DNA from: Psammoneis japonica | Lineage: Eukaryota | Length of the DNA: 52,223 nt | Direction of reading: 5' to 3' | NCBI GenBank assembly: GCA_008632985.1 | Contig: QPGO01000334.1 | Coordinates: forward strand, 1-52,223 | In this document: piece by piece, positions 1 to 52,223 of the stretch | Numbering within the stretch: position 1 is the first letter of the stretch | Layout of the letters: the number at the start of each line of letters is the position of its first letter | Notes under the pieces: generated by a model | What the model saw: the letters and a program-made list of their open reading frames with translations, nothing else | Databases searched by the model: none | Told to the model about the DNA's origin: nothing | Made by a program: the position numbers and the translations under genes

Positions 1-1
1 G

Positions 2-640
2 GGGCTGGAAATGTCGGGAAGTGTAGCGGATTGGGAGAGTCTGTCAACCAAACTGGAGCGAGTCCGTCAGATCTTGACGCCCATACAAACTGAAATAGGC
101 CTAGGACCGGATTTTTGGGAAACCGTTTCGGATGTCTATGCAAATCTGGCAAACACCAGGAAGAATCCCAACGATTCTGCGGTGGCAAAGTTCTGGATCA
201 ACATCCTCATGGACACCACGGGCACAACATATGTGGGTGGTGGAGGCAGCATGCCGGGTGAGCCCATGGAGGTAAAGGCTTACAACGGATGGTTGATCTC
301 TTTCCTGACGGGCGAAGAGAAGATCCTGGCAAAGGATTTGGAAAACGGTGGTTCAGACCATGTCAAGAAAAAGCTCAGTGGCTGGAATCAAGTCCCGATG
401 AAAGTTAGTTTGACTTGGTGCGACATTTCAGATACATCCACGCTTGTTGCGGGCATGGCTGGTTTCCTGTTGCATAGAGGTGATGAAGCCGAAGACGCCC
501 GCCATCATTTTATTGCTGAAGCAGTTCCTTCGTTAGAGCCCAATCACATGTGGGCAATGATGTTTTCTCCCGATTCAAAGGTTCTGCAGTTAACACCGGC
601 CGTTGCACTGCGCATGCTAAATGGTGGGGAAGGAGAATAA
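2..640 (+). CDS. DUF4419-like protein, C-terminal part (5' end outside window)
   Basis: The frame is open from the window edge. Motifs G..ADW..L..KL, FW, GGGS...NGW...F, VP and AG..GF..P..W resemble the DUF4419 C-terminal half. Normal TA/CG content. Confidence 0.6.
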   Translation, partial: GLEMSGSVADWESLSTKLERVRQILTPIQTEIGLGPDFWETVSDVYANLANTRKNPNDSAVAKFWINILMDTTGTTYVGGGGSMPGEPMEVKAYNGWLISFLTGEEKILAKDLENGGSDHVKKKLSGWNQVPMKVSLTWCDISDTSTLVAGMAGFLLHRGDEAEDARHHFIAEAVPSLEPNHMWAMMFSPDSKVLQLTPAVALRMLNGGEGE

Positions 641-1132
641 TGTAGGTTTATTGACATAAGTTAGCCATTCGTGATATCAGCGTTACAATCTCTTTGTTCT
701 TGCTACTAGTACATTACAAGGGCGGATTTCCAACCCTTACGAGTACGTAGAAGCAGCAGTGCTTGTCCGATAGCTTCTCTCTCCAACACAAGAAATGGGT
801 GGGATGCTCTAGCTCAAGGCAATGCAGATTGGACAGACCAAACTCGAATTGAAGAGATTTGAATGAAGGAAGTAGACTCTACATTATTGACGTGAGGGCC
901 TGCTACACGTAGCAGAGTGAATGTACACTGTGAACGCTCCAGCTGTTTCCCACAGCAAAGTGTAACTCATAGTCTCCAGTCTCTACCTATGAAAGACGAA
1001 GAACGATATCTTGTATTTACAGTCTGTAGCAGTACAATGAATGATCCACTAGTCAAAAATTGATTCAGAGCCTCTATACCATTTTTTTTTACAGTTCGTG
1101 TTGTATCCCCGATTTATGTTTTTTCTTTTCCG

Positions 1133-2196
1133 TCATGTGCGTGTCGCCCCACTATCAAATGGATTGGGTGGTACCGGAGCTCGATATCTTTGTTGTGATG
1201 TCGAATCCCCATATTGTGCAAATCTTGCATTGCCAAAGAGTGGATTGGGTTGCACATATTCAACGCCGCCATCGCCGTATTGTCCCGAATCGCTGGTATC
1301 CGTCATGGTCAGTGGTGGTTGATTTGTTACAAAATCATTGGAAGGCAACAAGTTTGTTGATTTTTGAGAGACATCAAAACGGCCATCAATAAAACCGTGA
1401 TTGATGGATGCATTGCCATGAGGCGACAACGGATCCAGCGAGTCCTCTTGGCACTCTTTGAGAACCGGTTCGGAAAAGGCATACGTCAAGGCGGCAAAGC
1501 CAGCGTACATGACGGTCAGAAACATGCACATTATACTAAATGCCATTGAAGATCGTTGTGCACCACTGTTGCTGTAGTTATTGTTGTTGTTTTCTCCTTC
1601 TTCGTTACGCTCTTCCCCCTGAGTTTGGAAATCTCGAATCTGAAAAGAACAATCAGCAGAAATCACCACCAAAGTGAGCTTCAGCAGAGGCTTACTGTAC
1701 CATTATTCAAGTAACTCATACACACAAAACACACCTTAAATTCTCCAAACAGCACCGCACAAACTAGTGTCAAATTCGCCAGCATGAGCAGTGCTCCAAT
1801 AAAGGATCCGAGTCCCAGCGGTGTTGTTTTATGCACACTTGCATCACAGCACGTGTAATACTCCCCCGTTGGACTCTGAAAGCCTAGTATAACTGTCCCG
1901 AAAACCGACATGAGACTTGCCAGCACCGCCGTCCACAATGCAGCAAAGGCCATGGCTCGTGATGTGACTGCTACTTCAACGTCTCGATCGTATTCTTCTC
2001 GTCCATCATCTTGCGATCCTTCCTGTTCTTGATTGTAATTATTGTAGTATGCGCTTTCATCTTCATCGGATGTGCCGTAAATGGAAAATAACAGAGCAGT
2101 GATGAATGCTACAAGTGTAAGAAAGGAAACAACGCTCCATATCAAGGACAAAAAGCCGCGGCGGGACTCTACAATCGAGCCGCATACCGATGCCAT
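1133..2196 (-). CDS. Uncharacterised multi-pass membrane protein, 2 exons (2196-1735, 1639-1133)
   Basis: ATG at 2196 (MASVCG). A GT..AG intron at 1734-1640 joins GEFK to IRDFQ in frame. About 4 hydrophobic helices. Confidence 0.75.
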
Positions 2197-2873
2197 GGTT
2201 GCAAGTTTTATTATGAGACAGAACGAGAAGAGTGCCGGATGATGATGGGCAACGGTAAAAGTACATAAAAGATATAGTGAGCATATGAATATCTTCAAAT
2301 CATGTTTGATCGTGTCTAAGTGATGTAAAGCAATCCTCATGATGTAGCACAATATTTCTGATAGCATTGGCTGTTTTGTTGTTTTTCAATATCTACAAGC
2401 ATTTTGATCTCATATCTGTAATATATTTTTATTTAGTTTAATAATGATATATTCGTAAATAGGGCACTTTGATGACGTCACTGAATCCGCCCATGCGCGC
2501 GATCGCCTGTTGATCGCGCTTAACGCACGGTGCCGGTTTCCGGGTTCTCCGGCTGCTCTAGCAGCTACGTATGATAGAGATGATGCTCCCTCTAGCTTTT
2601 CACTCCTCGAAGGTGTAAGATCATTATAATTTGGGATCTTACCATGATGGCTAAGTCATTCCATGAAGGAATATGCAACGTCTAGCGAGGCACTGGCATC
2701 CGCCCTTTGGCTCTATGGTTCAGTTCGAAGTCTGCCACTTTTAGGTGATTGACAAAACACCTTTCTGAACCCACAGAATGACACAAGTGAATATAAACAA
2801 GAATCGTACTAGTATAGCTTGCTTGGTACCGTAAGGCCATAGCTAAAATAGAGTGTGCGTCTTGATCGGATTG

Positions 2874-3455
2874 TCAACACATGATGTTATGGTTGCCAAC
2901 AACATTATGGCTAATAGACTTTGATGTTTTATTACATGGATGCGGGAACGATACGCAATTGCAAGCCCATGTCTCGACTTGCCGTTTCCATTTGCATAAG
3001 AGGTGCCGGTGTCGGAATGGGTTCCGCATCCATGGCAGATTAAATTGAGGTGGTGGTTCTTGTTTGAGCAAATTTGCAAAGCGCATGCAATCGTCAATAC
3101 CCTCAAAGGCCCAAAGCACTTCTTGTCCCAAACTCGAAGTGTGAACGGCCTCTTCGGTTGTTCCTGGGTTATAAAGCAAAATGTAGACAATTTCGGGTTG
3201 TTGTGACGTTGTATCGGAGGATCGTGCCAAGAACTCTTGCTCGGCTTGTTGGACGGGTGTGTCGTACAGGGGCATCAAGGATGGACGGCGAGTATCAATA
3301 CCAACAACCGCATGGCGACTACCAAACAAAGGCGCGACAAACGCCGAAGCACAGTTTGAACATGCCAACAGCAAGCACAAGAGTAACATCCAACGGGCAC
3401 CGCTTCTGCTGGTTGGATTCTTGTTGTTGTTGTGTGTATTTTGCGATCGAATCAT
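2874..3455 (-). CDS. Plastid-targeted DUF3110-like protein (possible frameshift near 3038; alternative stop at 2932)
   Basis: A signal peptide ending ASA|FVAP matches the diatom bipartite plastid motif. VYILLYNPGT.EEAVH...AFE..DDC.RFA.LL resembles DUF3110. Start is 3455 or 3389. Confidence 0.65.
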   Translation of the reverse strand: MIRSQNTHNNNKNPTSRSGARWMLLLCLLLACSNCASAFVAPLFGSRHAVVGIDTRRPSLMPLYDTPVQQAEQEFLARSSDTTSQQPEIVYILLYNPGTTEEAVHTSSLGQEVLWAFEGIDDCMRFANLLKQEPPPQFNLPWMRNPFRHRHLLCKWKRQVETWACNCVSFPHPCNKTSKSISHNVVGNHNIMC

Positions 3456-4242
3456 GGGGGTGCACGTAACGCCAGCAGACAATAAGCTTAAGAAAATAGA
3501 CTGAAAGTAGGAAGCTACTCGTATAAGAGAGATGGGGAGAGACTGATAACGATACAGGCAACGTTTGAATAGAAGTACTACGGTGGCAACAAACTGATAA
3601 CAACTCCCTGGTTTTGGGTCGTCTTTGACGGTCGACAGACGGAGCGTGGTGACTTTTTTCAATTTTTTTTCGAAATCACCAAATGCCAAATCGCGCCATG
3701 CTGTAGCTGTCGTAGCCTCTAGAGTACGCAACGCACTGGCCATATTCCGGACTAGATGGGGAGTTTCTCTGATTTTCTTTCTTTTGGACCTCGACGACAA
3801 TGATCTGAGTGTAACTGCGACGCATGTATCTTTCTTCGTTGTGTTGTGACCGCAGAGCTCGGCAAACTCGAAACTGGGGGACTCGTCAAAGCTCAGGTTC
3901 TTGCCACTGAATCGCGATCAACTTGACGGTACTCTACCTGAAGACATTCAAGACTTGTCGAGTCTTGGTAAGACGTGGGGTTGTGATTGACGGGTGACAA
4001 CGTACCTCTGCCAGTTGCTTTACTTCTCTCACAAATTCGGCACGCCTGTGTTTGTCGCCGACAGACAAGCTGCTCCTTTAGAATAATCGTCTCTTAGCCC
4101 ACATAATCTAGGAGTATGCTAACAGAATAGAGAGACAAGTTTCGGAAAGACAACAAGCAGAACCTTACACTACTGCTTTAACCAGTGTACAATATAGAGC
4201 ACAAGCCCAGCTCACTCACAACATATATCCAAATTGCTACTT

Positions 4243-6236
4243 CTAGAACACCTTGGCGTTGTTGTCCTCTAGGAATTTAGAAACAGCGTGATCTTTACCG
4301 TGGATTTTGTGAGCCACGAGAAGAGGGCTTTGGTCAAAACGACTCCTTGAGTTGACATCCGCACCCTTTTTCAAGAGGAATTTCACAACATCCAAGTGGC
4401 CGGCACGCGCAGCTTCATGAAGTGGCGTCCATCCATTGGAATCTTTGATGTTTGCCAATCGCGGGTTAGCTTTCACGGATTCCTCGAGTTCACGCAGGTC
4501 ACCGTCTATAGCATAGCGATGGGCATTCGTTGATCCTGCAGCATAACTTTCTGTTATCATAACCTGCCGTGCAAGTGTGGATGAGTTGCCTCAACACACA
4601 AAGGAACAACAACGTAGTGCAAGATTCAGTTAGGGAATGGAACTTACTTGGTGTCCGTTCGGGTTGTTCCGGCGCCAGTTCGCTTCTTCTGGCGATCCTG
4701 GAATGATGTACGGCGGTAGGTCAGAGCCCCCGTATTCAATATCACCATCAAGTGGACCCAAAGGTTCAAAATGCACAAAGACGTTTGCCTTAGTATTTCC
4801 AAAGGAGTGAAAAGAAGTCCAAGGATGATTAGAAGGCAGGCGTTTCCCACGCGGAGGTCCGAAGCAATACAGTCGTGTCCACTTACCATAAATCGCCCCT
4901 TGAGAGGGAATGGACGACCGTGTAGGATAGAATGGCTTTCATATAGCACGAGGTCGCCTGGGTATTTTACGCAAGTTGGTGAGCCGACGATGATCTCAAA
5001 AACGAACAAAATACCCAACAACAGCATGTTCCACGAGCTCACCTGGCTCCATCGTTACATTGTAAGCCTTTCCATCGTGCCCAATAACTTCTAAAGGCCA
5101 TGGTTCTAAAGGATTTTACAGGAAATGCAAGACGGTGAGAAGACGATGTAACAAAACACAATAAGAGCACACTCCATTTGTTTAGACGGAAGTTTTGTAG
5201 CTAAAACACATACCATCAACATCCTATAAGAGCAGAATGGATTGCATGAGATACAACTACAATACACAGAGAACGCAAACAAGACTGGAAAGAGAGTAAA
5301 ACACACACCTGGTCCACATTGATAATTGCGCTGCTCACAAGGGGAAGCCTGTCAACGTGTGTAGCAAGGACGGCTCCCTCCCTGTATACGCGTATACCAT
5401 AAAGAGAACACTCCGCAAGCGCGTTCCCGGTCCATTCTGAAATGGTGTCGCGAGCAGCATTCCAGATATGATGCTTCAAGGCATAGCCTCCACCTTCTAG
5501 ACTTCTATCCTCGACATTCACCATCGCTGGCCAGACATCCCAGTGATTGCAATAAGTATTTCCTGGACTCCATGTTTCCGAGGTCTCCTTGTCCTTGTTC
5601 TTATCCCAGAAATCTTTCAACAGCTGCCACACTCGGTCGGGAGCCCGAATTTTTGTGAATCCCAGTTTCGTAAAATTCTTCGATGGTCAGACGCAAGCGC
5701 GCAAGTTGTTAGTATATGACTTAAAACGCTTTGATTTTTATGGTAACAGCAAGAGACAGGCCACAAACACGTACCTTCATTGATTGTGGTTGCCTAAGAC
5801 TCATGGCAATACGATCTTTTTCACTCTCGTGGCACAAATAGCCTTTGTCTCCGTAAAAGTCTACACATCGCTGAATCAAATCGTCATAGAACCTTTGTTG
5901 ATCTCCGAGTGGTTGAATAAGTTGATCGTTGTTTTCTGTTATGGATTCATTGAGCCAGGCAAAGTTGCTATGATATAACAAAAAAACGTCGCATTGAGAT
6001 GCAGAAAGAAGAAAGGTGCTGAGAGATGAACCTTCACTAGCAACAAAGAGCCGCGCGGAAACTTACGAGCTAACATTATTATGATGCATTGGAAAGGAAA
6101 TGTCAACACCGTATTCAATTCCGTTCGTACAAGAACCAGCATCTAGTTCTGTGCCCCATACAGAAGCAAAATGATTCGAGCCAAAGGCGAGCAAAGCCAA
6201 AAGAAAGGCGCCGTAGCGGAAGAAAGACGGCGTCAT
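4243..6236 (-). CDS. Secreted 2OG-Fe(II) oxygenase (prolyl-4-hydroxylase-like) with C-terminal ankyrin repeats, multi-exon
   Basis: ATG at 6236 is followed by a signal peptide and EYGVDISFPMHH. Later exons encode YGIRVY, HVDRLPLVSSAIINVDQ, GDLVLYESHS..HGRP and ankyrin GWTPLHEAARAGH. Several GT-AG introns. Confidence 0.8.
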
Positions 6237-6549
6237 TGTCCCTGTTTCAACTGTTTTCTGGGTTGTGATGTAAAAACAACCTTTAGCGTAACAGCAATCT
6301 TATTGAAGAGTTGCCTGACAACCTTTTTCGAACAAGAGAGAGATGAGTTTGATTTTTCGAACAAAAGGTGAGAGGAGAGAGGACAGATGAATGTCTCAAT
6401 AAGTGTTTTCCGAATAGGGCCCTAAATGTTCGGAATGTCTTCGACAATTTGGGGGGCATATTCATAAGTTAAACATACAGCATTGTAGAAATCGAAAGGT
6501 AAACATGACTTTTAGACAAAAATGTCCACGACGGCAATGCCTGAGGTCC

Positions 6550-8010
6550 TCTCCCAAGTCAAGTCTCGGCGCATTCCTCACGCCCACGCTGCGCTCCATT
6601 GTTCCATGCGACCAGCGACACTGTTGATGGCGTCATTTGTTGGCATTTGCAATCTCTTGCTGCCCTTGTGCAGTCCACCTGCATGAACCACTTTTCCTTT
6701 GGATGCAGCAGCAATTGACTTGACTGGCCCCAAATGACAGAGTGCCAGCCAGCCCAGAGCCATGTCCGGAGGGATGAGAGACATGAGCCAGCACAATTGC
6801 AGATCTGCGCAAAAATTCTTTGGACAGCATCAGCTTTCCAGAGATGTTCCCCATGACATCACAGAGACAAGAGGAGGATCTTCCTTGTTCGTCAACATGA
6901 AGTTTGAAGTTTGCATCATGTTGATGATGCTGGCAGTGGCCAGCAGCTTTGGCGCCCTTCGCGACCTGCACAGGTCACGCCGATGTGGCTGACTCTCGCG
7001 GCTGGGAAAAAGATGCTGCCATGAGCTCTGCAGCAATTTCAGCTCCATGCAGAGTGCACGCATTTGCCCATTTGATGACCACAACAAGAGTGAGGATGCA
7101 GCAATGAAAAACGCATTTGCTTTCTCTTTGTGCCAGCACTTTTCAGCTTTCTCAGCTCCATGCAGAGTGCACATGTTCACCTGGTTGACGACCATGACAA
7201 TGCAGCAATGCAAAATGCACTGACCTTCTCTTTGCCATTTTTTTATGCATCTCTTGGAGAGACACTCTCTCTTCTGCTTCAACTCTCCAGAACAGATGAG
7301 GGTCATGACAGAGAGAAGTCGCCACACTGTCACCACAACAGACTTTTTCTGGCTGACATGTGTGGGCTTTTGGATGTGAACCAGCAGCTTGGTTAGAACT
7401 GTCTGGCAAATGAACAAACAATTTGGTGCCACAGAAATCAAGTGTTGATGAGTGCATGGGCACAAACAGATGTCAACAGCCACACTGCTTTGTTCAAGGA
7501 GATGGGCTGCCACCAAAAAGCGCAAACAAGAGAGCTTGCAGAACACCTCCTTTGCTTGTGGCACCTGCTTTGTGAACACATTGGCTTGTTGATCAGCAGC
7601 ACAAGTGTGAACTCAAGTGCAACCATTGATGGCTTCATTGCAAAAGCAGCAGAGTGTGACATTGAAGTGATGCATGCAGAGATGCATCTCAGGCATGTGC
7701 GAAATTTCTGTTGTGGTGGAGTTGGGCTGTCTTCAGACATGTGTGTGCAGTCAGTGCATGACAGGAGTGGGGCTCGCATCAATGTTTCTCTCCTTGAGTT
7801 CTTCCAACAGGCACACAACAGACTTGACATGTGCAAGCCTCAAGAACACCACAAGCTCATCACACAGTTTGTAGTTTGTAATCTTGCCATGGTGACTTGC
7901 TCTGTGAAGGAATGTGCAATGTCTGGGGAGGCACTGATGATGTCAACCCTTTGTCTCTGTGACTCAGCTCAAACTCTGCCACATTTTTCCTCACTTTTTT
8001 TCAGAGGTGA
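6550..8010. other. TpA/CpG-depleted degenerate block; relic of an unidentified coding sequence or TE
   Basis: Near-absence of TA, excess TG/CA, and interrupted protein-like frames on + (7442-8014). No family recognised. Confidence 0.45.
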
Positions 8011-8019
8011 TTGACACCA

Positions 8020-8486
8020 CATGTGTCTGGACCTGCAAAATGATGCAAGTGAGTGCAAAGAAGACAAAACACCCAGCTTGCTTGGTGATTTGGGTAGAGT
8101 GTGGGTGGTGCATTGTGATTGGATTGCCAACACATGGTCTTGCCATCAACCAACAACATTGTGTGGCCACCAGACTGCTGTTGTCACTTGTTCTTTGTCA
8201 GATGCCAGCCAACACAGTGAGCAACCAACAATTGCAAGCCCATGTCTCAACTTGCTCTTTCTGTTTGCACAAGAGGTGCTGGTGTTGGAATGGATTCTGC
8301 ATCCATGGCTGGATTGAACTGAGCAAGGAGGTGGTTGCTTCTCTTGTTGTTTGAGAGCAAATGTGCAGCAAATTGTGTGCAATTGTCAACACCTTCAAAA
8401 TGCACTTTTTCTTGTCCCAGGTTGGAAGTGTGAACAGCCTCTTCAGTTGCACTGGGATTGCAAAGCAAAATGCAAGCAGTTTGGGG

Positions 8487-8520
<34 letters not shown>

Positions 8521-8930
8521 GATGTTGTCATCTCAGAGGATTGTGCCCAAAACTCTTGCTGGGCACTTGTTGGGCAAGTGTGTCACCCAGGAGCATCAAG
8601 GACCAATGGTGAGAGTGTTGATGCCAACAACCACATGGTGGCCAGCAAAAAAGTCAACAGAGGTGCAACAAAAGCCAAAGTGCGCAGTTTGCACATGCCA
8701 ACAGCAAGCACAGGAGTGACATCTGATGGGCAGCACCACTTCTGTTGGTTGGATTCTTTTTGTTGTTGCACATGTGTTTTTTGATTGAACTGTGATCCGC
8801 ACAAGAACACCAGCATGCAAAAAGCTCAAAGAAGCAGACTGAAAGCAGCAGGAAGCCACAAGAGAGAAAGAGCAACTGATGACAGCACAGGCAACATTTG
8901 AGCAGAGGATGACAGAGGATGGTGACAACA
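8020..8930 (-). pseudogene. Hypermutated duplicate of the DUF3110-like locus (parent ~2760-3600)
   Basis: Colinear similarity, e.g. 8229 caattgcaagcccatgtctcaacttg versus 2956 caattgcaagcccatgtctcgacttg. VYILLYNP has become ACILLCNP. Contains frameshifts. Confidence 0.9.
8485..8520 (+). repeat. (GTT)n microsatellite, ~12 units
   Basis: Direct reading. The parent locus has only ~2-3 units at ~3197. Confidence 0.9.
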
Positions 8931-10670
8931 ATGAAACACGAAATTGACATCATGTTGAATTTCCAACTTTTTGTTGGTGTCAGCAGGGGAAACTGCCAAT
9001 GTCACCCAGTGGAGAGGTGTGGGGTGCAGATGGTGCAGTGGGCTGAAACAGCATCCTCACGCAGGAGGTGGAGAGAACAGGTGGGGGTTCTGAAGATGGG
9101 AGCAGCAAGTTGTGCGTGCAGTTTGGCAGATTGTCAGAGAAGTTGGTTGGCAAGGGCCTTGGCAACAACAAACAAGACTGAGGCTCTGAGAAGGCCCCCT
9201 TTTGGGTGGGACCAGAGGCATGGTGAGCAAGGCCAAATTAAGAAGAGGCAATGGGGTGGCAAGTGGTCAACAAAGCTGCAGTGGCAGGAAAAAGGCCTGA
9301 CAGAGAGAGATGGGCATTGGTGCAGGCGCAGCACAGTGTGCGCAGATGGGTGTGTTGTTGGAAAGAGGGTGCTGAATTCCAGGGCAGAGCAAGAGGAGTG
9401 GGAAAGGGATGCTCTTGATTGGCTCCAAAGAGAGGGCAGTGAGCAAAGTGTCTGGGGGCTCTGAGGTGGTTGACGGTGAAGGGCATGAGGTTGGCGCCAT
9501 GGCTTTGTTGAGGGAAGTGATCACAGCAGTGAGCAGTGGCACACTGGGGCTTTTGTGAGCTCCATGGAATTTCTGTTTTGTGTGCTCAGATGGTGTGCCT
9601 TGGTTGTGGAGTCTTGTGCAGGGGCAGGCAAGCCATGAGCTGGAAGTGGAGGAGGAGGTTTGGGAGCGGCAATGGCAATGGCAAGGCTGGGGGTGAGTTT
9701 GACTCCCTCCTGCACTGGCAGTGGGGTGCTTGAGAGTGGCAAGTGTGGTGTGAGGTTGGTGGGTTTGCAATGAGCTGCAGAGGAGCAAGTGCAAAAGCCA
9801 GAGAGAGGACCTGTTGTTTGCAGAAAAATGGCAAAAAGACCATCTCAAGTTGGGTTGGATGAGGCAGTCTTGTGTCCGAGCAGGGGGGCAGCAGCAGAAG
9901 GCGCTTGGCTCAGCCACAGGGGTCAATGGTGCCAGCGCAAGAAGGGCAGGAGATTGGAGTCTGTTGGTTGGTGGATGTTGGAAGGCAGAGTTTGTGTTGG
10001 AGCATTGGTCTGTCTGTGTCTCCCCATTGTCCTGACCCCAACCAGGCTGGAGACCAACAGGTGAGACAAAGTTGGGGTCAGAGCGCAGGGTGGCCACTTT
10101 CAAAATGACCAAATTCACAAGCAGTCTTTGTGCACAAAATGGCGCCCAATTGCTTTTGAAGGCTTTGGGACTTTGTGAAAATGGCTCTTGAAACAAACAC
10201 ATTGCATGATGACTTTTGAGTGCCTCAATCACACTTTGGTTGAGGTCGCTTCTGCGCAAACCACAGTGGTGTGTGGGTTGGCCCTGAAGGTGGACGTGCA
10301 AGAGCTTTTGGCTGTGTTCCCTCCAGCACCTTCTTGAAAATCCCATCAGTGATGGCAACGTTCCTGTTGAGATTGGCAGCAACAGCACGCGGGTTGCGTG
10401 TTGCTTTCCTTTGGCCCAGCATTTGCCAGGCCCAGATGCAATCATGCAGCACTTGTTGATTTCCTTCAACTCATTTGTGCAGTCAGCCCTTGAGAGTTGT
10501 TCAAAAGCATGAAAGAATTGGACCCTGCGCTGGACAATTCTCAAAGAATTGGTGGTTTCCTCTGAGTTCAAAAAAACAACTTGGCCGTTGACACCATTGT
10601 TTTCAAAGTCATTGCACAGACAAACAAACTTCGAAGACCCCAAGAACATTGTGGATGTCCTTCTCTCCAA
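8930..10670. other. TpA-depleted degenerate block of unknown origin
   Basis: Almost no TA. The long minus-strand ORF 9267-10847 has no Tyr and no recognisable domain. Confidence 0.4.
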
Positions 10671-10927
10671 AATTTTTATCGTAACTCCACGTTCACACAG
10701 ACAACGAGACACAGCCGTCCAGCCAGAGAAGTGTCCAATCGCTGAAGACATCGGTCGGTCTTGGGGGGATGCATGGAACGCCGGGCGAGTGAGTGGAACT
10801 TCCGACACACACGAGAGGTTTCCGGGTGCATTCCGACAGGGCCACAAACGGTCGACCGACAGAGCGCGCGCGGTGACTTTTTACTTCTTTCAATTTTTTC
10901 GAAATCATGCATCACGACGCTCGCGGA

Positions 10928-13900
10928 GCGGCCACCGCTGCGTAGAAATGGCATTTTGTACTGTGACGTCATTTTCATGTAGATTCTACGGCAGTACTGA
11001 AAAGCCGCTCCTTCCTTCTTTTTTTGGGGCCGAAATTCAGATCTCCCTCCAACAATTCTCAGTGCAAAAAAGACGTAAGAGTTACGGAACGAAAATGGTG
11101 AGTCGCCGTTCATCGGTGCAAACGTTGCTGCTTGTGTTCTTGGGTCAACATTCGCAATGTTTTGATTGTATCTCATCATTTACTTACATGTCTATCGTTC
11201 TATGTAAAAACATTGCGAATCTTGGCACTTGCAGAGCGGAAAAGACACTTTGTCTGTGCACGATGTTGAGGAACGCTTGCATGCACTCGCGTGTTGTGTA
11301 CAAGACCCAGACCATCATCATGCCTTTATTCCAGGACAGAGATGGTGGCGAGCATCGAATATCAAAGACCCAGACGAAGGAGAGAAGCCATTTTGGGAGC
11401 AGTTGGGCGTTTCAGGAGATGATTTTGAACGGCTCTACGGGCGCAAGTGGATTTCGAAAATCGACAAGCATGAGCATCCGTTCAACTTGTGTCGTCGTCG
11501 AAAGAAGGGACCGGTCCATTACGTAACAGTATCATTGCTACATGAGTTTTCAGATTATGGTGATACAATTACAACACCAGGAGATGAAAATGGCGTCTCC
11601 GATAATCTCGCATACAGGCGGTTGCTGACTGATGTCATCAGAAGAGGTGACCGCGCCAAGGAAGCTCGGGAAGCAGAAAGTGCATCCAAACAAGCCACAA
11701 AGCAAGATGAGGTCGACAACAGCAAACCATCAGCGTCCTTAACCCATCCCATGTCCACCCCGACAGCCCGTCCCAAGGATGATGCACCGACGGAAAAAAC
11801 TGGCGATCGAATTGCTGCCGCGCCCGATGCCGCTCCTACTTTAGTCACGCCCACGTCTTCGGAAGGAACAAGTTCACGACCCATCACTGCTGCCACGGTT
11901 GCAACACCTGACACCACAGCAGTTGCTACAGCAGGTCACAAGGACCCACATGGCTTGGAAGGAGTCCTCACAGCTGACCACAAGGATCCTCAAGACTTGG
12001 AAGGAGTGCTCAGAACGATAAAAGGATTTCGTAAGCTAACTGATGCTAATGATGTTAACAGTTTAGCTCCTACTAAAGCTCTTATCCACATTGGACATGA
12101 GGTTATGAAAATTTTAGAGGAACGTTCCGACGAGAAGGGTATCGTGAAACTCAACCCAAGCACGGGAGGGCGTGGAAGCAAGTGGATGCGAATCCAAGAA
12201 GTCGCGAAGGGCACGTCAAAACGGACAGTACGTCGCCACGCTGCCAAGATAAAGACGTATGTGCAAACAAAAGGGTTGGATAAAGGCTGTACCATCACTG
12301 ATAAAGTGATTGGAAAAGTGCATTCAGAGTGTGCTTGCAAGCCACTCTTTCAGTATAGAAGACACAACAAGATTCTACTCGTACCCGACCCTGAGAAACA
12401 GGGTGAGCTGCGTCAAATGGGAGGGATGACAGAACGCAGGATCATTGCAATGAATGATTTATTTAGTTAATTGACTGGCTTTACATTCTATGAAAGAAAA
12501 AATACTCTCGGGAGGCTTGTTGACGACACAATGCCCGATTTTACTGTCGGGAAACTGAAAGTGAACAACAGCGACGGAAAGGAAACCGAACGGCAGGTAT
12601 TCCAAGTTGAGAGCATCAGTGACATGCTGTGCTCACGAGTAGAGTCTTTGGTTAGGAAAGGCATGCTAATCAAGTCATCTAAACTCACAAGACTCAGCGA
12701 CGACACGCTCATTGTGAGGCTTGGCGGAGACAAGGGCGGCACCTTCATGCAGTTCAAGTTTGGTGCCACGATCATGAACTGTATGGATCCAAACAGTCCT
12801 GACTCATTTGATCTTATTGCGAGCCTTGATGCACCGGACACGTACGAAAACTTAAATAAATTGTTCGTCAAGTGTACGAAAGAGCTGGAGTTTCTTTGTG
12901 ATCTTGAAAGGATTCCCAACATGTGCCTTTTAAGAACAGATGCATCCTGTCCGGGGTCGTTTGTGTGCAATGTTGCTGGGGAAACGAGCGTCGAGGACTG
13001 CTGGGCGAACAAGGAAGTGGTTGAATGTGCTCCTCCAGACCAGCCCAGTCCTGCTGCCCCTGTCACAGCAACCGAGAGCACCAAAGTGCAGGTCCTTTGT
13101 GTTGATGACCACGCTTGGGGGCTACGCTTTGTCAATGCAGAAACAAGCGAAACGGTGGAAATGGCCATTCGCAAAAGAATGAAGCGCACCGAGATTGATG
13201 AAACCACTCTAGAAACTCACACGCTGCATGCGGTTCTTTGCGGCGACATCCAATTCCTCAACAACGCCCTGGGTTTACAAGGATGCAGTGCATCCTTTCC
13301 TTGCTTTGTTTGCAATGTCAGCTTGAAAGCACTGCAGTCGAGATCCAAGAGCATGGCCGAGGGCACATCGCTGCGAACGGCAGCTGAAGCCAAGCAACAG
13401 CTCGAGAACGTCCAAAAGCACAAAACAAAGAAGAAACAAAAACAAGCTGCCAAGGTGAACGGATCAGTTGTCAACCCACCTCTGATTCCAATTGACTTCA
13501 GTCGCGTGCTTCTCTCAACCTTGCACATTGTTCTCGGCATCACCAAGAAACTGTGGGACAACCCAGTCGACAGCGTTCAGAAGATCGACCACGGAAGTTC
13601 GATTCAACACCAGAAAACACTTGAGGTTCGAGATGTGCCATTGGGCCATGTTGCCGAGTTGAAACAGCAAGAGCAAGTCGAAAGCAAGAATCTTGAGAAT
13701 GCCGAGGAGAAAAGAGCCAAAGCTTGGGAATTGCTCCGAGCCGCTCGGAGTCAAGTTCCACCCAGCTTGGAAGCAGAAGCCTCTCTGTTGCAAGCACACA
13801 GAGAAGCATGTGAATCTGTCAGAGTGCACTCACAAATCAAAAGCAAGCGTGACAAGACAGTCCGCCCTGCTCTTGAAGGTGTTCTTGCCGACATGAACAC

Positions 13901-14916
13901 TTGCCTGAAACAACGACGTGGAAAATGTGAGAGCGTGCTAGAATCCGTCATTTGCGAATCACCCATCAATGCCAAGCACAACCCGTTCTATGGCGGATCA
14001 TTTGATGGAAACAATTGCTTCAGATTAATGCACAACCATGGTTCATTGTTCAGTGCCCTGCGAGATGCATCCGAAGATGAGGCGGAAGACGTGAGAGCGA
14101 CTCTGGAAAAGACGGCGAGCACACACGAGGAGATTTTTGGCGCACACGCAAAGCTCTTGCCAAGGTTTAGATCCACTGACGTGTCAAATGAATGTGACAT
14201 TGAGGAGTTCAAGGAGGATCGCGAGATTTTCTGGGAGCTGTACAACGGGTCCGTGACCATTGAGCTTCATCAACTGATCGAGCACGCGGTGGAAATGTTG
14301 GAAAAGTGTGGAACGACAGGTTTCTTCACTGAAGATGCATTGGAATCTATCCATGCAACAGTCAATGCCTTGGCTCAACGATATGCAGCCCTGGATAACA
14401 AGCGCCGTTGTACACAAGTCACTCGGGTTCTTGCGGCGAGGAAGAAGATGAAGATGAACGATGACTTGGTCAAAAAGGAAAAGCACGGCGAGTCGGGCAA
14501 AAAGAGGAAGAGAGTCCAAGGGAAAGCAAGCAGCACAAGTAAGAAAGTGACAGAAGAAAATATTGACACTCAACTTGTTCGTGCACTTACCGATTTCTTG
14601 GATAACGGGGTCGAGAGGACGCAGGAGGAAGACGAAAACCCGGTTGTCAAGTGCAAAGAGTTCGAGGTGGTGCCTTGCATGAAATGCTTCGACACCTTGG
14701 ACTCTGATGTGCATGTGCCATCAATATTGATGCCACTGCACAATGTCTTAGCTCATGTGGAGGTACAGGATAGAGCAGAGACGCAGAACAAGAGGCAGAG
14801 ACGGTAACATCTTCGTCATCGGGGAGATGCTGTTTGTCGTTCTGCGTTGAGCGTGTTATTTGGCGGTAATAATAATAGGTCATGAGTTATTTTGCAAAAA
14901 TCACAGCGGTGGCCGC
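10928..14916 (+). mobile_element. RAG1/Transib/Chapaev-like cut-and-paste DNA transposon, ~4 kb
   Basis: A perfect 13-bp inverted repeat, GCGGCCACCGCTG (10928-10940) and CAGCGGTGGCCGC (14904-14916), brackets a RAG1-core-like transposase. Confidence 0.75.
11095..14807 (+). pseudogene. RAG1-core-like DDE transposase (~1190 codons) with one in-frame TAA at 12468-12470
   Basis: Motifs GGDKGG, CGDIQFL..ALGLQG.SASFPCFVC, TLHIVLG, FDGNNC and LHQLIEH...GTTGFFTEDALESIH parallel the RAG1/Transib core. ORFs 11229-12470 and 12471-14807 share one frame. The likely start is ATG 11095 with a GTGAGT..TTGCAG intron at 11098-11234 (inferred). Confidence 0.8.
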
Positions 14917-15003
14917 GCGAACGTGGCCCAAAAGCGTCGTGGCATCGCATCACACATCACACATCCCTGCCAACAACTCCAACAACAAAACAATACATAC
15001 ATT

Positions 15004-15681
15004 ATGTCTTTGATTTTGAATTACCACGATGCCGTCTTGTACGACTCGGATTTGGCCTTGTTGGAATCTCGAACCGCTTGGCTCAATGACGCTTGCATTC
15101 ACTTTGAAATGACGCGATTGCAACAACAATCGGTTGTTTTATTCTTGGATCCCAGCGTCATTTCCTTTCTGATGCATCAGTGTGAGGACCAAGATGATAT
15201 GCAAGACTTTTGTAATGGCTACAATAATTTTAAAGGAATTCAGAAACTCATGGTACCCATTAATGACGGGCATGCGGCAGCTGGTCTCCAAGAAAATTGT
15301 GGAACTCATTGGAGTTTGCTAGTGATACAACTCCATGACTCCTCGAAGAAGAGTAGTAATTGTTTTCATTTTGATTCCATTCGAGGAAATAATTCGAATG
15401 CAGCTCGAGTCGTGGCAGCCAAGCTGCTTTTGGTGATTCTTGGAACTACAAAAGATGTAAACGTGGTAGAATACAAAACACCGCAACAAGTAAATGGTTA
15501 CGATTGTGGAATTCACATGCTGGCGGCGGCAGAGCTTCTGTCGTCTGTTGAGGATTCTAGTTTGTATGAAAGTACACTAGAGGATGCAATTAGTACAGGA
15601 GATTTTGCCACCCGGTACCGACAAAAAATGGCCTGGGATGTAAAACAGCTGGCTGCGGAATACAGGAAAACTAAAACATAG
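15004..15681 (+). CDS. SENP8: NEDD8-specific protease (SENP8/DEN1, Ulp1/C48 family)
   Basis: LNYHDAVLY.SDL.LL...WLND, catalytic HWSLL, FDS and QQ.NGYDCG. The start is MSLILNY at 15004. Confidence 0.85.
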   Translation: MSLILNYHDAVLYDSDLALLESRTAWLNDACIHFEMTRLQQQSVVLFLDPSVISFLMHQCEDQDDMQDFCNGYNNFKGIQKLMVPINDGHAAAGLQENCGTHWSLLVIQLHDSSKKSSNCFHFDSIRGNNSNAARVVAAKLLLVILGTTKDVNVVEYKTPQQVNGYDCGIHMLAAAELLSSVEDSSLYESTLEDAISTGDFATRYRQKMAWDVKQLAAEYRKTKT

Positions 15682-16118
15682 GGCCCTAGAGATTAGATTT
15701 CAATATAGTACTTACCTTTTACTTCTATTGTGTAAGTGTCTGTACTCTACAGTGTTACCTTTCTAGTCTCTCTATAGATCAGCCTTTTGTTATTTGTGCT
15801 GTCCTCAGATAGATGGTGTATGGACTATTCTAGGAGAACTTCTGACGATACAGTACCACAAGCTACTCACAAAATCAAGTACAGAAGTATTTCTGCAGAA
15901 GTCCATAAAAATCAACCTTACGGCGCTCTCTCAAAACAAATTACATAACCACAGTAAACAAAGCTATCGTTAAAGTCACAATCCATATCAAAACAATCTG
16001 ATTTTTCAATTACAATCTACAGTGCGTCGTCCAACAGCAACCCGTAGTTCTGCTCGCTCACTCGTTCTTCCATAAGCTCCATAAGTCTCTTTCCAAACAC
16101 GTCTCAACAACAACTCAC

Positions 16119-16724
16119 TTAGCAGCATCCACTGTTTGACTTGACTTGCTCCGTATTAAGCGTAAGTCCCGACTTGCCCGCTCCAGCTCCCGTCGGCGCG
16201 TTCTTCATCCTGGCCTTGATCTGGGTCGCCATGGTGAGAAAGGCTTCCTCCACATTGGTCGAGGTCTTTGCCGACGTCTCGAGAAAGTCAATTCCAAGAC
16301 TGTCCGCAAATTCCTTTCCCTGCTCGGTCGTCACGACACGCTTGGACGTCAGGTCGCTCTTGTTGCCCACAAGGAGCTTGTTCACGTCGGCACTGGCGTA
16401 CCGGTCAATCTCGTGCAGCCACTGCTTGACATTGTTGAAGGACTCCGTGTCGGTCACGTCGTACACGACAATGATCCCGTGCGCACCGCGGTAGTACGAG
16501 GATGTGATGGTACGGAATCGCTCTTGACCGGCCGTGTCCCAAATTTGGAGCTTGGCCGTCTTTCCATCAATCTCCACGGTTCGAATCTTGAAATCGACTC
16601 CAATGGTGGAAATGTACGACTCGGTGTACGTGTCGTCCGCAAAACGTAAAAGCAAACATGATTTGCCCACGCCGGAGTCTCCAATCAAGAGGAGCTTGAA
16701 CAGATAGTCGTATTCAGGGTTCAT
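16119..16724 (-). CDS. RAB1: Rab1/Ypt1 small GTPase, 201 aa
   Basis: [51 protein letters not shown] and a C-terminal CC prenylation motif. Confidence 0.97.
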
Positions 16725-17398
16725 TGTAATGTAGAGTTGTGGTGCTGTTGTGGTTGTTGCAAGGTCACGAGGGTCACTTGCTCTGCTGTTGTTATCGCTG
16801 CAACAACAAACGGATCGATAATTCGCTCTCTCTCTGTACTGGTGCCGCCGTACAAACGCGTGTAGGAATTTTTTGCTGGCGTTGTGTGCGAGAAATTTTG
16901 TTGCGGTGGCAATGATGATGAGCGCGTGCCGCGTCAACGGAATGAACATGCGAAGCCGTTCGATTTCGACTCGTTCGATTAAACTAAGTCGTGAAAATGT
17001 GCGAAAAATTTAGCTTGAGCGCACCGCACCAAAGATTTTGGGACAAAGGCTTCACGATTTGACATTCACCGCGGTTCTCCGAGTGTCACTTCACGACTGA
17101 AAGTATTTCCGGAAAGACAAAGAAGATAGTGATCCTTCTGTTCCAAGATTGTGCAAGACTGAATCTTATCCGTATAAGTCGTGCTGTTAGAGCAACTAAT
17201 CTCTACCGTCGCTCTAGTCGAAAGGCTAAACTTGAGCCTGTCTAGATTCAATGCTACGCTACTCAAAGCTATTCTCTTTCTTCATACAAACTAATAAACT
17301 TATACTTACAATGCTAGGAAATCTAATCTAGACAGATAGACCTCATCATGTACCTAGTTAAGAGACCCTTACCCCAAATGCACTTGTGTGTAAATATT

Positions 17399-18436
17399 TC
17401 AATGAACGTTTTGCATGCGAGATTTGATAAGCTTGAGCCTCGGCCCACGCTTGTTGCTTTCTTCTTGAACGGAGCAAGCTTCTTCATGAGAGCGCTTGGT
17501 ACCAGCAATACCATGCTCTTGTTGAACCACCATGTTGTTGTGCTGCGGTTGCTGATTCTTGGTGTTTTCTTGTGCGGACGGAAAAAAGTGGCCAAAGCCG
17601 GCACCCACCGAATCGTCCGAGACGATACGGGAACGATTGTGAAACAACTCGTTCTCCTCGGCACTATTGGTGGGAGTCACCAGAAGGGTGGTCATCTCTT
17701 GCGTCGGTGGTGGACCGCCATATAGCTGTACTCGTTGTTGTTGCTGTTGCCACTGTCGTTCCATCAATAGCATACTAGCCGCGTTGTTGTTGTTGTTGCT
17801 TCGTTCTTGTTGTTGTTGCTTCTGTTGCTGTTGTTGAGATCGCAATTCGGGAGCACCTTCTCGGAGCGCTTGAGACGTTTTCTCTCGTGCCTTGCGATCG
17901 GTAATTTGCACCCACACACCATTGGATGTCTTCTTGAGGAAACGACCGGGTGGTGAGAGTTGACGAATCAAGTCAACAATCTCACGAGCAACTCCCGCTT
18001 TGGCACGCTTGCTAGCACGGAGATAGGCTTCTTGCTTCATGCGGACCAATTGACGAAAAAAGACATTGCCACTGTGATGATTGGTCAAACCCCCACGACC
18101 ACACAAAACATCGTTATGAGAAATCCTAAAGTCCGCTTCTGTGACTTGCAGCGAAGGCTCTTGTTGAGCCGCACAGAGCTGAGCGAGCGCCTGAAGTGCC
18201 GACGCTTCTTCTTCTCTTTCTTCGGGTGCGTCTTGAAACTGATCTTGAGGGTCAACCACCATAGTATTCGTAGTAGTAGTAGTGCGTTGTTCTTGAGAAA
18301 CTGTAGGAAGGGACTCTTCCGAGACAACTCGAAGCGTTGAAAACTCTTGACTAAGTCTCGGAGAAGACGTTGGCGATTCGCTTAAATGAGATGTAGAGTC
18401 ATTTTGGGTTTTGTTTGCAAAAAGAAATTGGTTCAT
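17399..18436 (-). CDS. DUF6824-domain protein (diatom-expanded family) with poly-Q tracts
   Basis: DVLCGRGG..NHH.GN..FR, PPGRFLK and W......AREKTSQALRE. Confidence 0.85.
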   Translation of the reverse strand: MNQFLFANKTQNDSTSHLSESPTSSPRLSQEFSTLRVVSEESLPTVSQEQRTTTTTNTMVVDPQDQFQDAPEEREEEASALQALAQLCAAQQEPSLQVTEADFRISHNDVLCGRGGLTNHHSGNVFFRQLVRMKQEAYLRASKRAKAGVAREIVDLIRQLSPPGRFLKKTSNGVWVQITDRKAREKTSQALREGAPELRSQQQQQKQQQQERSNNNNNAASMLLMERQWQQQQQRVQLYGGPPPTQEMTTLLVTPTNSAEENELFHNRSRIVSDDSVGAGFGHFFPSAQENTKNQQPQHNNMVVQQEHGIAGTKRSHEEACSVQEESNKRGPRLKLIKSRMQNVH

Positions 18437-19109
18437 TCTGATGGAAAGGATAAATGTAAGCCGTATATGAGTTATAAGTTGGACAGTTCTGAGACGTGAG
18501 ATGTCTGCCTTGGCATGTAGTAAAGGAGTGGTGTAGTATTATGAGCTTTGTAATGAGAGTTCATCCGTGTGAATGCTGTTGTGTGAGTGACTATTCGTTG
18601 ATCGATCGTGCTCAACGCGGAAGAAACAAGATTCGGAACCACGTAGCTGTGCTACGTAGGAATTAGTATGTCCGAGCCGCGCGATCGGTACTCAATCGTG
18701 AACGGATGCGATTGGCGGCGAGGAGCGCGAGCAGATGGTCTGGTATGTTCTAACGTAGAATCCTACATAGATACTGACACACACGATCGAATCACGTGTG
18801 TGGCCGTCAGCTGGCTTTCAAACGAACCAATCAGATTGTTTGAAATATTTATGTCAAAAACGAATCATACATTTTCTTCACTTTTGAGTATATTTCAATG
18901 TAGCCGTTGTTGCGGGACTGACGAAAAGGCAAACACGATTCGGGAGCAAACGCGCAACGGACACGCGAAATTTGAAATTTGAGTCATGCCACCCAAGAAA
19001 CAAAAAGTGCAAAATGCACAAGTGGCTGATCCACTCTCCATCGTGGGTCCATTTTTCCAACGTGCATGATCTCCTGCCTTGAACTTCTTCCTAGACAACA
19101 ACCAACACC

Positions 19110-20135
19110 ACCAAGAAAGCATTTGACCTCAAGTGCGGGCGGCCAAAGCACAGTCCTTGACAACGTCATGGCTGGAAGCACTTCTCAGATGCACCAAGGT
19201 CGCTCTGGGGTGGTGGGCACAAAATTCACCCTGCCCTCTGCAGGGCCTTGCCATTGTTGCCAAAAGCAAAGACTCAAAGGACCAACCCTGGATCTGGCCC
19301 AAGGGGGGGGGGTCTGAGCTTGCGCAGAGAAGAGGCTCGGCAATGAGGCACCACCACAGCATTGAGCATCATGACGGGAGCCTGTTGTTGAACAAATTGC
19401 CAAATCAAGAGGATGTTCCAGCTGATCCCCTCAATTCTCAGGCCAATGTCACCAGCAAAAGGCAACTCCTGCAGCTCTGCTTTGTTGACAAGTGAGCGCG
19501 TCATGCCCCATGAAGAAAAAACCAAGCTGAAATGAACTTTGACAGAGCTCTTGATTGGTCCAGTCATGCTGATCTGAGCATTTTTGTCTCAACAAAGCTG
19601 AAAAAGTGAGAAGAGGCTGGAGGAGCCTTTGAGCATGAGCACTTCAGGGGATGACCCTTGCTGCATTCACAGGTCGCAACGAAGGTTTGGGTTGTGCCAC
19701 AAATCCAAGGTCCAGGAACAAATTCCAAGGGATCAGTTGGCCATGCTCTCAGGCCATCATCTCTGTCTAAACTTGGGTGCAAAGAGGATCCACTTTTTTG
19801 ACTTGCGCACAATCTTTTGTTCCCAGATGACAACCATCACCAAATGAAAAGTGTTTGACCTCAAATTGCTGCTGCAAAGTGCAGCAGTTGAGAGTCTCAT
19901 GGCTTGATGTGTTCAGCAGATGCACCAAGGTTGCACCAGAGAGGTGGGCACAAAATTCACCCCACCCTCTCTGCAGGGTCTTGCCATTGTTGCCAAGAGT
20001 TAAGACTCGAAGGACCAACCCTGGATCTGTCCCAGAGGGGGGGGGGGGGCAATCCAAGCTTGCAGAGGCTTGGCAATGAGACACCACCATGGCATTGTGC
20101 ATCATGACAGGAGCCTGTTGTTGAACAAATTGCTG
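19110..20135 (+). repeat. Diverged direct repeat pair (~290 bp; ~19110-19400 and ~19840-20135)
   Basis: Both copies share cagatgcaccaagg, gtgggcacaaaattcacc, aaggaccaaccctggatctg, a poly-G run and gagcctgttgttgaacaaattgc. Confidence 0.85.
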
Positions 20136-20151
20136 TGTCAAGAGGCTGTTT

Positions 20152-20652
20152 TTCCTTGCTCACATCGCTGGCAACTCTCGCGGCCACTTGGTTGAAGTGT
20201 GAGTGCACACACCCCCAGTGAAAACTCTTGCCAGCAGTGGCCACCTGTGCAAACATGCAGAAACAAATGACTGGAACAACCCTCCAGCAGGGAACTGACT
20301 TTTGAGTTTACATTTTGCAAGTGTGCCACAAAAAGGGGTCCAAAAGCAGAGCAATGTCTGTGCAGTGCTGCCTCATTTGACGAGCAGGCTGCTTCATTCC
20401 CGCTCACTCCTTTTCAGCCCAAGAAGCAAGGGCAGATTGCATTGACAACCTTTTTTTTGTTGGCACTGCCTTGCTCACATCACCAGCAACTCCCACGGCC
20501 ACTTGGTTGAAGTGTGAGTGCACCCCCCAGTGAGAACTCTTGCCAGCAGTGGCCACCTGCATGAACATGCAGAAACAAACCACTGGAACAACCCTCCAGG
20601 GAACTGACTCTTGAGTTTGCAATGTGCAAGTGTGCTGCAAAAAGGGGTCCAG
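20152..20652 (+). repeat. Diverged direct repeat pair (~185 bp; ~20152-20342 and ~20468-20652)
   Basis: Both copies share ccttgctcacatc, ggccacttggttgaagtgtgagtgcac and actcttgccagcagtggccacctg. Confidence 0.85.
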
Positions 20653-21545
20653 AACTCAGTTTGGTTTTGCCCATTTGGGAATTTCCCAAAATGGCAATGG
20701 CAAGGGGGGGTTGCCGTGCCCTTTGGGGGAACACCCAGGAAACGAGGGGGTGGCTCAGCAGGAAGGGACAACTGAAAGGGCTCGGAGAGGGGAACAAAAA
20801 ACAAGTGCCTTGTGGCAGTTCCCATTTGAGTTGATTTAGGCGGGTGTGCTTTTTTCACAGTCCAGCCATGCCGGAGGCCACACCCTGCCGGGCGACGACC
20901 ATGACGGATGCATCGACAAATCAACACAAAGCGGCCCCTTGTGGCCAAGCAAGGGAAGAACAAACTTTGCCATTAAATCATGCACAGAAGTTGAAGGGAA
21001 AATGGGTGGAAGAGCACAATGACCCCTCGCTGCTGTTTGAACAGCAGATGAGCATGTCTGTGCAGATGCCTGCTGTTGTTCTTCTTGTGAGCCGAGTGGC
21101 TCAAAAGCAAACTGCATCATGATGTGTCACACGCAGAGCTGAGAGCACACAAAATCATGTGCAACAAACCAAAATCTTGCTCAAATCCTGTCACTTGCCA
21201 TCAGCACAAAGAAGCACACAAAACAGTCTTCCAAGCACAAAATCTGCTCCTGTCTTGATCGACACCATGTCAGAGGCCCATCAACCACAAAAACATGAAC
21301 ACAATGACCAGAGCATTGACTCCAGTCATTCCAGTGCTTGTGTTGTGTCATTGTCAATGTGCGAGATTGGATTTGGCATCACAAAATCTTGTTCAAACAT
21401 GGTGCGGCAAATGCAATCTGGCCGCCATGTTCCCTCTGACTCTTGAAAGAGGAAAACTCAGGTGTGGCTGAGCCTCGTTGGGTGGCAGCTGCAGGTGGCT
21501 GTGCAAATTTTAAGGTTGAATTGAACTGAATTGCGCTTTTTTTAA

Positions 21546-21952
21546 GGGTGGTCGGTTGCCACTTTTTTCAGCTCGAATTCGGCCAAACATCTCGTGTTTT
21601 GCATCATTTTTCCTGAATTTCACAGTGCCTCACCGTGGTGAAAAAACGGCAAGCCACAAGTCTGTGATGGAGGTGGTCTGTGCACCAACTCTCATTTATT
21701 TTATGTTCTTTGTGCATCAAAGATCTTGTGCACATGAAAAGTTTGTGCACAACATGCTGCATTTTTGAGAAATGTTGATAATTGTCATCATTGTCGTGCT
21801 TCGATCACAGTGCTTGGTGTTCTCGTTTTTGTGCACGATCGGCGATCGGGTGTGAATGCCAAGAATAATTTTTGCATTCAAAAATGAACTCTTTTGAACA
21901 TTCTTGTTCAAATGCCACTGCAATTTTTGGGTGAACGTGGGGCTGACCCCCC
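21546..21952. mobile_element. Possible non-autonomous TTAA-targeting (Kolobok-like) MITE, ~407 bp
   Basis: Left end is TTAA|GGGTGGTCGGTTGCCACTTT. The reverse complement of the right end is TTGA|GGGGGGTCAGCCCCACGTT (imperfect TIR). The right flank TCAA equals TTAA after TA->CA. Confidence 0.4.
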
Positions 21953-22196
21953 TCAAATGGCTTGATTTGCGAAAAAGTGTCTTGGAACATGCATGGGAGG
22001 GAGTTGGAGGTTGGAGCTTGTGCAAGAAATTATGTGGAAATGTGCAAGGTGCTTGCTGCATGGATTTCTGCGCAACACAAAACAATTTCCATCCACGCAG
22101 ACCTCTGATCTCCCGGGAGTGCCACGATGCATGCGATGGCATGCATCACACATGCGCTGCACTGTGCGGCTGCTGAACATCATTTCAGCAATCAAG

Positions 22197-24095
22197 ATGA
22201 AGATGATGTCAAACGATGTTGAAATTGCCTCTGAAAATGTTGCAGAGAAGATGGCAAACAAAGCTGAGGAGCTGGTTCTTTTGCAGGACAATGCATTTGT
22301 GACCCGGTTCAACGTCAAACAAAAGGAATGCTCTCTGACACTGGAGGAGAAAAAGGCAAGAAAAGACAGGAACTGAGCCCGCAGAGAATTTGTTGGGAAA
22401 CACCACGAAGTTTTTGTGCAACATGTGCGTGCACTCCAATGTCATGTTCAAGAAGACATGGCATCATCGACCATCTTGCCACCAATGTGCAATGCTGGCA
22501 GTGCAACAACAAGTCAACGAAGCAAGTTCAATGAACAACGAAGCAAGAGATGCCATCCGTCTGCCATTGAAAAGTGGGGAGATTTCACGAATTTTTTAGA
22601 AGAGAAGTTTGATGCTGCCAGACCCCTTCCACTGCCGATGACTGCACCACTGTTTAAAACCGTTGTTGATTGGATGACAATGATGAACAAAATCACGGAG
22701 CAATCCTTCGTCAATCCATTTGTGTTTGTGCACTGTTTTGTCAAGCTGGTCTCATGTGTCTGCCCTTCCAAGTGGATTCTGAAGAACGGGGCCGCTTCCC
22801 AACAATTGGACGACCCGATGAAGCCTGCTGCATGAAACCAACAGGAAATGACCCTGTTTGAGCTCAGAAAACAGCAGTTTTTGAAGCAAAGGCATTGCAC
22901 AACATGTTGCTTCCGAATGACTTTGACATGTTGAAGCAGTGTCATGAGGAGGCGGTCAAGAAGCAAGCGACAGAAAGGAGAAAGGAGCAGTCCAAGAGCT
23001 GGCATCAAATCTGCCACCTGCTTTCCCAGGAATTGGCATGCATGATCAACAATGGTGTTCAACATGGAGCTCTTTTTTGTGCTTCAAAAGTGCACTTCAT
23101 CCACCTTGATGGACCAGGCAGAGAAGTTCACAGGGTGGAAATTGCTGATGCGCACATTGCTGGTCAGAAAGACTTTCTTCGTGCTTGGGTGTGTGTGATT
23201 TGTCTCGCCGACAAAAGTCCAGCACTGGCCAATGGAAATCATGGCCTTGAAATGTCTCCCTGCACTGGCATCAGATGGCTTAAGGAGACCCCAATTTGTG
23301 AAGCTGAAGCATCGGAATCAGTGATTGAATGTCAAGAGCAAACTGGACATCATCCCAATGACAATGGCTCTTCTGTTGGTGATGGAAACAGTGACCACGA
23401 ACTGTCTGGAGGAAGCCGAAGTGACAAGAGCAGCAGATCTAGCCCTGCATCCAAGAAACCAAGACACAAATCTCCTGAGCACCGCATGAAGAACGAAGGC
23501 AGTCAGTTGACTTTGATGTCATACACCGCCTCAGTTGGTTCAGTCGAGGTCTGCTGAGGATGAGGAAAGGAGCACAATGTCACTCCCACTCACCCCACCA
23601 GACTGCTCCTTCTTTGATTCGTTTTCTTTCGAAGACCAATTTGTGCATCCAGTCGATTTTTGAACTTTGAGGATCGGCCGGTTGTTGGGGGTCGGAAGGA
23701 ACGGAGACGTCTTTGAGAGCGACTGTGGTGAAGAGAAGGTTGCGGTAAAGCAGTTTGATCTGTCAAAGAATTTTGAAAGTTACGAGAATGAGGTCAAGGC
23801 GTACGTGCGGCTGAGAAAGGCATGGGGTGAGCTTGTCCCTACTCCAAAATTCATTGCGCAGTCACCATCTGGCATGGTCAGGTTCCTTGGTCTACAGAAG
23901 GGGAGGTGTCCCGAAGAGGAAGAGTTTGATGGGCACTTTGGCACCGTGATTGACAAGCCACGGAGTGACTATAACTTCCAACCTCTTGATTATTCTCATG
24001 GTCGCAACTGCATTGTTGTAGATGAAGACAATGGAACAAAGAAGTTGCTCGTTATCGATCTAGAATTTTGGAAAGACACTGTGAAGATTGAGTAG
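22197..24095 (+). pseudogene. Disrupted nuclease-like plus protein-kinase gene (Crinkler/CR-effector-like architecture)
   Basis: The C-terminal kinase has LG.GRNGDVF, VAVKQFD, YENEV.AY and VIDLE. Upstream fragments (VFEAK; WHQICH..Q..ACMINNGVQHGAL) resemble a PD-(D/E)xK REase-type domain. Multiple stops and frameshifts; the 5' part is TA-depleted. Confidence 0.55.
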
Positions 24096-24509
24096 ACTGA
24101 TTTGGGAGAGTGAAGCTGATCATCGGAGGTGTGGGCTGTGTGCAAAGCACATGGTACAGTAGCCATACCTTTAGTGCTCTAACTAGCCCAAACATGGTAG
24201 CTTAGCTAATCGATTAAAACAGAAATCTGGGCGTGTCGTGAAGGAGCAGCCCAAACCGCTCTCTCCTTGACTCCAGTTTAACGTTGCGGGTGAGCCTGCC
24301 ATCTGCTATCACCGCTCACCGCCCGTCGTGATCATGCGAGAGGGTTCTCTGCAGTTTGCTGAATACTATACTTCACCCTATTGTTTACCACGTGTGATAT
24401 AATCATGTTCGTATTGACGAGCTGCTTGGTGGTTTGAACACGTCTAATGCCTTGCATGTGCAACAAGGGACTCTTCCAATAGCTGAAAGAAACCGGGAAG
24501 AGTGCTGCG

Positions 24510-25619
24510 CTAAGACTTTGCTACAGCGGTACTTGCCACAATCTGCTCAGCCGTTTTGACGTATTTGAGGAATATTTCCTTTGTCTGCTCATAAAGCTCT
24601 TCTCGGTATCGTCTGCTATCGATTCTGACCACGGTTCTTTTGTCGTTGGAACTCCATTCGAAACACCGGTCGAAATCAATATGCCAAAGTTTTCCCGTGC
24701 TGTCAACCAATACTTGAAAGTCCCGCACAAGGCAACTTATATCCTGGATAAGTTCCAGGGTTTTGTTTATCTCGTGCCTAAAGTTACGAAGGAAGGATTC
24801 GCTGTCGCTCGACGCGGCCACAATTTCATCCAAATGCCCCTTTGCGTGTCTGTATTTGTTGGAGGTACAACCGAGGAGCAGCGACGGTTGAGGAGCCATT
24901 TTTACTCTATACACGGCAGCCATTCCTTTGGCATAGTAGCCTTTCTTGATCATTTTCTGTCGGGACTCTCTCATTAAAACTCTGTTCATCTCAGATGCAT
25001 CATTCTGGCTTAGATGTATAGACTGAACTGGACCAAACAGAGTGGATATCGAGTACTCCTTTTCAACCATTCTCGCAAGATCCCAAGCTTTTTCTCCGCT
25101 CGCAACAAAAAAGTTTAGTTGTTCTTGTGTGACCAAATAACCAAAGCGGGGACTTTCGCCCTTTTCGCGGAAAAAACATTTCTCCACCCCACAGTTTGCC
25201 GGAACAGTTAGATTCAAGTTCTCCAATGCAAATTTCTTTGGAGAAGAATGATCTGAGTCAGACACGAGTTTGACGTCCTTTTCATTTCTTGTGCCGTTTC
25301 TTTGTCCTCTTTGTTCGTATTTGTCAATATCGCCTTTGTACATGTCTACTTGCTCTTGACCTTCTCGATTGTCCTGCTTGTTGCTTCTATGTTTTTCGCG
25401 TGTGTCCGACAAAGATTGCCTTTTTGATGTGGGCGGAAGATCCTTCGTGGCAGAATCTTTCCTGATGGACTTGGATAGCGCTGCATATAGAGACGGTGAG
25501 TGTAATGACAGAGGAGTTGAATTGATGTTGCTTAGAGACACGAAGGAAACTCGGAGAATCAGTTGAACGGTACTGTATCCAACGATGAACACGACGTAGA
25601 CTAGTCGACGACTCAGCAT
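24510..25619 (-). CDS. Uncharacterised N-terminally anchored protein, copy A (intact, 369 aa)
   Basis: Intact ORF with an N-terminal hydrophobic segment. C-terminal DFQVLVD..G..WHIDFDR weakly suggests a kinase-like fold. Normal TA/CG content. Confidence 0.75.
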   Translation of the reverse strand: MLSRRLVYVVFIVGYSTVQLILRVSFVSLSNINSTPLSLHSPSLYAALSKSIRKDSATKDLPPTSKRQSLSDTREKHRSNKQDNREGQEQVDMYKGDIDKYEQRGQRNGTRNEKDVKLVSDSDHSSPKKFALENLNLTVPANCGVEKCFFREKGESPRFGYLVTQEQLNFFVASGEKAWDLARMVEKEYSISTLFGPVQSIHLSQNDASEMNRVLMRESRQKMIKKGYYAKGMAAVYRVKMAPQPSLLLGCTSNKYRHAKGHLDEIVAASSDSESFLRNFRHEINKTLELIQDISCLVRDFQVLVDSTGKLWHIDFDRCFEWSSNDKRTVVRIDSRRYREELYEQTKEIFLKYVKTAEQIVASTAVAKS

Positions 25620-27194
25620 TTTGGAGAGGTTTCAATTACAGTCTAGTATACCTCAGCAACAGCGATGATAAATCCATCATCCAGTCTTTTTGGCAATCCT
25701 TTCATGGTCGTTGCCGCGGAAAAGCAAAAGGGAAAAGCAGAAAAAAGGTGGGGATTGATTCGACCGTTGGGCGCGCACAAAATTTTGATGACGACGAGCG
25801 TTGAAAGAGCGAGCACGCAAGAGCAAAAAATGATGGCACGCACGAATTTTGTGCGCCATGAGCACACCAAATGCAATGGGGCAGCAAGTTCCACTTCTTC
25901 CTTGCCATTCAACCACGTCCATGCCACTGGCAATGGGGAAGCCATCCAAGCCTTCTTCATCTGGTGGGGTCATGGGGAAGCCATCCCAGCCTTCATCTGG
26001 TGGGGTCACCCAAACACTCCTCTGTGTTTGCCTGGACAAACTCGCGCCCATCTCCTTGTTTTGACCCGTGTCCCTTCTTGTCAGTGATGTCATGCACAAC
26101 ACATCATGGACAAATCATCAACACATCTTCTTCTCTCATTTTGCTTGCTGCAGGAGACACTGTGTTTTCCACAGGCAAATGCAGAGAGTGCAGCCAGGTG
26201 GGCATGCTTGCCTCTTGAAAGAAAGAGCTGCAAAATGCTGGCGCTCTTGTTGTTTGCAGTGGAGACAACTCTGGCCTGCATCATTCTTGGTGTGATTCAC
26301 ATTGAGATTGTGTTCTCTGGCTGGCAATGAGCCATTGTTGCTGAAGAAGTCATTGTGAAAATTGTTGCTGGTCAAAGAGACACACCACCGCAGATGTCTT
26401 GAAACACAAGACTTTGGACCCAGCTTCTGTTTGCTCTCATTCTGAATTTCTTTGACATGTGCCAGCTTCATTGGCTTGCTGCTGTCAAGATGGAAGAAAC
26501 CTCTTTCTGTCAAGTTGAGCCTCTCGATGCCTCTCATTTCTTTGACCACTCTCCTTTCAACACCAGTGCAGTTGGGGCAATGTCCCCCTTTTGTTGGGAG
26601 CTCCTTCCAACACACCCCACAAGATGATGGAGAGCACATTTCTTTGCAAGTCATGTCAGCATTGGGTCATCATGCATCAGAGCTGTGTGCTGTGTGCAAA
26701 ACACATGGTGCAGCAGCTGCACCTTAAAGGTCCTGACCAGCCCAACCATGGTGGCTTTTAGGCAGTCATTTTTAACAGAAATCGTGGCATGTCATGCTGG
26801 AGCAACCGCTCTCTTCTTGACTCCAGGTTGACATCGAGGGAAAAGCTGCCATGTGCTGTCCCCGCTCACCACCCATTGCATCATGTGAGAGGGGTCTCAG
26901 CAGTTTGCCGCACACACTGCTTTGCCCCTTTTGATTTAAACCAGTCGACTCAAATGTGGCATGCACAAAGACATGAAAGCACAACATGAAGGCCAACGGG
27001 CTGTGAGGAAGCCCAAAAGCCAAGGGCTTCAATCTGTGTGTGACAGATGAAAAAGGACATCTGTTCATTTTGATGAGCCACTTTGTGGGTTGAGCATGTG
27101 TGTTGGCTGCCTCAATGGCATTTCTGCAGGAGAAGATTTGCGTGTGAAATGAGAGACTCTTCCATTGGCTGAAAGAACCGGGAAGAATGCGGCG

Positions 27195-28304
27195 CTGAGC
27201 TTTCACCACAGTGTTGTTTGCCACAATCTGTCCAGCCATTTTGACATGATTGAGAAATGTTTCCGTTGCCTGCTTGCAATGCTCTTCTCGGTGTTGCCGC
27301 TTGTCAATTCTGACAACGTTTCTTTTGTCATTGGAACTCCATTCGAAACACCGGTCGAAATCAACATGCCAAAGTTTTCCCATGCTGTCAACCAATGCTT
27401 GAAAGTCCCGCACAACACAACTTACATCCTGGACAAGTTCCAAGGTTTTGTTTGTCTTGTGCCTAAAGTTACGAAGAAAGGATTCACTGTCGCTCGACGC
27501 GGCCACAATTTCATGCAAATGCCCCTTTGCGTGTTTGCATTTGTTGGAGGTACAATCGAGGAGCAGTGACGGTTGAGGAGCCATTTTTGCTCTGTGCACG
27601 GCAGCCATTCCTTTGGCGCAGCAGCCTTTCTTGATCATTTTCTGTTGGGACTCTCTCATCAAAACTCTGTTCATCTCAGATGCATCACTCTCGCTTGGAT
27701 TTGTAGACTGAACTGGACCAAATAGAGTGGACATCGAGTGCTCCTTTTCAACCATTCTCGCAAGATCCCAAGCTTTTTCTCCACTCGCAACAAAAAAGTT
27801 TAGTTGTTCTTGTGTGACCAAATGACCAAAGCGGGGACTTCCGCCCTTTTCGTGGAAAAAACACTTCTCCACCCCACAGCTTGCCGGAACTGTCAGATTC
27901 AAGTTCTCCAATGCAAATTTCTTTGGAGAAGAATTGTCCGAGTCGGACATGAGTTTGACGTCCTTTTCATTTCTTGTGCCTTCATTTTGTCTTTTTTGTT
28001 CATGTTTTTCAATGTCGCCTCTGTGCATGTCTATTTGCTCTTGACCTCCTTGATTGTCCTGCGTGTTGCTTCCATGTTTTTCGCGTGTGTCTGACAAAGA
28101 TTGCCTTTTTGATGCGGGCGGAAGATCTTTCGTGGCAGGATCTTCCCTGATGGACTTGGACAGTGTTGCATGTAGAGACGGTGAGTGCAATGACAGAGGA
28201 GTTGAGTTGATGTTGCTCAGAGACACAAAGGAAACTTGGAGAATCAGTTGAATGGTGCTGCATCCAACGATGAACACGACATGGACCAGTCGACGACTCA
28301 GCAT
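27195..28304 (-). pseudogene. Copy B of the triplicated gene, hypermutated (all Tyr lost; stop read-through extends the ORF to 26772)
   Basis: Colinear with copies A and C. All 14 Tyr of copy A are His or Cys here, and TAG has become CAG at the old stop. Confidence 0.85.
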
Positions 28305-29884
28305 TTTGGAGAGGTTTCAATTACAGTCTAGCACACCTCAGCACAACAACAACGACAAATCCATCATCCAGTCTTTTTGGCAATCCTTTCATGGCCGTTG
28401 CCACGGAAAAGCAAAAGGGAAAAAAGGTGGGGATTTGACCATTGGGCACGCACAAAATTTAAAATTTTGATGAGCTTGGAGACGAGCGTTGAATGAGCAC
28501 GCAAGCAAGCAAAAAATGATGACACGCACGAATTGTGCGCTGTGAGCACACCAAATGCAATGGGGCAGCAAGTTCCACTTCCTTGCCATTCAACCATGTC
28601 CATGCCACTGGCAATGGGGAAGCCATCCAAGCCTTCTTCATCTGGCGGGGTCGTGGGGAAGCCATCCAAGCCTTCATCTGGTGAGGTCATGCAAACACTC
28701 CTCTGTGCTTGCCTGAACAAACTCGCGTTCATCTCCTTGTTTTGAGCCATGCCCCTTCTTGTCAGTGATGTTGTGCACAACACATCATGGACAAATCTTC
28801 AACACATCTTCTTCTCCCATTTTGCTTGCTGCAGGAGACAGGCCACTGTGTTTTCCACAGGCAAATGCAGAGTGCAGCCAGGTGTGGGCATGCTTGCCTC
28901 TTGAAAAGAAGAGCTTCAAAATGCTGGTGCTCTTGTTGTTTGCAGTGGAGACAACTCTGGCCTGCATCATTCTTGGTGTGACTCACATTGAGAACATGTT
29001 CTCTTGCTCTCAATGAGCCATTGTTGCTGAAGAAGCTGTTGTGAAAATTGTTGCTGGTCAAAGACACACCACCGTGGATGTCTTAAAACACGAGACTTTG
29101 GACCCATCTTCTGTTTGCTCTCATTCTGAATTTCTTTGACACATGCCAGCTTCATTGGCTTGCTGCTGTCAAGATGGAAGAAACCTCTCTCTGTCAAGTT
29201 GAGCCTCTCAATTTCTCTCATTTTTTTGACCACTCTCCTTTCAACAGCAGCACAGTTGGGGCAATGTCTCCCTTTTGTTGGGAGCTCCTTCCAACACACA
29301 CACACCACACAAGATGATGGAGAGCACATTTTTTTGCAAGTTGTGTCAGCATTGGGTCATCATGCATCAGAGCTGTGAGCTGTGTGCAAAACACATGGCA
29401 CAGCAGCCACACCTTAAATGCCTTGACTGGCACAACCATGGTGACTTTTGGGCAGTTGTTTTTAACAGAAATCGTGGCATGTCGTGCTGGAGCAACCACT
29501 CTCTTTTTAACTCCAGGTTGATGTTGAGGGTGAGCCTGCCACATGCTGTCCCTGCTCTCCACCCATTGCATCATGCAAGAGGGTTCTCTGCAGTTTGCCA
29601 CACACACTGCTTCACCCCTTTTGTTTTGAACCAGTCGACTCAAAAGTGGAACACAGAAAGACATGAAAGCACATTATGAAGGTTAACCAGCTGTGAGGAA
29701 GCCCAAAAGCCAAGGGCTTCAAACTGTGTGTGACAAAGGACAAAGGACATCTGTTCATTTTGATGAGCTGCTTTGTGGGTTGAGCGCGTGTAATGGCTGC
29801 CTCAATGGCATTTCTATAGGAGAAGATTTGCATGTGCAATGAGAGACTCTTCCATTGGCTGAAAGAACCAGGAAGAATACGGCA

Positions 29885-30994
29885 CTAAGCTTTCACCACA
29901 GTGTTGTTTGCCACAATCTGTTCAGCCATTTTGACATAATTCAGAAATGTTTCCTTTGCCTGCTCGTAACGCTCTTCTCGGTAACGCCGCTTGTCGATTC
30001 GGACAACGTTTCTTTCGTCGTTGGAACTCCATTCGAAACACCGGTCAAAATCAATATGCCAAAGTTTTCCCGTGCTGTCAACCAATACTTGAAAGTCCCG
30101 CACAAGGCAACTTATATCCTGGATAAGTTCCAGGGTTTTGTTTATCTCATGCCTAAAGTTACGAAGAAAGGATTCGCTGTTGCTTGATGCAGCGACAATT
30201 TCATGCAAATGCCCCTTTGCGTGTTCGTATTTGTTGGGGGTACAACCGAGGAGCAGCGACGGTTGAGGAGCCATTTTTACTCTAAACACGGCAGCCATTC
30301 CTTTGGCATAGTAGCCGTCCTTGATCATTTCCTGTCGGGACTCTCTCATTAGAACTTTGTTCATCTCGGATGCATCATTCTGGCTTAGATGTATAGACTG
30401 AACTGGACCAAACAAAGTGGATAACGAGTACTCCTTTTCAACCATTCTCGCAAGATCCCAAGCTTTTTCTCCGCTCGCGACAAAAAAGTTGAGTTGTTCT
30501 TGTGTGACCAAGTAGCCAAAGCGGGGATTTTCTCCCTTTTCGCGGAAAAAACATTTCTCCACCCCACAGCTTGCCGGAACAGTTAGATTCAAGTTCTTCA
30601 AAGAAAAGCTGGTTGGAGAAGAATGATCTGAGTCAGACACGAGTTTGAAGTCCTTTTCTTTTTGTGTGCCGTTTCTTTGTCCTCTTTGTTCGTATTTGTC
30701 AATATCGCCTTTGTACATGTCTACTTGCTCTTGATCTTCTCGATTGTCTCGCTTGTTGCTTCTATGGTTTTCGCCGGTGACTGACAAAGATTGTTTCTTT
30801 GATGAGGGTGCAAGGTCCTTCGTGGCAGGGTCCTCTCTGATGGACTTGGGTAGCGTCAAAGATATAGACGGTGAGTGCAATGACAGAGGAGTTGAATTGA
30901 TGTTGCTTAGAGACACGAAGGGAACTCGGAGAAGCAGTTGAACGGTGCCGTATCCAACGATGACAATGACGTAGACTAGCCGACGACTCAGCAT
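29885..30994 (-). CDS. Uncharacterised N-terminally anchored protein, copy C (intact)
   Basis: Start MLSRRLVY at ~30994. Colinear with copy A and retains Tyr codons and the TAG stop. Confidence 0.75.
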   Translation of the reverse strand: MLSRRLVYVIVIVGYGTVQLLLRVPFVSLSNINSTPLSLHSPSISLTLPKSIREDPATKDLAPSSKKQSLSVTGENHRSNKRDNREDQEQVDMYKGDIDKYEQRGQRNGTQKEKDFKLVSDSDHSSPTSFSLKNLNLTVPASCGVEKCFFREKGENPRFGYLVTQEQLNFFVASGEKAWDLARMVEKEYSLSTLFGPVQSIHLSQNDASEMNKVLMRESRQEMIKDGYYAKGMAAVFRVKMAPQPSLLLGCTPNKYEHAKGHLHEIVAASSNSESFLRNFRHEINKTLELIQDISCLVRDFQVLVDSTGKLWHIDFDRCFEWSSNDERNVVRIDKRRYREERYEQAKETFLNYVKMAEQIVANNTVVKA

Positions 30995-31075
30995 TTTATT
31001 TCCTGTCACAGTTGAGCAACAACGATGATAAATCCATCCTCCAGTCTCTTGGTAATCTTCAAGGTCGTTGTAGCG

Positions 31076-31102
31076 GATGATGATGATGATGATGATGATG
31101 AT
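31076..31102 (+). repeat. (GAT)n microsatellite, ~9 units
   Basis: Direct reading. Confidence 0.9.
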
Positions 31103-33524
31103 ACAGTGTTCCACCGCGAAGATTGTCAAATAAATCGTCAAGACATACATGCAGTCATTGTGACTCGCCGTTTCAATGACTTCAGAAACGTCACTGAGGT
31201 GACCTGCTGTAGAAGAAGAGTCGTTGAGAGTCTCCTCGCGCCTCACAATCTCAATTTAGTTGCTGTAACACTGGCACCTAGAATTGCCTCAAGCTTGCCA
31301 AGGCATGCAATGCAGTCGTCAACAATGAGGGCACGGACGAATGATTCCCAGAGCATGGGGCCACATTTGTGGCTGCCATGACAATGTGCAAGATGGAAAA
31401 ATGTGAGTGGAAACCTTGTGGTGTCATGCCGCCATGCTTTTCTCAAAGCAACTGCCTTGCTGGCATGACAGGCAAAAAAGCCTGCAATTGCATTGCCACT
31501 GTTCCAGCACTGGTCATCACAGACACTGCACAATGGTGGCCTGCCTGCACTCACCGCACTCTGTCAGCAGCCACCATCTTTGTCGTTTGCTTGTCGCTCA
31601 GTTGTCTTGGGCACTCATCACACCATGCACCCAAGCAAAGTGATGGCACAGGCCATGCTCTGGTTGCTGCCATGTGACCAACAAGCTGTGCCAATTTGGA
31701 GAGTGAGTCACATGCTCTGTTGAAATGATCGATGCCAACACCTTCTCTGAGCAAAATGAACAATTTGGCAACGTGATTCACCCAGCACCCAGGTGCCAAA
31801 AGTGAAAAGCATTCTGTGCAGAATCTGACATTGACCCAGCACATGAAGTTGAGGATCCATTGCAAGTGACCATGAGTGTCAAGATGAAGCTGAAGCTGAG
31901 TGCAATGCTGGCGCACCTTGCAAGGAATGGCAACCTGCGAGCCAAGATCAGGGCCTTTCTCAAGCTTTTGTTTGCTTCTTTCACTGGCAGTGCAGTTGAA
32001 GCAAAGTGCTCTTTTTTCATTTGGAAAGTTGTTCCCAGCACAGCATGAGCAACATGACTGGAGAGAGCACCTTTGCAAGTCTTCATTCTCAACATCTTCT
32101 TGGCTCCATGAGTTTGACACCCCACCCTGACAAATGAGGAATGAATCGCTGCCTGCTTCAGCTTGTTTGCCATCGGTGCTTTGATGGCTTGTGTGTTTTG
32201 GGAGGCAACACCCTGACCTTGCTTTTGCTGAAGCCTGGGGCATCATGCCAGTCTCAACATCAATCTGTGTCAGACAAAAAAATGTTGGAATGTTGAGCCA
32301 GGAATGCTCCAAAATGGTGTCTGCATCTTTTGCCAGAAACTCCAAGCTGAACAAAGAAGATGTGCTGGATTTGTTTGTTTTTTGAGGAGCCTGGGGAAGC
32401 TGAAGCTGCATTTTCTCTTCTTCAATGTTTGCCCTCTGCAACTGTTTTTATCATCTCCATCCATGTTTGCTCTCAATGTCAGGAAGTGGTGCTGCTGTCA
32501 CAGATGGGACAAGATCTTCATCATCGCAGCTGCCATCTTCATGCCCTTGTTTGCACTGCTTGTTCTGTGGGCTGCAAGTTGCTGTGGTGCTTTCTGGGTG
32601 CAGCACTCAAGCTTTTGACTCTCCACACTGCAACTCTTCAGTGCCAAGATCTGCAGTGACATTTTTGACACTTTGCTGTTCAATGTTTTTGGTGCAGCTG
32701 CCACAGCAGACCACCCAACTCCATTGATTTGCACTTTGACAGCTTGGCTGATGAAGCAGCTTCTGGAGCTGCTGCAGATTTGTTGGTTGTGTGCAGCAAC
32801 ACTTTGTCATTTTCCATCAGTGCCTTGTGTGCCTGGTGGCAGAGCAGCTCAAGTTTCAGCATGACATTTTCATTTGAGTGCACACAAGCCAAGAGGGGCA
32901 CAGCACACAGAAACAGCACTTTTCTCATCAATGTCAGCTTGCCTTCAATGTGTCACAGTCCAGTTGGTTGTTTTGTTTCAGTTGCCCCACCACACATTTA
33001 AAAAAAGCCATGGCTGTCTCACAAAAACTGGCTGCCACCCTCTCTCTGTGACACCTTGTGCATTGCAACAGTCACATGATGATGATGGTGCAAGCTTGTT
33101 GCATTGACCAATCACACTCAAGTGCCTGGTGCATCTTTCTTTGCCTGCATCAAGTCTTGGAAGCTGCTTTCTTCTTGTGACTGTTGGCTTTGAGAGAAGT
33201 GTCAAAGCCATGCCCAGCTGAGTTTGAGCATGCACAGGTGGTGCTTGCAACAACGCCAAGTTGTTGTCCATTTTGGTGTCAGCTTCATGTCATGCATGTT
33301 GCCACAACAGTTGGCACTGAGGCAGAAATGCATTGGTCACTGTTGCACCTGAAAAACTGCAAATGGATCAAAAGCTGGGATTTGAGTGTCAAGCACAAGC
33401 TGACTTGCAGGCTGGCATTGCCTGCAAATGTCATGTGAGCTTTACAATGAAGTTTGCTGGCCGCCAAGCAACTGCTCTCTGTCTTTGTGTGAAAAAGGGG
33501 GGTGGGGTGACACTTGATGACTTG

Positions 33525-33834
33525 GCGCACTGTGCTTGGAGAACAAGCACAAATGAAAGCAGAGTGGACAACAAAAAGTGGACATTGTGAGACAAATTTT
33601 GCTCTGCAATTTTTGGTTTCTCTGAATGAATTCTCTCAATGGCCCAAAGCATTTGTGCTGCTTCCACAGACTGAAAGGCTTTTCAGAGAATGTGATTGTG
33701 ACAGCAGATTGTCTGGGTGTGACTGACACTGCCACCTTGTGTGTCAACATCATCAAGGGATCTTGTTTGCAATTCTCAACATCCAACAATTGTGGACATG
33801 TGCACAACTTTCTTGCTCAACAACACATGTTGCA
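33525..33834 (-). repeat. 3' LTR of the Gypsy element
   Basis: Matches ~38200-38591 (ttctcaatggcccaaag, ccttgtgtgtcaacat, aactttcttgct). Begins TGCAACA on the minus strand just after the integrase end. The left boundary is approximate. Confidence 0.75.
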
Positions 33835-36800
33835 CTTGAATTCCTTGCTGCACATTAGAGTCATTCATTGAATGGTGTCATTTGACAGATGTTGACAGTG
33901 TCAATGATCTCTCACCATGTTTGATCTGCACTTGCTGTGCTGTCAGTGTGTGCCATTGTCATTTTGTGGTGGGGCCCAGCATGGGGCTGCTCTGATTTTG
34001 AGAGTCTTTCTCAAGCAATGTCTTTTCTTCTGCTCTGTGCTGCACATGTGAGAGAAGCACATTGAGCATTTTCTCAAGCATTGTTTTTATTTTTAGATTT
34101 TCTTTTTTCTTTTCTAAACAAATTTCCTGTCAGCAAGAACATGTTGGATGTCAAATGTGACATGCCTGTTGAAGACCAACTGTCCTGGTGCAGCTTGCAC
34201 AGCAGTGTGACATGTTGAGTGCACTCCAAAGGCCGCTGCTGACAGGATTCCTGTGAAAGGATTCTCTTTGTCTGGAGGTTTATTTTGTAGATCAAATGTG
34301 TGCAGCATGTTGCCCAGTGCTCAATGCTTGTGCTGAACAATGGTGTCAGCTTGTGGATTTTGGGCACCAGCTGTGGGCCTGCACTCAATGCCACAGTCCT
34401 CTTTAACCACAGTTCTGAGTTGGTGTTCAGTGAACTCACTTCCACAATCACAAGCAATTGAAGATGGTCAAGGGCACTCACTCAACACCACGTTCTTTCC
34501 AGCAGTCCAGCAACAGTCATGGATTCCTCATTTGGAATTTCTGCCAGTGCTTCAAACAATCCTGTTGCTGGATCAACCATTGTGAAACATTTTGAGACCA
34601 GTGGTTTCTTTCTGCCCTTTCAATGCATTTTGCATGGTTCAATGACATTCACACATCTTCCCCATTGCACTGCTTCCACACACTCAGGAGGCCAATGTTT
34701 GTGTTTCTTCTGTTTCTTTTTTTAAATTTCTGGCATTTTTCACATTTTGACACGCATTTTTCTCATGTCTTTGCGCAAGGCAGACCACCACAAGTGTTGT
34801 GAGATTGTCTCTTTAGCTCCACTCATGGTGCCAAGGTGCACAAGGCATGCATGGTGCACCAACCCATCACTCTGCCTTTTTTGACATCTTTGGCATGATC
34901 TTTGTGTGACATGTTGCACCCAACAATTTGGAGAGAATGTCCTTGCCCCACTTTTGTTCAGCATCAAGAACTTTGCACGTAAAAATTGAAGGACATTGTT
35001 GCAGGATTTGGGTGCAACATTCTCAGCCAATTCTTCAGCGGCTGCTGAGGTTTTCTGTTTTCTTCACAGTGAGTCAGCTGATTGCATCTGCAATGACACC
35101 AGCCTTGCCCTTTTGAGGTAAATTGTTTTTGAGCTGCATTCTTCTGTTGTCAGATGCCAACACATGACTCTGTTCACAGCAAAATTCCAGTGAGTGAGAT
35201 TTTTAGGACCCACAAATGTTTTCATCTGTTGGCCAAACAGTGTGTTGCAGAACTCTTTTGGATTTTCTGCAAAGGACAGAAGTTCTTCTTCCATTGTGGT
35301 GTGGCATGTCTGCACTCCATTGAGCTTGCAGCTGCAGAAGGCAGTGGGTCTGTCATCTTGTGTTGTGACCACTCCCAATTGAGAATCACTGATGGTGGTG
35401 TGCATCTCAAATGGTTTGTTGCATTTGGGTGTGACAACAACACATTTTTGACATGAAATGCTTCATGTTTTTGAAAGCCTTTTGTTCCATGCTTGTCTGT
35501 TGCCACTTGACCTTGCTTGAGGTGATTTGGCCAGACAAGTGAGTGCATGAGATTGTCAAGGCCAAATGCTCCAATTCCTTGTGAGTGGTGGGAGCTGCAA
35601 TCACTTGAATTGCCTCCACTTTCTCAGGGATTGGTCTGAAGCCATTTCAGGTGATGTGAAGGCCTGGATGGTCCACTTCAGGCTTGGATTAAATAGACTT
35701 TTTTTGGCATTAACTTTTAAACCAGCTTGTTTGAGCCGTGTGAATGTCATTTTAAACTTGTTCAGGTTGTGTTTGAAGGCACCTTTTATCAGGCACATCA
35801 TGTCATCAAAATGAGTTCTGAAAACTCCAAACCTGCCATGAGCTGGCTTGTGTGTTCTTGAAAACATGTGAGGCTCCACAAACATCCACCATGGTGAGTC
35901 TGCAGCACTCACACTTGCCCCATGGCACACCACAATTGCACACAAGCAACATGCTGTGGTGTTAATTTGACATGGTGGTGTTCCATGTTCAAATCAAGTG
36001 AGGTCACATGCATGGACCCTTCTGGTTTTTGCAGCACATCTTCAATGTTGGGCAAAGGAAATGGAGTGTGTCTTGACCTTTTGTTGAGCTTGCAGAAGCC
36101 AGGCAGGAACCAAACTTGACCATTTTTCTTGGGTTGAACAAAAGTTGGAGCTGCCCATTCAGAATGGTTCATCTTTCTCAAGACTTTCAATTTGCATTGT
36201 TGGTCCACTTCCTTTCAAGCAATTGCCTCCAAGGCTTGTGGCACAGGAAATGGTTTCACGTGACACAGAGTTGCAACCAACTTCAATGCAAAATCTGCTG
36301 GTCTTCCTGTTCATTTGTGCCTGAGGCCTGACACACCATCAAAGAGGGGTTGAAACCTTTTTGAGCAAGAAGTTCAGTTGTCTCTGTTCTTCTGGGGCTG
36401 GATGAGTTGCTGCCATGGTGGTCACATTGTTGAGGTCAGCAGCATGACAGTCAGAGTCAAGGATCTTGTTGATCCTGTTGTCAAGGCCATTCACAGCATG
36501 AGATTCCTCAATGCAATTGGCAATCAGCTTGAAAACATCAGGCATCAAAGAATGTGCCAACATCTTTCATTGGTGCAGTTGCATCTTCCCATTTGATTTT
36601 GTCATTTGCAAAGTCTGACATGACTCCAAGACTGCTCATCAAGTTGTGTCCCAAGACCATGTCACATTGACATGAAGAAGAAGGGGTGCTGCACCACATT
36701 CTTAATCAACTTGTGTTTGTCAAATTCAGGTGATGAAAACTGGATTTTGCATTGGCTGTCAGTCACAAAGAGTTCACCCTTGGTTTCTCAAGTCTTGGTT

Positions 36801-38199
36801 GCAGATTCCTCAGTTCTCAATTTCCACATGAATTTGCACAAAATTGTGGTTTTCTGTCAAGAAGAATGTGCAGAGGCTTGTTTTTTGTTTTCCACAAAGA
36901 GGTGCTCATGTGAGGAATGATTGCTGGACTGGTGTGAGTTGTTTGGCCTTTTCCTGGGCTTGTTGGTGTCCAGTGATGTGCAAGACTCCTCAACAGGTGC
37001 CAGTCATTCCTCAGAATTGCTGCGAGTCATTTTCTCAAACTGAAACTTTCCTCTCTGAGGGCATCAGTGTCAGAGTCACAACTCTTGCTCTTGCACTCTT
37101 GTCCTTTGTCAAGAAACTTGCCTCAAGTGTCATCTTGACCACCTGGGCAATCAGAGCATCAAAATCTTCTTTTTGAAAGGCATTGTCAGCATTGCAACAA
37201 GGCCAGCATGTGCGATTGGCATTTTGGACATTGCTGTTTTGGGTTCCATTCAAAATTTTTTGGCATTCTTTTGCCAGTTTTTAATGACCCAGCATTGCTT
37301 GGTCCATGTCATGAGCATTTTTTTGCAACAATTGCACCGCTTGTTGGACTTGGGCCATTTGGCACCAGATTGGCAACCATTTTTGGGACCACAGCACCAC
37401 GGGATCTGTCCTGGGCTTTAGAGCCAGGCTCAGTGGTGGGCTCAGATTCGACATGGATCTGGTCAAATGATGTGTCCTTGGCAACCTCCAAATGCTCCAC
37501 AAAATCAACCAACCTGTCAAAGGTGTGGTCTGAGACTTCCAAACATTGTGGGTTGACTGATGCAAGCATCAAGAAGGTGCAAGGATGATGTTGCAGAGCT
37601 CATGTTAAGCAAGATTTTGCTTTGACTCATGGGGAGGACTGCACTTGAAGTTTTTGTTGACCTCCTGCATTCAAGCAGCAATTTCTTGAATTTTTCATGG
37701 TGTCTGGTTTCTGGAGATCAAGATCATGCTGTGGACGCCTTTTCTGATTTTGAGGAGTGTTCTTGGGGAAGACATGGTTTGAAAGATGCTGAAGACATTT
37801 TTCAAAGGCTCCTTTGTCTTTTCAGTCTTCAACGCTTGTTGCCTTTCTCAAAAACTTGCAGAGTGTCTCCATGCAACAACAACATGTGCACAAGCTGGAA
37901 CTTGTCAGCTTGCTTCTGGATGATCTGAAAGTTTTTAAAATTTTAATGTGCTTGGGAACTCCCTGCTTGTTGTGGTGATTGACATCTGTCATGTGGGTGC
38001 AGCTTTTCTTGCATCTTAAGGATGAAAATGCTGCTCCACATCTTGAGGTGCCGGCTTGGTTCAAGCAACTTTGGCGTGGAAATCAAATCCAGTGGCACAA
38101 GCACAATCTTCTCCTGCTTGATCAAGGACTTTGGGTGGATTGGCCACATGAGACAAAAGCTTCATTTTCATGTTTTTGCTTTTTATGGCATTTGTGCAC

Positions 38200-38591
38200 A
38201 ATGCACAGTGCTTGAAGAACAAGTGCAAACAGAAGTGGAGCGGATCGCACAAAAAGTGGAAATTGTGAGATTAAAATTTGCTCTGTGATTTTAGATTTCT
38301 CTGAACAAGTTCTCAATGGCCCAAAGTGTTTGCACTGCTTCTGCGCACTGAAAGTCTTTTAGAAAATGTTGTCATGACAACAGATTGTCCAGATGCAATT
38401 GACGTTGATGCCTTGTGTGTCAACATTGTCAAGGGATTGCATCATTTGCAATTTTTGACATCTCACAAACTCTGTGTGATCAATCTGACCTTCATGTGCA
38501 TGTCCACAATTGTGGTGCAATTGACACATGTGACATTGCACAATTGTCAGCATGTGCAAAACTTTCTTGCTTGACAACACATTGTGTTGCA
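38200..38591 (-). repeat. 5' LTR of the Gypsy element
   Basis: Diverged copy of 33525-33834 with an internal indel. Begins TGCAACA on the minus strand. Confidence 0.75.
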
Positions 38592-39859
38592 TTGGCAGGC
38601 TGTTTGTTTTGCATGCTTTGGTGCAAAAATGGCACCCAAATGACAAAACCAAATCACCAGCCTTTCATTGCTCCGATGCGACCATTGGGTTTTTGTCACA
38701 TTTGGAGAACCAAGAGGCAAGCAGGCCACTTTGGTTTGCTTCCATGCAAATGTGGCAGACCCACATGTGTGCACCAAACTGAGTCACTTTCAGTGCTGAA
38801 ATGAAGACAAAAAGACAGATCCTCATGAGTGGAAGGGTTGTTGGCACTTGTTCCCAGCTTTGAGAAGCCTGCCATTTGGTCGTGTCACACAAAAACTCAG
38901 CACAGCAATGACTTCCTGGGAAAAAATCTGATGAAATTTTCTGGCATTGTTGGCTGCACAAAGCAACAAGGTGTCTGAACAGCTGAGTGGAGCATGCTCC
39001 TGTGGCATGTGGGAACTCTGGTGAGTTCACTTGTTTGGCATGAAGGATGTCTTTCAAGTGCAAATGGTCGCAACATCCTCTTGCCATGTGCTTGAGAAGA
39101 AGTGCTTTTTGTGGCTATGGAGCAGATTGCTGTGCCACATTTGAGTGGCTCAAAGTCTCACAGATGCCCACTCATTGCACTCAAAAGGTTGGCCATGATC
39201 ATGTGCAAGAAGCAAGTGAACATGCCACAATCATTGGCCTGAGGAGCTTGGCTTTTGCTGCCAGCTTTAGAAAAGATTGCACTGTGCTCCTCCCAAAAAG
39301 AAACTTTGGCCAAGTTTTTCTCAAGATCTTTGCAGCCACACCCCTGTGTCAACTTGGGAGTGGTGAGAGGCAAAGCAGACAAAAAACCCACTCTTTCAAC
39401 TGAGTCATGTGAACCACTGACAAGAAGCAGAAATGCCTGTTGCAAGTCAAATCATCTGCAGCAAATGTTCGAACAAAATGAGCTTTGTTTCTTCAAACCA
39501 ACTGACCCTGCCCCATTCCCATCACAAAGGCTTGCAACACATTGCTTGCTCACAAGAACAATGATGTCACACAATCCACACACCAGTGCTGGTGTGTTGT
39601 TAAACCAGTTGGTGTTGGAGTGACAAAGTGAGGACATTGAGATGTCAATGATGAGCTGTGCATGGCATGCCAAAAGCCCACCTTGGCTCCACAGTGTGGT
39701 CTGCCACAAATGTTGGAAGAAAGGTGATGGATCAGCAAATCCAGCTTTGAAACATGCATGAGTTTGCCACCACCCCCTGCACAGTGCTCTGGGTGTTGGT
39801 CATTGAGCTGCTTTGCAGCACACTTTGCATTGACTCTGTGGTGCATCATGCAGAGTCAT

Positions 39860-42290
39860 TTTCCTTCATGTGCTCACATTGTCCTGCATCAGATTGTGGT
39901 GCTGCTGCTGCTGCTTGCCCTCTTCATTTGCATGCCTTTTCATTGGCAACAGGAGCACTTTGCATGATTTTGTGTTGTTGTTGTTGCAGTCTTTCTTTTT
40001 GACAGATGCGGGAGTTGAGTGCAATGAAAGTGCAAACAATTGGTGCATCAAGGTCAGTGTGTGGTGTCAAAAACATCAACTGTTGAAGCCTTTTCATTGC
40101 CTGTTTCTAAAAAGGATTTGAGGAGTGATTTGTGGCAGAGCTCCATGCTCTTCCCATCAAGAAGATTGGTTGGACTTCACAGGAAAAACAACCAACCACC
40201 TGCTGGTTTTTCATTCCTTGAATGCCTCAGTTTCTTGCCACAGCTTGCATTAACAAAATTGGCTGCTGGCAGCTTGGAAGTCACCATTTGTTGCCTTGAT
40301 GGCATTGGCAGTCTCTCTCATGCTGTTGCTGCACAAAAAGAACTCATTTTGCAATGGATTCAATCTCTGACCTGCTCTGGGAGGTTGCTGCAGGTTCTTT
40401 GTCTGGGTGGCAAGAAATCTGATGTCAACATTGAGGCATGAAGACCCACCATGGTCCTGGCAAACACAGGCCATTTGGTCCTCTGGAGTTTCCAAAATCA
40501 ATTCAGGGCATTCAGCACCTTGGATTCCTTCCAATGCGGGAGTGGTCTTGGAACCAAATGGCAGCTTGGGCACTGTGGAAAGTGGGTGTGGTGGCAGAGC
40601 TTGTGCCAAGATTTTGCAAAAGACCTTTTCTGTTTCAAACACCCACTTCAGACAAAGTGCATTTTCTTGGCAACTTGATGATCCATTGCATTGGAGTCAG
40701 CAAGCCTTGCACCTTTTCACCCTGAAAGTCATGCACTGCAGTCACTCAACACACTTGTGACAAGACATCTTGATTTGGTCATTTCCAAGTCAAGCTCTGG
40801 ATGCTTTTGAAATGTTCCCAAACATCCACCCAGCTCTGATGCAGACTTTTTGCAGAGTGCTCCTTGTTCAGATTTTCAATGGCATCAAAGCAAATGGAGC
40901 TCATCATGACTCTGTTTGATGGCAAGTTCTCTTGCAAAAAACTTCAAGAAACCCAAGGATGATTTCACACAAGTTGTTTGAACACAACACTTGCTGTCCA
41001 AATGACAGTGGGGTTCCACAAGACAACCCTCAGAATTTTTTCTGTTGCACAAAGCAGCAGTCTTCTTGATTGTGAGCTGGGGTGCCATGCAGATTGTCAA
41101 AGACAAGAACATTGCCAGATTCAATTGTCACGTTGAAAACACAATGGAGCCTTCACACCTGTGGGCTGCATTTGAAAACACCATGGTCACATCACTTTTG
41201 TTTGTCAATGTCTCAGACATTTTAAGTTTGGTGAGCAACTCTGCTCACTTGACTGGGTCTTTGTCACAGCTCTCATTTCTGCAATTGTCAAATGCTTGGC
41301 TGGTGAACTTCTGGCCACTTTGGATCAGCTTTGGTGGGAGGTCCTCAAATGCAGCAGTGCAGCTGGTGGCGGGGTGTGGAGAGTCCTGTGCTGTTCCTGC
41401 CAGATCCCCACTTGCACGCATCTCTGGTGTGTTCCTCTAAGCACATGTGGGAGCCCTGCTGCAGGAAAGGACAATGAGCTGCCCCAGCCACTGCCAGCTC
41501 TTCTTGCAACAGCAATTTCCACTTTTGTTCAACTGAGTTAGATTGGGACAAGCATTGCAACAGTCAAAAGAGGGGCACAGCACTGCTTTGCCAAACAAAC
41601 AATTTTCTCATTTGTTTGCTGGGGCCAGTTCCAGCTCCAGGCTGCATCTGCACACAATCCATCAAATGACCTGTTTCACTTTTTGCAAACTTTTGTTCTT
41701 TTGACCCCAGCTTTTGCCAAAATCAGCTGCAAGGCAATGAGAGTGTGCAAAAACTTTTTTAGCAGTGCACAATTTTTGTTGTCTGTCCAAAGCGAAGTTT
41801 TTCAGAGAGGTGGCAAAGCAAGCTTGGTGGGTTTCATTTTTCACCTGGGGCTGGGCCCAGCCAAGTGCACCTGTCACAGGCTGTGTGCCACATGCAGAGT
41901 GTCATCCAAAGCAGAAAGTTTGCAAGGTTTTTGGGAAGATTGTGCTGTTTCCATTGCCCACTGCATTGGGACTTGTGCTGATGCTGGTAAAGCAGAGCAG
42001 GACAATGATGACAAGTGCTGGCTGCAACTTTTACAAAAGGCAAAGAATGGCAAAGAATTGGTTGCGCTCTGATGTCTGGAAAAGCAGAGCAGGACAACAT
42101 CAGGCAACACATGGGGAGGGTTCAGGACAACACAGAGAAGCCAAAAGAGCTTTGTCAAGGTGCTCTCCTTCTTCTGCTTATCTCAGAAAAGTCAACCAAC
42201 AAGTGACGGCCTCTCTTGCTGGACAAAAAGAACCCCTTTTGCAATGGATTCAATCTCTGACCCATTCCAGGAGGTTGCAGTAGGTCCCTT
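39860..42290 (-). pseudogene. Hypermutated duplicate of the ~45940-49080 segment, including a truncated copy of the EcKinase-like gene (~40240-40907)
   Basis: FETEKVFCKILA versus FETEKVFYEILA, and QQPP..GQRLNPLQ in both. Flanks are shared (39860-40190 ~ 45940-46260; 40910-42190 ~ 47790-49080). About 0.8 kb is deleted internally. A further kinase fragment lies at ~42205-42300. Confidence 0.85.
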
Positions 42291-42510
42291 GTCCCGGCAG
42301 CGTGTGCGGGGTACTTCTCGTCCGCGAAGAGACCCATCTCCAGTTTCATGAGTGCGACTGCCATCTTTGGTGGACAGCGAGGAGCACTTCCGTGGAAGCA
42401 TAAATTGCAAAAGGTCGATAAGCAAAAAGAGGCAGAAATCAGCTGGCGGTGAGGACGACACGTACTGCTGCGAGTTTTACAAGAGCTAAAGAGTTTTAAA
42501 GAATTATGAG

Positions 42511-44382
42511 CTACTTAAATGAGCTCTCTTTGGAATTAGACCGTTTCATTGCGGATAAGCGATGAAGCTCAGCGGTGACTTCAAACTGCTTGATTGCTTG
42601 AATAAGAGTCGCCATTTCCAAATCAAGTTTCACGTCGTCAATGCCGGGCGTCCAACTTCGTGGCACCGAGATGAATGGATCTTCCAAAGTCAACTGCGTA
42701 TTAAGCAAGCCCAACAAGATAAGAGAGGTGAAGCATGATAAGATCAACGTAAAGGCCCAGCCAGTGCTTTCAAAGACAAAAGCATAGTATGGTCCCATAA
42801 TCCATGGCAAAATAATAATGTACGCACGGCCAAAGGACCGAGTCGCAAGAGGTGTTCGGTAGTACTTGATGACCCTTAAATATTCGACACGCTGTTGTAG
42901 GTGTTGATGAAACTGATGGAGCCTCGACGCTTCACTACTCGAAAAACCACATTGCCGCATTATTTCGGTGTGCATTGACAGATCCTACTCGTACGTGTGG
43001 TAGATACAAGAGCAAGGTGAGAAATACGAGCCAGGAAGCAAAGGGACGATATAACACAAAGACCTTACAAAAACAATCTCGTTTAATCGCTTCATGATAT
43101 CGTTCTGTGCAGCTCGAACTCGCTTCACGCCTTTCTGTTTGGACCACATGACCACATTACGGGTGTGCGCGACATTTGGCATGCTCAAATACTCGTACAC
43201 CAACTGAACAATTTGAACAAAGTCATTGCAGACATTGGCGTTAAAGTTTTCTGGGAGTTTCAACCGACCCTTGGTGAGCTTTCCGTCCATGGCCCAATCC
43301 ACCGTGATTGTAAAGAGAACGCTACTCATGATGCATGCTTTGAAATCAGCAAGCCGCATCAAGGCTTGCTCACGCCGCTGAAAGGTGGAGGAAATCAAAA
43401 AGGTCAAGGGAAATACCACCGCCACGGACAAAAACGCAAAGTTCAGCCTTGCAGCAAACTTATCGTGGTTGGCACAGTAAAACGACGTGGCCCCGAGTGC
43501 ATTCATGGTGACCAACAAGGCTTCTACACCCACAGACGTGGAAATGTAAATCAAAATGGCTGCAAGATAATTCGTAATGCTTTGTTCCAATGCTTCCTTT
43601 AGTCCCTGATTCTTGGATTTCTCTTCGTCCGCCAAATCATTTCTTAGCAACAACTTGCAATCCCACAGAGTGGGAATCTCGAGCAGTGCGACAGACGACT
43701 CGTCGCCATCATCCAGTCCAACCTTGGCTGTGTGCCCTTCCAGATACTCAAAGTAGGGATCATGATTGGAATGTCTTGATTTATTCATCACACGGTCCCA
43801 GAAACTTGTGCGTTTGGGCATTTGAAGCGACTCGCGACGATACAAGAGACCAAGCCGTCCGAACTTGACATCTTGAGCTTGTTGTTCTGCTGCGTCTTCC
43901 GACATCAACACTTCAAGCTGTGACTCTTCTGCCACAAAGGGATTGATCGCAGCTGGAATCGGGTTATCTTGTTCTTTGTGTTCTTCCGCATTGTGGTGAC
44001 TTGTGCGTTGTTCTTTGTGATGGTGACTCGTCAGACTCATCATGGACTCTTGATCCTTATATCCGTTCATGCTTAGACGGCGATCCGTAGTTTCCGACAA
44101 AATGGCGTCTTCCGAGAACAGAACATCGAATTGAGATGCTTCTCCCCATGTCATGGGGCGGTGATGACGACGTGACGAAGGAGATGGTGGAGGACTCGGC
44201 TTAATTTCATCATCGTCCTTCTGATCTTTGGTGTTTTCATCCTTCTCGTCTTCTGCCATGGTGTCTTTTCCGTTATCGCTCTGTAGTGGCTTGCCTTGGT
44301 GATCATCTTCATCACTACCCATGACAAATCCCTCCTCGAGGGTTTTAAGCGCTCTACTGCTATGAAACGGTTGCTTCTCCAT
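42511..44382 (-). CDS. Bestrophin-like membrane protein, 2 exons (44382-43069, 42984-42511)
   Basis: ATG at 44382 (MEKQPF). A GTAAG..TAG intron at 43068-42985 gives NEIVF|DLSMHTE. Motifs VVFPLTF.I...FQRRE.AL, YRTP...RSF and LEDPF. Confidence 0.7.
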
Positions 44383-46565
44383 GGTTGCTAGTTTGAAGTT
44401 GCTGCCAGGTCCCGCATGTTCGGTAATCTTTTGTTTCTTTTGACACGCTCTTACGCACCTCTCGAAAAGGGTGAGCGAGCGGGGGTGCGATGCGAGATGC
44501 GAGCGCGGATGACAGAACAATGACGACAGATGGCGTGTGCGAGAGCAGAGTGTGGTGCGCAGACCTGCATTTTTTGCGTGTGTCTCTCGAAGATCACACT
44601 TCTTGGGCAGTGAGTGCGGGGTGACACCAGAGGAGCTGAGTTGATGTTGCTCAGAGATGCGAAGAAGGAGACATCAGAGGCAGGATTCCATGTTCTCACA
44701 CCGCTTCTGATGACTCCATTGTTGCCTTCATGATTCCTGCCACCAGGTCAAAAATTCAATTGATGCTCTGTTGACTCAACTCATCTTCTTCCACACGCAA
44801 GCAACAGACACATCCCCCCAATGTTTCCCAGTGGTCTTTCCTCTCACCTGTTCTCCACACAGATGCCCCATGCCAATCCGCACTGCTCTGTTTGTGTGAT
44901 GCTCCTTTTTTCTTTCATTTGTCACCTCTCATTTCCCCATGTTCTTTTGAGGCTTTTTTTCCAATGACTGCAAACATTTCTTCAACCCGCAGCCTTCAAT
45001 TGTGACAATGTCCCATTTGACATGCAAGTCTGCTTGCTCCAAAATTTTTGTTTGTTTGGTTGGGTCATTGCAATGAAATTTTGTTCACAATTTTTTGCTT
45101 TTTGCATCATCTGGCAGGAGGAGTTTCTGCCACTCTCGTCCATCAAAAAAGCAGCACCAGAGTGCAGCCAAATGATGGGAAAGGGAAGTTGCTGGCTTGA
45201 GAACCATCTCCATGTCTGCACTTTTTTGTGCAAGATGCTGCCTCATGTGGATGGCACACTGGAGATGACCGCCATGCTGCCAGGGTTCATCTCCCATGCC
45301 CCCCATTTTCACAAGGGGCACAGCCAGCTGGGTCCTGTGTTGCTTGACAACTTTTCCAACGCCACTGCCAGGGTTCATCTCATGCCCCCCATCTTGATGT
45401 CAGAGGGGGTGCAGCAATGTCATGGTTGGGGCTCACATCAAAATGATTTGTTCATGACACACCAGCCAGCAGCCAGTCATTTTGTCATTGGACCCACAAA
45501 AATTGTTGCCAGATGATGTGCTGCCATCTCCTCCTTCAAGAGCTCAGCATGGCTTTGTTGGAGAATTGTCTTCTGTTTGCTCTGATGATGGAGTGCCTTG
45601 GTGTGCTTTTCTCAAGTCTTTGCTGACTTCCTTTGCTGGTGATGTGGCTGCAACAATGCCCCCCCCCCTTTGTTCAAAAAAGTTTTTTGGCTGGCAAGAA
45701 TTTTGTGGTCTGCCACAAAAGCAAAGAACACATCCACATTCAACTGCTTGCACTCCAAGTCTTTGCTTGTGCTGGAGAAGTGGCACTGTTTCCACAAATC
45801 CACCTTTGAAACATGAGTTTGCTGCCACCACCTTCTGCAAAGCGTTGTGGGTGCTGGCCACTGGGCCACTTGACAGCACACTTTGCATTGGATCTAGCTG
45901 TGGCACCTCATGCAGTGTCATCCTCCTTGATTTGATTGTGATGCTCACATTGCCCTGCATCCGATTGTGGTGACACTGCTTGCCCTCTTCATTTGCATGC
46001 CTTTTGGTTGGCAAAAGGAGATTTGGCATGGTTTTGTGTTGTTGCACTCTTTCTTTTTGATAGATGCAGGAGTCGAGTGTGATGACAACACAAACAAACA
46101 ATGTATGAAGGTCAGTGTGCAGTGTCACAAACATCAGCCGTCGAAGTCCGGCATTTTGTCTACTTTCCAAAAAGGATTTCGAGAGTGATTTATGCTGAAT
46201 TCTAGCTAGAGTGCTCTTCTACACCAAGAGGATTCGTCGGACTATTTGGGAAAGTCAACTATCAGGGTGTCCGGTTTACTCTGTTTTCTCCCTCAAATGC
46301 AGCGGTACACATCGTACTCTGCTTGCACATCTTGCGCCGCATTCCCTATTTTTGCACTCTCCCTGTTCTTCCACTGTTCCTCTAGTTAAGTTTGTGACTG
46401 TGAATACATGCAAAGATGTTTTTCTCAAGCGGGTTCTTGTTAGATTCGTTGTCACCTCATATGTCGACAGACAAAGAAGATGTAAAAGGCGGGATCGATA
46501 GCTATCGAAGCATGGGAAAGCCAATCCTTTTCTTTCGCGTGCGCTCGGTAGCTAGCTTAGGACTA

Positions 46566-47786
46566 TCATATCGTAAGCGGAGTGTTTGTATTGTAGTCTT
46601 TGGCTTGCTGGCATTCCAAGTCAGTGACAAAAGGCAACTGACTGACAATATCAAAGCCGCCCACACAGTACATCACCGTCACTGCACGTCGATTGACATT
46701 TGCAAAGTGTTGCAGCTTTGTCTCGCTTTGCTTTGGATCACCATCAGCCGATAGTTGGCGGCTAATTCTGTCATAGGCCACCAAAATCATCCACTGATAC
46801 AACACGGCCCATCGAAAGTTTTGCAGCATTGTGCTGAATGGAAATTCCGCGTGCAACTCTGGATTACACTTTTTAAGTTCATCATGATACTGCTGGAGCC
46901 ACTCCATGGCATTCGAAGCAGCACCTTCATTCAACATCAAAAAGAAAGCAACGTCCGTCATCGGATTGCCAAATCCAGAGGTCGCCCAGTCTATTAAAAA
47001 AGGTTTTTGTCCTTCTTCTCGGGGGAACAAAAAGTTAGAAATGTTAAAGTCGCCATGCACAGCGCAGAGCTGCTGTGAATGAACCATGTCATGGATATCT
47101 CGCAGCCGCCGTAACTCCAGTTGCTCGCAAAGTTTAACAATAAAATCGCGGGCAGCGGTAAAGTCGCCGTTTACCACCTTGATAGCATCAACGGCCTCTC
47201 TCCATTGCTGCACAAAAAGATACTCCTTTTGCAATGGATTCAATCTCTGACCCATTCCAGGAGGTTGCTGTAGGTTCCTTGTCTCGGTAGCAAAGAACTC
47301 TGATTTCCACGTTGAAGCATGAAGACTCGCCATGACACGGGTGACGCAATCCATCTTGTCCTCTGGAGTACCCGAAATCAATTCGTGGCATTCAACATTT
47401 TGGATTCCTTGCAAAATTAGAGAGGAATCGGAACCAAACAGCAGTTTGGGTACTGTGAACGGTAGGTTGTGTGGCAGAGCTGGCGCCAAGATTTCGTAAA
47501 AGACTTTTTCTGTCTCAAACATCCATTCCAGAGAAAAATCTTTTCTCGGCAATTTGACGATCCATTGTGTCGGAATTGATGAGCCTTGAGCCTCTTCACC
47601 CTGAAACTCATACGTCACAATCACTCGATACACTTGCGACAAGACACCTTGATCTAGTCGTTTCCAGGTCAAGCTCTGGATTCCTGTGAAATTCGTCCCA
47701 AGATCCTTCCAGTTCTGACGTAGAATTTTTGCAAAACGTTCCTTGGTCAGATCTTCAATGGCATCAAAGTGAAAAGAGCTCGTCAT
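46566..47786 (-). CDS. Ecdysteroid-kinase-like / choline-aminoglycoside phosphotransferase family protein, 406 aa
   Basis: GVLSQVYR, IVK, E..FY, HGDFNISNFLF and IDWA..G.GNP..DVAFFL. Confidence 0.85.
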   Translation of the reverse strand: MTSSFHFDAIEDLTKERFAKILRQNWKDLGTNFTGIQSLTWKRLDQGVLSQVYRVIVTYEFQGEEAQGSSIPTQWIVKLPRKDFSLEWMFETEKVFYEILAPALPHNLPFTVPKLLFGSDSSLILQGIQNVECHELISGTPEDKMDCVTRVMASLHASTWKSEFFATETRNLQQPPGMGQRLNPLQKEYLFVQQWREAVDAIKVVNGDFTAARDFIVKLCEQLELRRLRDIHDMVHSQQLCAVHGDFNISNFLFPREEGQKPFLIDWATSGFGNPMTDVAFFLMLNEGAASNAMEWLQQYHDELKKCNPELHAEFPFSTMLQNFRWAVLYQWMILVAYDRISRQLSADGDPKQSETKLQHFANVNRRAVTVMYCVGGFDIVSQLPFVTDLECQQAKDYNTNTPLTI

Positions 47787-50078
47787 GATTCTGTTTGACA
47801 GTAAGTTTTTGCAGAAAAATCTTCAAGCGAAGATTCCATGCAATAAGTCGGCCGAACACACCAATCGCCCAAACGGCAATAGAATTTCCAGACAATCCTC
47901 AGGAACCTTTTCCGCTGCACAAAACAGCAGTCGTCTTGATTGCTGACTAGTCTAGGGTACTATACGGATTCTCAAAGAAGAGTTTAACACCACACCATTC
48001 AATGCTATCTGTAGTGCCCTGTGGTACAGTGCTGTGTATGTATTCAGTGTAGACTATTATGTGTACCTAGAGAGGGCCCTACGGTCTACGGTATGATGTT
48101 GATGCTGTTGCGCGCGAAAATTCATCGCGTGCGGGCACGTCCCTGCTTTTGTCTGGGTCTTCGTCGCACAGTGTCATTTCTGTTTCAATCGAAAGCGGTT
48201 TGGCTGGTGGACTTCTGCCTTGGATCAGTTTTGGCGGGAGGTCCTCTAATTCGTCGGTGCAGTTGATGTCATGATGTGGAGAGTCCTGCACTGATCCTGC
48301 CAGATGAGCCCCATTTGCAAGTCTCTGGGGCATTTCTCTGGAGCCTCGCTGCAAGCAAAAAAGCTGTGAGCTGTTGCTCCATTCGCCTCCAACTCTTCTT
48401 GCAGCAACCTGCAAGTGATGGAAGCATCATGGCTTGACTTTTTTGTCTTCAGCTGTGAGATGGGTGTTGGGAGGAGCATTGTGACAGTCAAAAGGAGGGC
48501 AGCACTCTTTCACCGAGAAGAGGACAATTTTCTCATTTGTTTGTTGGCTCCACAGCACAAGTGACTGGCCAGCTCCAGCTTCACATTGCACGCGTGTGTG
48601 CATGATCCATCAAATGGCACACATCACTTCTCCATCAACTCTCACTTCAGCTTTGTTTTTGCCAAGATTGTGGGGCAAGTGCACACACAAAAAAAGTTTT
48701 TTGTTTGCACTTGTTGCACTTCTTGTGTGACATGATTTTTTTGGCATCATGTCCAAAGAGTGGAGTTTTTCAAAAGGCACTGCAAAGCACACTTGATGGG
48801 TTTCATTTTGCCTGTGGTTGGAGCCAGCCAAGTGCACTTGTCACAGGCTGCACAGAGCAGCCCACAAAGTGGCGGAAAGTTGGCAAGAATTTGAGAAGGC
48901 TGTGCTGTTGTCTCATGTTTGGAGAAGCATGCTTGTGCTGAGAGAAGCAGCACCAGGACAAGGTTGGGGAGCATGTGGAAAAGTTTCAGGAAAACACAGA
49001 GAAAATTGAAAAAGCTTTGCCAAAGTCTTTTTGCTGGTGTGGTGCCCTCACCTTTTCCTGTGTCAGGAAAGTTGGTCACTTGAGTGCAGACACTGCTGCA
49101 AGCTCTCACAAACAACTCCAAAAGTCTTGACAGTGCACTTGCACCAACAAGTGCTTGAAGTGCTGTCAAGGCAGCAGGCGCACATGATGCTGCCTTGTGT
49201 GGATTCAAAAATGAGCATGACAGTGCTGAAAATCCAGGAGCTGGGGTGCTGCATTCTTTTCAAGAAGAGCAAGTCAAAGACATCATCGTCCATGATGTGT
49301 CACAATGAGCAGAGCACCACGTCATGGGCAAATGCACCTGCTGCTTTGTGCAGCACTGCCCAGCGGCGCAGTTGTTTCCTGAGAGCTGGAAAAGAAGAAA
49401 GGCACACAGCAAGGCACAAGAGCAAGGGTGTGTGTGACCCAAGTCACTGTGCAAAGGCACTGCAATGCTCCAGCTCTTCTCACACTCTTCTCCTGATTGT
49501 TGCGCAGCAGAGCTGGCAGCACGTCGCCATCACTGATGTGGTGCCAGCAACGGAGAAGTGGGGCGCACACTCTGATGAAAAGTGCACACTGCACTGGCTG
49601 CATGCACAAACAACCCATGGCACCTTTCCAGCTTGCTTGTTGACTCACATGTCAATGTGGGGGCATTGAGCAAGGAGCGGTGGCCCCACGCTGCTCACAT
49701 CAGTGTGTTTTTGGCTGGTGTGCGGTGAGAGAAGCTGCGGCTTCCACAAAATGGCCTTGTCACTAAAAGTCTGAGTTGGAACAGACTTGCCTCAACCTTT
49801 TGACAGTGTGACAAGAGAGATTCAGACTTGGATGTGGATGCCGTCGCAAACAACAGGAGCATCGCACATGTGGTTGGTCGCTTTTTTCTTCTCGTGCGGA
49901 AAAGCACGCTGAGCATTGACGGACGGATTCAGGATGGCGGACATACAGCACGCTGTGCCAAAAGTGAAAAGTGCTGCACACACTGCACTCATCAGGCTGC
50001 GTCATGTGTTGTTGCATGAGCTCTACTCATGTTTTGTGTTTGAATAAGTAATTGGGAGGGAAAGCAAAAAGTTGGAAA

Positions 50079-51402
50079 ATGTCAGAGAGCGATCGTCCAG
50101 CTAGTTTACTCAGTGAAAATGAAGCATCCAACACTCTGGCGGAGATGCAGGATAGCGAGAATCATCGTGATGTGCAGAGCCATTCTAAGTTTGAAGACAA
50201 GGTACAAAAGGCCATCCGTCATGTGGTGGTGGATCCAATTAAAAAAGGCGTGACGAAAACAAGCGCATCCGAAAGCATCATCCCCAGCACTCGTCCGATC
50301 CGGACTGCGGTTGCCAATATGAACAAGAAAATGTATGACAAAGTAGTCAACCGAAAGTATGATCCTGTACCATATGCACTACGGATGTACGAAACCAAGG
50401 AGCAACAGGAAGCCATGGAAGAGCCAGACGTTCCTCCAGATGTGGTGCTGCATAATATGGATGATATCATTCTTCGAAAGGTCTTGAAGGGTGTGTCTGT
50501 CAAAGATTATTATGAAACAATTTGGTCAGAAGGCGTCGGCTGTGATAGGGAGCCTTTCTATGGACCATGGCTGTCGGATGGAGGTAAGAATAAGGTCAAT
50601 GTGAAGGACTGGGAGTTTGCAGAACCAGGAAACGAGTTTGAAGCATGGCAGAATGAGAAATTTCCACAAAAACGAGTAAGTACTGTATGATGCGATTTGA
50701 ATCTCATCACTTTCTCCCCTCACCTTTTATGTTGGATGTTTAAAGACTATCGATCTTGAGTTTGTAAGAACCACACATCTGTACGCCGGACCGCCTGTAA
50801 TAAATGTTCATCATACTCATTACTGCCGAACAGAGGGAGACGACCGATGTGTAGTAGCCAAAGTAATACAGATTGAAGGGATTCCTTTGGCTGATTCGTT
50901 TGAAACACAGATTCGATGGGTTGCGTCGCGCACCGGCACTAGCGATCTTTTGATTGAAGTCGGTGTCGCTATTATTTTTGTAAAATCTACCATGTACGTT
51001 CCATCCAAAAGCCATTTTGATTTTCGTTCCATGGCTTGTTGGATCTCATAGGCAAAGCAACTGATCCTCGTTTTTGGTTTTCATGGCAGGTTGGCATCCA
51101 AAATAAAGGCTGGCGCCATTGAAGAAACAACAAAGGGTCAAACCAATCTGTTTGAATGTATGGTAGATGCCCTTGAAGCAGAGACTGCGGAATCTGAACG
51201 GGTCGTTTACGAGCCTGAACCACAAGTTGCCGAAGAGGAGGAGTTGACATCGTGCTCTCGATTTGGTAACTTTCTTTCTCGACTCTTGGGACGGCGAGGC
51301 ATTCTTGCAGACCGTAATGATAGTGTGGCTGTCGGTTTGAGAGGTGTTGATGAAAAGCTCAAATCCGTCATTTCGGCTCTGGAACAATCAATGTGCATCT
51401 AG
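50079..51402 (+). CDS. VASt (StART-like lipid transfer) domain protein, 3 exons
   Basis: FYGPWL...G...V.V..W, GPP, IEGIPLADSFETQIRW and V.IIFVKSTM|LASKI..GA.EET. GT-AG introns at ~50677-50745 and ~50995-51089 keep the frame. Confidence 0.75.
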
Positions 51403-52223
51403 AGCGAGAGAAAGAGATTCTAGAGGGTCTATCATCTGCAAACAAATCATTGGAACAGGTCCTCTTGTGTCTGTCATAAGGTTTTGTTGTGGTAAATCTT
51501 AATCTTTTGCTTATGGAGACACATGCGTTCTCTTGACTGAAGAATGCCTTGACGGCTACAACACAGGAACTTCATTTCAGACATTAGTCTCATGAAATGA
51601 AAGAGGGGTATGTCAGTAGAATGCTTCCTATTCATTGCATTAATCTATCATGTGGGCGTTACAAGACGCTGCAAACCAGATGGAAATGAGTCATTCCTCT
51701 GTCTGATTGTTTCTGTCAATGCAAGATGCTTGCCATCTAATAAGGCTCGCACCATCTGGAACAACTAACTAACTTGAACGAAACAAACATTACTGCCAGC
51801 ACGTCACTGTTGAAAACAGCAAAAGAATAGCTGCTTTCAATTCATTTCCAGCTCGATCATTAGTTCATGTACTTTAGGGGATCGATGACAGCACCTATCT
51901 TTTCGTAGCACCACCCTCATCTTCAGTTTCGATGATAGTCGACGAAGCTCGCTTTTGGTGCAAGAACTTGTCCCCGATTTCTTGTGAGCACAGTGTCTGG
52001 TGATTGTTTACTACCGGTAGCTACACATTATTTTGAAATGCGACAGTTCCCAATATGCTTCCAAAGTTGCTATATACATACAAAAATGTTAAATCTATGT
52101 TCGTGATCCGATCACCGCCGCTCCGTCATTATCATCTCTGCTTGAAATGTTGGGAGCCCGTTCAGTCTCTAATTCGTGGTCGGTCTCTGCCATTGCGTCA
52201 TTCTTCATTCTACTTGGATTTGA

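Follow-up and report, generated by a model that had tools for sequence, protein, structure and literature searches.

We found that, across a 52,223-nucleotide stretch of contig QPGO01000334.1 from the diatom Psammoneis japonica (hereafter the window), the DNA itself has been rewritten in place, once inserted or duplicated, by A:T to G:C changes that fall almost only at TpA. The strand on which a given TpA changed was random, leaving either TG or CA, and the process was limited to multi-kb domains occupied by transposon remnants, by dead copies of genes and by spacers; it stopped sharply at the edges of expressed genes. The whole is best explained, with a probability of roughly 70%, by a TpA-specific mutator that acts in place on silent chromatin, likely an adenine deaminase, and that has a counterpart in Bigelowiella. 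Targeted TA-erasing mutation has so far been reported once, in an alga unrelated to diatoms.

When TA positions were analysed with a two-state HMM, seven blocks of 1.4–11 kb with sharp limits were obtained. The observed and expected counts were 8/272 for TA and 73/269 for CG in block 1 (6514–10881), 8/84.6 and 71/89.9 in block 2 (12932–14347), 18/316.6 and 116/287.3 in block 3 (18902–23745), 20/273 and 93/227 in block 4 (25670–29674), 45/806 and 51/572 in block 5 (31280–42280), 1/102 and 26/95 in block 6 (44453–46060), and 3/120 and 46/121 in block 7 (48093–50023). Altogether the blocks (29,173 of 52,223 nt) contained 103 TA where 1974.4 were expected, an observed/expected ratio (o/e) of 0.05, and 476 CG where 1661.5 were expected; the remaining 23,050 nt contained 985 TA (1695.2 expected) and 1106 CG (1202.6 expected). 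CG o/e was 0.09–0.79 per block compared with 0.92 outside. Sliding 1-kb windows gave TA o/e of 0.00–0.13, CG o/e of 0.02–0.6 and TG+CA o/e of 1.6–2.06 in block interiors, and TA o/e of 0.4–0.86 and CG o/e of 0.7–1.26 in the flanks. About 2096 TA and CG were missing and 1958 TG and CA were extra, so the surplus accounts for the deficit. These data confirmed that TpA and CpG loss with TG/CA gain in the blocks is real. Within the window, Rab, kinase and other genes outside the blocks had normal composition.

A first-pass annotation had described multi-kb blocks that were poor in TA and CG and rich in TG/CA beside normal genes. The 1-kb windows and the HMM bore this out window-wide, and the extent it gave (6550–50020) matched the outermost HMM edges, 6514 and 50023. 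Its statement that the blocks lie over transposons and duplicated DNA held for some of the block sequence. The recognisable contents were repeats or duplicates in every case, but a large share had no recognisable repeat or Pfam match, and depletion was equally strong where read depth was single-copy (31335–33335, 38672–42006 and 48010–50000, among the stretches compared with reads).

The polarity of change was determined in a gene present in three tandem copies, all on the minus strand, with the state of the majority taken as ancestral. Copy 1 (24513–25631; 14 Tyr) and copy 3 (29888–31255; 17 Tyr) were intact in composition, and copy 2 (26775–28316), with no Tyr in 514 amino acids, was hypermutated; block 4 takes in the tandem unit 1 spacer and nearly the whole of unit 2. 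TA loss in copy 2 stood at 33 of the 43 ancestral sites (77%; 17 A>G and 16 T>C) and CG loss at 21 of 61 (34%), compared with 0/43 and 1/43 TA sites lost in copies 1 and 3. The changes in copy 2 depended strongly on the preceding base: A>G occurred at 33/86 adenines after T, 5/248 after A (0.020), 5/183 after C (0.027) and 5/189 after G (0.026), that is, 33/86 after T versus 15/620 elsewhere (Fisher p=4e-22), and only 1/172 adenines after T had changed in the sister copies. C>T occurred at 21/122 CpG cytosines versus 9/450 elsewhere, showing that the excess was specific to CpG. Reckoned from these counts, the per-base rise was about 30-fold at TpA, compared with about 10-fold at CpG. The strand outcomes (22 TG and 20 CA) formed 24 runs where 22.0 were expected (z=0.64), indicating random interspersion. 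This spectrum supports the earlier claim that A>G at TpA affects both strands and is separate from CpG decay. The 46-mers at 25561 and 28246 cited for it showed six differences and no more: TA>TG/CA at four positions and CG>TG/CA at two.

All 12 Tyr common to copies 1 and 3 were replaced in copy 2 (7 by His, 5 by Cys), and the copy 2 ORF extended beyond the end point of the other two, with Gln at that position. Because TpA to TG/CA cannot create stop codons, inactivation would be by missense; proteins would be killed by Tyr to Cys/His and other replacements, with long empty ORFs remaining. The timing of mutation was also readable. In the spacer common to the tandem units, 19 sites were discordant and concordant sites were in excess by about 92, which places mutation both before and after the tandem duplication. 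Block 5 contains an LTR-retroelement remnant, with plus-strand LTR-like direct repeats at 33527–33834 and 38203–38591 (75% identity) and a minus-strand RT-associated RNase H domain at 35067–35462 (PF17919, 1.6e-10). The repeats differed by 58 substitutions, of which 47 were transitions, and were discordant at 15 CA/TG dinucleotides, showing that the change was made in place, after insertion. Block 3 carries internal repeats at 19085–20654 and had no Pfam match.

The block edges were sharp, often within less than 60 nt, and closely followed the stretches under contigs of a second run (X2). At the edge of block 6 no TA lay between those at 44452 and 45895, and an X2 contig ended at 44446; at block 7 the TA at 48092 was followed by none until 48247, and an X2 contig ended at 48039. 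X2 contigs also covered tandem copy 3 (30001–31063) and the kinase island described below (46226–48039). They look transcript-like, since one of them skips an 84-nt GT..AG intron on the minus strand (42985–43068). This intron kept its TA (8 versus 5.1 expected, counted on 42984–43067), as did the surroundings of an intact minus-strand EcKL/APH-type kinase gene (46569–47822) in a spared island at 46061–48092: 18 TA remained 3′ of the stop (24.8 expected) and 12 remained 5′ of the ORF (15.9 expected), and the flanks abutting the island held 0–1 TA versus about 30 expected. As the intron and sequence outside ORFs keep TA, the sparing is not codon-level selection.

Block 2 showed that the two losses can be separated, as its TA o/e was 0.09 and its CG o/e was 0.79, leaving CpG intact. 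It is a 1.4-kb patch within a plus-strand DUF1280 gene-like ORF (11208–14804) that has one in-frame TAA at 12468–12470 and is TA-depleted in part; a Ulp1 (C48) protease ORF lies downstream (14851–15678). As an external control, four of four metagenome relatives of the DUF1280 gene had TA o/e of 0.47–0.86 throughout. The limits of this patch are not explained by the domain model and count against our preferred explanation. The surviving TA sites were also informative: TTAA made up 34/103 of them in blocks versus 43/985 in normal DNA, from which the TpA process appears to be weakened about five-fold or more at TTAA. All three ancestral TTAA sites in polarised pairs were mutated, a tiny sample that fits poorly with strong TTAA resistance, and the comparison of which flank confers resistance (13 versus 6) was a weak test.

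We infer both the targeting to silent chromatin and the identity of the deaminase. An enzyme brought to silent chromatin would be responsible, most likely an ADAT2/TadA-type adenine deaminase acting on DNA. The natural substrate of this type, in tRNA, is an A that follows U; inosine made in DNA would then be copied as G. The Pfam domain matches within the window included no deaminase gene. The TpA process would outpace CpG decay and could occur without it, and CpG loss in the same domains would be expected if they were cytosine-methylated silent chromatin. Such methylation is suggested by the CpG loss together with the CpG methylation described for LTR elements of another diatom (Maumus et al. 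2009, PMC2806351). Mobile and redundant DNA would thereby be inactivated for good, an outcome that we interpret as a defence function. More tentatively, and at somewhat less than even odds, a chromatin-guided TpA-specific mutator may be a defence common to SAR protists (stramenopiles and rhizarians), likely a TTAA-sparing adenine deaminase that is saturating in diatoms, recognises transcription-unit limits to tens of bases and operates together with CpG methylation. If so, the TTAA-sparing fingerprint would provide a direct biochemical handle for identifying the enzyme.

An unlikely alternative is a passive one, in which lesions or thymine modifications specific to TpA, arising either everywhere or in heterochromatin, are repaired where chromatin is active and left unrepaired where it is silent. 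This would give T>C without adenine deamination, for example if a TET/JBP-type enzyme oxidised T to 5-hydroxymethyl- or 5-formyl-uracil, which mispairs with G. In dinoflagellates 5hmU favours TpA, and 5-formyluracil mispairs with G. T>C on one strand is indistinguishable from A>G on the other, and a repair-access model also predicts that spared islands match the transcript-like contig coverage. However, transcription-coupled repair of one strand would not account for edges of less than 60 nt or for the complete sparing of both strands, of promoter-proximal DNA and of the intron, and intergenic spacers were normal in the gene-dense parts (1–6513 and 14348–18901). Furthermore, the Bigelowiella process is described as episodic among lines, suggesting regulation (Mettrop et al., bioRxiv 10.64898/2026.01.13.699255).

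Less probable still is a homology-triggered, RIP-like process that detects duplicates by pairing and mutates all copies, intact ones surviving through selection. Each recognisable block item is indeed a repeat or duplicate, and block 2 could be the only portion of its gene with a duplicate elsewhere in the genome. In three paralogue sets, however, one copy was hypermutated and the expressed copy untouched: the tandem gene; a DUF3110 gene (2877–3917, minus strand), with a dead copy at about 8228–8930 in block 1; and the kinase gene, with a pseudogene at 40268–40940 (minus strand) in block 5, part of a hypermutated colinear duplicate (39690–41950) of 45547–48916. Tandem copies 1 and 3, the DUF3110 gene and the kinase gene were unmutated in their non-coding parts as well, keeping normal TA in intron, non-ORF and promoter-proximal DNA beyond the reach of codon selection. 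Copies 1 and 3 were spared despite their adjacency and 81–86% protein identity to copy 2, the spacer was mutated already before the tandem duplication, and blocks of single-copy depth were no less depleted. Homology alone is therefore not the trigger, and the sparing of intact paralogues argues against RIP-like targeting. The term 'repeat-associated' in the first-pass annotation was imprecise given the spared copies.

It is very improbable that the pattern arose from 5mC, 5hmU or 6mA in heterochromatin miscalled by a long-read basecaller or polisher, the true bases being TA and CG. If a palindromic modified site were miscalled on each strand, random TG or CA would likewise result. Contigs of the public run X1, however, carried the hypermutated sequence nearly letter for letter, with 0–3 differences per 1–4 kb (0 over 30892–33907 and 2 over 38372–42264). 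They were up to 315 kb long, with a k-mer depth of about 65 (62–77) that was even across normal and hypermutated parts; the accuracy of X1 reads is taken from this length and depth, and X1 may be the window's own source sample. Contigs of this kind could not come from noisy reads, and accurate polymerase-based sequencing reports a modified base as its parent base. In addition, the LTR-like repeats and the tandem copies differed mutually at these sites within the same data. The agreement at even depth makes miscalling unlikely and largely removes the concern about artefacts that had called for independent reads. Where the window and the read contigs disagreed, only 1 of the 15 differences listed fell at TpA (a cross-mapping tandem-repeat stretch excluded), giving no sign of ongoing activity here.

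Equally improbable are Y-family error-prone patch repair (Pol-eta-type A>G at WA), which the first-pass annotation had named as a candidate, and ADAR-like editing of retroelement RNA before reverse transcription, since, although both yield A>G and favour a 5′ T/U to some degree, A>G after A was no higher than after C or G, without a WA pattern, and random two-strand interspersion in host gene duplicates and spacers rules out RNA editing as the source. The 5′ U preference of ADAR is also stated by Mettrop et al. (bioRxiv 10.64898/2026.01.13.699255).

The process in the window resembles RIP in the lasting mutational inactivation of repeats and mobile DNA by dense, dinucleotide-context transitions, whose scar can be read by o/e indices. 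RIP, in Neurospora and other ascomycetes, makes C>T mainly at CpA, creating TpA and stop codons and lowering GC, and mutates all copies of a duplication within one sexual cycle. Here, by contrast, A:T>G:C at TpA destroys TpA, creates no stops, spares intact paralogues and, together with CpG decay, is GC-neutral. Ascomycete-type RIP was rejected on the 1/181 C>T changes at CpA in copy 2 and on the unmutated sister copies, DUF3110 gene and kinase gene. Deamination of 5mC is likewise a C>T process restricted to CpG and explains the CG>TG/CA share only; it cannot touch TpA, whose loss was larger and faster in copy 2 and was present with CpG intact in block 2. In animals, APOBEC enzymes make C>T, typically after T or C, on retroelement DNA, and ADAR acts on RNA, hyper-editing dsRNA; a 5′ U is favoured by ADAR, as it is by tRNA adenosine deaminases. 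These enzyme-driven systems share with ours clustered transitions in mobile elements and a neighbour-base preference, but here the genomic DNA of non-retro sequences was altered, on both strands. An APOBEC-type source was rejected because non-CpG C>T after T in copy 2 was 2/150 and strand outcomes were not clustered.

The closest likeness is to Bigelowiella natans, in which TpA-only A>G/T>C hypermutation was seen arising in mutation-accumulation lines (Mettrop et al., bioRxiv 10.64898/2026.01.13.699255), a description that supersedes the first-pass statement that none was known. According to that preprint, the targets are integrated NCLDV and virophage DNA, the larger NCLDV region being transcriptionally silent; the rate is about 6e-7 per site per generation; the regions are unsaturated, with Rho TpA of 0.45; clusters depleted in TpA and enriched in CpA and TpG, and also RT/DDE genes, occur elsewhere in the genome; and an ADAT2-type deaminase is proposed, not demonstrated. 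The terms CpG, trinucleotide, TTAA and diatom are absent from its main text, and our literature search found no report of TpA hypermutation in diatoms. Whereas B. natans shows the process in real time and in viral DNA, the window holds a fixed, near-saturated end state in a stramenopile, where the process has struck transposon remnants, dead copies of host genes and spacers, and CpG decay co-occurs. Both, as far as that account and this window go, have almost exclusively A>G/T>C changes on TpA, yielding TpG or CpA by strand, in discrete multi-kb domains of foreign or transposon DNA beside normal sequence, which suggests that the blocks are the diatom counterpart of the live TpA hypermutation of B. 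natans.

The first-pass annotation had described multi-kilobase stretches that are nearly free of TA and rich in TG and CA, lying beside normal genes, and dinucleotide counts across the window bore this out. When observed/expected (o/e) ratios were computed in 1-kb windows, the depleted DNA had TA at 0.00–0.13 in long runs, CG at 0.02–0.6 and TG+CA at 1.6–2.06, and the DNA in between had TA at 0.4–0.86 and CG at 0.7–1.26. A two-state HMM on TA positions called seven depleted blocks, numbered from left to right: 6514–10881 (block 1), 12932–14347 (block 2), 18902–23745 (block 3), 25670–29674 (block 4), 31280–42280 (block 5), 44453–46060 (block 6) and 48093–50023 (block 7). These blocks (29,173 nt) contain 103 TA and 476 CG, where base composition predicts 1974 and 1661, respectively; the non-block 23,050 nt contain 985 TA versus 1695 expected and 1106 CG versus 1203. 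Relative to the o/e of normal DNA, about 2096 TA+CG are missing from the blocks and 1958 TG+CA are in surplus, and this rough equality indicates that the TA/CG loss is explained by conversion to TG/CA. The two 46-mers compared in the annotation were found where it had placed them, and their six differences are four TA>TG/CA and two CG>TG/CA changes.

We compared public reads with the window because a modified base miscalled per strand at a palindromic site would mimic this pattern. Run X1, whose library type is unrecorded and which may be the sample behind the window assembly, contained 0.97 of the 31-mers sampled from 38001–48000. Its contigs were up to 315 kb long, with an even k-mer depth of 62–77 over single-copy DNA, normal and hypermutated alike. 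Only accurate reads can yield contigs of such length and depth, and when accurate reads are polymerase-based they report modified bases as the parent base. A basecalling artefact had been considered in the annotation, and the X1 contigs carry the hypermutated sequence, with 0 differences over 30892–33907, 2 over 38372–42264 and 3 over 47239–50000. Excluding a stretch of tandem-repeat cross-mapping, only one of the 15 listed differences between window and contigs was at TpA, so that no ongoing change is visible in the X1 data, in which contigs mask rare variants.

The direction and context of the change were read from three tandem gene copies on the minus strand (copy 1, 24513–25631; copy 2, 26775–28316; copy 3, 29888–31255), with the ancestor taken by majority rule over about 1.3 kb. 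In the hypermutated copy 2, 33 of 43 ancestral TA sites had changed (17 A>G and 16 T>C), as had 21 of 61 CG sites, and the same TA sites had changed at 0/43 in copy 1 and 1/43 in copy 3. With the strands folded, 33/86 adenines preceded by T in copy 2 had gone to G, compared with 5/248, 5/183 and 5/189 of those preceded by A, C and G, respectively (Fisher p=4e-22 for the TpA-context excess), and with 1/172 adenines after T in copies 1 and 3 combined. C>T occurred at 21/122 CpG cytosines and 9/450 elsewhere. By our reckoning, the mutation rate in copy 2 was about 30-fold higher at TpA adenines and about 10-fold higher at CpG cytosines than at the same bases elsewhere. An APOBEC-type (TpC) pattern was ruled out by the C>T count of 2/150 at non-CpG TpC. 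Pol-eta-type patch repair, a candidate in the annotation, is disfavoured as well, since A>G after A was as rare as after C or G and the spectrum therefore has no WA pattern.

Strand outcomes were balanced and interspersed (22 TG and 20 CA, in 24 runs versus 22.0 expected). Strand-coordinated clusters were not found when TG:CA was compared in 500-nt bins, the blocks (chi2 79.8, 55 df) being no more skewed than normal DNA (101.5, 44 df). Two LTR-like direct repeats in block 5 (33527–33834 and 38203–38591) share 75% identity; 47 of their 58 substitutions are transitions, and 15 dinucleotides are CA in one and TG in the other, as expected if each ancestral TA or CG site had been converted independently in the two repeats. 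The spacer half of the tandem unit is depleted in both copies, which have about 92 excess TG/CA in common and differ at 19 sites, indicating that conversion was mostly older than the tandem duplication, with some later. The mutation process has thus been long active, and this tandem duplication was not its trigger.

TpA loss and CpG decay can be told apart, the former being faster. TA o/e was near-saturated throughout, at 0.01–0.09 per block, and CG o/e was 0.79 in block 2, 0.27–0.41 in blocks 1, 3, 4, 6 and 7, and 0.09 in block 5. CpG-specific C>T as seen here is what 5mC deamination would leave, and passages of Maumus et al. (2009, PMC2806351) describe LTR elements as CpG-methylated in another diatom. 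Within the blocks, CpG loss was milder in GCG/CGC (0.51 relative to normal) than in the ACG, CCG and TCG contexts (0.28–0.30). The surviving TA sites were enriched in TTAA, which made up 34 of the 103 survivors in blocks versus 43 of 985 TA sites in normal DNA. Approximate survival relative to normal density was 0.63 for TTAA, 0.10 for TTAB or VTAA and 0.03 for VTAB. If survivors were TA re-created from TG/CA, 8.1 TTAA would be expected versus the 34 seen (p=2e-13). Surviving TTAA were present in five of the seven blocks, and two of four in the spacer were retained in both tandem copies. Two results count against a strong TTAA effect: all three ancestral TTAA in polarised pairs had mutated, and a weak flank comparison (13 versus 6) leaned toward a 3′ A being unfavourable. 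Trinucleotide counts, which depend on an uncertain ancestral block composition, were unstable as to whether resistance stems from the −2 or the +1 base. The words 'trinucleotide' and 'TTAA' are absent from the main text of a preprint on Bigelowiella natans (Mettrop et al., bioRxiv 10.64898/2026.01.13.699255), whose supplementary mutation tables may show a preference.

Block edges were examined at single TA sites. TA sites reach 44452, with the next at 45895, and 48092, with the next at 48247; they also reach 31279, with none to 31700, and 25669, with none to 26000, both being ends of the intervals listed. The spared islands 29675–31279, 42281–44452 and 46061–48092 contain the X2 contig stretches 30001–31063, 42498–44446 and 46226–48039, respectively. 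This run is listed as 'DNA?', and we read it as transcript-derived because one contig skips an 84-nt segment with GT..AG ends on the gene strand; it was used for covered stretches only, its absence over most of the blocks being no sign of silence. No contig of a further run, X3, was placed on the window. Non-coding island DNA keeps TA: 8 versus 5.1 expected in a spared-island intron, 18 versus 24.8 on the 3′ side of the stop of the intact EcKL/APH-type kinase ORF (46569–47822, minus strand), 12 versus 15.9 on its 5′ side, and 8 versus 3.6 in the 53 nt adjoining an edge. The islands are therefore not protected by codon selection. Ten TA sites are packed into the 56 nt (48037–48092) that abut block 7, just upstream of where the transcript-like kinase contig ends; this TA-rich segment may be a core promoter marking the boundary.

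Gene content was surveyed by a Pfam scan of the 117 ORFs of at least 110 aa, which may have missed small transposon remnants among the 209 listed ORFs of 62–109 aa, and paralogues were sought by local tblastn of window ORFs against the window. Normal DNA encodes DUF4419, DUF3110, DUF6824 and VASt-domain proteins, an ankyrin-repeat protein, a Rab-type GTPase and the kinase. The top relative of the DUF6824 ORF (17402–18538) has 42% identity, and those among the best 120 listed that have an organism name bear diatom names (Bacillariaceae, Pseudo-nitzschia, Attheya, Pseudictyota and truncated names starting with 'Thal-'). Block 5 holds an RT-associated RNase H remnant (35067–35462), flanked by the LTR-like pair, and a dead colinear duplicate (39690–41950) of the kinase locus (45547–48916) was also identified. 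Block 1 contains a dead DUF3110 gene copy (about 8228–8930), and the middle copy of the tandem triplication (24452–31279) lies in a block. The 2.69-kb tandem unit is repeated about 2.5 times with one gene of about 370–450 aa per unit; of the three copies, the outer two look intact and the middle one is dead. This gene had no Pfam match, and its best protein atlas score, 0.88, gave no family. Block 3 has short internal direct repeats (19085–19417 with 19817–20150, and 20154–20345 with 20469–20654) that match no family.

According to X1 depth, for stretches with reads, the retroelement part is multi-copy and 31335–33335, 38672–42006 and 48010–50000 are single-copy. Summed depth of X1 contigs of at least 90% likeness reached 1586–3071 over 33336–38671 versus about 65 for single copy, and contig joints connect 33671 with 38375; the LTR-like repeat belongs to an abundant family, perhaps with solo repeats elsewhere. 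For a large share of block sequence no match at all was found by self-comparison, the Pfam scan or the window tblastn. The repeat association claimed in the annotation thus holds in part: transposon remnants and duplicates do lie in blocks, but intact paralogues are spared and much block sequence is matchless. Since those paralogues are unmutated, RIP-like homology sensing is disfavoured. On the simplest reading of these sequence patterns, the mutator would follow a silent, probably CpG-methylated chromatin state and would be kept out of transcription units.

Under the genetic code, no sense codon becomes a stop through TpA>TpG/CpA, and the only stop that this change keeps is TAA, as TGA. The blocks have 48 TAA and 29 TAG versus 747 TGA, which fits this rule, and long ORFs consequently persist in dead DNA. 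RIP creates stop codons whereas the TpA change here does not, a sharp functional difference. In copy 2, each of the 12 Tyr common to copies 1 and 3 is replaced, seven by His and five by Cys; this copy has no Tyr in 514 residues and reads through Gln past the end point of its sisters. Across all blocks, many ORFs of 110–537 aa without any Tyr were seen on both strands, TAA and TAG being almost gone.

Block 2 lies inside a DUF1280 gene-like ORF (11208–14804) with one in-frame TAA (12468–12470), followed by a Ulp1 (Peptidase_C48) protease ORF, the two spanning 11208–15678; the pairing resembles a DNA-transposon gene set. DUF1280 homologues (1176–1322 aa) align along the whole ORF; they are mostly metagenomic, some with misleading source names (antitoxin, hotdog dehydratase). 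At the eight block 2 columns with Tyr in at least three of five homologues, the ORF has His (2), Cys (2), Phe (2) and Tyr (2), both retained Tyr being family-invariant, and typical replacements were Leu>Ser, Ile>Thr/Met, Val>Ala and Lys>Glu. No hypermutation was found in four of four metagenomic loci of DUF1280 relatives (TA o/e 0.47–0.86 along the gene, which does not measure spread), indicating that the family is not inherently TA-poor. This 1.4-kb patch, strongly hit with CpG intact, may reflect an event that is recent or incomplete, or it may be a mosaic.

Taken together, genomic DNA has here undergone a TpA-specific A:T>G:C change that acted on both strands, in place, within limited domains and faster than CpG decay. 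We propose that an enzyme recruited to silent chromatin would make this change. An adenine deaminase of the ADAT2/TadA type would be the best-fitting agent, because its natural target, A34 of tRNA, follows the conserved U33. Mettrop et al. (bioRxiv 2026) state that ADAT2 has been reported to act on DNA in amphioxus and trypanosomes. Judged from sequence alone, less probable rivals are a lesion that would be repaired in active chromatin only and thymine oxidation at TpA.

Whatever its agent, the TpA process can rework more than half of a 52-kb region. Transposons lose recognisability, as with the two LTR-like repeats, presumably of one element, and gene duplicates are inactivated without stop codons. 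Repeat finders and gene predictors will mishandle such DNA because of its long, empty, Tyr-free ORFs, and dating of LTR elements by divergence would give grossly false ages. As under RIP, the scope for novelty through gene duplication would be constrained. A natural adenine deaminase acting in a double-strand context with a TAB preference, if true, would be of interest to builders of base editors. Some diatoms are transformable, so the question may be testable.

To our knowledge, hardly any case of natural, targeted A:T>G:C editing has been described for genomic DNA, and we found a single 2026 preprint, which does not identify the enzyme. The first-pass annotation knew of no description of the signature; the same one is, however, reported by Mettrop et al. 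(bioRxiv 2026) to arise in integrated giant-virus and virophage DNA of Bigelowiella natans mutation-accumulation lines. No description of TpA hypermutation in diatoms was found in the literature available as searchable full text. Compared with the Bigelowiella natans case, the signature here occurs in a distant lineage and in a saturated form, and the present analysis adds that its edges are sharp and hug genes, that it can be separated from CpG decay, that paralogues are spared and that survivors show a TTAA bias.

Follow-up and report, generated by a model that had tools for sequence, protein, structure and literature searches.

How can a stretch of a transposon gene lose all of its TA dinucleotides and keep its CG dinucleotides? 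The question is raised by a patch within the window (the whole 52,223-nucleotide stretch of Psammoneis japonica DNA that was analysed), for which a sequence-only reading had counted no TA and about 29 CG at 13278-13938. The recount agrees: these 661 bases hold 0 TA and 29 CG, and base composition predicts 38.9 TA. Targeted A:T mutation in nuclear DNA is almost unknown, and the sole report found is, going by its available text, a preprint from 2026 that deals with an unrelated alga (Mettrop et al., bioRxiv 10.64898/2026.01.13.699255). A gene with its TA loss finished and its CG loss not yet started is a clean natural experiment that sets the TA process apart from methylation-driven decay, and it gives both the sequence of events and how far in space the TA process extends. 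The features discussed below are collected in Table 1.

Table 1. Features of the window, in window coordinates.
Feature	Position	Strand	Basis or remark
Block, TA and CG lost	7250..10680		Holds decayed copy 8229-8901 of gene 2956-3568
Chapaev-like (DUF1280) transposase frame, 1200 codons; probably a pseudogene	11208..14807	+	Pfam DUF1280, 52 bits against a cut-off of 25
In-frame TAA stop of the transposase frame	12468..12470	+	Opposite E/K/R/K in homologues when read as X
Zone of partial TA->TG/CA damage around the patch	12870..14360		Strong TA-reversion sites
TA-free, CG-normal patch	13276..13939		0 TA and 29 CG; saturated centre of TA->TG/CA conversion
Ulp1-type protease ORF, directly downstream of the transposase on the same strand	14851..15681	+	Pfam Peptidase_C48, E = 1.3e-13
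Block, TA gone completely, CG partly to mostly	19100..23500		Bin map
Tandem unit A	24452..27137		Gene part 24452-25668 normal; 3' part from 25669 TA-free
TA-free, CG-dense block margin	25669..25854		Last TA at 25669; 15 CG to 25854, few beyond
Tandem unit B, hypermutated	27138..29827		Polarised against A and C
Tandem unit C (gene part), normal	29828..31077		Three-copy comparison
Largest block, TA and CG lost	31280..42000		Dead LTR-type retroelement; decayed kinase-gene copy
TA-free block	44452..45895		Dense CG kept in first 165 bases
TA-free block (lone TA at 48247)	48092..49764		Dense CG kept in first ~163 bases

The transposase label of the host gene rests on two points, namely a match to the Pfam family DUF1280 (PF06918), where the frame scores above the curated gathering cut-off and six of the seven alignment members match, and the equation of DUF1280 with the Chapaev transposases, in a clade with RAG1, in the available text of Majorek et al. 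2014 (PMC3985635). Over its whole length the frame can be aligned with homologues of 1176-1322 aa (36-41% identity). The accessible literature describes the Chapaev family from animals, whereas the present copy is from a diatom-like genome and its relatives are metagenomic. The nearest feature-neighbours of the transposase include RAG1 RNase-H-domain clusters (scores 0.91-0.95), which is a lead only. A profile search of solved structures with the transposase returned 0 matches, and among 25 short inverted pairs checked as terminal inverted repeats none convincingly brackets the element. Around the downstream protease ORF, TA is near normal (observed/expected 0.75 in 15001-16000).

The gene is probably no longer functional as it stands. 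Its first 181 codons contain no ATG, and it carries an in-frame TAA that neither TA nor CG conversion explains. At columns that are unanimous among the homologues, the transposase agrees in 115 of 136. The 21 disagreements comprise 4 attributable to TA conversion, 1 to CG conversion, 4 to other transitions and 12 to no single transition; since only 4 of them are due to TA conversion, most of the divergence is ordinary. The suggestion that the element is caught in mid-inactivation is fair but puts the stage too early, given the stop codon and the missing ATG, yet most unanimous columns are kept. The reading frame stays open because TA->TG/CA never turns a sense codon into a stop. The missense outcomes to be expected of TA conversion are Tyr to Cys or His, Leu to Pro or Ser, Ile to Thr and Lys to Glu.

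The full TA-free gap measures 663 bases. When positions for the 79 TA of the gene were drawn uniformly along its 3600 bases, a gap of at least this length had a P of 1e-5 (200,000 trials). The 5' half of the gene is indeed abundant in TA, as the sequence-only reading had noted, with 27 counted in 12000-12500. The flanks of the patch within the gene are not pristine, having 20-22 TA per kb versus 41-73 in the normal 1-kb bins of the window, so that the patch is the saturated core of a broader, partly hit zone; all but 4 of the 24 strong TA-reversion sites (those that gain at least 3 in score, see below) fall within 12873-14359. The opening 425 bases of the patch hold more CA than TG (48 versus 30, P = 0.054), which is only a hint of strand-coherent tracts. 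A second TA-free, CG-rich site had been placed at about 25680-26050; it was found to be longer, with no TA over 25669-26725, CG being dense in 25709-25854 and sparser beyond.

Judged from homologous DNA, the TA-free state of the patch is derived and not native, since the corresponding DNA of all four metagenome homologues carries 19-33 TA and 3-10 Tyr codons, an ancestral TA count estimated from relatives of just 36-40% identity. The same loci hold 27-39 CG, and the patch has no Tyr codon. A native composition or a selection against TA is ruled out by the TA of these four loci, and with it the objection that homologues might be TA-free here by nature. The residues tell the same story. In a reversion test, TG and CA were changed back to TA or CG and scored by the fit to six homologues, with a gain of at least 3 counted as restoring a conserved residue. 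TA-reversions did so at 6/56 sites in the patch, 10/80 in the 3' flank and 8/169 in the 5' flank. The controls gave 1/79, 2/88 and 2/170 for CG-reversions and 2/271, 3/374 and 19/828 for other transitions in the same three segments (Fisher P = 3e-4 for the patch and 5e-6 for the 3' flank). TA-reversions thus restore conserved residues about 10 times as often as the controls, and CG-reversions give no such excess. The residue conversions that had been read from the sequence are borne out: the P of DNPVD stands where 6/6 homologues have L, that of DVPLGH where they show L/V/I/M/I, and the C of NTCLK where they show F/Y/Y/F/F. In GKCE, C likewise replaces Y/Y/F/Y/G. For EKCG (TGT at 14307) the homologues, with F/Y/Y/Y/Y, favour the proposed conversion, but the site belongs to the 3' flank and not to the patch.

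The direction of the change is established by the tandem repeat downstream, where copy B can be polarised against copies A and C. The gene parts of A and C, about 89% alike, were spared and that of B was hit; in the 3' part, A and B were each mutated independently. Copy B has lost 31 of 38 ancestral TA (15 to TG, 16 to CA) and 18 of 42 ancestral CG, all to TG or CA. Its 87 private changes include 33 from TA to TG (17) or CA (16) and 19 from CG to TG or CA, whereas none of 42 private changes of copy A lies at TA or CG, and copy C has 1 at TA and 10 at CG among 79. The dinucleotide specificity is equally plain, as A-to-G and T-to-C changes outside TpA number 14 in copy B versus 17 in A and 23 in C, that is, background. 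General GC-biased conversion is ruled out by the same three-copy alignment. The TG and CA outcomes are interleaved along copy B (18 runs versus 16.5 expected, P = 0.77), and the runs test revealed no strand-coherent tracts there. Sorted by 3' neighbour, the hit rates in this small sample were 5/15 for A, 7/18 for C, 4/16 for G and 15/27 for T.

Across the window, 180 of 520 bins are normal and sit over host genes, 174 have lost both TA and CG, 54 have lost TA with CG intermediate, 28 have lost TA with CG normal, and none has lost CG with TA normal. About half of the window consists of blocks with both dinucleotides lost, in which TA observed/expected is 0.01-0.1 and CG is depleted too. At six block edges TA ends abruptly and CG remains dense for about 120-190 bases further inward, thinning gradually. 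In these margins the damage extends 120-190 bases or more into neighbouring DNA, and one duplicated host gene copy was also hit. Older duplicate pairs repeat the direction seen in the tandem units, with 0-1 changes running the other way: the decayed gene copy in the block at 7250 keeps 0/22 TA and 0/32 CG, and the decayed copy 40265-41103 of the kinase gene 47148-47978 keeps 0/22 TA and 0/35 CG. Sites at which one repeat copy has TG and the other CA number 19, 25 (in the pair 33400-33900 / 38080-38600) and 8, versus 0-2 for control dinucleotide pairs; the conversions therefore arose independently after duplication. The identified targets are the DUF1280 transposase, an RT_RNaseH remnant in the largest block (35067-35462, minus strand, E = 1.6e-10) and host-gene copies. 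A viral origin is not among them, a statement that covers the identified targets alone, as most block ORFs have no Pfam match: the scan took in 113 of 116 stop-to-stop ORFs of at least 90 aa in the mutated blocks, leaving out three in 27153-28320, and 1 of the 113 had any match.

Does the loss of TA run together with that of CG? In the patch, CG density is 43.7 per kb, compared with flanks at about 50 per kb, and CG loss is at background level, by the count, by the range in the homologues and by the single restoring CG-reversion. If the loss ratio of copy B applied to the patch, the probability of finding at least 29 CG would be 2e-5 to 0.047, a range that spans the assumptions made, with 0.0014 at mid values. 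A fixed TA:CG loss ratio is rejected. As the bin map has it, the two losses are uncoupled and nested, with 28 TA-lost, CG-normal bins and 0 of the reverse kind. The misfit of the copy B ratio together with background CG loss in the patch points to separate processes with separate causes, and the central proposal of the sequence-only reading, that TpA conversion is distinct from CpG decay, is supported. Its further claim that TA loss is the faster or earlier process fits the 28 versus 0 bins; a wider-reaching process fits them equally. In copy B, TA and CG loss advance together, and a partial coupling through shared targeting may exist.

We hold it probable, with good confidence, that the patch is real DNA made by in-place mutation of TpA to TpG or CpA, independently of CpG decay. 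An alternative that we consider unlikely is that both losses stem from a single machinery, such as a deaminase able to attack A in TpA as well as C in CpG within the same domains, whose CG activity varies with methylation or access, giving two outputs from one system. The confinement of CG loss to TA-free domains (0/520 bins TA-normal and CG-lost) would suit it, as would the joint losses of copy B and the ADAT2 enzymes editing A and C in DNA that Mettrop et al. cite in the available text. It has to contend with complete TA loss at flank-level CG in the patch and with the rejected ratio of copy B. Moreover, the neighbours of the survivors differ (7-fold enrichment of TTAA for TA, 3.8-fold enrichment of GCGC for CG), and inward from the block edges CG thins gradually, whereas TA stops abruptly.

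As to chemistry, enzymatic deamination of A in TpA on DNA is most likely, by analogy with what has been proposed for the chlorarachniophyte Bigelowiella natans. That the thymine is changed instead is somewhat more doubtful again than a single machinery: an oxidised or otherwise modified thymine at TpA, of the 5-hydroxymethyl- or 5-formyl-uracil type, would pair with G and give T-to-C, with the same TG/CA outcome over both strands. Such thymine derivatives are mutagenic, and sequence cannot separate the two chemistries, TA being self-complementary and the outcomes in copy B being 17 versus 16. The window itself gives no counter-evidence; the only experimental precedent, in its available text, favours adenine deamination, from candidate genes alone.

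It is very unlikely that an older paralogue with no TA left donated the patch through gene conversion. In favour of this, the patch has sharp ends, and contigs of sequencing run X1 include paralogous pieces of the element, about 80-85% alike and in some cases internally deleted. Where paralogue pieces overlap the gene, though, they differ mainly by CG-to-CA/TG (e.g., 13743 and 14062-14190), and a CG-depleted donor would import CG loss, so the 29 CG of the patch argue against such an origin. TA damage also fades into both flanks, as in-place mutation would give. An artefact of sequencing or assembly, with modified bases misread as TG or CA, is less probable still and can nearly be set aside. 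A run X1 contig of exact 31-letter words (3838 bases, word depth 33.8) equals 11196-15033 with 0 differences, which suggests accurate reads, but X1, the sole run holding the patch (which lies outside the coverage of runs X2 and X3), may be the source of the assembly and so does not independently prove the absence of a platform artefact. Two-strand misreading of a symmetric site should produce some CG, whereas the blocks are CG-depleted, and single sites read TG in one repeat copy and CA in another. That edited RNA was copied back into DNA appears unlikely, since tandem gene copies, unique margins and a DNA transposon are among the targets and the repeat copies diverged after duplication.

In-place TpA mutation, the favoured reading, would involve a process that rewrites TpA to TpG or CpA (A:T to G:C transitions) on both strands, directed at transposon DNA, dead retroelements and duplicated gene pieces within sharply bounded domains. 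The targeting would follow chromatin state. CpG decay (CG to TG/CA) is seen only in the interiors of the TA-free domains, where slow deamination of methylated CpG would be the simplest account, methylation having a presumed role in CG loss. The transposase would represent the TA-only stage, with its 663-base saturated core, a partly hit zone of about 1.5 kb and CG at flank level. A broader and distinctly tentative reading, to which we give well below even weight, is that diatoms and chlorarachniophytes share a chromatin-guided DNA adenine deaminase defence that erases TpA. Such a defence may leave patches of nucleosome to kilobase size, may precede DNA methylation, work without it and reach roughly one nucleosome further, may prefer TA followed by C or T, and may disable genes purely by missense, stop codons never being created. 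The opening step would then be caught in the transposase patch, and the end state in the blocks with both dinucleotides lost. Predictions of the TA process itself include unmethylated TA-only margins, a preferred context of TA followed by C or T, and no new stop codons. Half of such a genome would yield long false ORFs, free of Tyr and rich in Cys and His, which would skew gene prediction, repeat dating and composition estimates.

Among known systems, repeat-induced point mutation (RIP) of Neurospora and other ascomycetes proceeds by C-to-T changes, enriches TpA and creates stop codons. Dense transitions in repeated or mobile DNA, sharp domains, some spill into adjacent DNA and the disabling of transposons are common to both. 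The direction is opposite, because here TpA is erased, G+C rises and stops are impossible; the TA enrichment of a RIP-type C:G-to-T:A process is not seen in blocks as TA-poor as these. RIP mutates all copies of a duplicated sequence; in the three-copy repeat the gene part of only one copy was hit, yet the 3' parts of two copies were. RIP is mentioned in the Discussion of the preprint of Mettrop et al. (bioRxiv 10.64898/2026.01.13.699255). Decay of 5-methylcytosine at CpG would account for the CG to TG/CA loss in block interiors (0/35 and 0/32 CG kept), and methylation in another diatom is, in the available text, predominantly CpG and on repeats (PMC5124317). It cannot alter A:T pairs and therefore gives no account of TA loss, and within error it has not begun in the patch. 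The literature search on diatoms found no report of TpA-directed hypermutation.

The closest precedent, as far as its available text goes, is the TpA-only hypermutation of B. natans (bioRxiv 10.64898/2026.01.13.699255), where integrated giant-virus and virophage DNA is affected and mutation-accumulation lines show TpA-only A-to-G and T-to-C de novo mutations, in some lines only, at a rate about 1000-fold above that of the genome. The present case is read from sequence patterns. Further differences lie in the host, a chlorarachniophyte versus a diatom-like stramenopile (DUF6824 protein clusters are found most often in Bacillariophyta); in the targets, viral there, while those identified here comprise a DNA transposon, the remains of an LTR element and pieces of duplicated host genes; and in the extent, TA observed/expected being 0.45 in the virus-derived region of B. 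natans and at saturation in the present blocks. CpG loss is nested in TA-free domains here, and the term 'CpG' occurs 0 times in the available text of the preprint. In B. natans, nearly all changes are A-to-G or T-to-C, all on TpA, giving TpG or CpA by strand, restricted to bounded regions of non-host-like DNA, and TA-depleted, CA+TG-enriched clusters elsewhere in its genome include transposase and reverse-transcriptase genes. The A-to-G/T-to-C excess (33/87 in copy B), the restriction to TpA and the bounded regions are all found here, so that the window carries the same signature as B. natans, at saturation, in a diatom-like genome.

Within the DUF1280 transposase frame, positions 13278 to 13938 (661 bases) hold 0 TA and 29 CG, which bears out the count made in the sequence-only reading; from base composition, 38.9 TA are expected. 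The entire TA-free gap, here called the patch, runs from 13276 to 13939 and contains 0 Tyr codons. If the 79 TA of the gene are placed randomly across its 3600 bases, a gap of at least 663 has P = 1e-5. The same reading had described the 5′ half of the gene as TA-rich and pointed to a second TA-free site with CG. Both descriptions hold, with 27 TA in 12000–12500 and 0 TA in 25669–26725, where CG is dense across the initial 185 bases. From 13276 to 13700, its opening 425 bases, the patch has 48 CA and 30 TG, and in its remainder 21 of each; the missense conversions inferred along the patch are, in order, four of the CA type and thereafter mainly TG. The CA excess (P = 0.054) hints at strand-coherent sub-tracts.

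The TA-free state of the patch is not native. The matching DNA of four homologous loci (L001–L004) carries 19–33 TA in every case (observed/expected 0.52–0.73), together with 27–39 CG and 3–10 Tyr codons. In addition, each TG or CA of the gene was changed back and scored as a success if the mean BLOSUM62 fit to six homologous proteins rose by at least 3, the denominators being scored nonsynonymous sites. Reversion to TA raised the fit at 6/56 sites in the patch, 10/80 in the 3′ flank and 8/169 in the 5′ flank. The control reversions to CG did so at 1/79, 2/88 and 2/170, and other transitions at 2/271, 3/374 and 19/828, respectively (Fisher test against pooled controls, P = 3e-4, 5e-6 and 0.057). 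Among the successful sites are a P where 6/6 homologues have L and a C opposite Y/F, in agreement with the earlier proposal that such residues are conversions. Since 20 of the 24 strong sites fall within 12873–14359, a zone of ~1.5 kb is partly hit, and the patch forms its saturated centre. The share of TA conversion in the divergence of the gene is nevertheless limited and cautions against over-reading: of 136 columns where at least four homologues are unanimous, the transposase agrees at 115, and the 21 differing columns comprise 4 single TA conversions, 1 CG conversion, 4 other transitions and 12 changes that no single transition explains.

The patch is a single case of a pattern spanning about half of the window. 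In the TA-depleted blocks, TA observed/expected is 0.01–0.2; in most of them CG is at 0.02–0.5, and TG and CA rise to 1.5–2.2. The normal parts carry genes for a Ras-family GTPase, a DUF6824 protein, an EcKL/APH-type kinase and a DUF3110 protein. Among Atlas clusters, those of DUF6824 proteins occur most often in Bacillariophyta, so the genome probably belongs to a diatom. DNA without TA offers no TAA or TAG, so the blocks contain open frames as long as 537 aa. Only 1 of 113 block ORFs scanned matched a protein family, and gene predictors would be misled by these false ORFs. A dead LTR-type retroelement lies at 33400–38600, with an RT_RNaseH remnant at 35067–35462 (−) and a repeat pair (33527–33789 and 38203–38468) that is ~75% alike with 25 TG-versus-CA discordant sites.

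Coordinates of the features discussed (positions in the window)
Feature	Position	Strand	Remark
Transposase frame, 1200 codons	11208–14807	+	Pfam DUF1280, 52 bits vs cut-off 25
In-frame stop TAA	12468–12470	+	opposite E/K/R in homologues
Ulp1-type protease ORF	14851–15681		downstream of transposase; TA near-normal
TA-depleted blocks	~7.0–10.7, 19–23.5, 25.7–29.4, 31.3–42, 44.5–45.9, 48.2–49.8 kb
CG-bearing TA-free margins	6513–6631, 10680–10882, 18901–19061, 25669–25854, 44452–44617, 48092–48255
False ORF in block, 537 aa	9267–10880	−
False ORF in block	26772–28316	−
Tandem triple repeat, copy A	24452–27137		unit ~2.69 kb
Tandem triple repeat, copy B	27138–29827
Tandem triple repeat, copy C	29828–31077		gene part

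The direction of change can be read from the tandem triple repeat, whose unit carries a gene without a Pfam match (ORF 24510–25631 (−), 373 aa). Hypermutation affects the middle copy B, and the gene copies on either side of it, A and C, are spared despite ~89% likeness. Polarised at sites where A and C agree, copy B has lost 31 of 38 TA (15 to TG, 16 to CA) and 18 of 42 CG; its 87 private changes include 33 TA and 19 CG conversions. No strand bias is evident in copy B. None of the 42 private changes of copy A is of either kind, and the 79 of copy C include 1 TA and 10 CG conversions. A general A:T-to-G:C drive is rejected by the A-to-G and T-to-C changes outside TpA, which are fewer in B (14) than in A (17) and C (23). 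Two older host-gene duplicates in blocks have gone to completion: the copy at 40265–41103 keeps 0/22 TA and 0/35 CG of its partner at 47148–47978, and that at 8229–8901 keeps 0/22 and 0/32 relative to 2956–3568, with 0–1 reverse-direction changes in both pairs. Furthermore, three doubly mutated repeat pairs show 19, 25 and 8 TG-versus-CA discordant sites, compared with 0–2 for control dinucleotide pairs. Such discordance requires that the same TA or CG was converted independently after duplication, and mutation therefore occurred in place. What these comparisons show is a transition process specific to TpA, active in place on both strands and within bounded domains.

Loss of TA is separable from loss of CG. 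The patch retains 43.7 CG per kb against 49.7 and 50.7 in its flanks, and its CG-reversion signal equals background. Sites in copy B received on average 1.69 hits if TA and 0.56 if CG; were this ratio fixed, at most 12–21 CG would be predicted in the patch instead of the 29 observed (P = 2e-5 to 0.047 across assumed starting counts, 0.0014 at mid values). Across 520 overlapping bins of the window, both dinucleotides are normal in 180 and lost in 174; a further 54 are TA-lost and CG-intermediate, 28 TA-lost and CG-normal, and 84 intermediate or mixed; 0 of 520 are TA-normal and CG-lost. At six block edges TA halts abruptly (last TA at 6513, 18901, 25669, 44452 and 48092, first TA on the far side at 10882), and CG stays dense for 120–190 bases past the TA boundary before thinning gradually. 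TA loss is therefore either faster or further-reaching than CG loss and can happen alone. The earlier view of TpA conversion as a separate process, faster or earlier than CpG decay, is thus supported by the patch, the copy B ratio and the nested bins. The overshoot of the TA-free state, ~120–190 bases, is about the size of a nucleosome, and several margins are CG-dense immediately upstream of the closest intact ORF.

The survivors also have a strong context bias. Compared with 905 TA in normal parts (19.5 kb), the 69 surviving TA in blocks (25.6 kb) are enriched 7-fold in TTAA and 3-fold in CTAA/TTAG; ATAT and GTAC have 0 survivors, and ATAC/GTAT stands at 0.11. The ten context ratios agree with a multiplicative model applied per strand, where conversion is easiest for TA with C or T next to it on the 3′ side and hardest for TA with A there; copy B has too few polarised events to confirm such a preference. 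Among 98 surviving CG in both-lost blocks (17.4 kb), GCGC is enriched 3.8-fold and CCGG is absent (0, versus 3.2% in normal DNA), a pattern unlike that of surviving TA.

Over its full length, the transposase frame can be aligned with six relatives, found in metagenomes and elsewhere (28–41% identity); three of them are 1176–1322 aa long. Its first 181 codons contain no ATG. Under the genetic code, TA to TG or CA never makes a sense codon a stop, hence the frame stays open. The accessible text of Majorek et al. (2014, PMC3985635) treats DUF1280 as identical to the Chapaev transposases, puts it in the same clade as RAG1, and gives animals as the source of the family. DUF1280/Chapaev-like proteins of 1176–1322 aa are present in a diatom-like genome and in metagenome contigs (L001–L004 and the proteins P0001–P0006). 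RAG1 RNase-H clusters among the Atlas neighbours of the transposase are a lead only; a profile search of solved structures gave 0 matches, and a search for terminal inverted repeats around the element gave none convincing. Contigs of a sequencing run, X1, carry paralogous fragments (~80–85% likeness, some internally deleted), so the element is multicopy. Word depth in X1 contigs rises to 500–1100 at 11000–11170 and 14841–15007, at both ends of the transposase region, and this pile-up points to short high-copy repeats on either side of the gene. One X1 contig of 3838 bases, built from exact words (mean depth 33.8), has 0 differences from 11196–15033. The match would favour accurate reads, but the assembly was possibly made from X1 itself, so the run is no independent check.

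For the loss of CG inside blocks, methyl-CpG deamination would be the simplest explanation; in another diatom, methylation is described as mainly at CpG and located on repeats, according to the available part of PMC5124317. For TA, a full-text search of largely non-subscription literature turned up no account of such TA-erasing mutation from a diatom. A process of this kind has been described once before, in the unrelated alga Bigelowiella natans. As far as the accessible part of that preprint goes (Mettrop et al., bioRxiv 10.64898/2026.01.13.699255), mutation-accumulation lines had 231 mutations in a pair of virus-derived regions, 230 of them A-to-G/T-to-C, all on TpA and at ~1000 times the genome rate, and a DNA adenine deaminase was proposed, with an ADAT2 homologue as candidate. 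A less likely alternative, a modified thymine mispairing with G, would give an identical sequence outcome. The words 'CpG', 'diatom' and 'stramenopile' have 0 occurrences in the preprint; what is added here is that the TA-erasing process is separable from CpG decay and nested around it. The TpA hypermutation of B. natans is the closest precedent of the process in the window.

Follow-up and report, generated by a model that had tools for sequence, protein, structure and literature searches.

In a tandemly triplicated gene of Psammoneis japonica, the middle copy has been stripped of most of its TA dinucleotides, of all its tyrosine codons and of its stop codon, while both outer copies remained intact; this pattern probably results from a domain-directed hypermutation of TpA to TpG or CpA, accompanied by CpG decay, of a silenced and redundant gene copy. 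The window, i.e., the whole stretch of DNA analyzed here, comprises 52,223 nucleotides of contig QPGO01000334.1. Its array consists of three tandem units with a period of 2685/2690 nt and blastn identities of 87-88% (positions 24452-28400 match 27138-31070 at 87%), each carrying one gene on the minus strand. As delimited by repeat families D1-D11 and blastn, the first unit (24121..26674, minus strand) is composed of a 3' flank, gene copy A and an upstream spacer, while a (GAT)9 microsatellite (31076..31102) marks the right end of the homology. Copies A (24510..25619; 46 TA, 56 CG) and C (29885..30994; 38 TA, 54 CG) are both intact and encode 369 amino acids, in case of C counted from the ATG common to A and B. 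With a dN/dS of 0.31 between them, the outer copies are under purifying selection. The part of copy B homologous to A and C (27195..28304) retains 9 TA and 41 CG at an identity of 84-88% to either sister, both of which lie only about 1 kb away. The intervening spacers S1 (25700..26680; 0 TA, 22 CG) and S2 (28385..29370; 2 TA, 15 CG) are copies of each other, S1 being fully and S2 almost fully TA-erased; over 960 aligned nt they display 78 differences and 9 gap events, including nine places with TG in one spacer and CA in the other.

A sequence-only reading of this DNA had claimed that every tyrosine of copy A is replaced in copy B by histidine (nine codons) or cysteine (five codons), which was verified for all 14 codons. 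Copy A thus contains 14 tyrosines and copy C 12, while B contains none, not even within its full 510-aa open reading frame (26772-28304, minus strand). The same reading had traced the extension of this frame to the stop codon, and indeed GCT TAG in C (TCT TAG in A) corresponds to GCT CAG in B (former stop at 27195-27197), so that translation would continue through 26772..27194 of the C-like 3' flank up to a TAA at 26772. The absence of frameshifts from B was likewise borne out: among 1110 aligned coding columns of A, B and C no indel is found, and alignment with both sisters reveals neither a premature stop nor a frameshift in the B frame. That the conversion was rapid relative to indel accumulation is consistent with zero indels in these 1110 coding nucleotides of B versus the nine gap events between the spacers, but this is a weak argument. 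The complete tyrosine loss itself is only mildly above what the overall loss of 30/37 TA predicts (0.053), and conversion at tyrosine-codon TA compared with other TA in B gives p = 0.07. The 510-aa frame is a by-product of the removal of TAA and TAG; as erased DNA is almost devoid of these triplets, gene finders will call long false open reading frames there.

The substitution spectrum of copy B sets it apart from its sisters. Private coding changes amount to 82 in B (72 transitions), 34 in A (26 transitions) and 68 in C (40 transitions), and the three-way alignment confirmed that those of B are concentrated at TA and CG, as had been proposed. Among the 37 coding TA shared by A and C, 15 are TG, 15 are CA and seven are still TA in B, while conversion of TA to CG never occurred. 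For the 41 shared CG, the counterparts in B are 8 TG, 9 CA, 1 AG and 23 CG, and TA loss hence outruns CG loss (81% vs 41%). Calculated per base, transitions in B affect 32/83 positions at TA sites vs 12/475 other A/T (Fisher p = 5e-20) and 18/97 positions at CG sites vs 10/351 other C/G (p = 5e-7). After saturation correction, this corresponds to a 32.5-fold rate excess at TA, which is derived by comparison and represents an average over time, and to a 10-fold excess at CG. Neither A nor C, on the other hand, has any private transition at a TA site (0/16 and 0/54 bases, respectively). Over 1577 aligned columns, 36 of the 57 A:T>G:C transitions private to B fall on TA; B additionally carries 24 CG>TG/CA changes, 37 other transitions and 18 transversions, and these non-TA classes may stem from later or separate processes. 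At other sites, B has accumulated about 3% substitutions, approximately threefold faster than its parent copies, and ordinary relaxed decay contributes to its changes. The rule that amino acid changes of B trace back to TA or CG sites holds only in part: 30 of the 49 B-private replacements follow it (21 at TA, 9 at CG), while 19 belong to neither class.

Each gene copy is predicted to encode a protein-kinase-like domain that is preceded by a disordered linker and, at the N-terminus, by a membrane anchor. This family is widespread, with 435 representative relatives at E ≤ 0.001 in which the domain often occurs two or three times in tandem, while no Pfam model matches it. A structure model reaching a pLDDT of about 95 across residues 130-369 gave the minimal kinase HopBF1 as top Foldseek match (PDB 6pwd, E = 6.6e-5, TM 0.52 on the target, followed by 6pwg), and nearly all further matches listed have a kinase fold (PI3K/PI4K, actin-fragmin kinase, Fam20, Rio1, WaaP). 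Profile matches in the PDB were obtained for HopBF1 only (E 0.03-0.04). Based on the model, the family is thus predicted to adopt a two-lobed, HopBF1-like kinase fold, although sequence identity to HopBF1 reaches only 11-14% and the array family additionally possesses the membrane anchor and two invariant cysteines (C143 and C148). Candidates for the catalytic Lys and Asp are K147 and D300, which do not vary among 77 sequences, and D315, which is nearly invariant.

Copy B has escaped the constraint acting on this family. It has lost the conserved residues Y161 (nearly invariant), Y189, L203 and G250 (Y161H, Y189H, L203P and G250D), and TA has been lost equally at synonymous positions, at non-synonymous positions and in non-coding spacers. 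At TA sites offering both a synonymous and a non-synonymous product, B has taken seven of each, while the constraint seen between A and C predicts 76% synonymous outcomes (p = 0.03); where either product alters the protein, 15 of 16 sites were converted all the same. The conversions in B therefore ignored coding constraint, and B displays the loss of purifying selection expected of a pseudogene. From the sequence, B would appear to be transcriptionally silent and CpG-methylated.

Copy B is, moreover, a mosaic of its neighbours. At sites outside TA and CG, the deviating copy in the left part of B is A at 62 sites and C at 8, while in the right part it is C at 63 sites and A at 5; B hence resembles C at its 3' end and A in its body and 5' part, with an approximate switch zone at 27350..27650 according to a sliding count at these sites. 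Where A has TA but both B and C lack it, B and C share the same product at 17/19 sites, which indicates that these changes were inherited by common descent; in the C-like 3' flank of B, most TA had already disappeared by the time B was formed. B most likely represents a recombinant as unequal crossing-over would give, and a duplication followed by gene conversion may leave the same pattern.

The sequence-only reading had regarded the middle copy as a natural experiment. As far as the sparing of the outer copies is concerned this holds, but the setting is wider, since B lies inside one domain of a window-wide mosaic of TA-erased DNA. This domain (approximately 25700..29800) extends over S1, B and S2 as well as the 3' flank of C, and is bordered by TA-normal islands around A (about 23700-25699) and C (about 29800-31299). 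Its left edge is sharp, with six TA in 25600-25699 and none in 25700-26699, and so is the right edge near 29800. Altogether, erased segments make up 26,935 of the 52,223 nt (52% of the window), with observed/expected ratios of 0.05 for TA and 0.24 for CG compared to 0.55 and 0.91, respectively, in the rest of the window. The few TA surviving in erased DNA mostly reside in TTAA or CTAA and almost never in RTAY.

Taken together, these data argue for a hypermutation of TpA that follows the chromosomal domain or its state rather than sequence homology, as A and C are similar to B and close to it, yet untouched. In the proposed sequence of events, unequal crossing-over between older copies would have created the chimeric middle copy B, which would then have lost selective constraint and become part of the erased domain that the two spacers form. 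Acting alike on both strands, a TpA to TpG/CpA process would subsequently have removed 30 of the 37 coding TA, including all TAY codons and the TAG stop, while in parallel about 41% of the CpG in B would have decayed as methylated CpG does. Chemically, by analogy with Bigelowiella natans, the process could consist in adenine deamination in 5'-TA-3' on either strand, with the resulting inosine read as G; alternatively, a mutagenic modification of T in TpA may be responsible.

The alternative that comes closest is a homology-triggered process resembling repeat-induced point mutation (RIP), by which B would have been mutated as a repeat. B is the youngest repeat copy, and when it arose one side of it would have matched A, and the other side C, almost perfectly; the erased spacers S1 and S2 are themselves duplicates. 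Furthermore, RIP in Neurospora and other ascomycetes likewise inactivates redundant DNA by dense transitions at one dinucleotide and leaves a skewed footprint. It mutates all repeat copies, however, whereas here the homology partners A and C carry no transition at TA sites and are spared. Its direction is also opposite, as RIP converts C to T at CpA and thereby makes TpA, while the process described here destroys TpA (46 in A and 38 in C, but 9 in B); consequently, RIP creates stop codons, whereas here TAA and TAG are removed and open reading frames lengthened. In addition, of the 26.9 kb of erased DNA in the window, no part other than the approximately 4 kb of the array has a repeat partner within the window. 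A RIP-like origin is therefore regarded as unlikely.

It is very unlikely that B decayed as an ordinary pseudogene with no special mutator at work, while selection or gene conversion preserved the similarity of A and C. B does resemble an unprocessed pseudogene in being a chimeric, in-register middle copy with neutral substitutions that has lost conserved residues and its stop codon. Such decay would also agree with the ordinary changes in B, namely the 18 transversions mentioned above and the 19 amino acid changes outside TA and CG, as well as with the purifying selection on A and C. But unlike the usual unprocessed pseudogene, B is free of frameshifts and premature stops and, as its mutation spectrum eliminates stop codons, looks like a long intact open reading frame. 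Both the 32-fold TA excess and the equal loss of TA at synonymous, non-synonymous and non-coding positions speak against a decay of this kind. To our knowledge, no background spectrum removes TA at the rate seen in B. GC-biased conversion would not also change CG to TG or CA. Decay of methylated CpG through deamination of 5-methylcytosine, in turn, is recognizable in the 17/41 CG changed to TG or CA, at about ten times the rate of other C/G, and in the low CpG content of the erased domains, but it is unable to explain the loss of TA.

An artefact is highly improbable as well, be it through miscalling of a modified base, with TG or CA read in place of TA, or through mis-assembly of divergent alleles as an array. 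The supporting DNA sequencing run probably derives from the assembly's own sample, and its contigs are short, with none of those listed spanning the order of the units. Nevertheless, contigs from this run cover 30/30 bins, and the nine pieces listed out of 69 differ by 0-1 letters, including over B. The units differ from each other by 12-16% and are thus too far apart for a collapse or expansion error. Moreover, each site became TG or CA at random (15:15), but for 17 of the 19 older sites B and C agree in the product, and random outcome combined with identical inheritance implies real mutations.

The direction of change had originally been deduced from the agreement of A with C at most of the converted sites. 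The conclusion that B is the derived copy was upheld, but that agreement alone is insufficient, as three sequences leave the tree unrooted. The reverse polarity, in which B would be ancestral and A and C would have gained TA through RIP-type C to T changes at CpA, along with CG, could account for their stops by a change of CAG to TAG. However, in a comparison with 70 homologous domains from elsewhere, the outgroup domains mostly carry tyrosine, valine, glycine or leucine as A and C do (Y161 in 64/68, Y189 in 45/70, V239 in 55/70, G250 in 54/66 and L297 in 61/70), and together with the recombinant parentage, which gives each part of B a parent, this identifies B as derived. The reverse change would also scatter stops in A and C, whose frames have been kept open, and a gain of CG from CA or TG would run contrary to every bias we know of. 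Reverse polarity is thus extremely improbable.

An ADAR-type A-to-I hyperediting of an RNA copy that was then reverse-transcribed and re-inserted as B has next to no probability: although ADAR prefers to edit an A that follows a U, and both TG and CA products would be expected from double-stranded RNA, B lies in register with non-transcribed spacers that are erased too, shows CG to TG/CA changes as well, and belongs to an erased domain extending into unrelated DNA, while around B neither a poly-A tail nor target-site duplications nor missing flanks were seen. The ADAR analogy as such is drawn in a preprint on B. natans (bioRxiv 10.64898/2026.01.13.699255).

That 2026 preprint on an unrelated alga is the single precedent found in the literature for a region-limited TA-to-TG/CA mutator. 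In a mutation-accumulation experiment with B. natans, two viral inserts acquired 231 mutations, of which 230 were A>G or T>C and invariably located at TpA, 210 of 211 mutations in the NCLDV region belonged to the TpA class, and a rate of roughly 1e-7 to 1e-6 per site and generation was measured directly (Mettrop et al., bioRxiv 10.64898/2026.01.13.699255). Both systems share the change of TpA to TpG or CpA by strand, its confinement to particular regions of an otherwise normally behaving genome, and a long-term footprint of TA depletion with CA/TG enrichment. They differ in their target, which in the rhizarian B. natans is integrated giant-virus or virophage DNA. Here, in contrast, B is no foreign DNA but a host-family paralogue with sisters under purifying selection. 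Erasure is nearly complete in the present case, with a TA observed/expected ratio of 0.05 compared to 0.45 reported for the NCLDV region. The rate excess of about 32-fold, time-averaged and obtained by comparison, contrasts with the 1000-fold excess measured in B. natans as given in the preprint. In the NCLDV region of B. natans almost only TpA changes occur, whereas copy B also carries changes at CG, other transitions and transversions. CpG decay accompanies TA loss here, while CpG is unmentioned in the preprint's main text, which also gives no trinucleotide context. New to the present case are the recombinant copy B, conversions blind to coding constraint and the TTAA/CTAA-biased survival of TA.

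The array is informative as it carries its own controls: untouched sisters within about 1 kb, a parent for each segment and an internal test of neutrality. It displays on an ordinary host gene the same signature that the B. natans preprint describes on viral DNA. As a practical warning, a dead gene in erased DNA can look intact. More tentatively, a chromatin-guided DNA editing activity with a preference for 5'-TAY-3' per strand might permanently retire silent, redundant host genes, beyond viruses and transposons, and might here have retired the recombinant copy B, with the loss of all its tyrosine codons and its stop, within about 3% neutral divergence. If this possibility proved true, chromatin-guided TA editing would be present in two distant algal lineages, where it would shape gene-family turnover and fill silent DNA with long false open reading frames.

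Three tandem units, spaced 2685 and 2690 nt from start to start, each carry one minus-strand copy of the same kinase-like gene: copy A at 24510-25619 (369 aa), the middle copy B at 26772-28304 (510 aa) and copy C at 29885-30994. The start of copy C is placed at the ATG common to all three copies; its open reading frame reaches 31246 if an upstream GTG is used. By blastn, 24452-28400 is 87% identical to 27138-31070, and 24452-25720 is 88% identical to 29828-31077. A tblastn search with copy A as query found no further, older copies of the gene in the window. The sequence-only reading, according to which the middle copy had lost all of its tyrosines as well as its stop codon, is borne out by the three-way alignment of the coding parts. 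Copies A and C contain 14 and 12 tyrosines, respectively, and copy B none, the 14 tyrosines of copy A being replaced by histidine at nine positions (TAY to CAY) and by cysteine at five (TAY to TGY). Likewise, the stop codon TAG of copies A and C is CAG in copy B, the frame of which continues to a TAA at 26772. Taken as such, the complete loss of tyrosine is real but hardly exceptional, as it has a probability of 0.053 given the overall loss of TA at 30 of 37 sites.

The coding sequence of copy B carries 82 private changes, including 72 transitions, compared with 34 in copy A and 68 in copy C. Counted by dinucleotide, these B-specific substitutions are concentrated at TA and CG, as had been proposed. 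At the 37 coding TA sites common to A and C, copy B has TG at 15, CA at 15, TA at seven and CG at none; at the 41 common CG sites it has TG at eight, CA at nine, AG at one and CG at 23. Per base, transitions in copy B affect 32 of 83 positions in TA sites versus 12 of 475 other A/T positions (p 5e-20), and 18 of 97 positions in CG sites versus 10 of 351 other C/G positions (p 5e-7), which after correction for saturation corresponds to an approximately 32-fold excess at TA and a 10-fold excess at CG. In the reciprocal classes, no TA-site transition is private to copy A (0/16 bases) or to copy C (0/54 bases). The same rule had been extended to the remaining protein changes of copy B, which holds only in part: among 49 private amino-acid changes, 21 arose via TA and nine via CG, but 19 via neither. 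Over the whole copies, A, B and C have 46, 9 and 38 TA and 56, 41 and 54 CG, respectively. Hence, copy B is at an intermediate stage of TA erasure, positioned between two fully erased spacers (25700-26680 and 28385-29370) in which TA has been rewritten to TG or CA.

Agreement between copies A and C had been taken to polarise these changes. Since such agreement alone leaves a three-sequence tree unrooted, outgroups were sought, and these confirm the A/C states. Relatives of the family comprise 435 representative proteins with an E-value of at most 0.001, of which 137 reach 1e-10 or lower, the nearest being 48-51% identical; the outgroup set consisted of 70 domains taken from the 60 best-matching representatives. 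The residue found in A and C is shared by 64 of 68 outgroup domains for Y161, 45 of 70 for Y189, 55 of 70 for V239, 54 of 66 for G250 and 61 of 70 for L297, while position 229 is occupied by tyrosine in 32 and by phenylalanine in 38 of 70. Because the outgroups share the A/C residues at conserved positions, copy B is the derived copy; this polarisation applies to the conserved domain, as too few outgroups align over residues 1-125 and beyond residue 335.

None of the three copies matched a Pfam family. A structure model built on 77 sequences displays an N-terminal helix (residues 2-32), a disordered linker and a domain (residues 130-369) modelled at a pLDDT of about 95. Its best PDB matches in Foldseek are structures of the minimal kinase HopBF1 (6pwd, E 6.6e-5; 6pwg), and nearly all further matches among those listed have a kinase fold (PI3K/PI4K, actin-fragmin kinase, Fam20, Rio1, WaaP). 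HopBF1 is also the sole match of the family profile against the PDB (E 0.03-0.04), and the protein atlas gave kinase-like leads only, which are weak (scores of at most 0.90). From the model, the protein reads as a predicted membrane-anchored atypical kinase. Residues C143, K147, C148 and D300, invariant in the family, are all kept in copy B, and the nearly invariant Y161 is gone from it. No metagenome locus encoding a relative was confirmed with a protein.

The origin of copy B was traced by counting the odd copy at sites without TA or CG in any copy. From 26655 to about 27446 (3' flank and 3' gene end), the odd copy is A at 62 sites, B at 21 and C at 8, and over the gene body and 5' end (about 27646 to 28430) it is C at 63 sites, B at 19 and A at 5. 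Thus, copy B is C-like on its left and A-like on its right. One unequal crossover between misaligned C and A copies would yield both this mosaic and the third unit; duplication followed by gene conversion fits equally well. At 17 of 19 sites where TA is present in A and absent from B and C, the latter two agree in their product; such common conversions, mostly located in the 3' flank, came to copy B from its C-type parent. Between the two spacers, which are copies of each other, 78 of 960 aligned sites differ. Among these are nine places where one spacer has TG and the other CA, marking TA or CG sites whose conversion took place separately in each spacer once they had been duplicated. Since the event, roughly 3-5% divergence has accumulated at ordinary sites, of the same order in all three comparisons, and the split between A and C is far older (dS 0.22).

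Copies A and C are both constrained, with a dN/dS of 0.31 between them (0.28 in the domain). In copy B, the 20 shared TA sites with one synonymous and one non-synonymous product became synonymous in seven cases and non-synonymous in seven, six being unconverted, which departs from the synonymous share of 76% expected under the A-C constraint (p 0.03); of the 16 TA sites where either product alters the protein, 15 were converted. This indifferent choice of products, together with the conversion of 15 out of 16 sites, indicates that copy B behaved as neutral DNA. As had been noted, copy B is free of frameshifts, with no indel in 1110 nt and no gap in the 1110 alignment columns of the three copies. 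The further claim that conversion was rapid relative to indel accumulation is favoured only weakly by comparison with the spacer pair, which shows nine gap events in 960 nt; an indel-free copy B weakly suggests either that conversion was short and fast or that constraint was lost late.

Erasure is by no means confined to the array. Erased segments amount to 26,935 of the 52,223 nt of the window, with observed/expected ratios of 0.05 for TA, 0.24 for CG, 1.71 for TG and 1.85 for CA, versus 0.55, 0.91, 1.24 and 1.23, respectively, in the remainder. As G+C is nearly equal in both classes (0.475 and 0.462), the domains are invisible in a GC profile. Their edges are sharp: 25600-25699 contains six TA, and 25700-26699 contains none where about 60 are expected. 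Copies A and C lie in TA-normal islands (about 23700 to 25699 and about 29800 to 31299). Upstream of the ATG of gene A, the former island continues for only some 80 nt, and the 200 nt upstream of this intact gene (25700-25899) contain no TA and 15 CG, which places the putative promoter of a working gene in TA-free, CpG-rich DNA. At the left edge of the same island, a plus-strand open reading frame (23667-24095, 142 aa) converges with gene A; it matched no Pfam family, and profile comparison did not link it to the triplicated family. Erased DNA lies directly upstream of this frame, before 23600. Islands with ordinary TA also contain genes for a DUF4419 protein (2-637, plus strand), a DUF3110 protein (2877-3917, minus strand), a Ras-family GTPase (16122-17009, minus strand), a DUF6824 protein (17402-18538, minus strand), a family for which nothing was found in the literature, and an EcKL/APH-type kinase (46569-47822, minus strand). 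A stretch of about 1.3 kb at 13000-14300 combines a low number of TA (8, about 78 expected) with a normal CG content. It is enclosed by a 778-codon open frame with a DUF1280 match (12471-14804), which is followed by an Ulp1 protease frame (14851-15678). This stretch may be a young patch in which TA was lost before CG, or may reflect amino-acid composition, the AT skew there being 0.2.

Loss of TA also removes stop codons. TAA and TAG are nearly absent from erased DNA; in the spacer at 25700-26700, 47 TGA are the only stops across the two strands. This scarcity accounts for the 141-codon read-through of copy B as well as for many long open frames in all six frames. Indeed, 39 of the 70 stop-free stretches of at least 130 codons in the window have a TA observed/expected ratio below 0.15, for example frames of 537 codons (9270-10880) and 298 codons (31554-32447), both lacking a Pfam match. 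Over-calling by gene finders is hence to be expected in erased DNA.

An assembly artefact was considered by comparison with a DNA sequencing run (X1) that contains 85% of the sampled words. Its contigs span 30 of 30 bins, and the nine pieces listed, out of 69, each have 0-1 differing letters, those over copy B included. As the run probably comes from the sample that was assembled and consists of short pieces, the sequence itself is supported, but the order of the units is not, as no piece among those listed spans the stretch. Contigs and window differ at 14 places, five being TA versus CA/TG and seven CG versus TG/CA, which hints that the process is ongoing or that haplotypes differ in the extent of erasure. 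At 27724, a TA remaining in copy B is TG in the contigs. The edge of the A island at 23945-24093 shows 10 differences in 150 nt, mostly TA versus CA or CG versus TG.

The process is strand-symmetric, TpA-specific and limited to domains; it spares near-identical neighbours, acts on neutral DNA, and removes TpA faster than the accompanying CpG decay proceeds. Mechanistically, the domains might represent silent, CpG-methylated chromatin, into which copy B would have passed once it was redundant, and the underlying chemistry could be deamination of the adenine in 5'-TA-3', whichever strand carries it. An equally good fit would come from a mutagenic change to the thymine of TpA. The 91 surviving TA from all erased segments of the window (e.g., 6627-10793 and 31361-42162) differ strongly in context from 1004 TA in normal DNA (chi-square p 2e-24). 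TTAA accounts for 32% of surviving (29/91) and 5% of normal TA, and CTAA/TTAG for 24% (22/91) and 9%; ATAT makes up 0% versus 6.6%, GTAC 0% versus 8.3% and ATAC/GTAT 1% versus 13%. Together, the last three contexts provide one of the 91 surviving TA. Expressed as TA/(TA+TG+CA) in the same context, survival is 5.9% for TTAA, 3.3% for CTAA, 2.1% for CTAG, 1.2-1.4% for GTAA and ATAA, 0.7-0.8% for CTAC and ATAG and 0-0.1% for RTAY. As a lead from these frequencies, this order is that expected from a per-strand target preference of TAY > TAG > TAA. The polarised changes of copy B follow the same, non-significant trend (TAY 22/45 versus TAR 10/33, p 0.11). If the TAY preference is real, tyrosine codons would be the favoured target on the coding strand.

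A precedent is available from mutation accumulation in B. natans, where 231 of 302 new mutations fell in two viral inserts, 230 of these 231 being A>G or T>C and all at TpA, at a rate about 1000 times the background; an ADAT2-like adenine deaminase was proposed by Mettrop et al. (10.64898/2026.01.13.699255). The main text of this preprint mentions no diatom, CpG, trinucleotide or context, and the context order of TA survival found here is thus absent from it (10.64898/2026.01.13.699255). That preprint aside, nothing relevant to the same phenomenon in diatoms was found among the literature matches listed. The original observation is real and its interpretation essentially right: copy B is a redundant, recombinant gene copy hit by TpA (plus CpG) hypermutation that is confined to a domain. 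Such a process has one precedent in print, and the variant in P. japonica is new.
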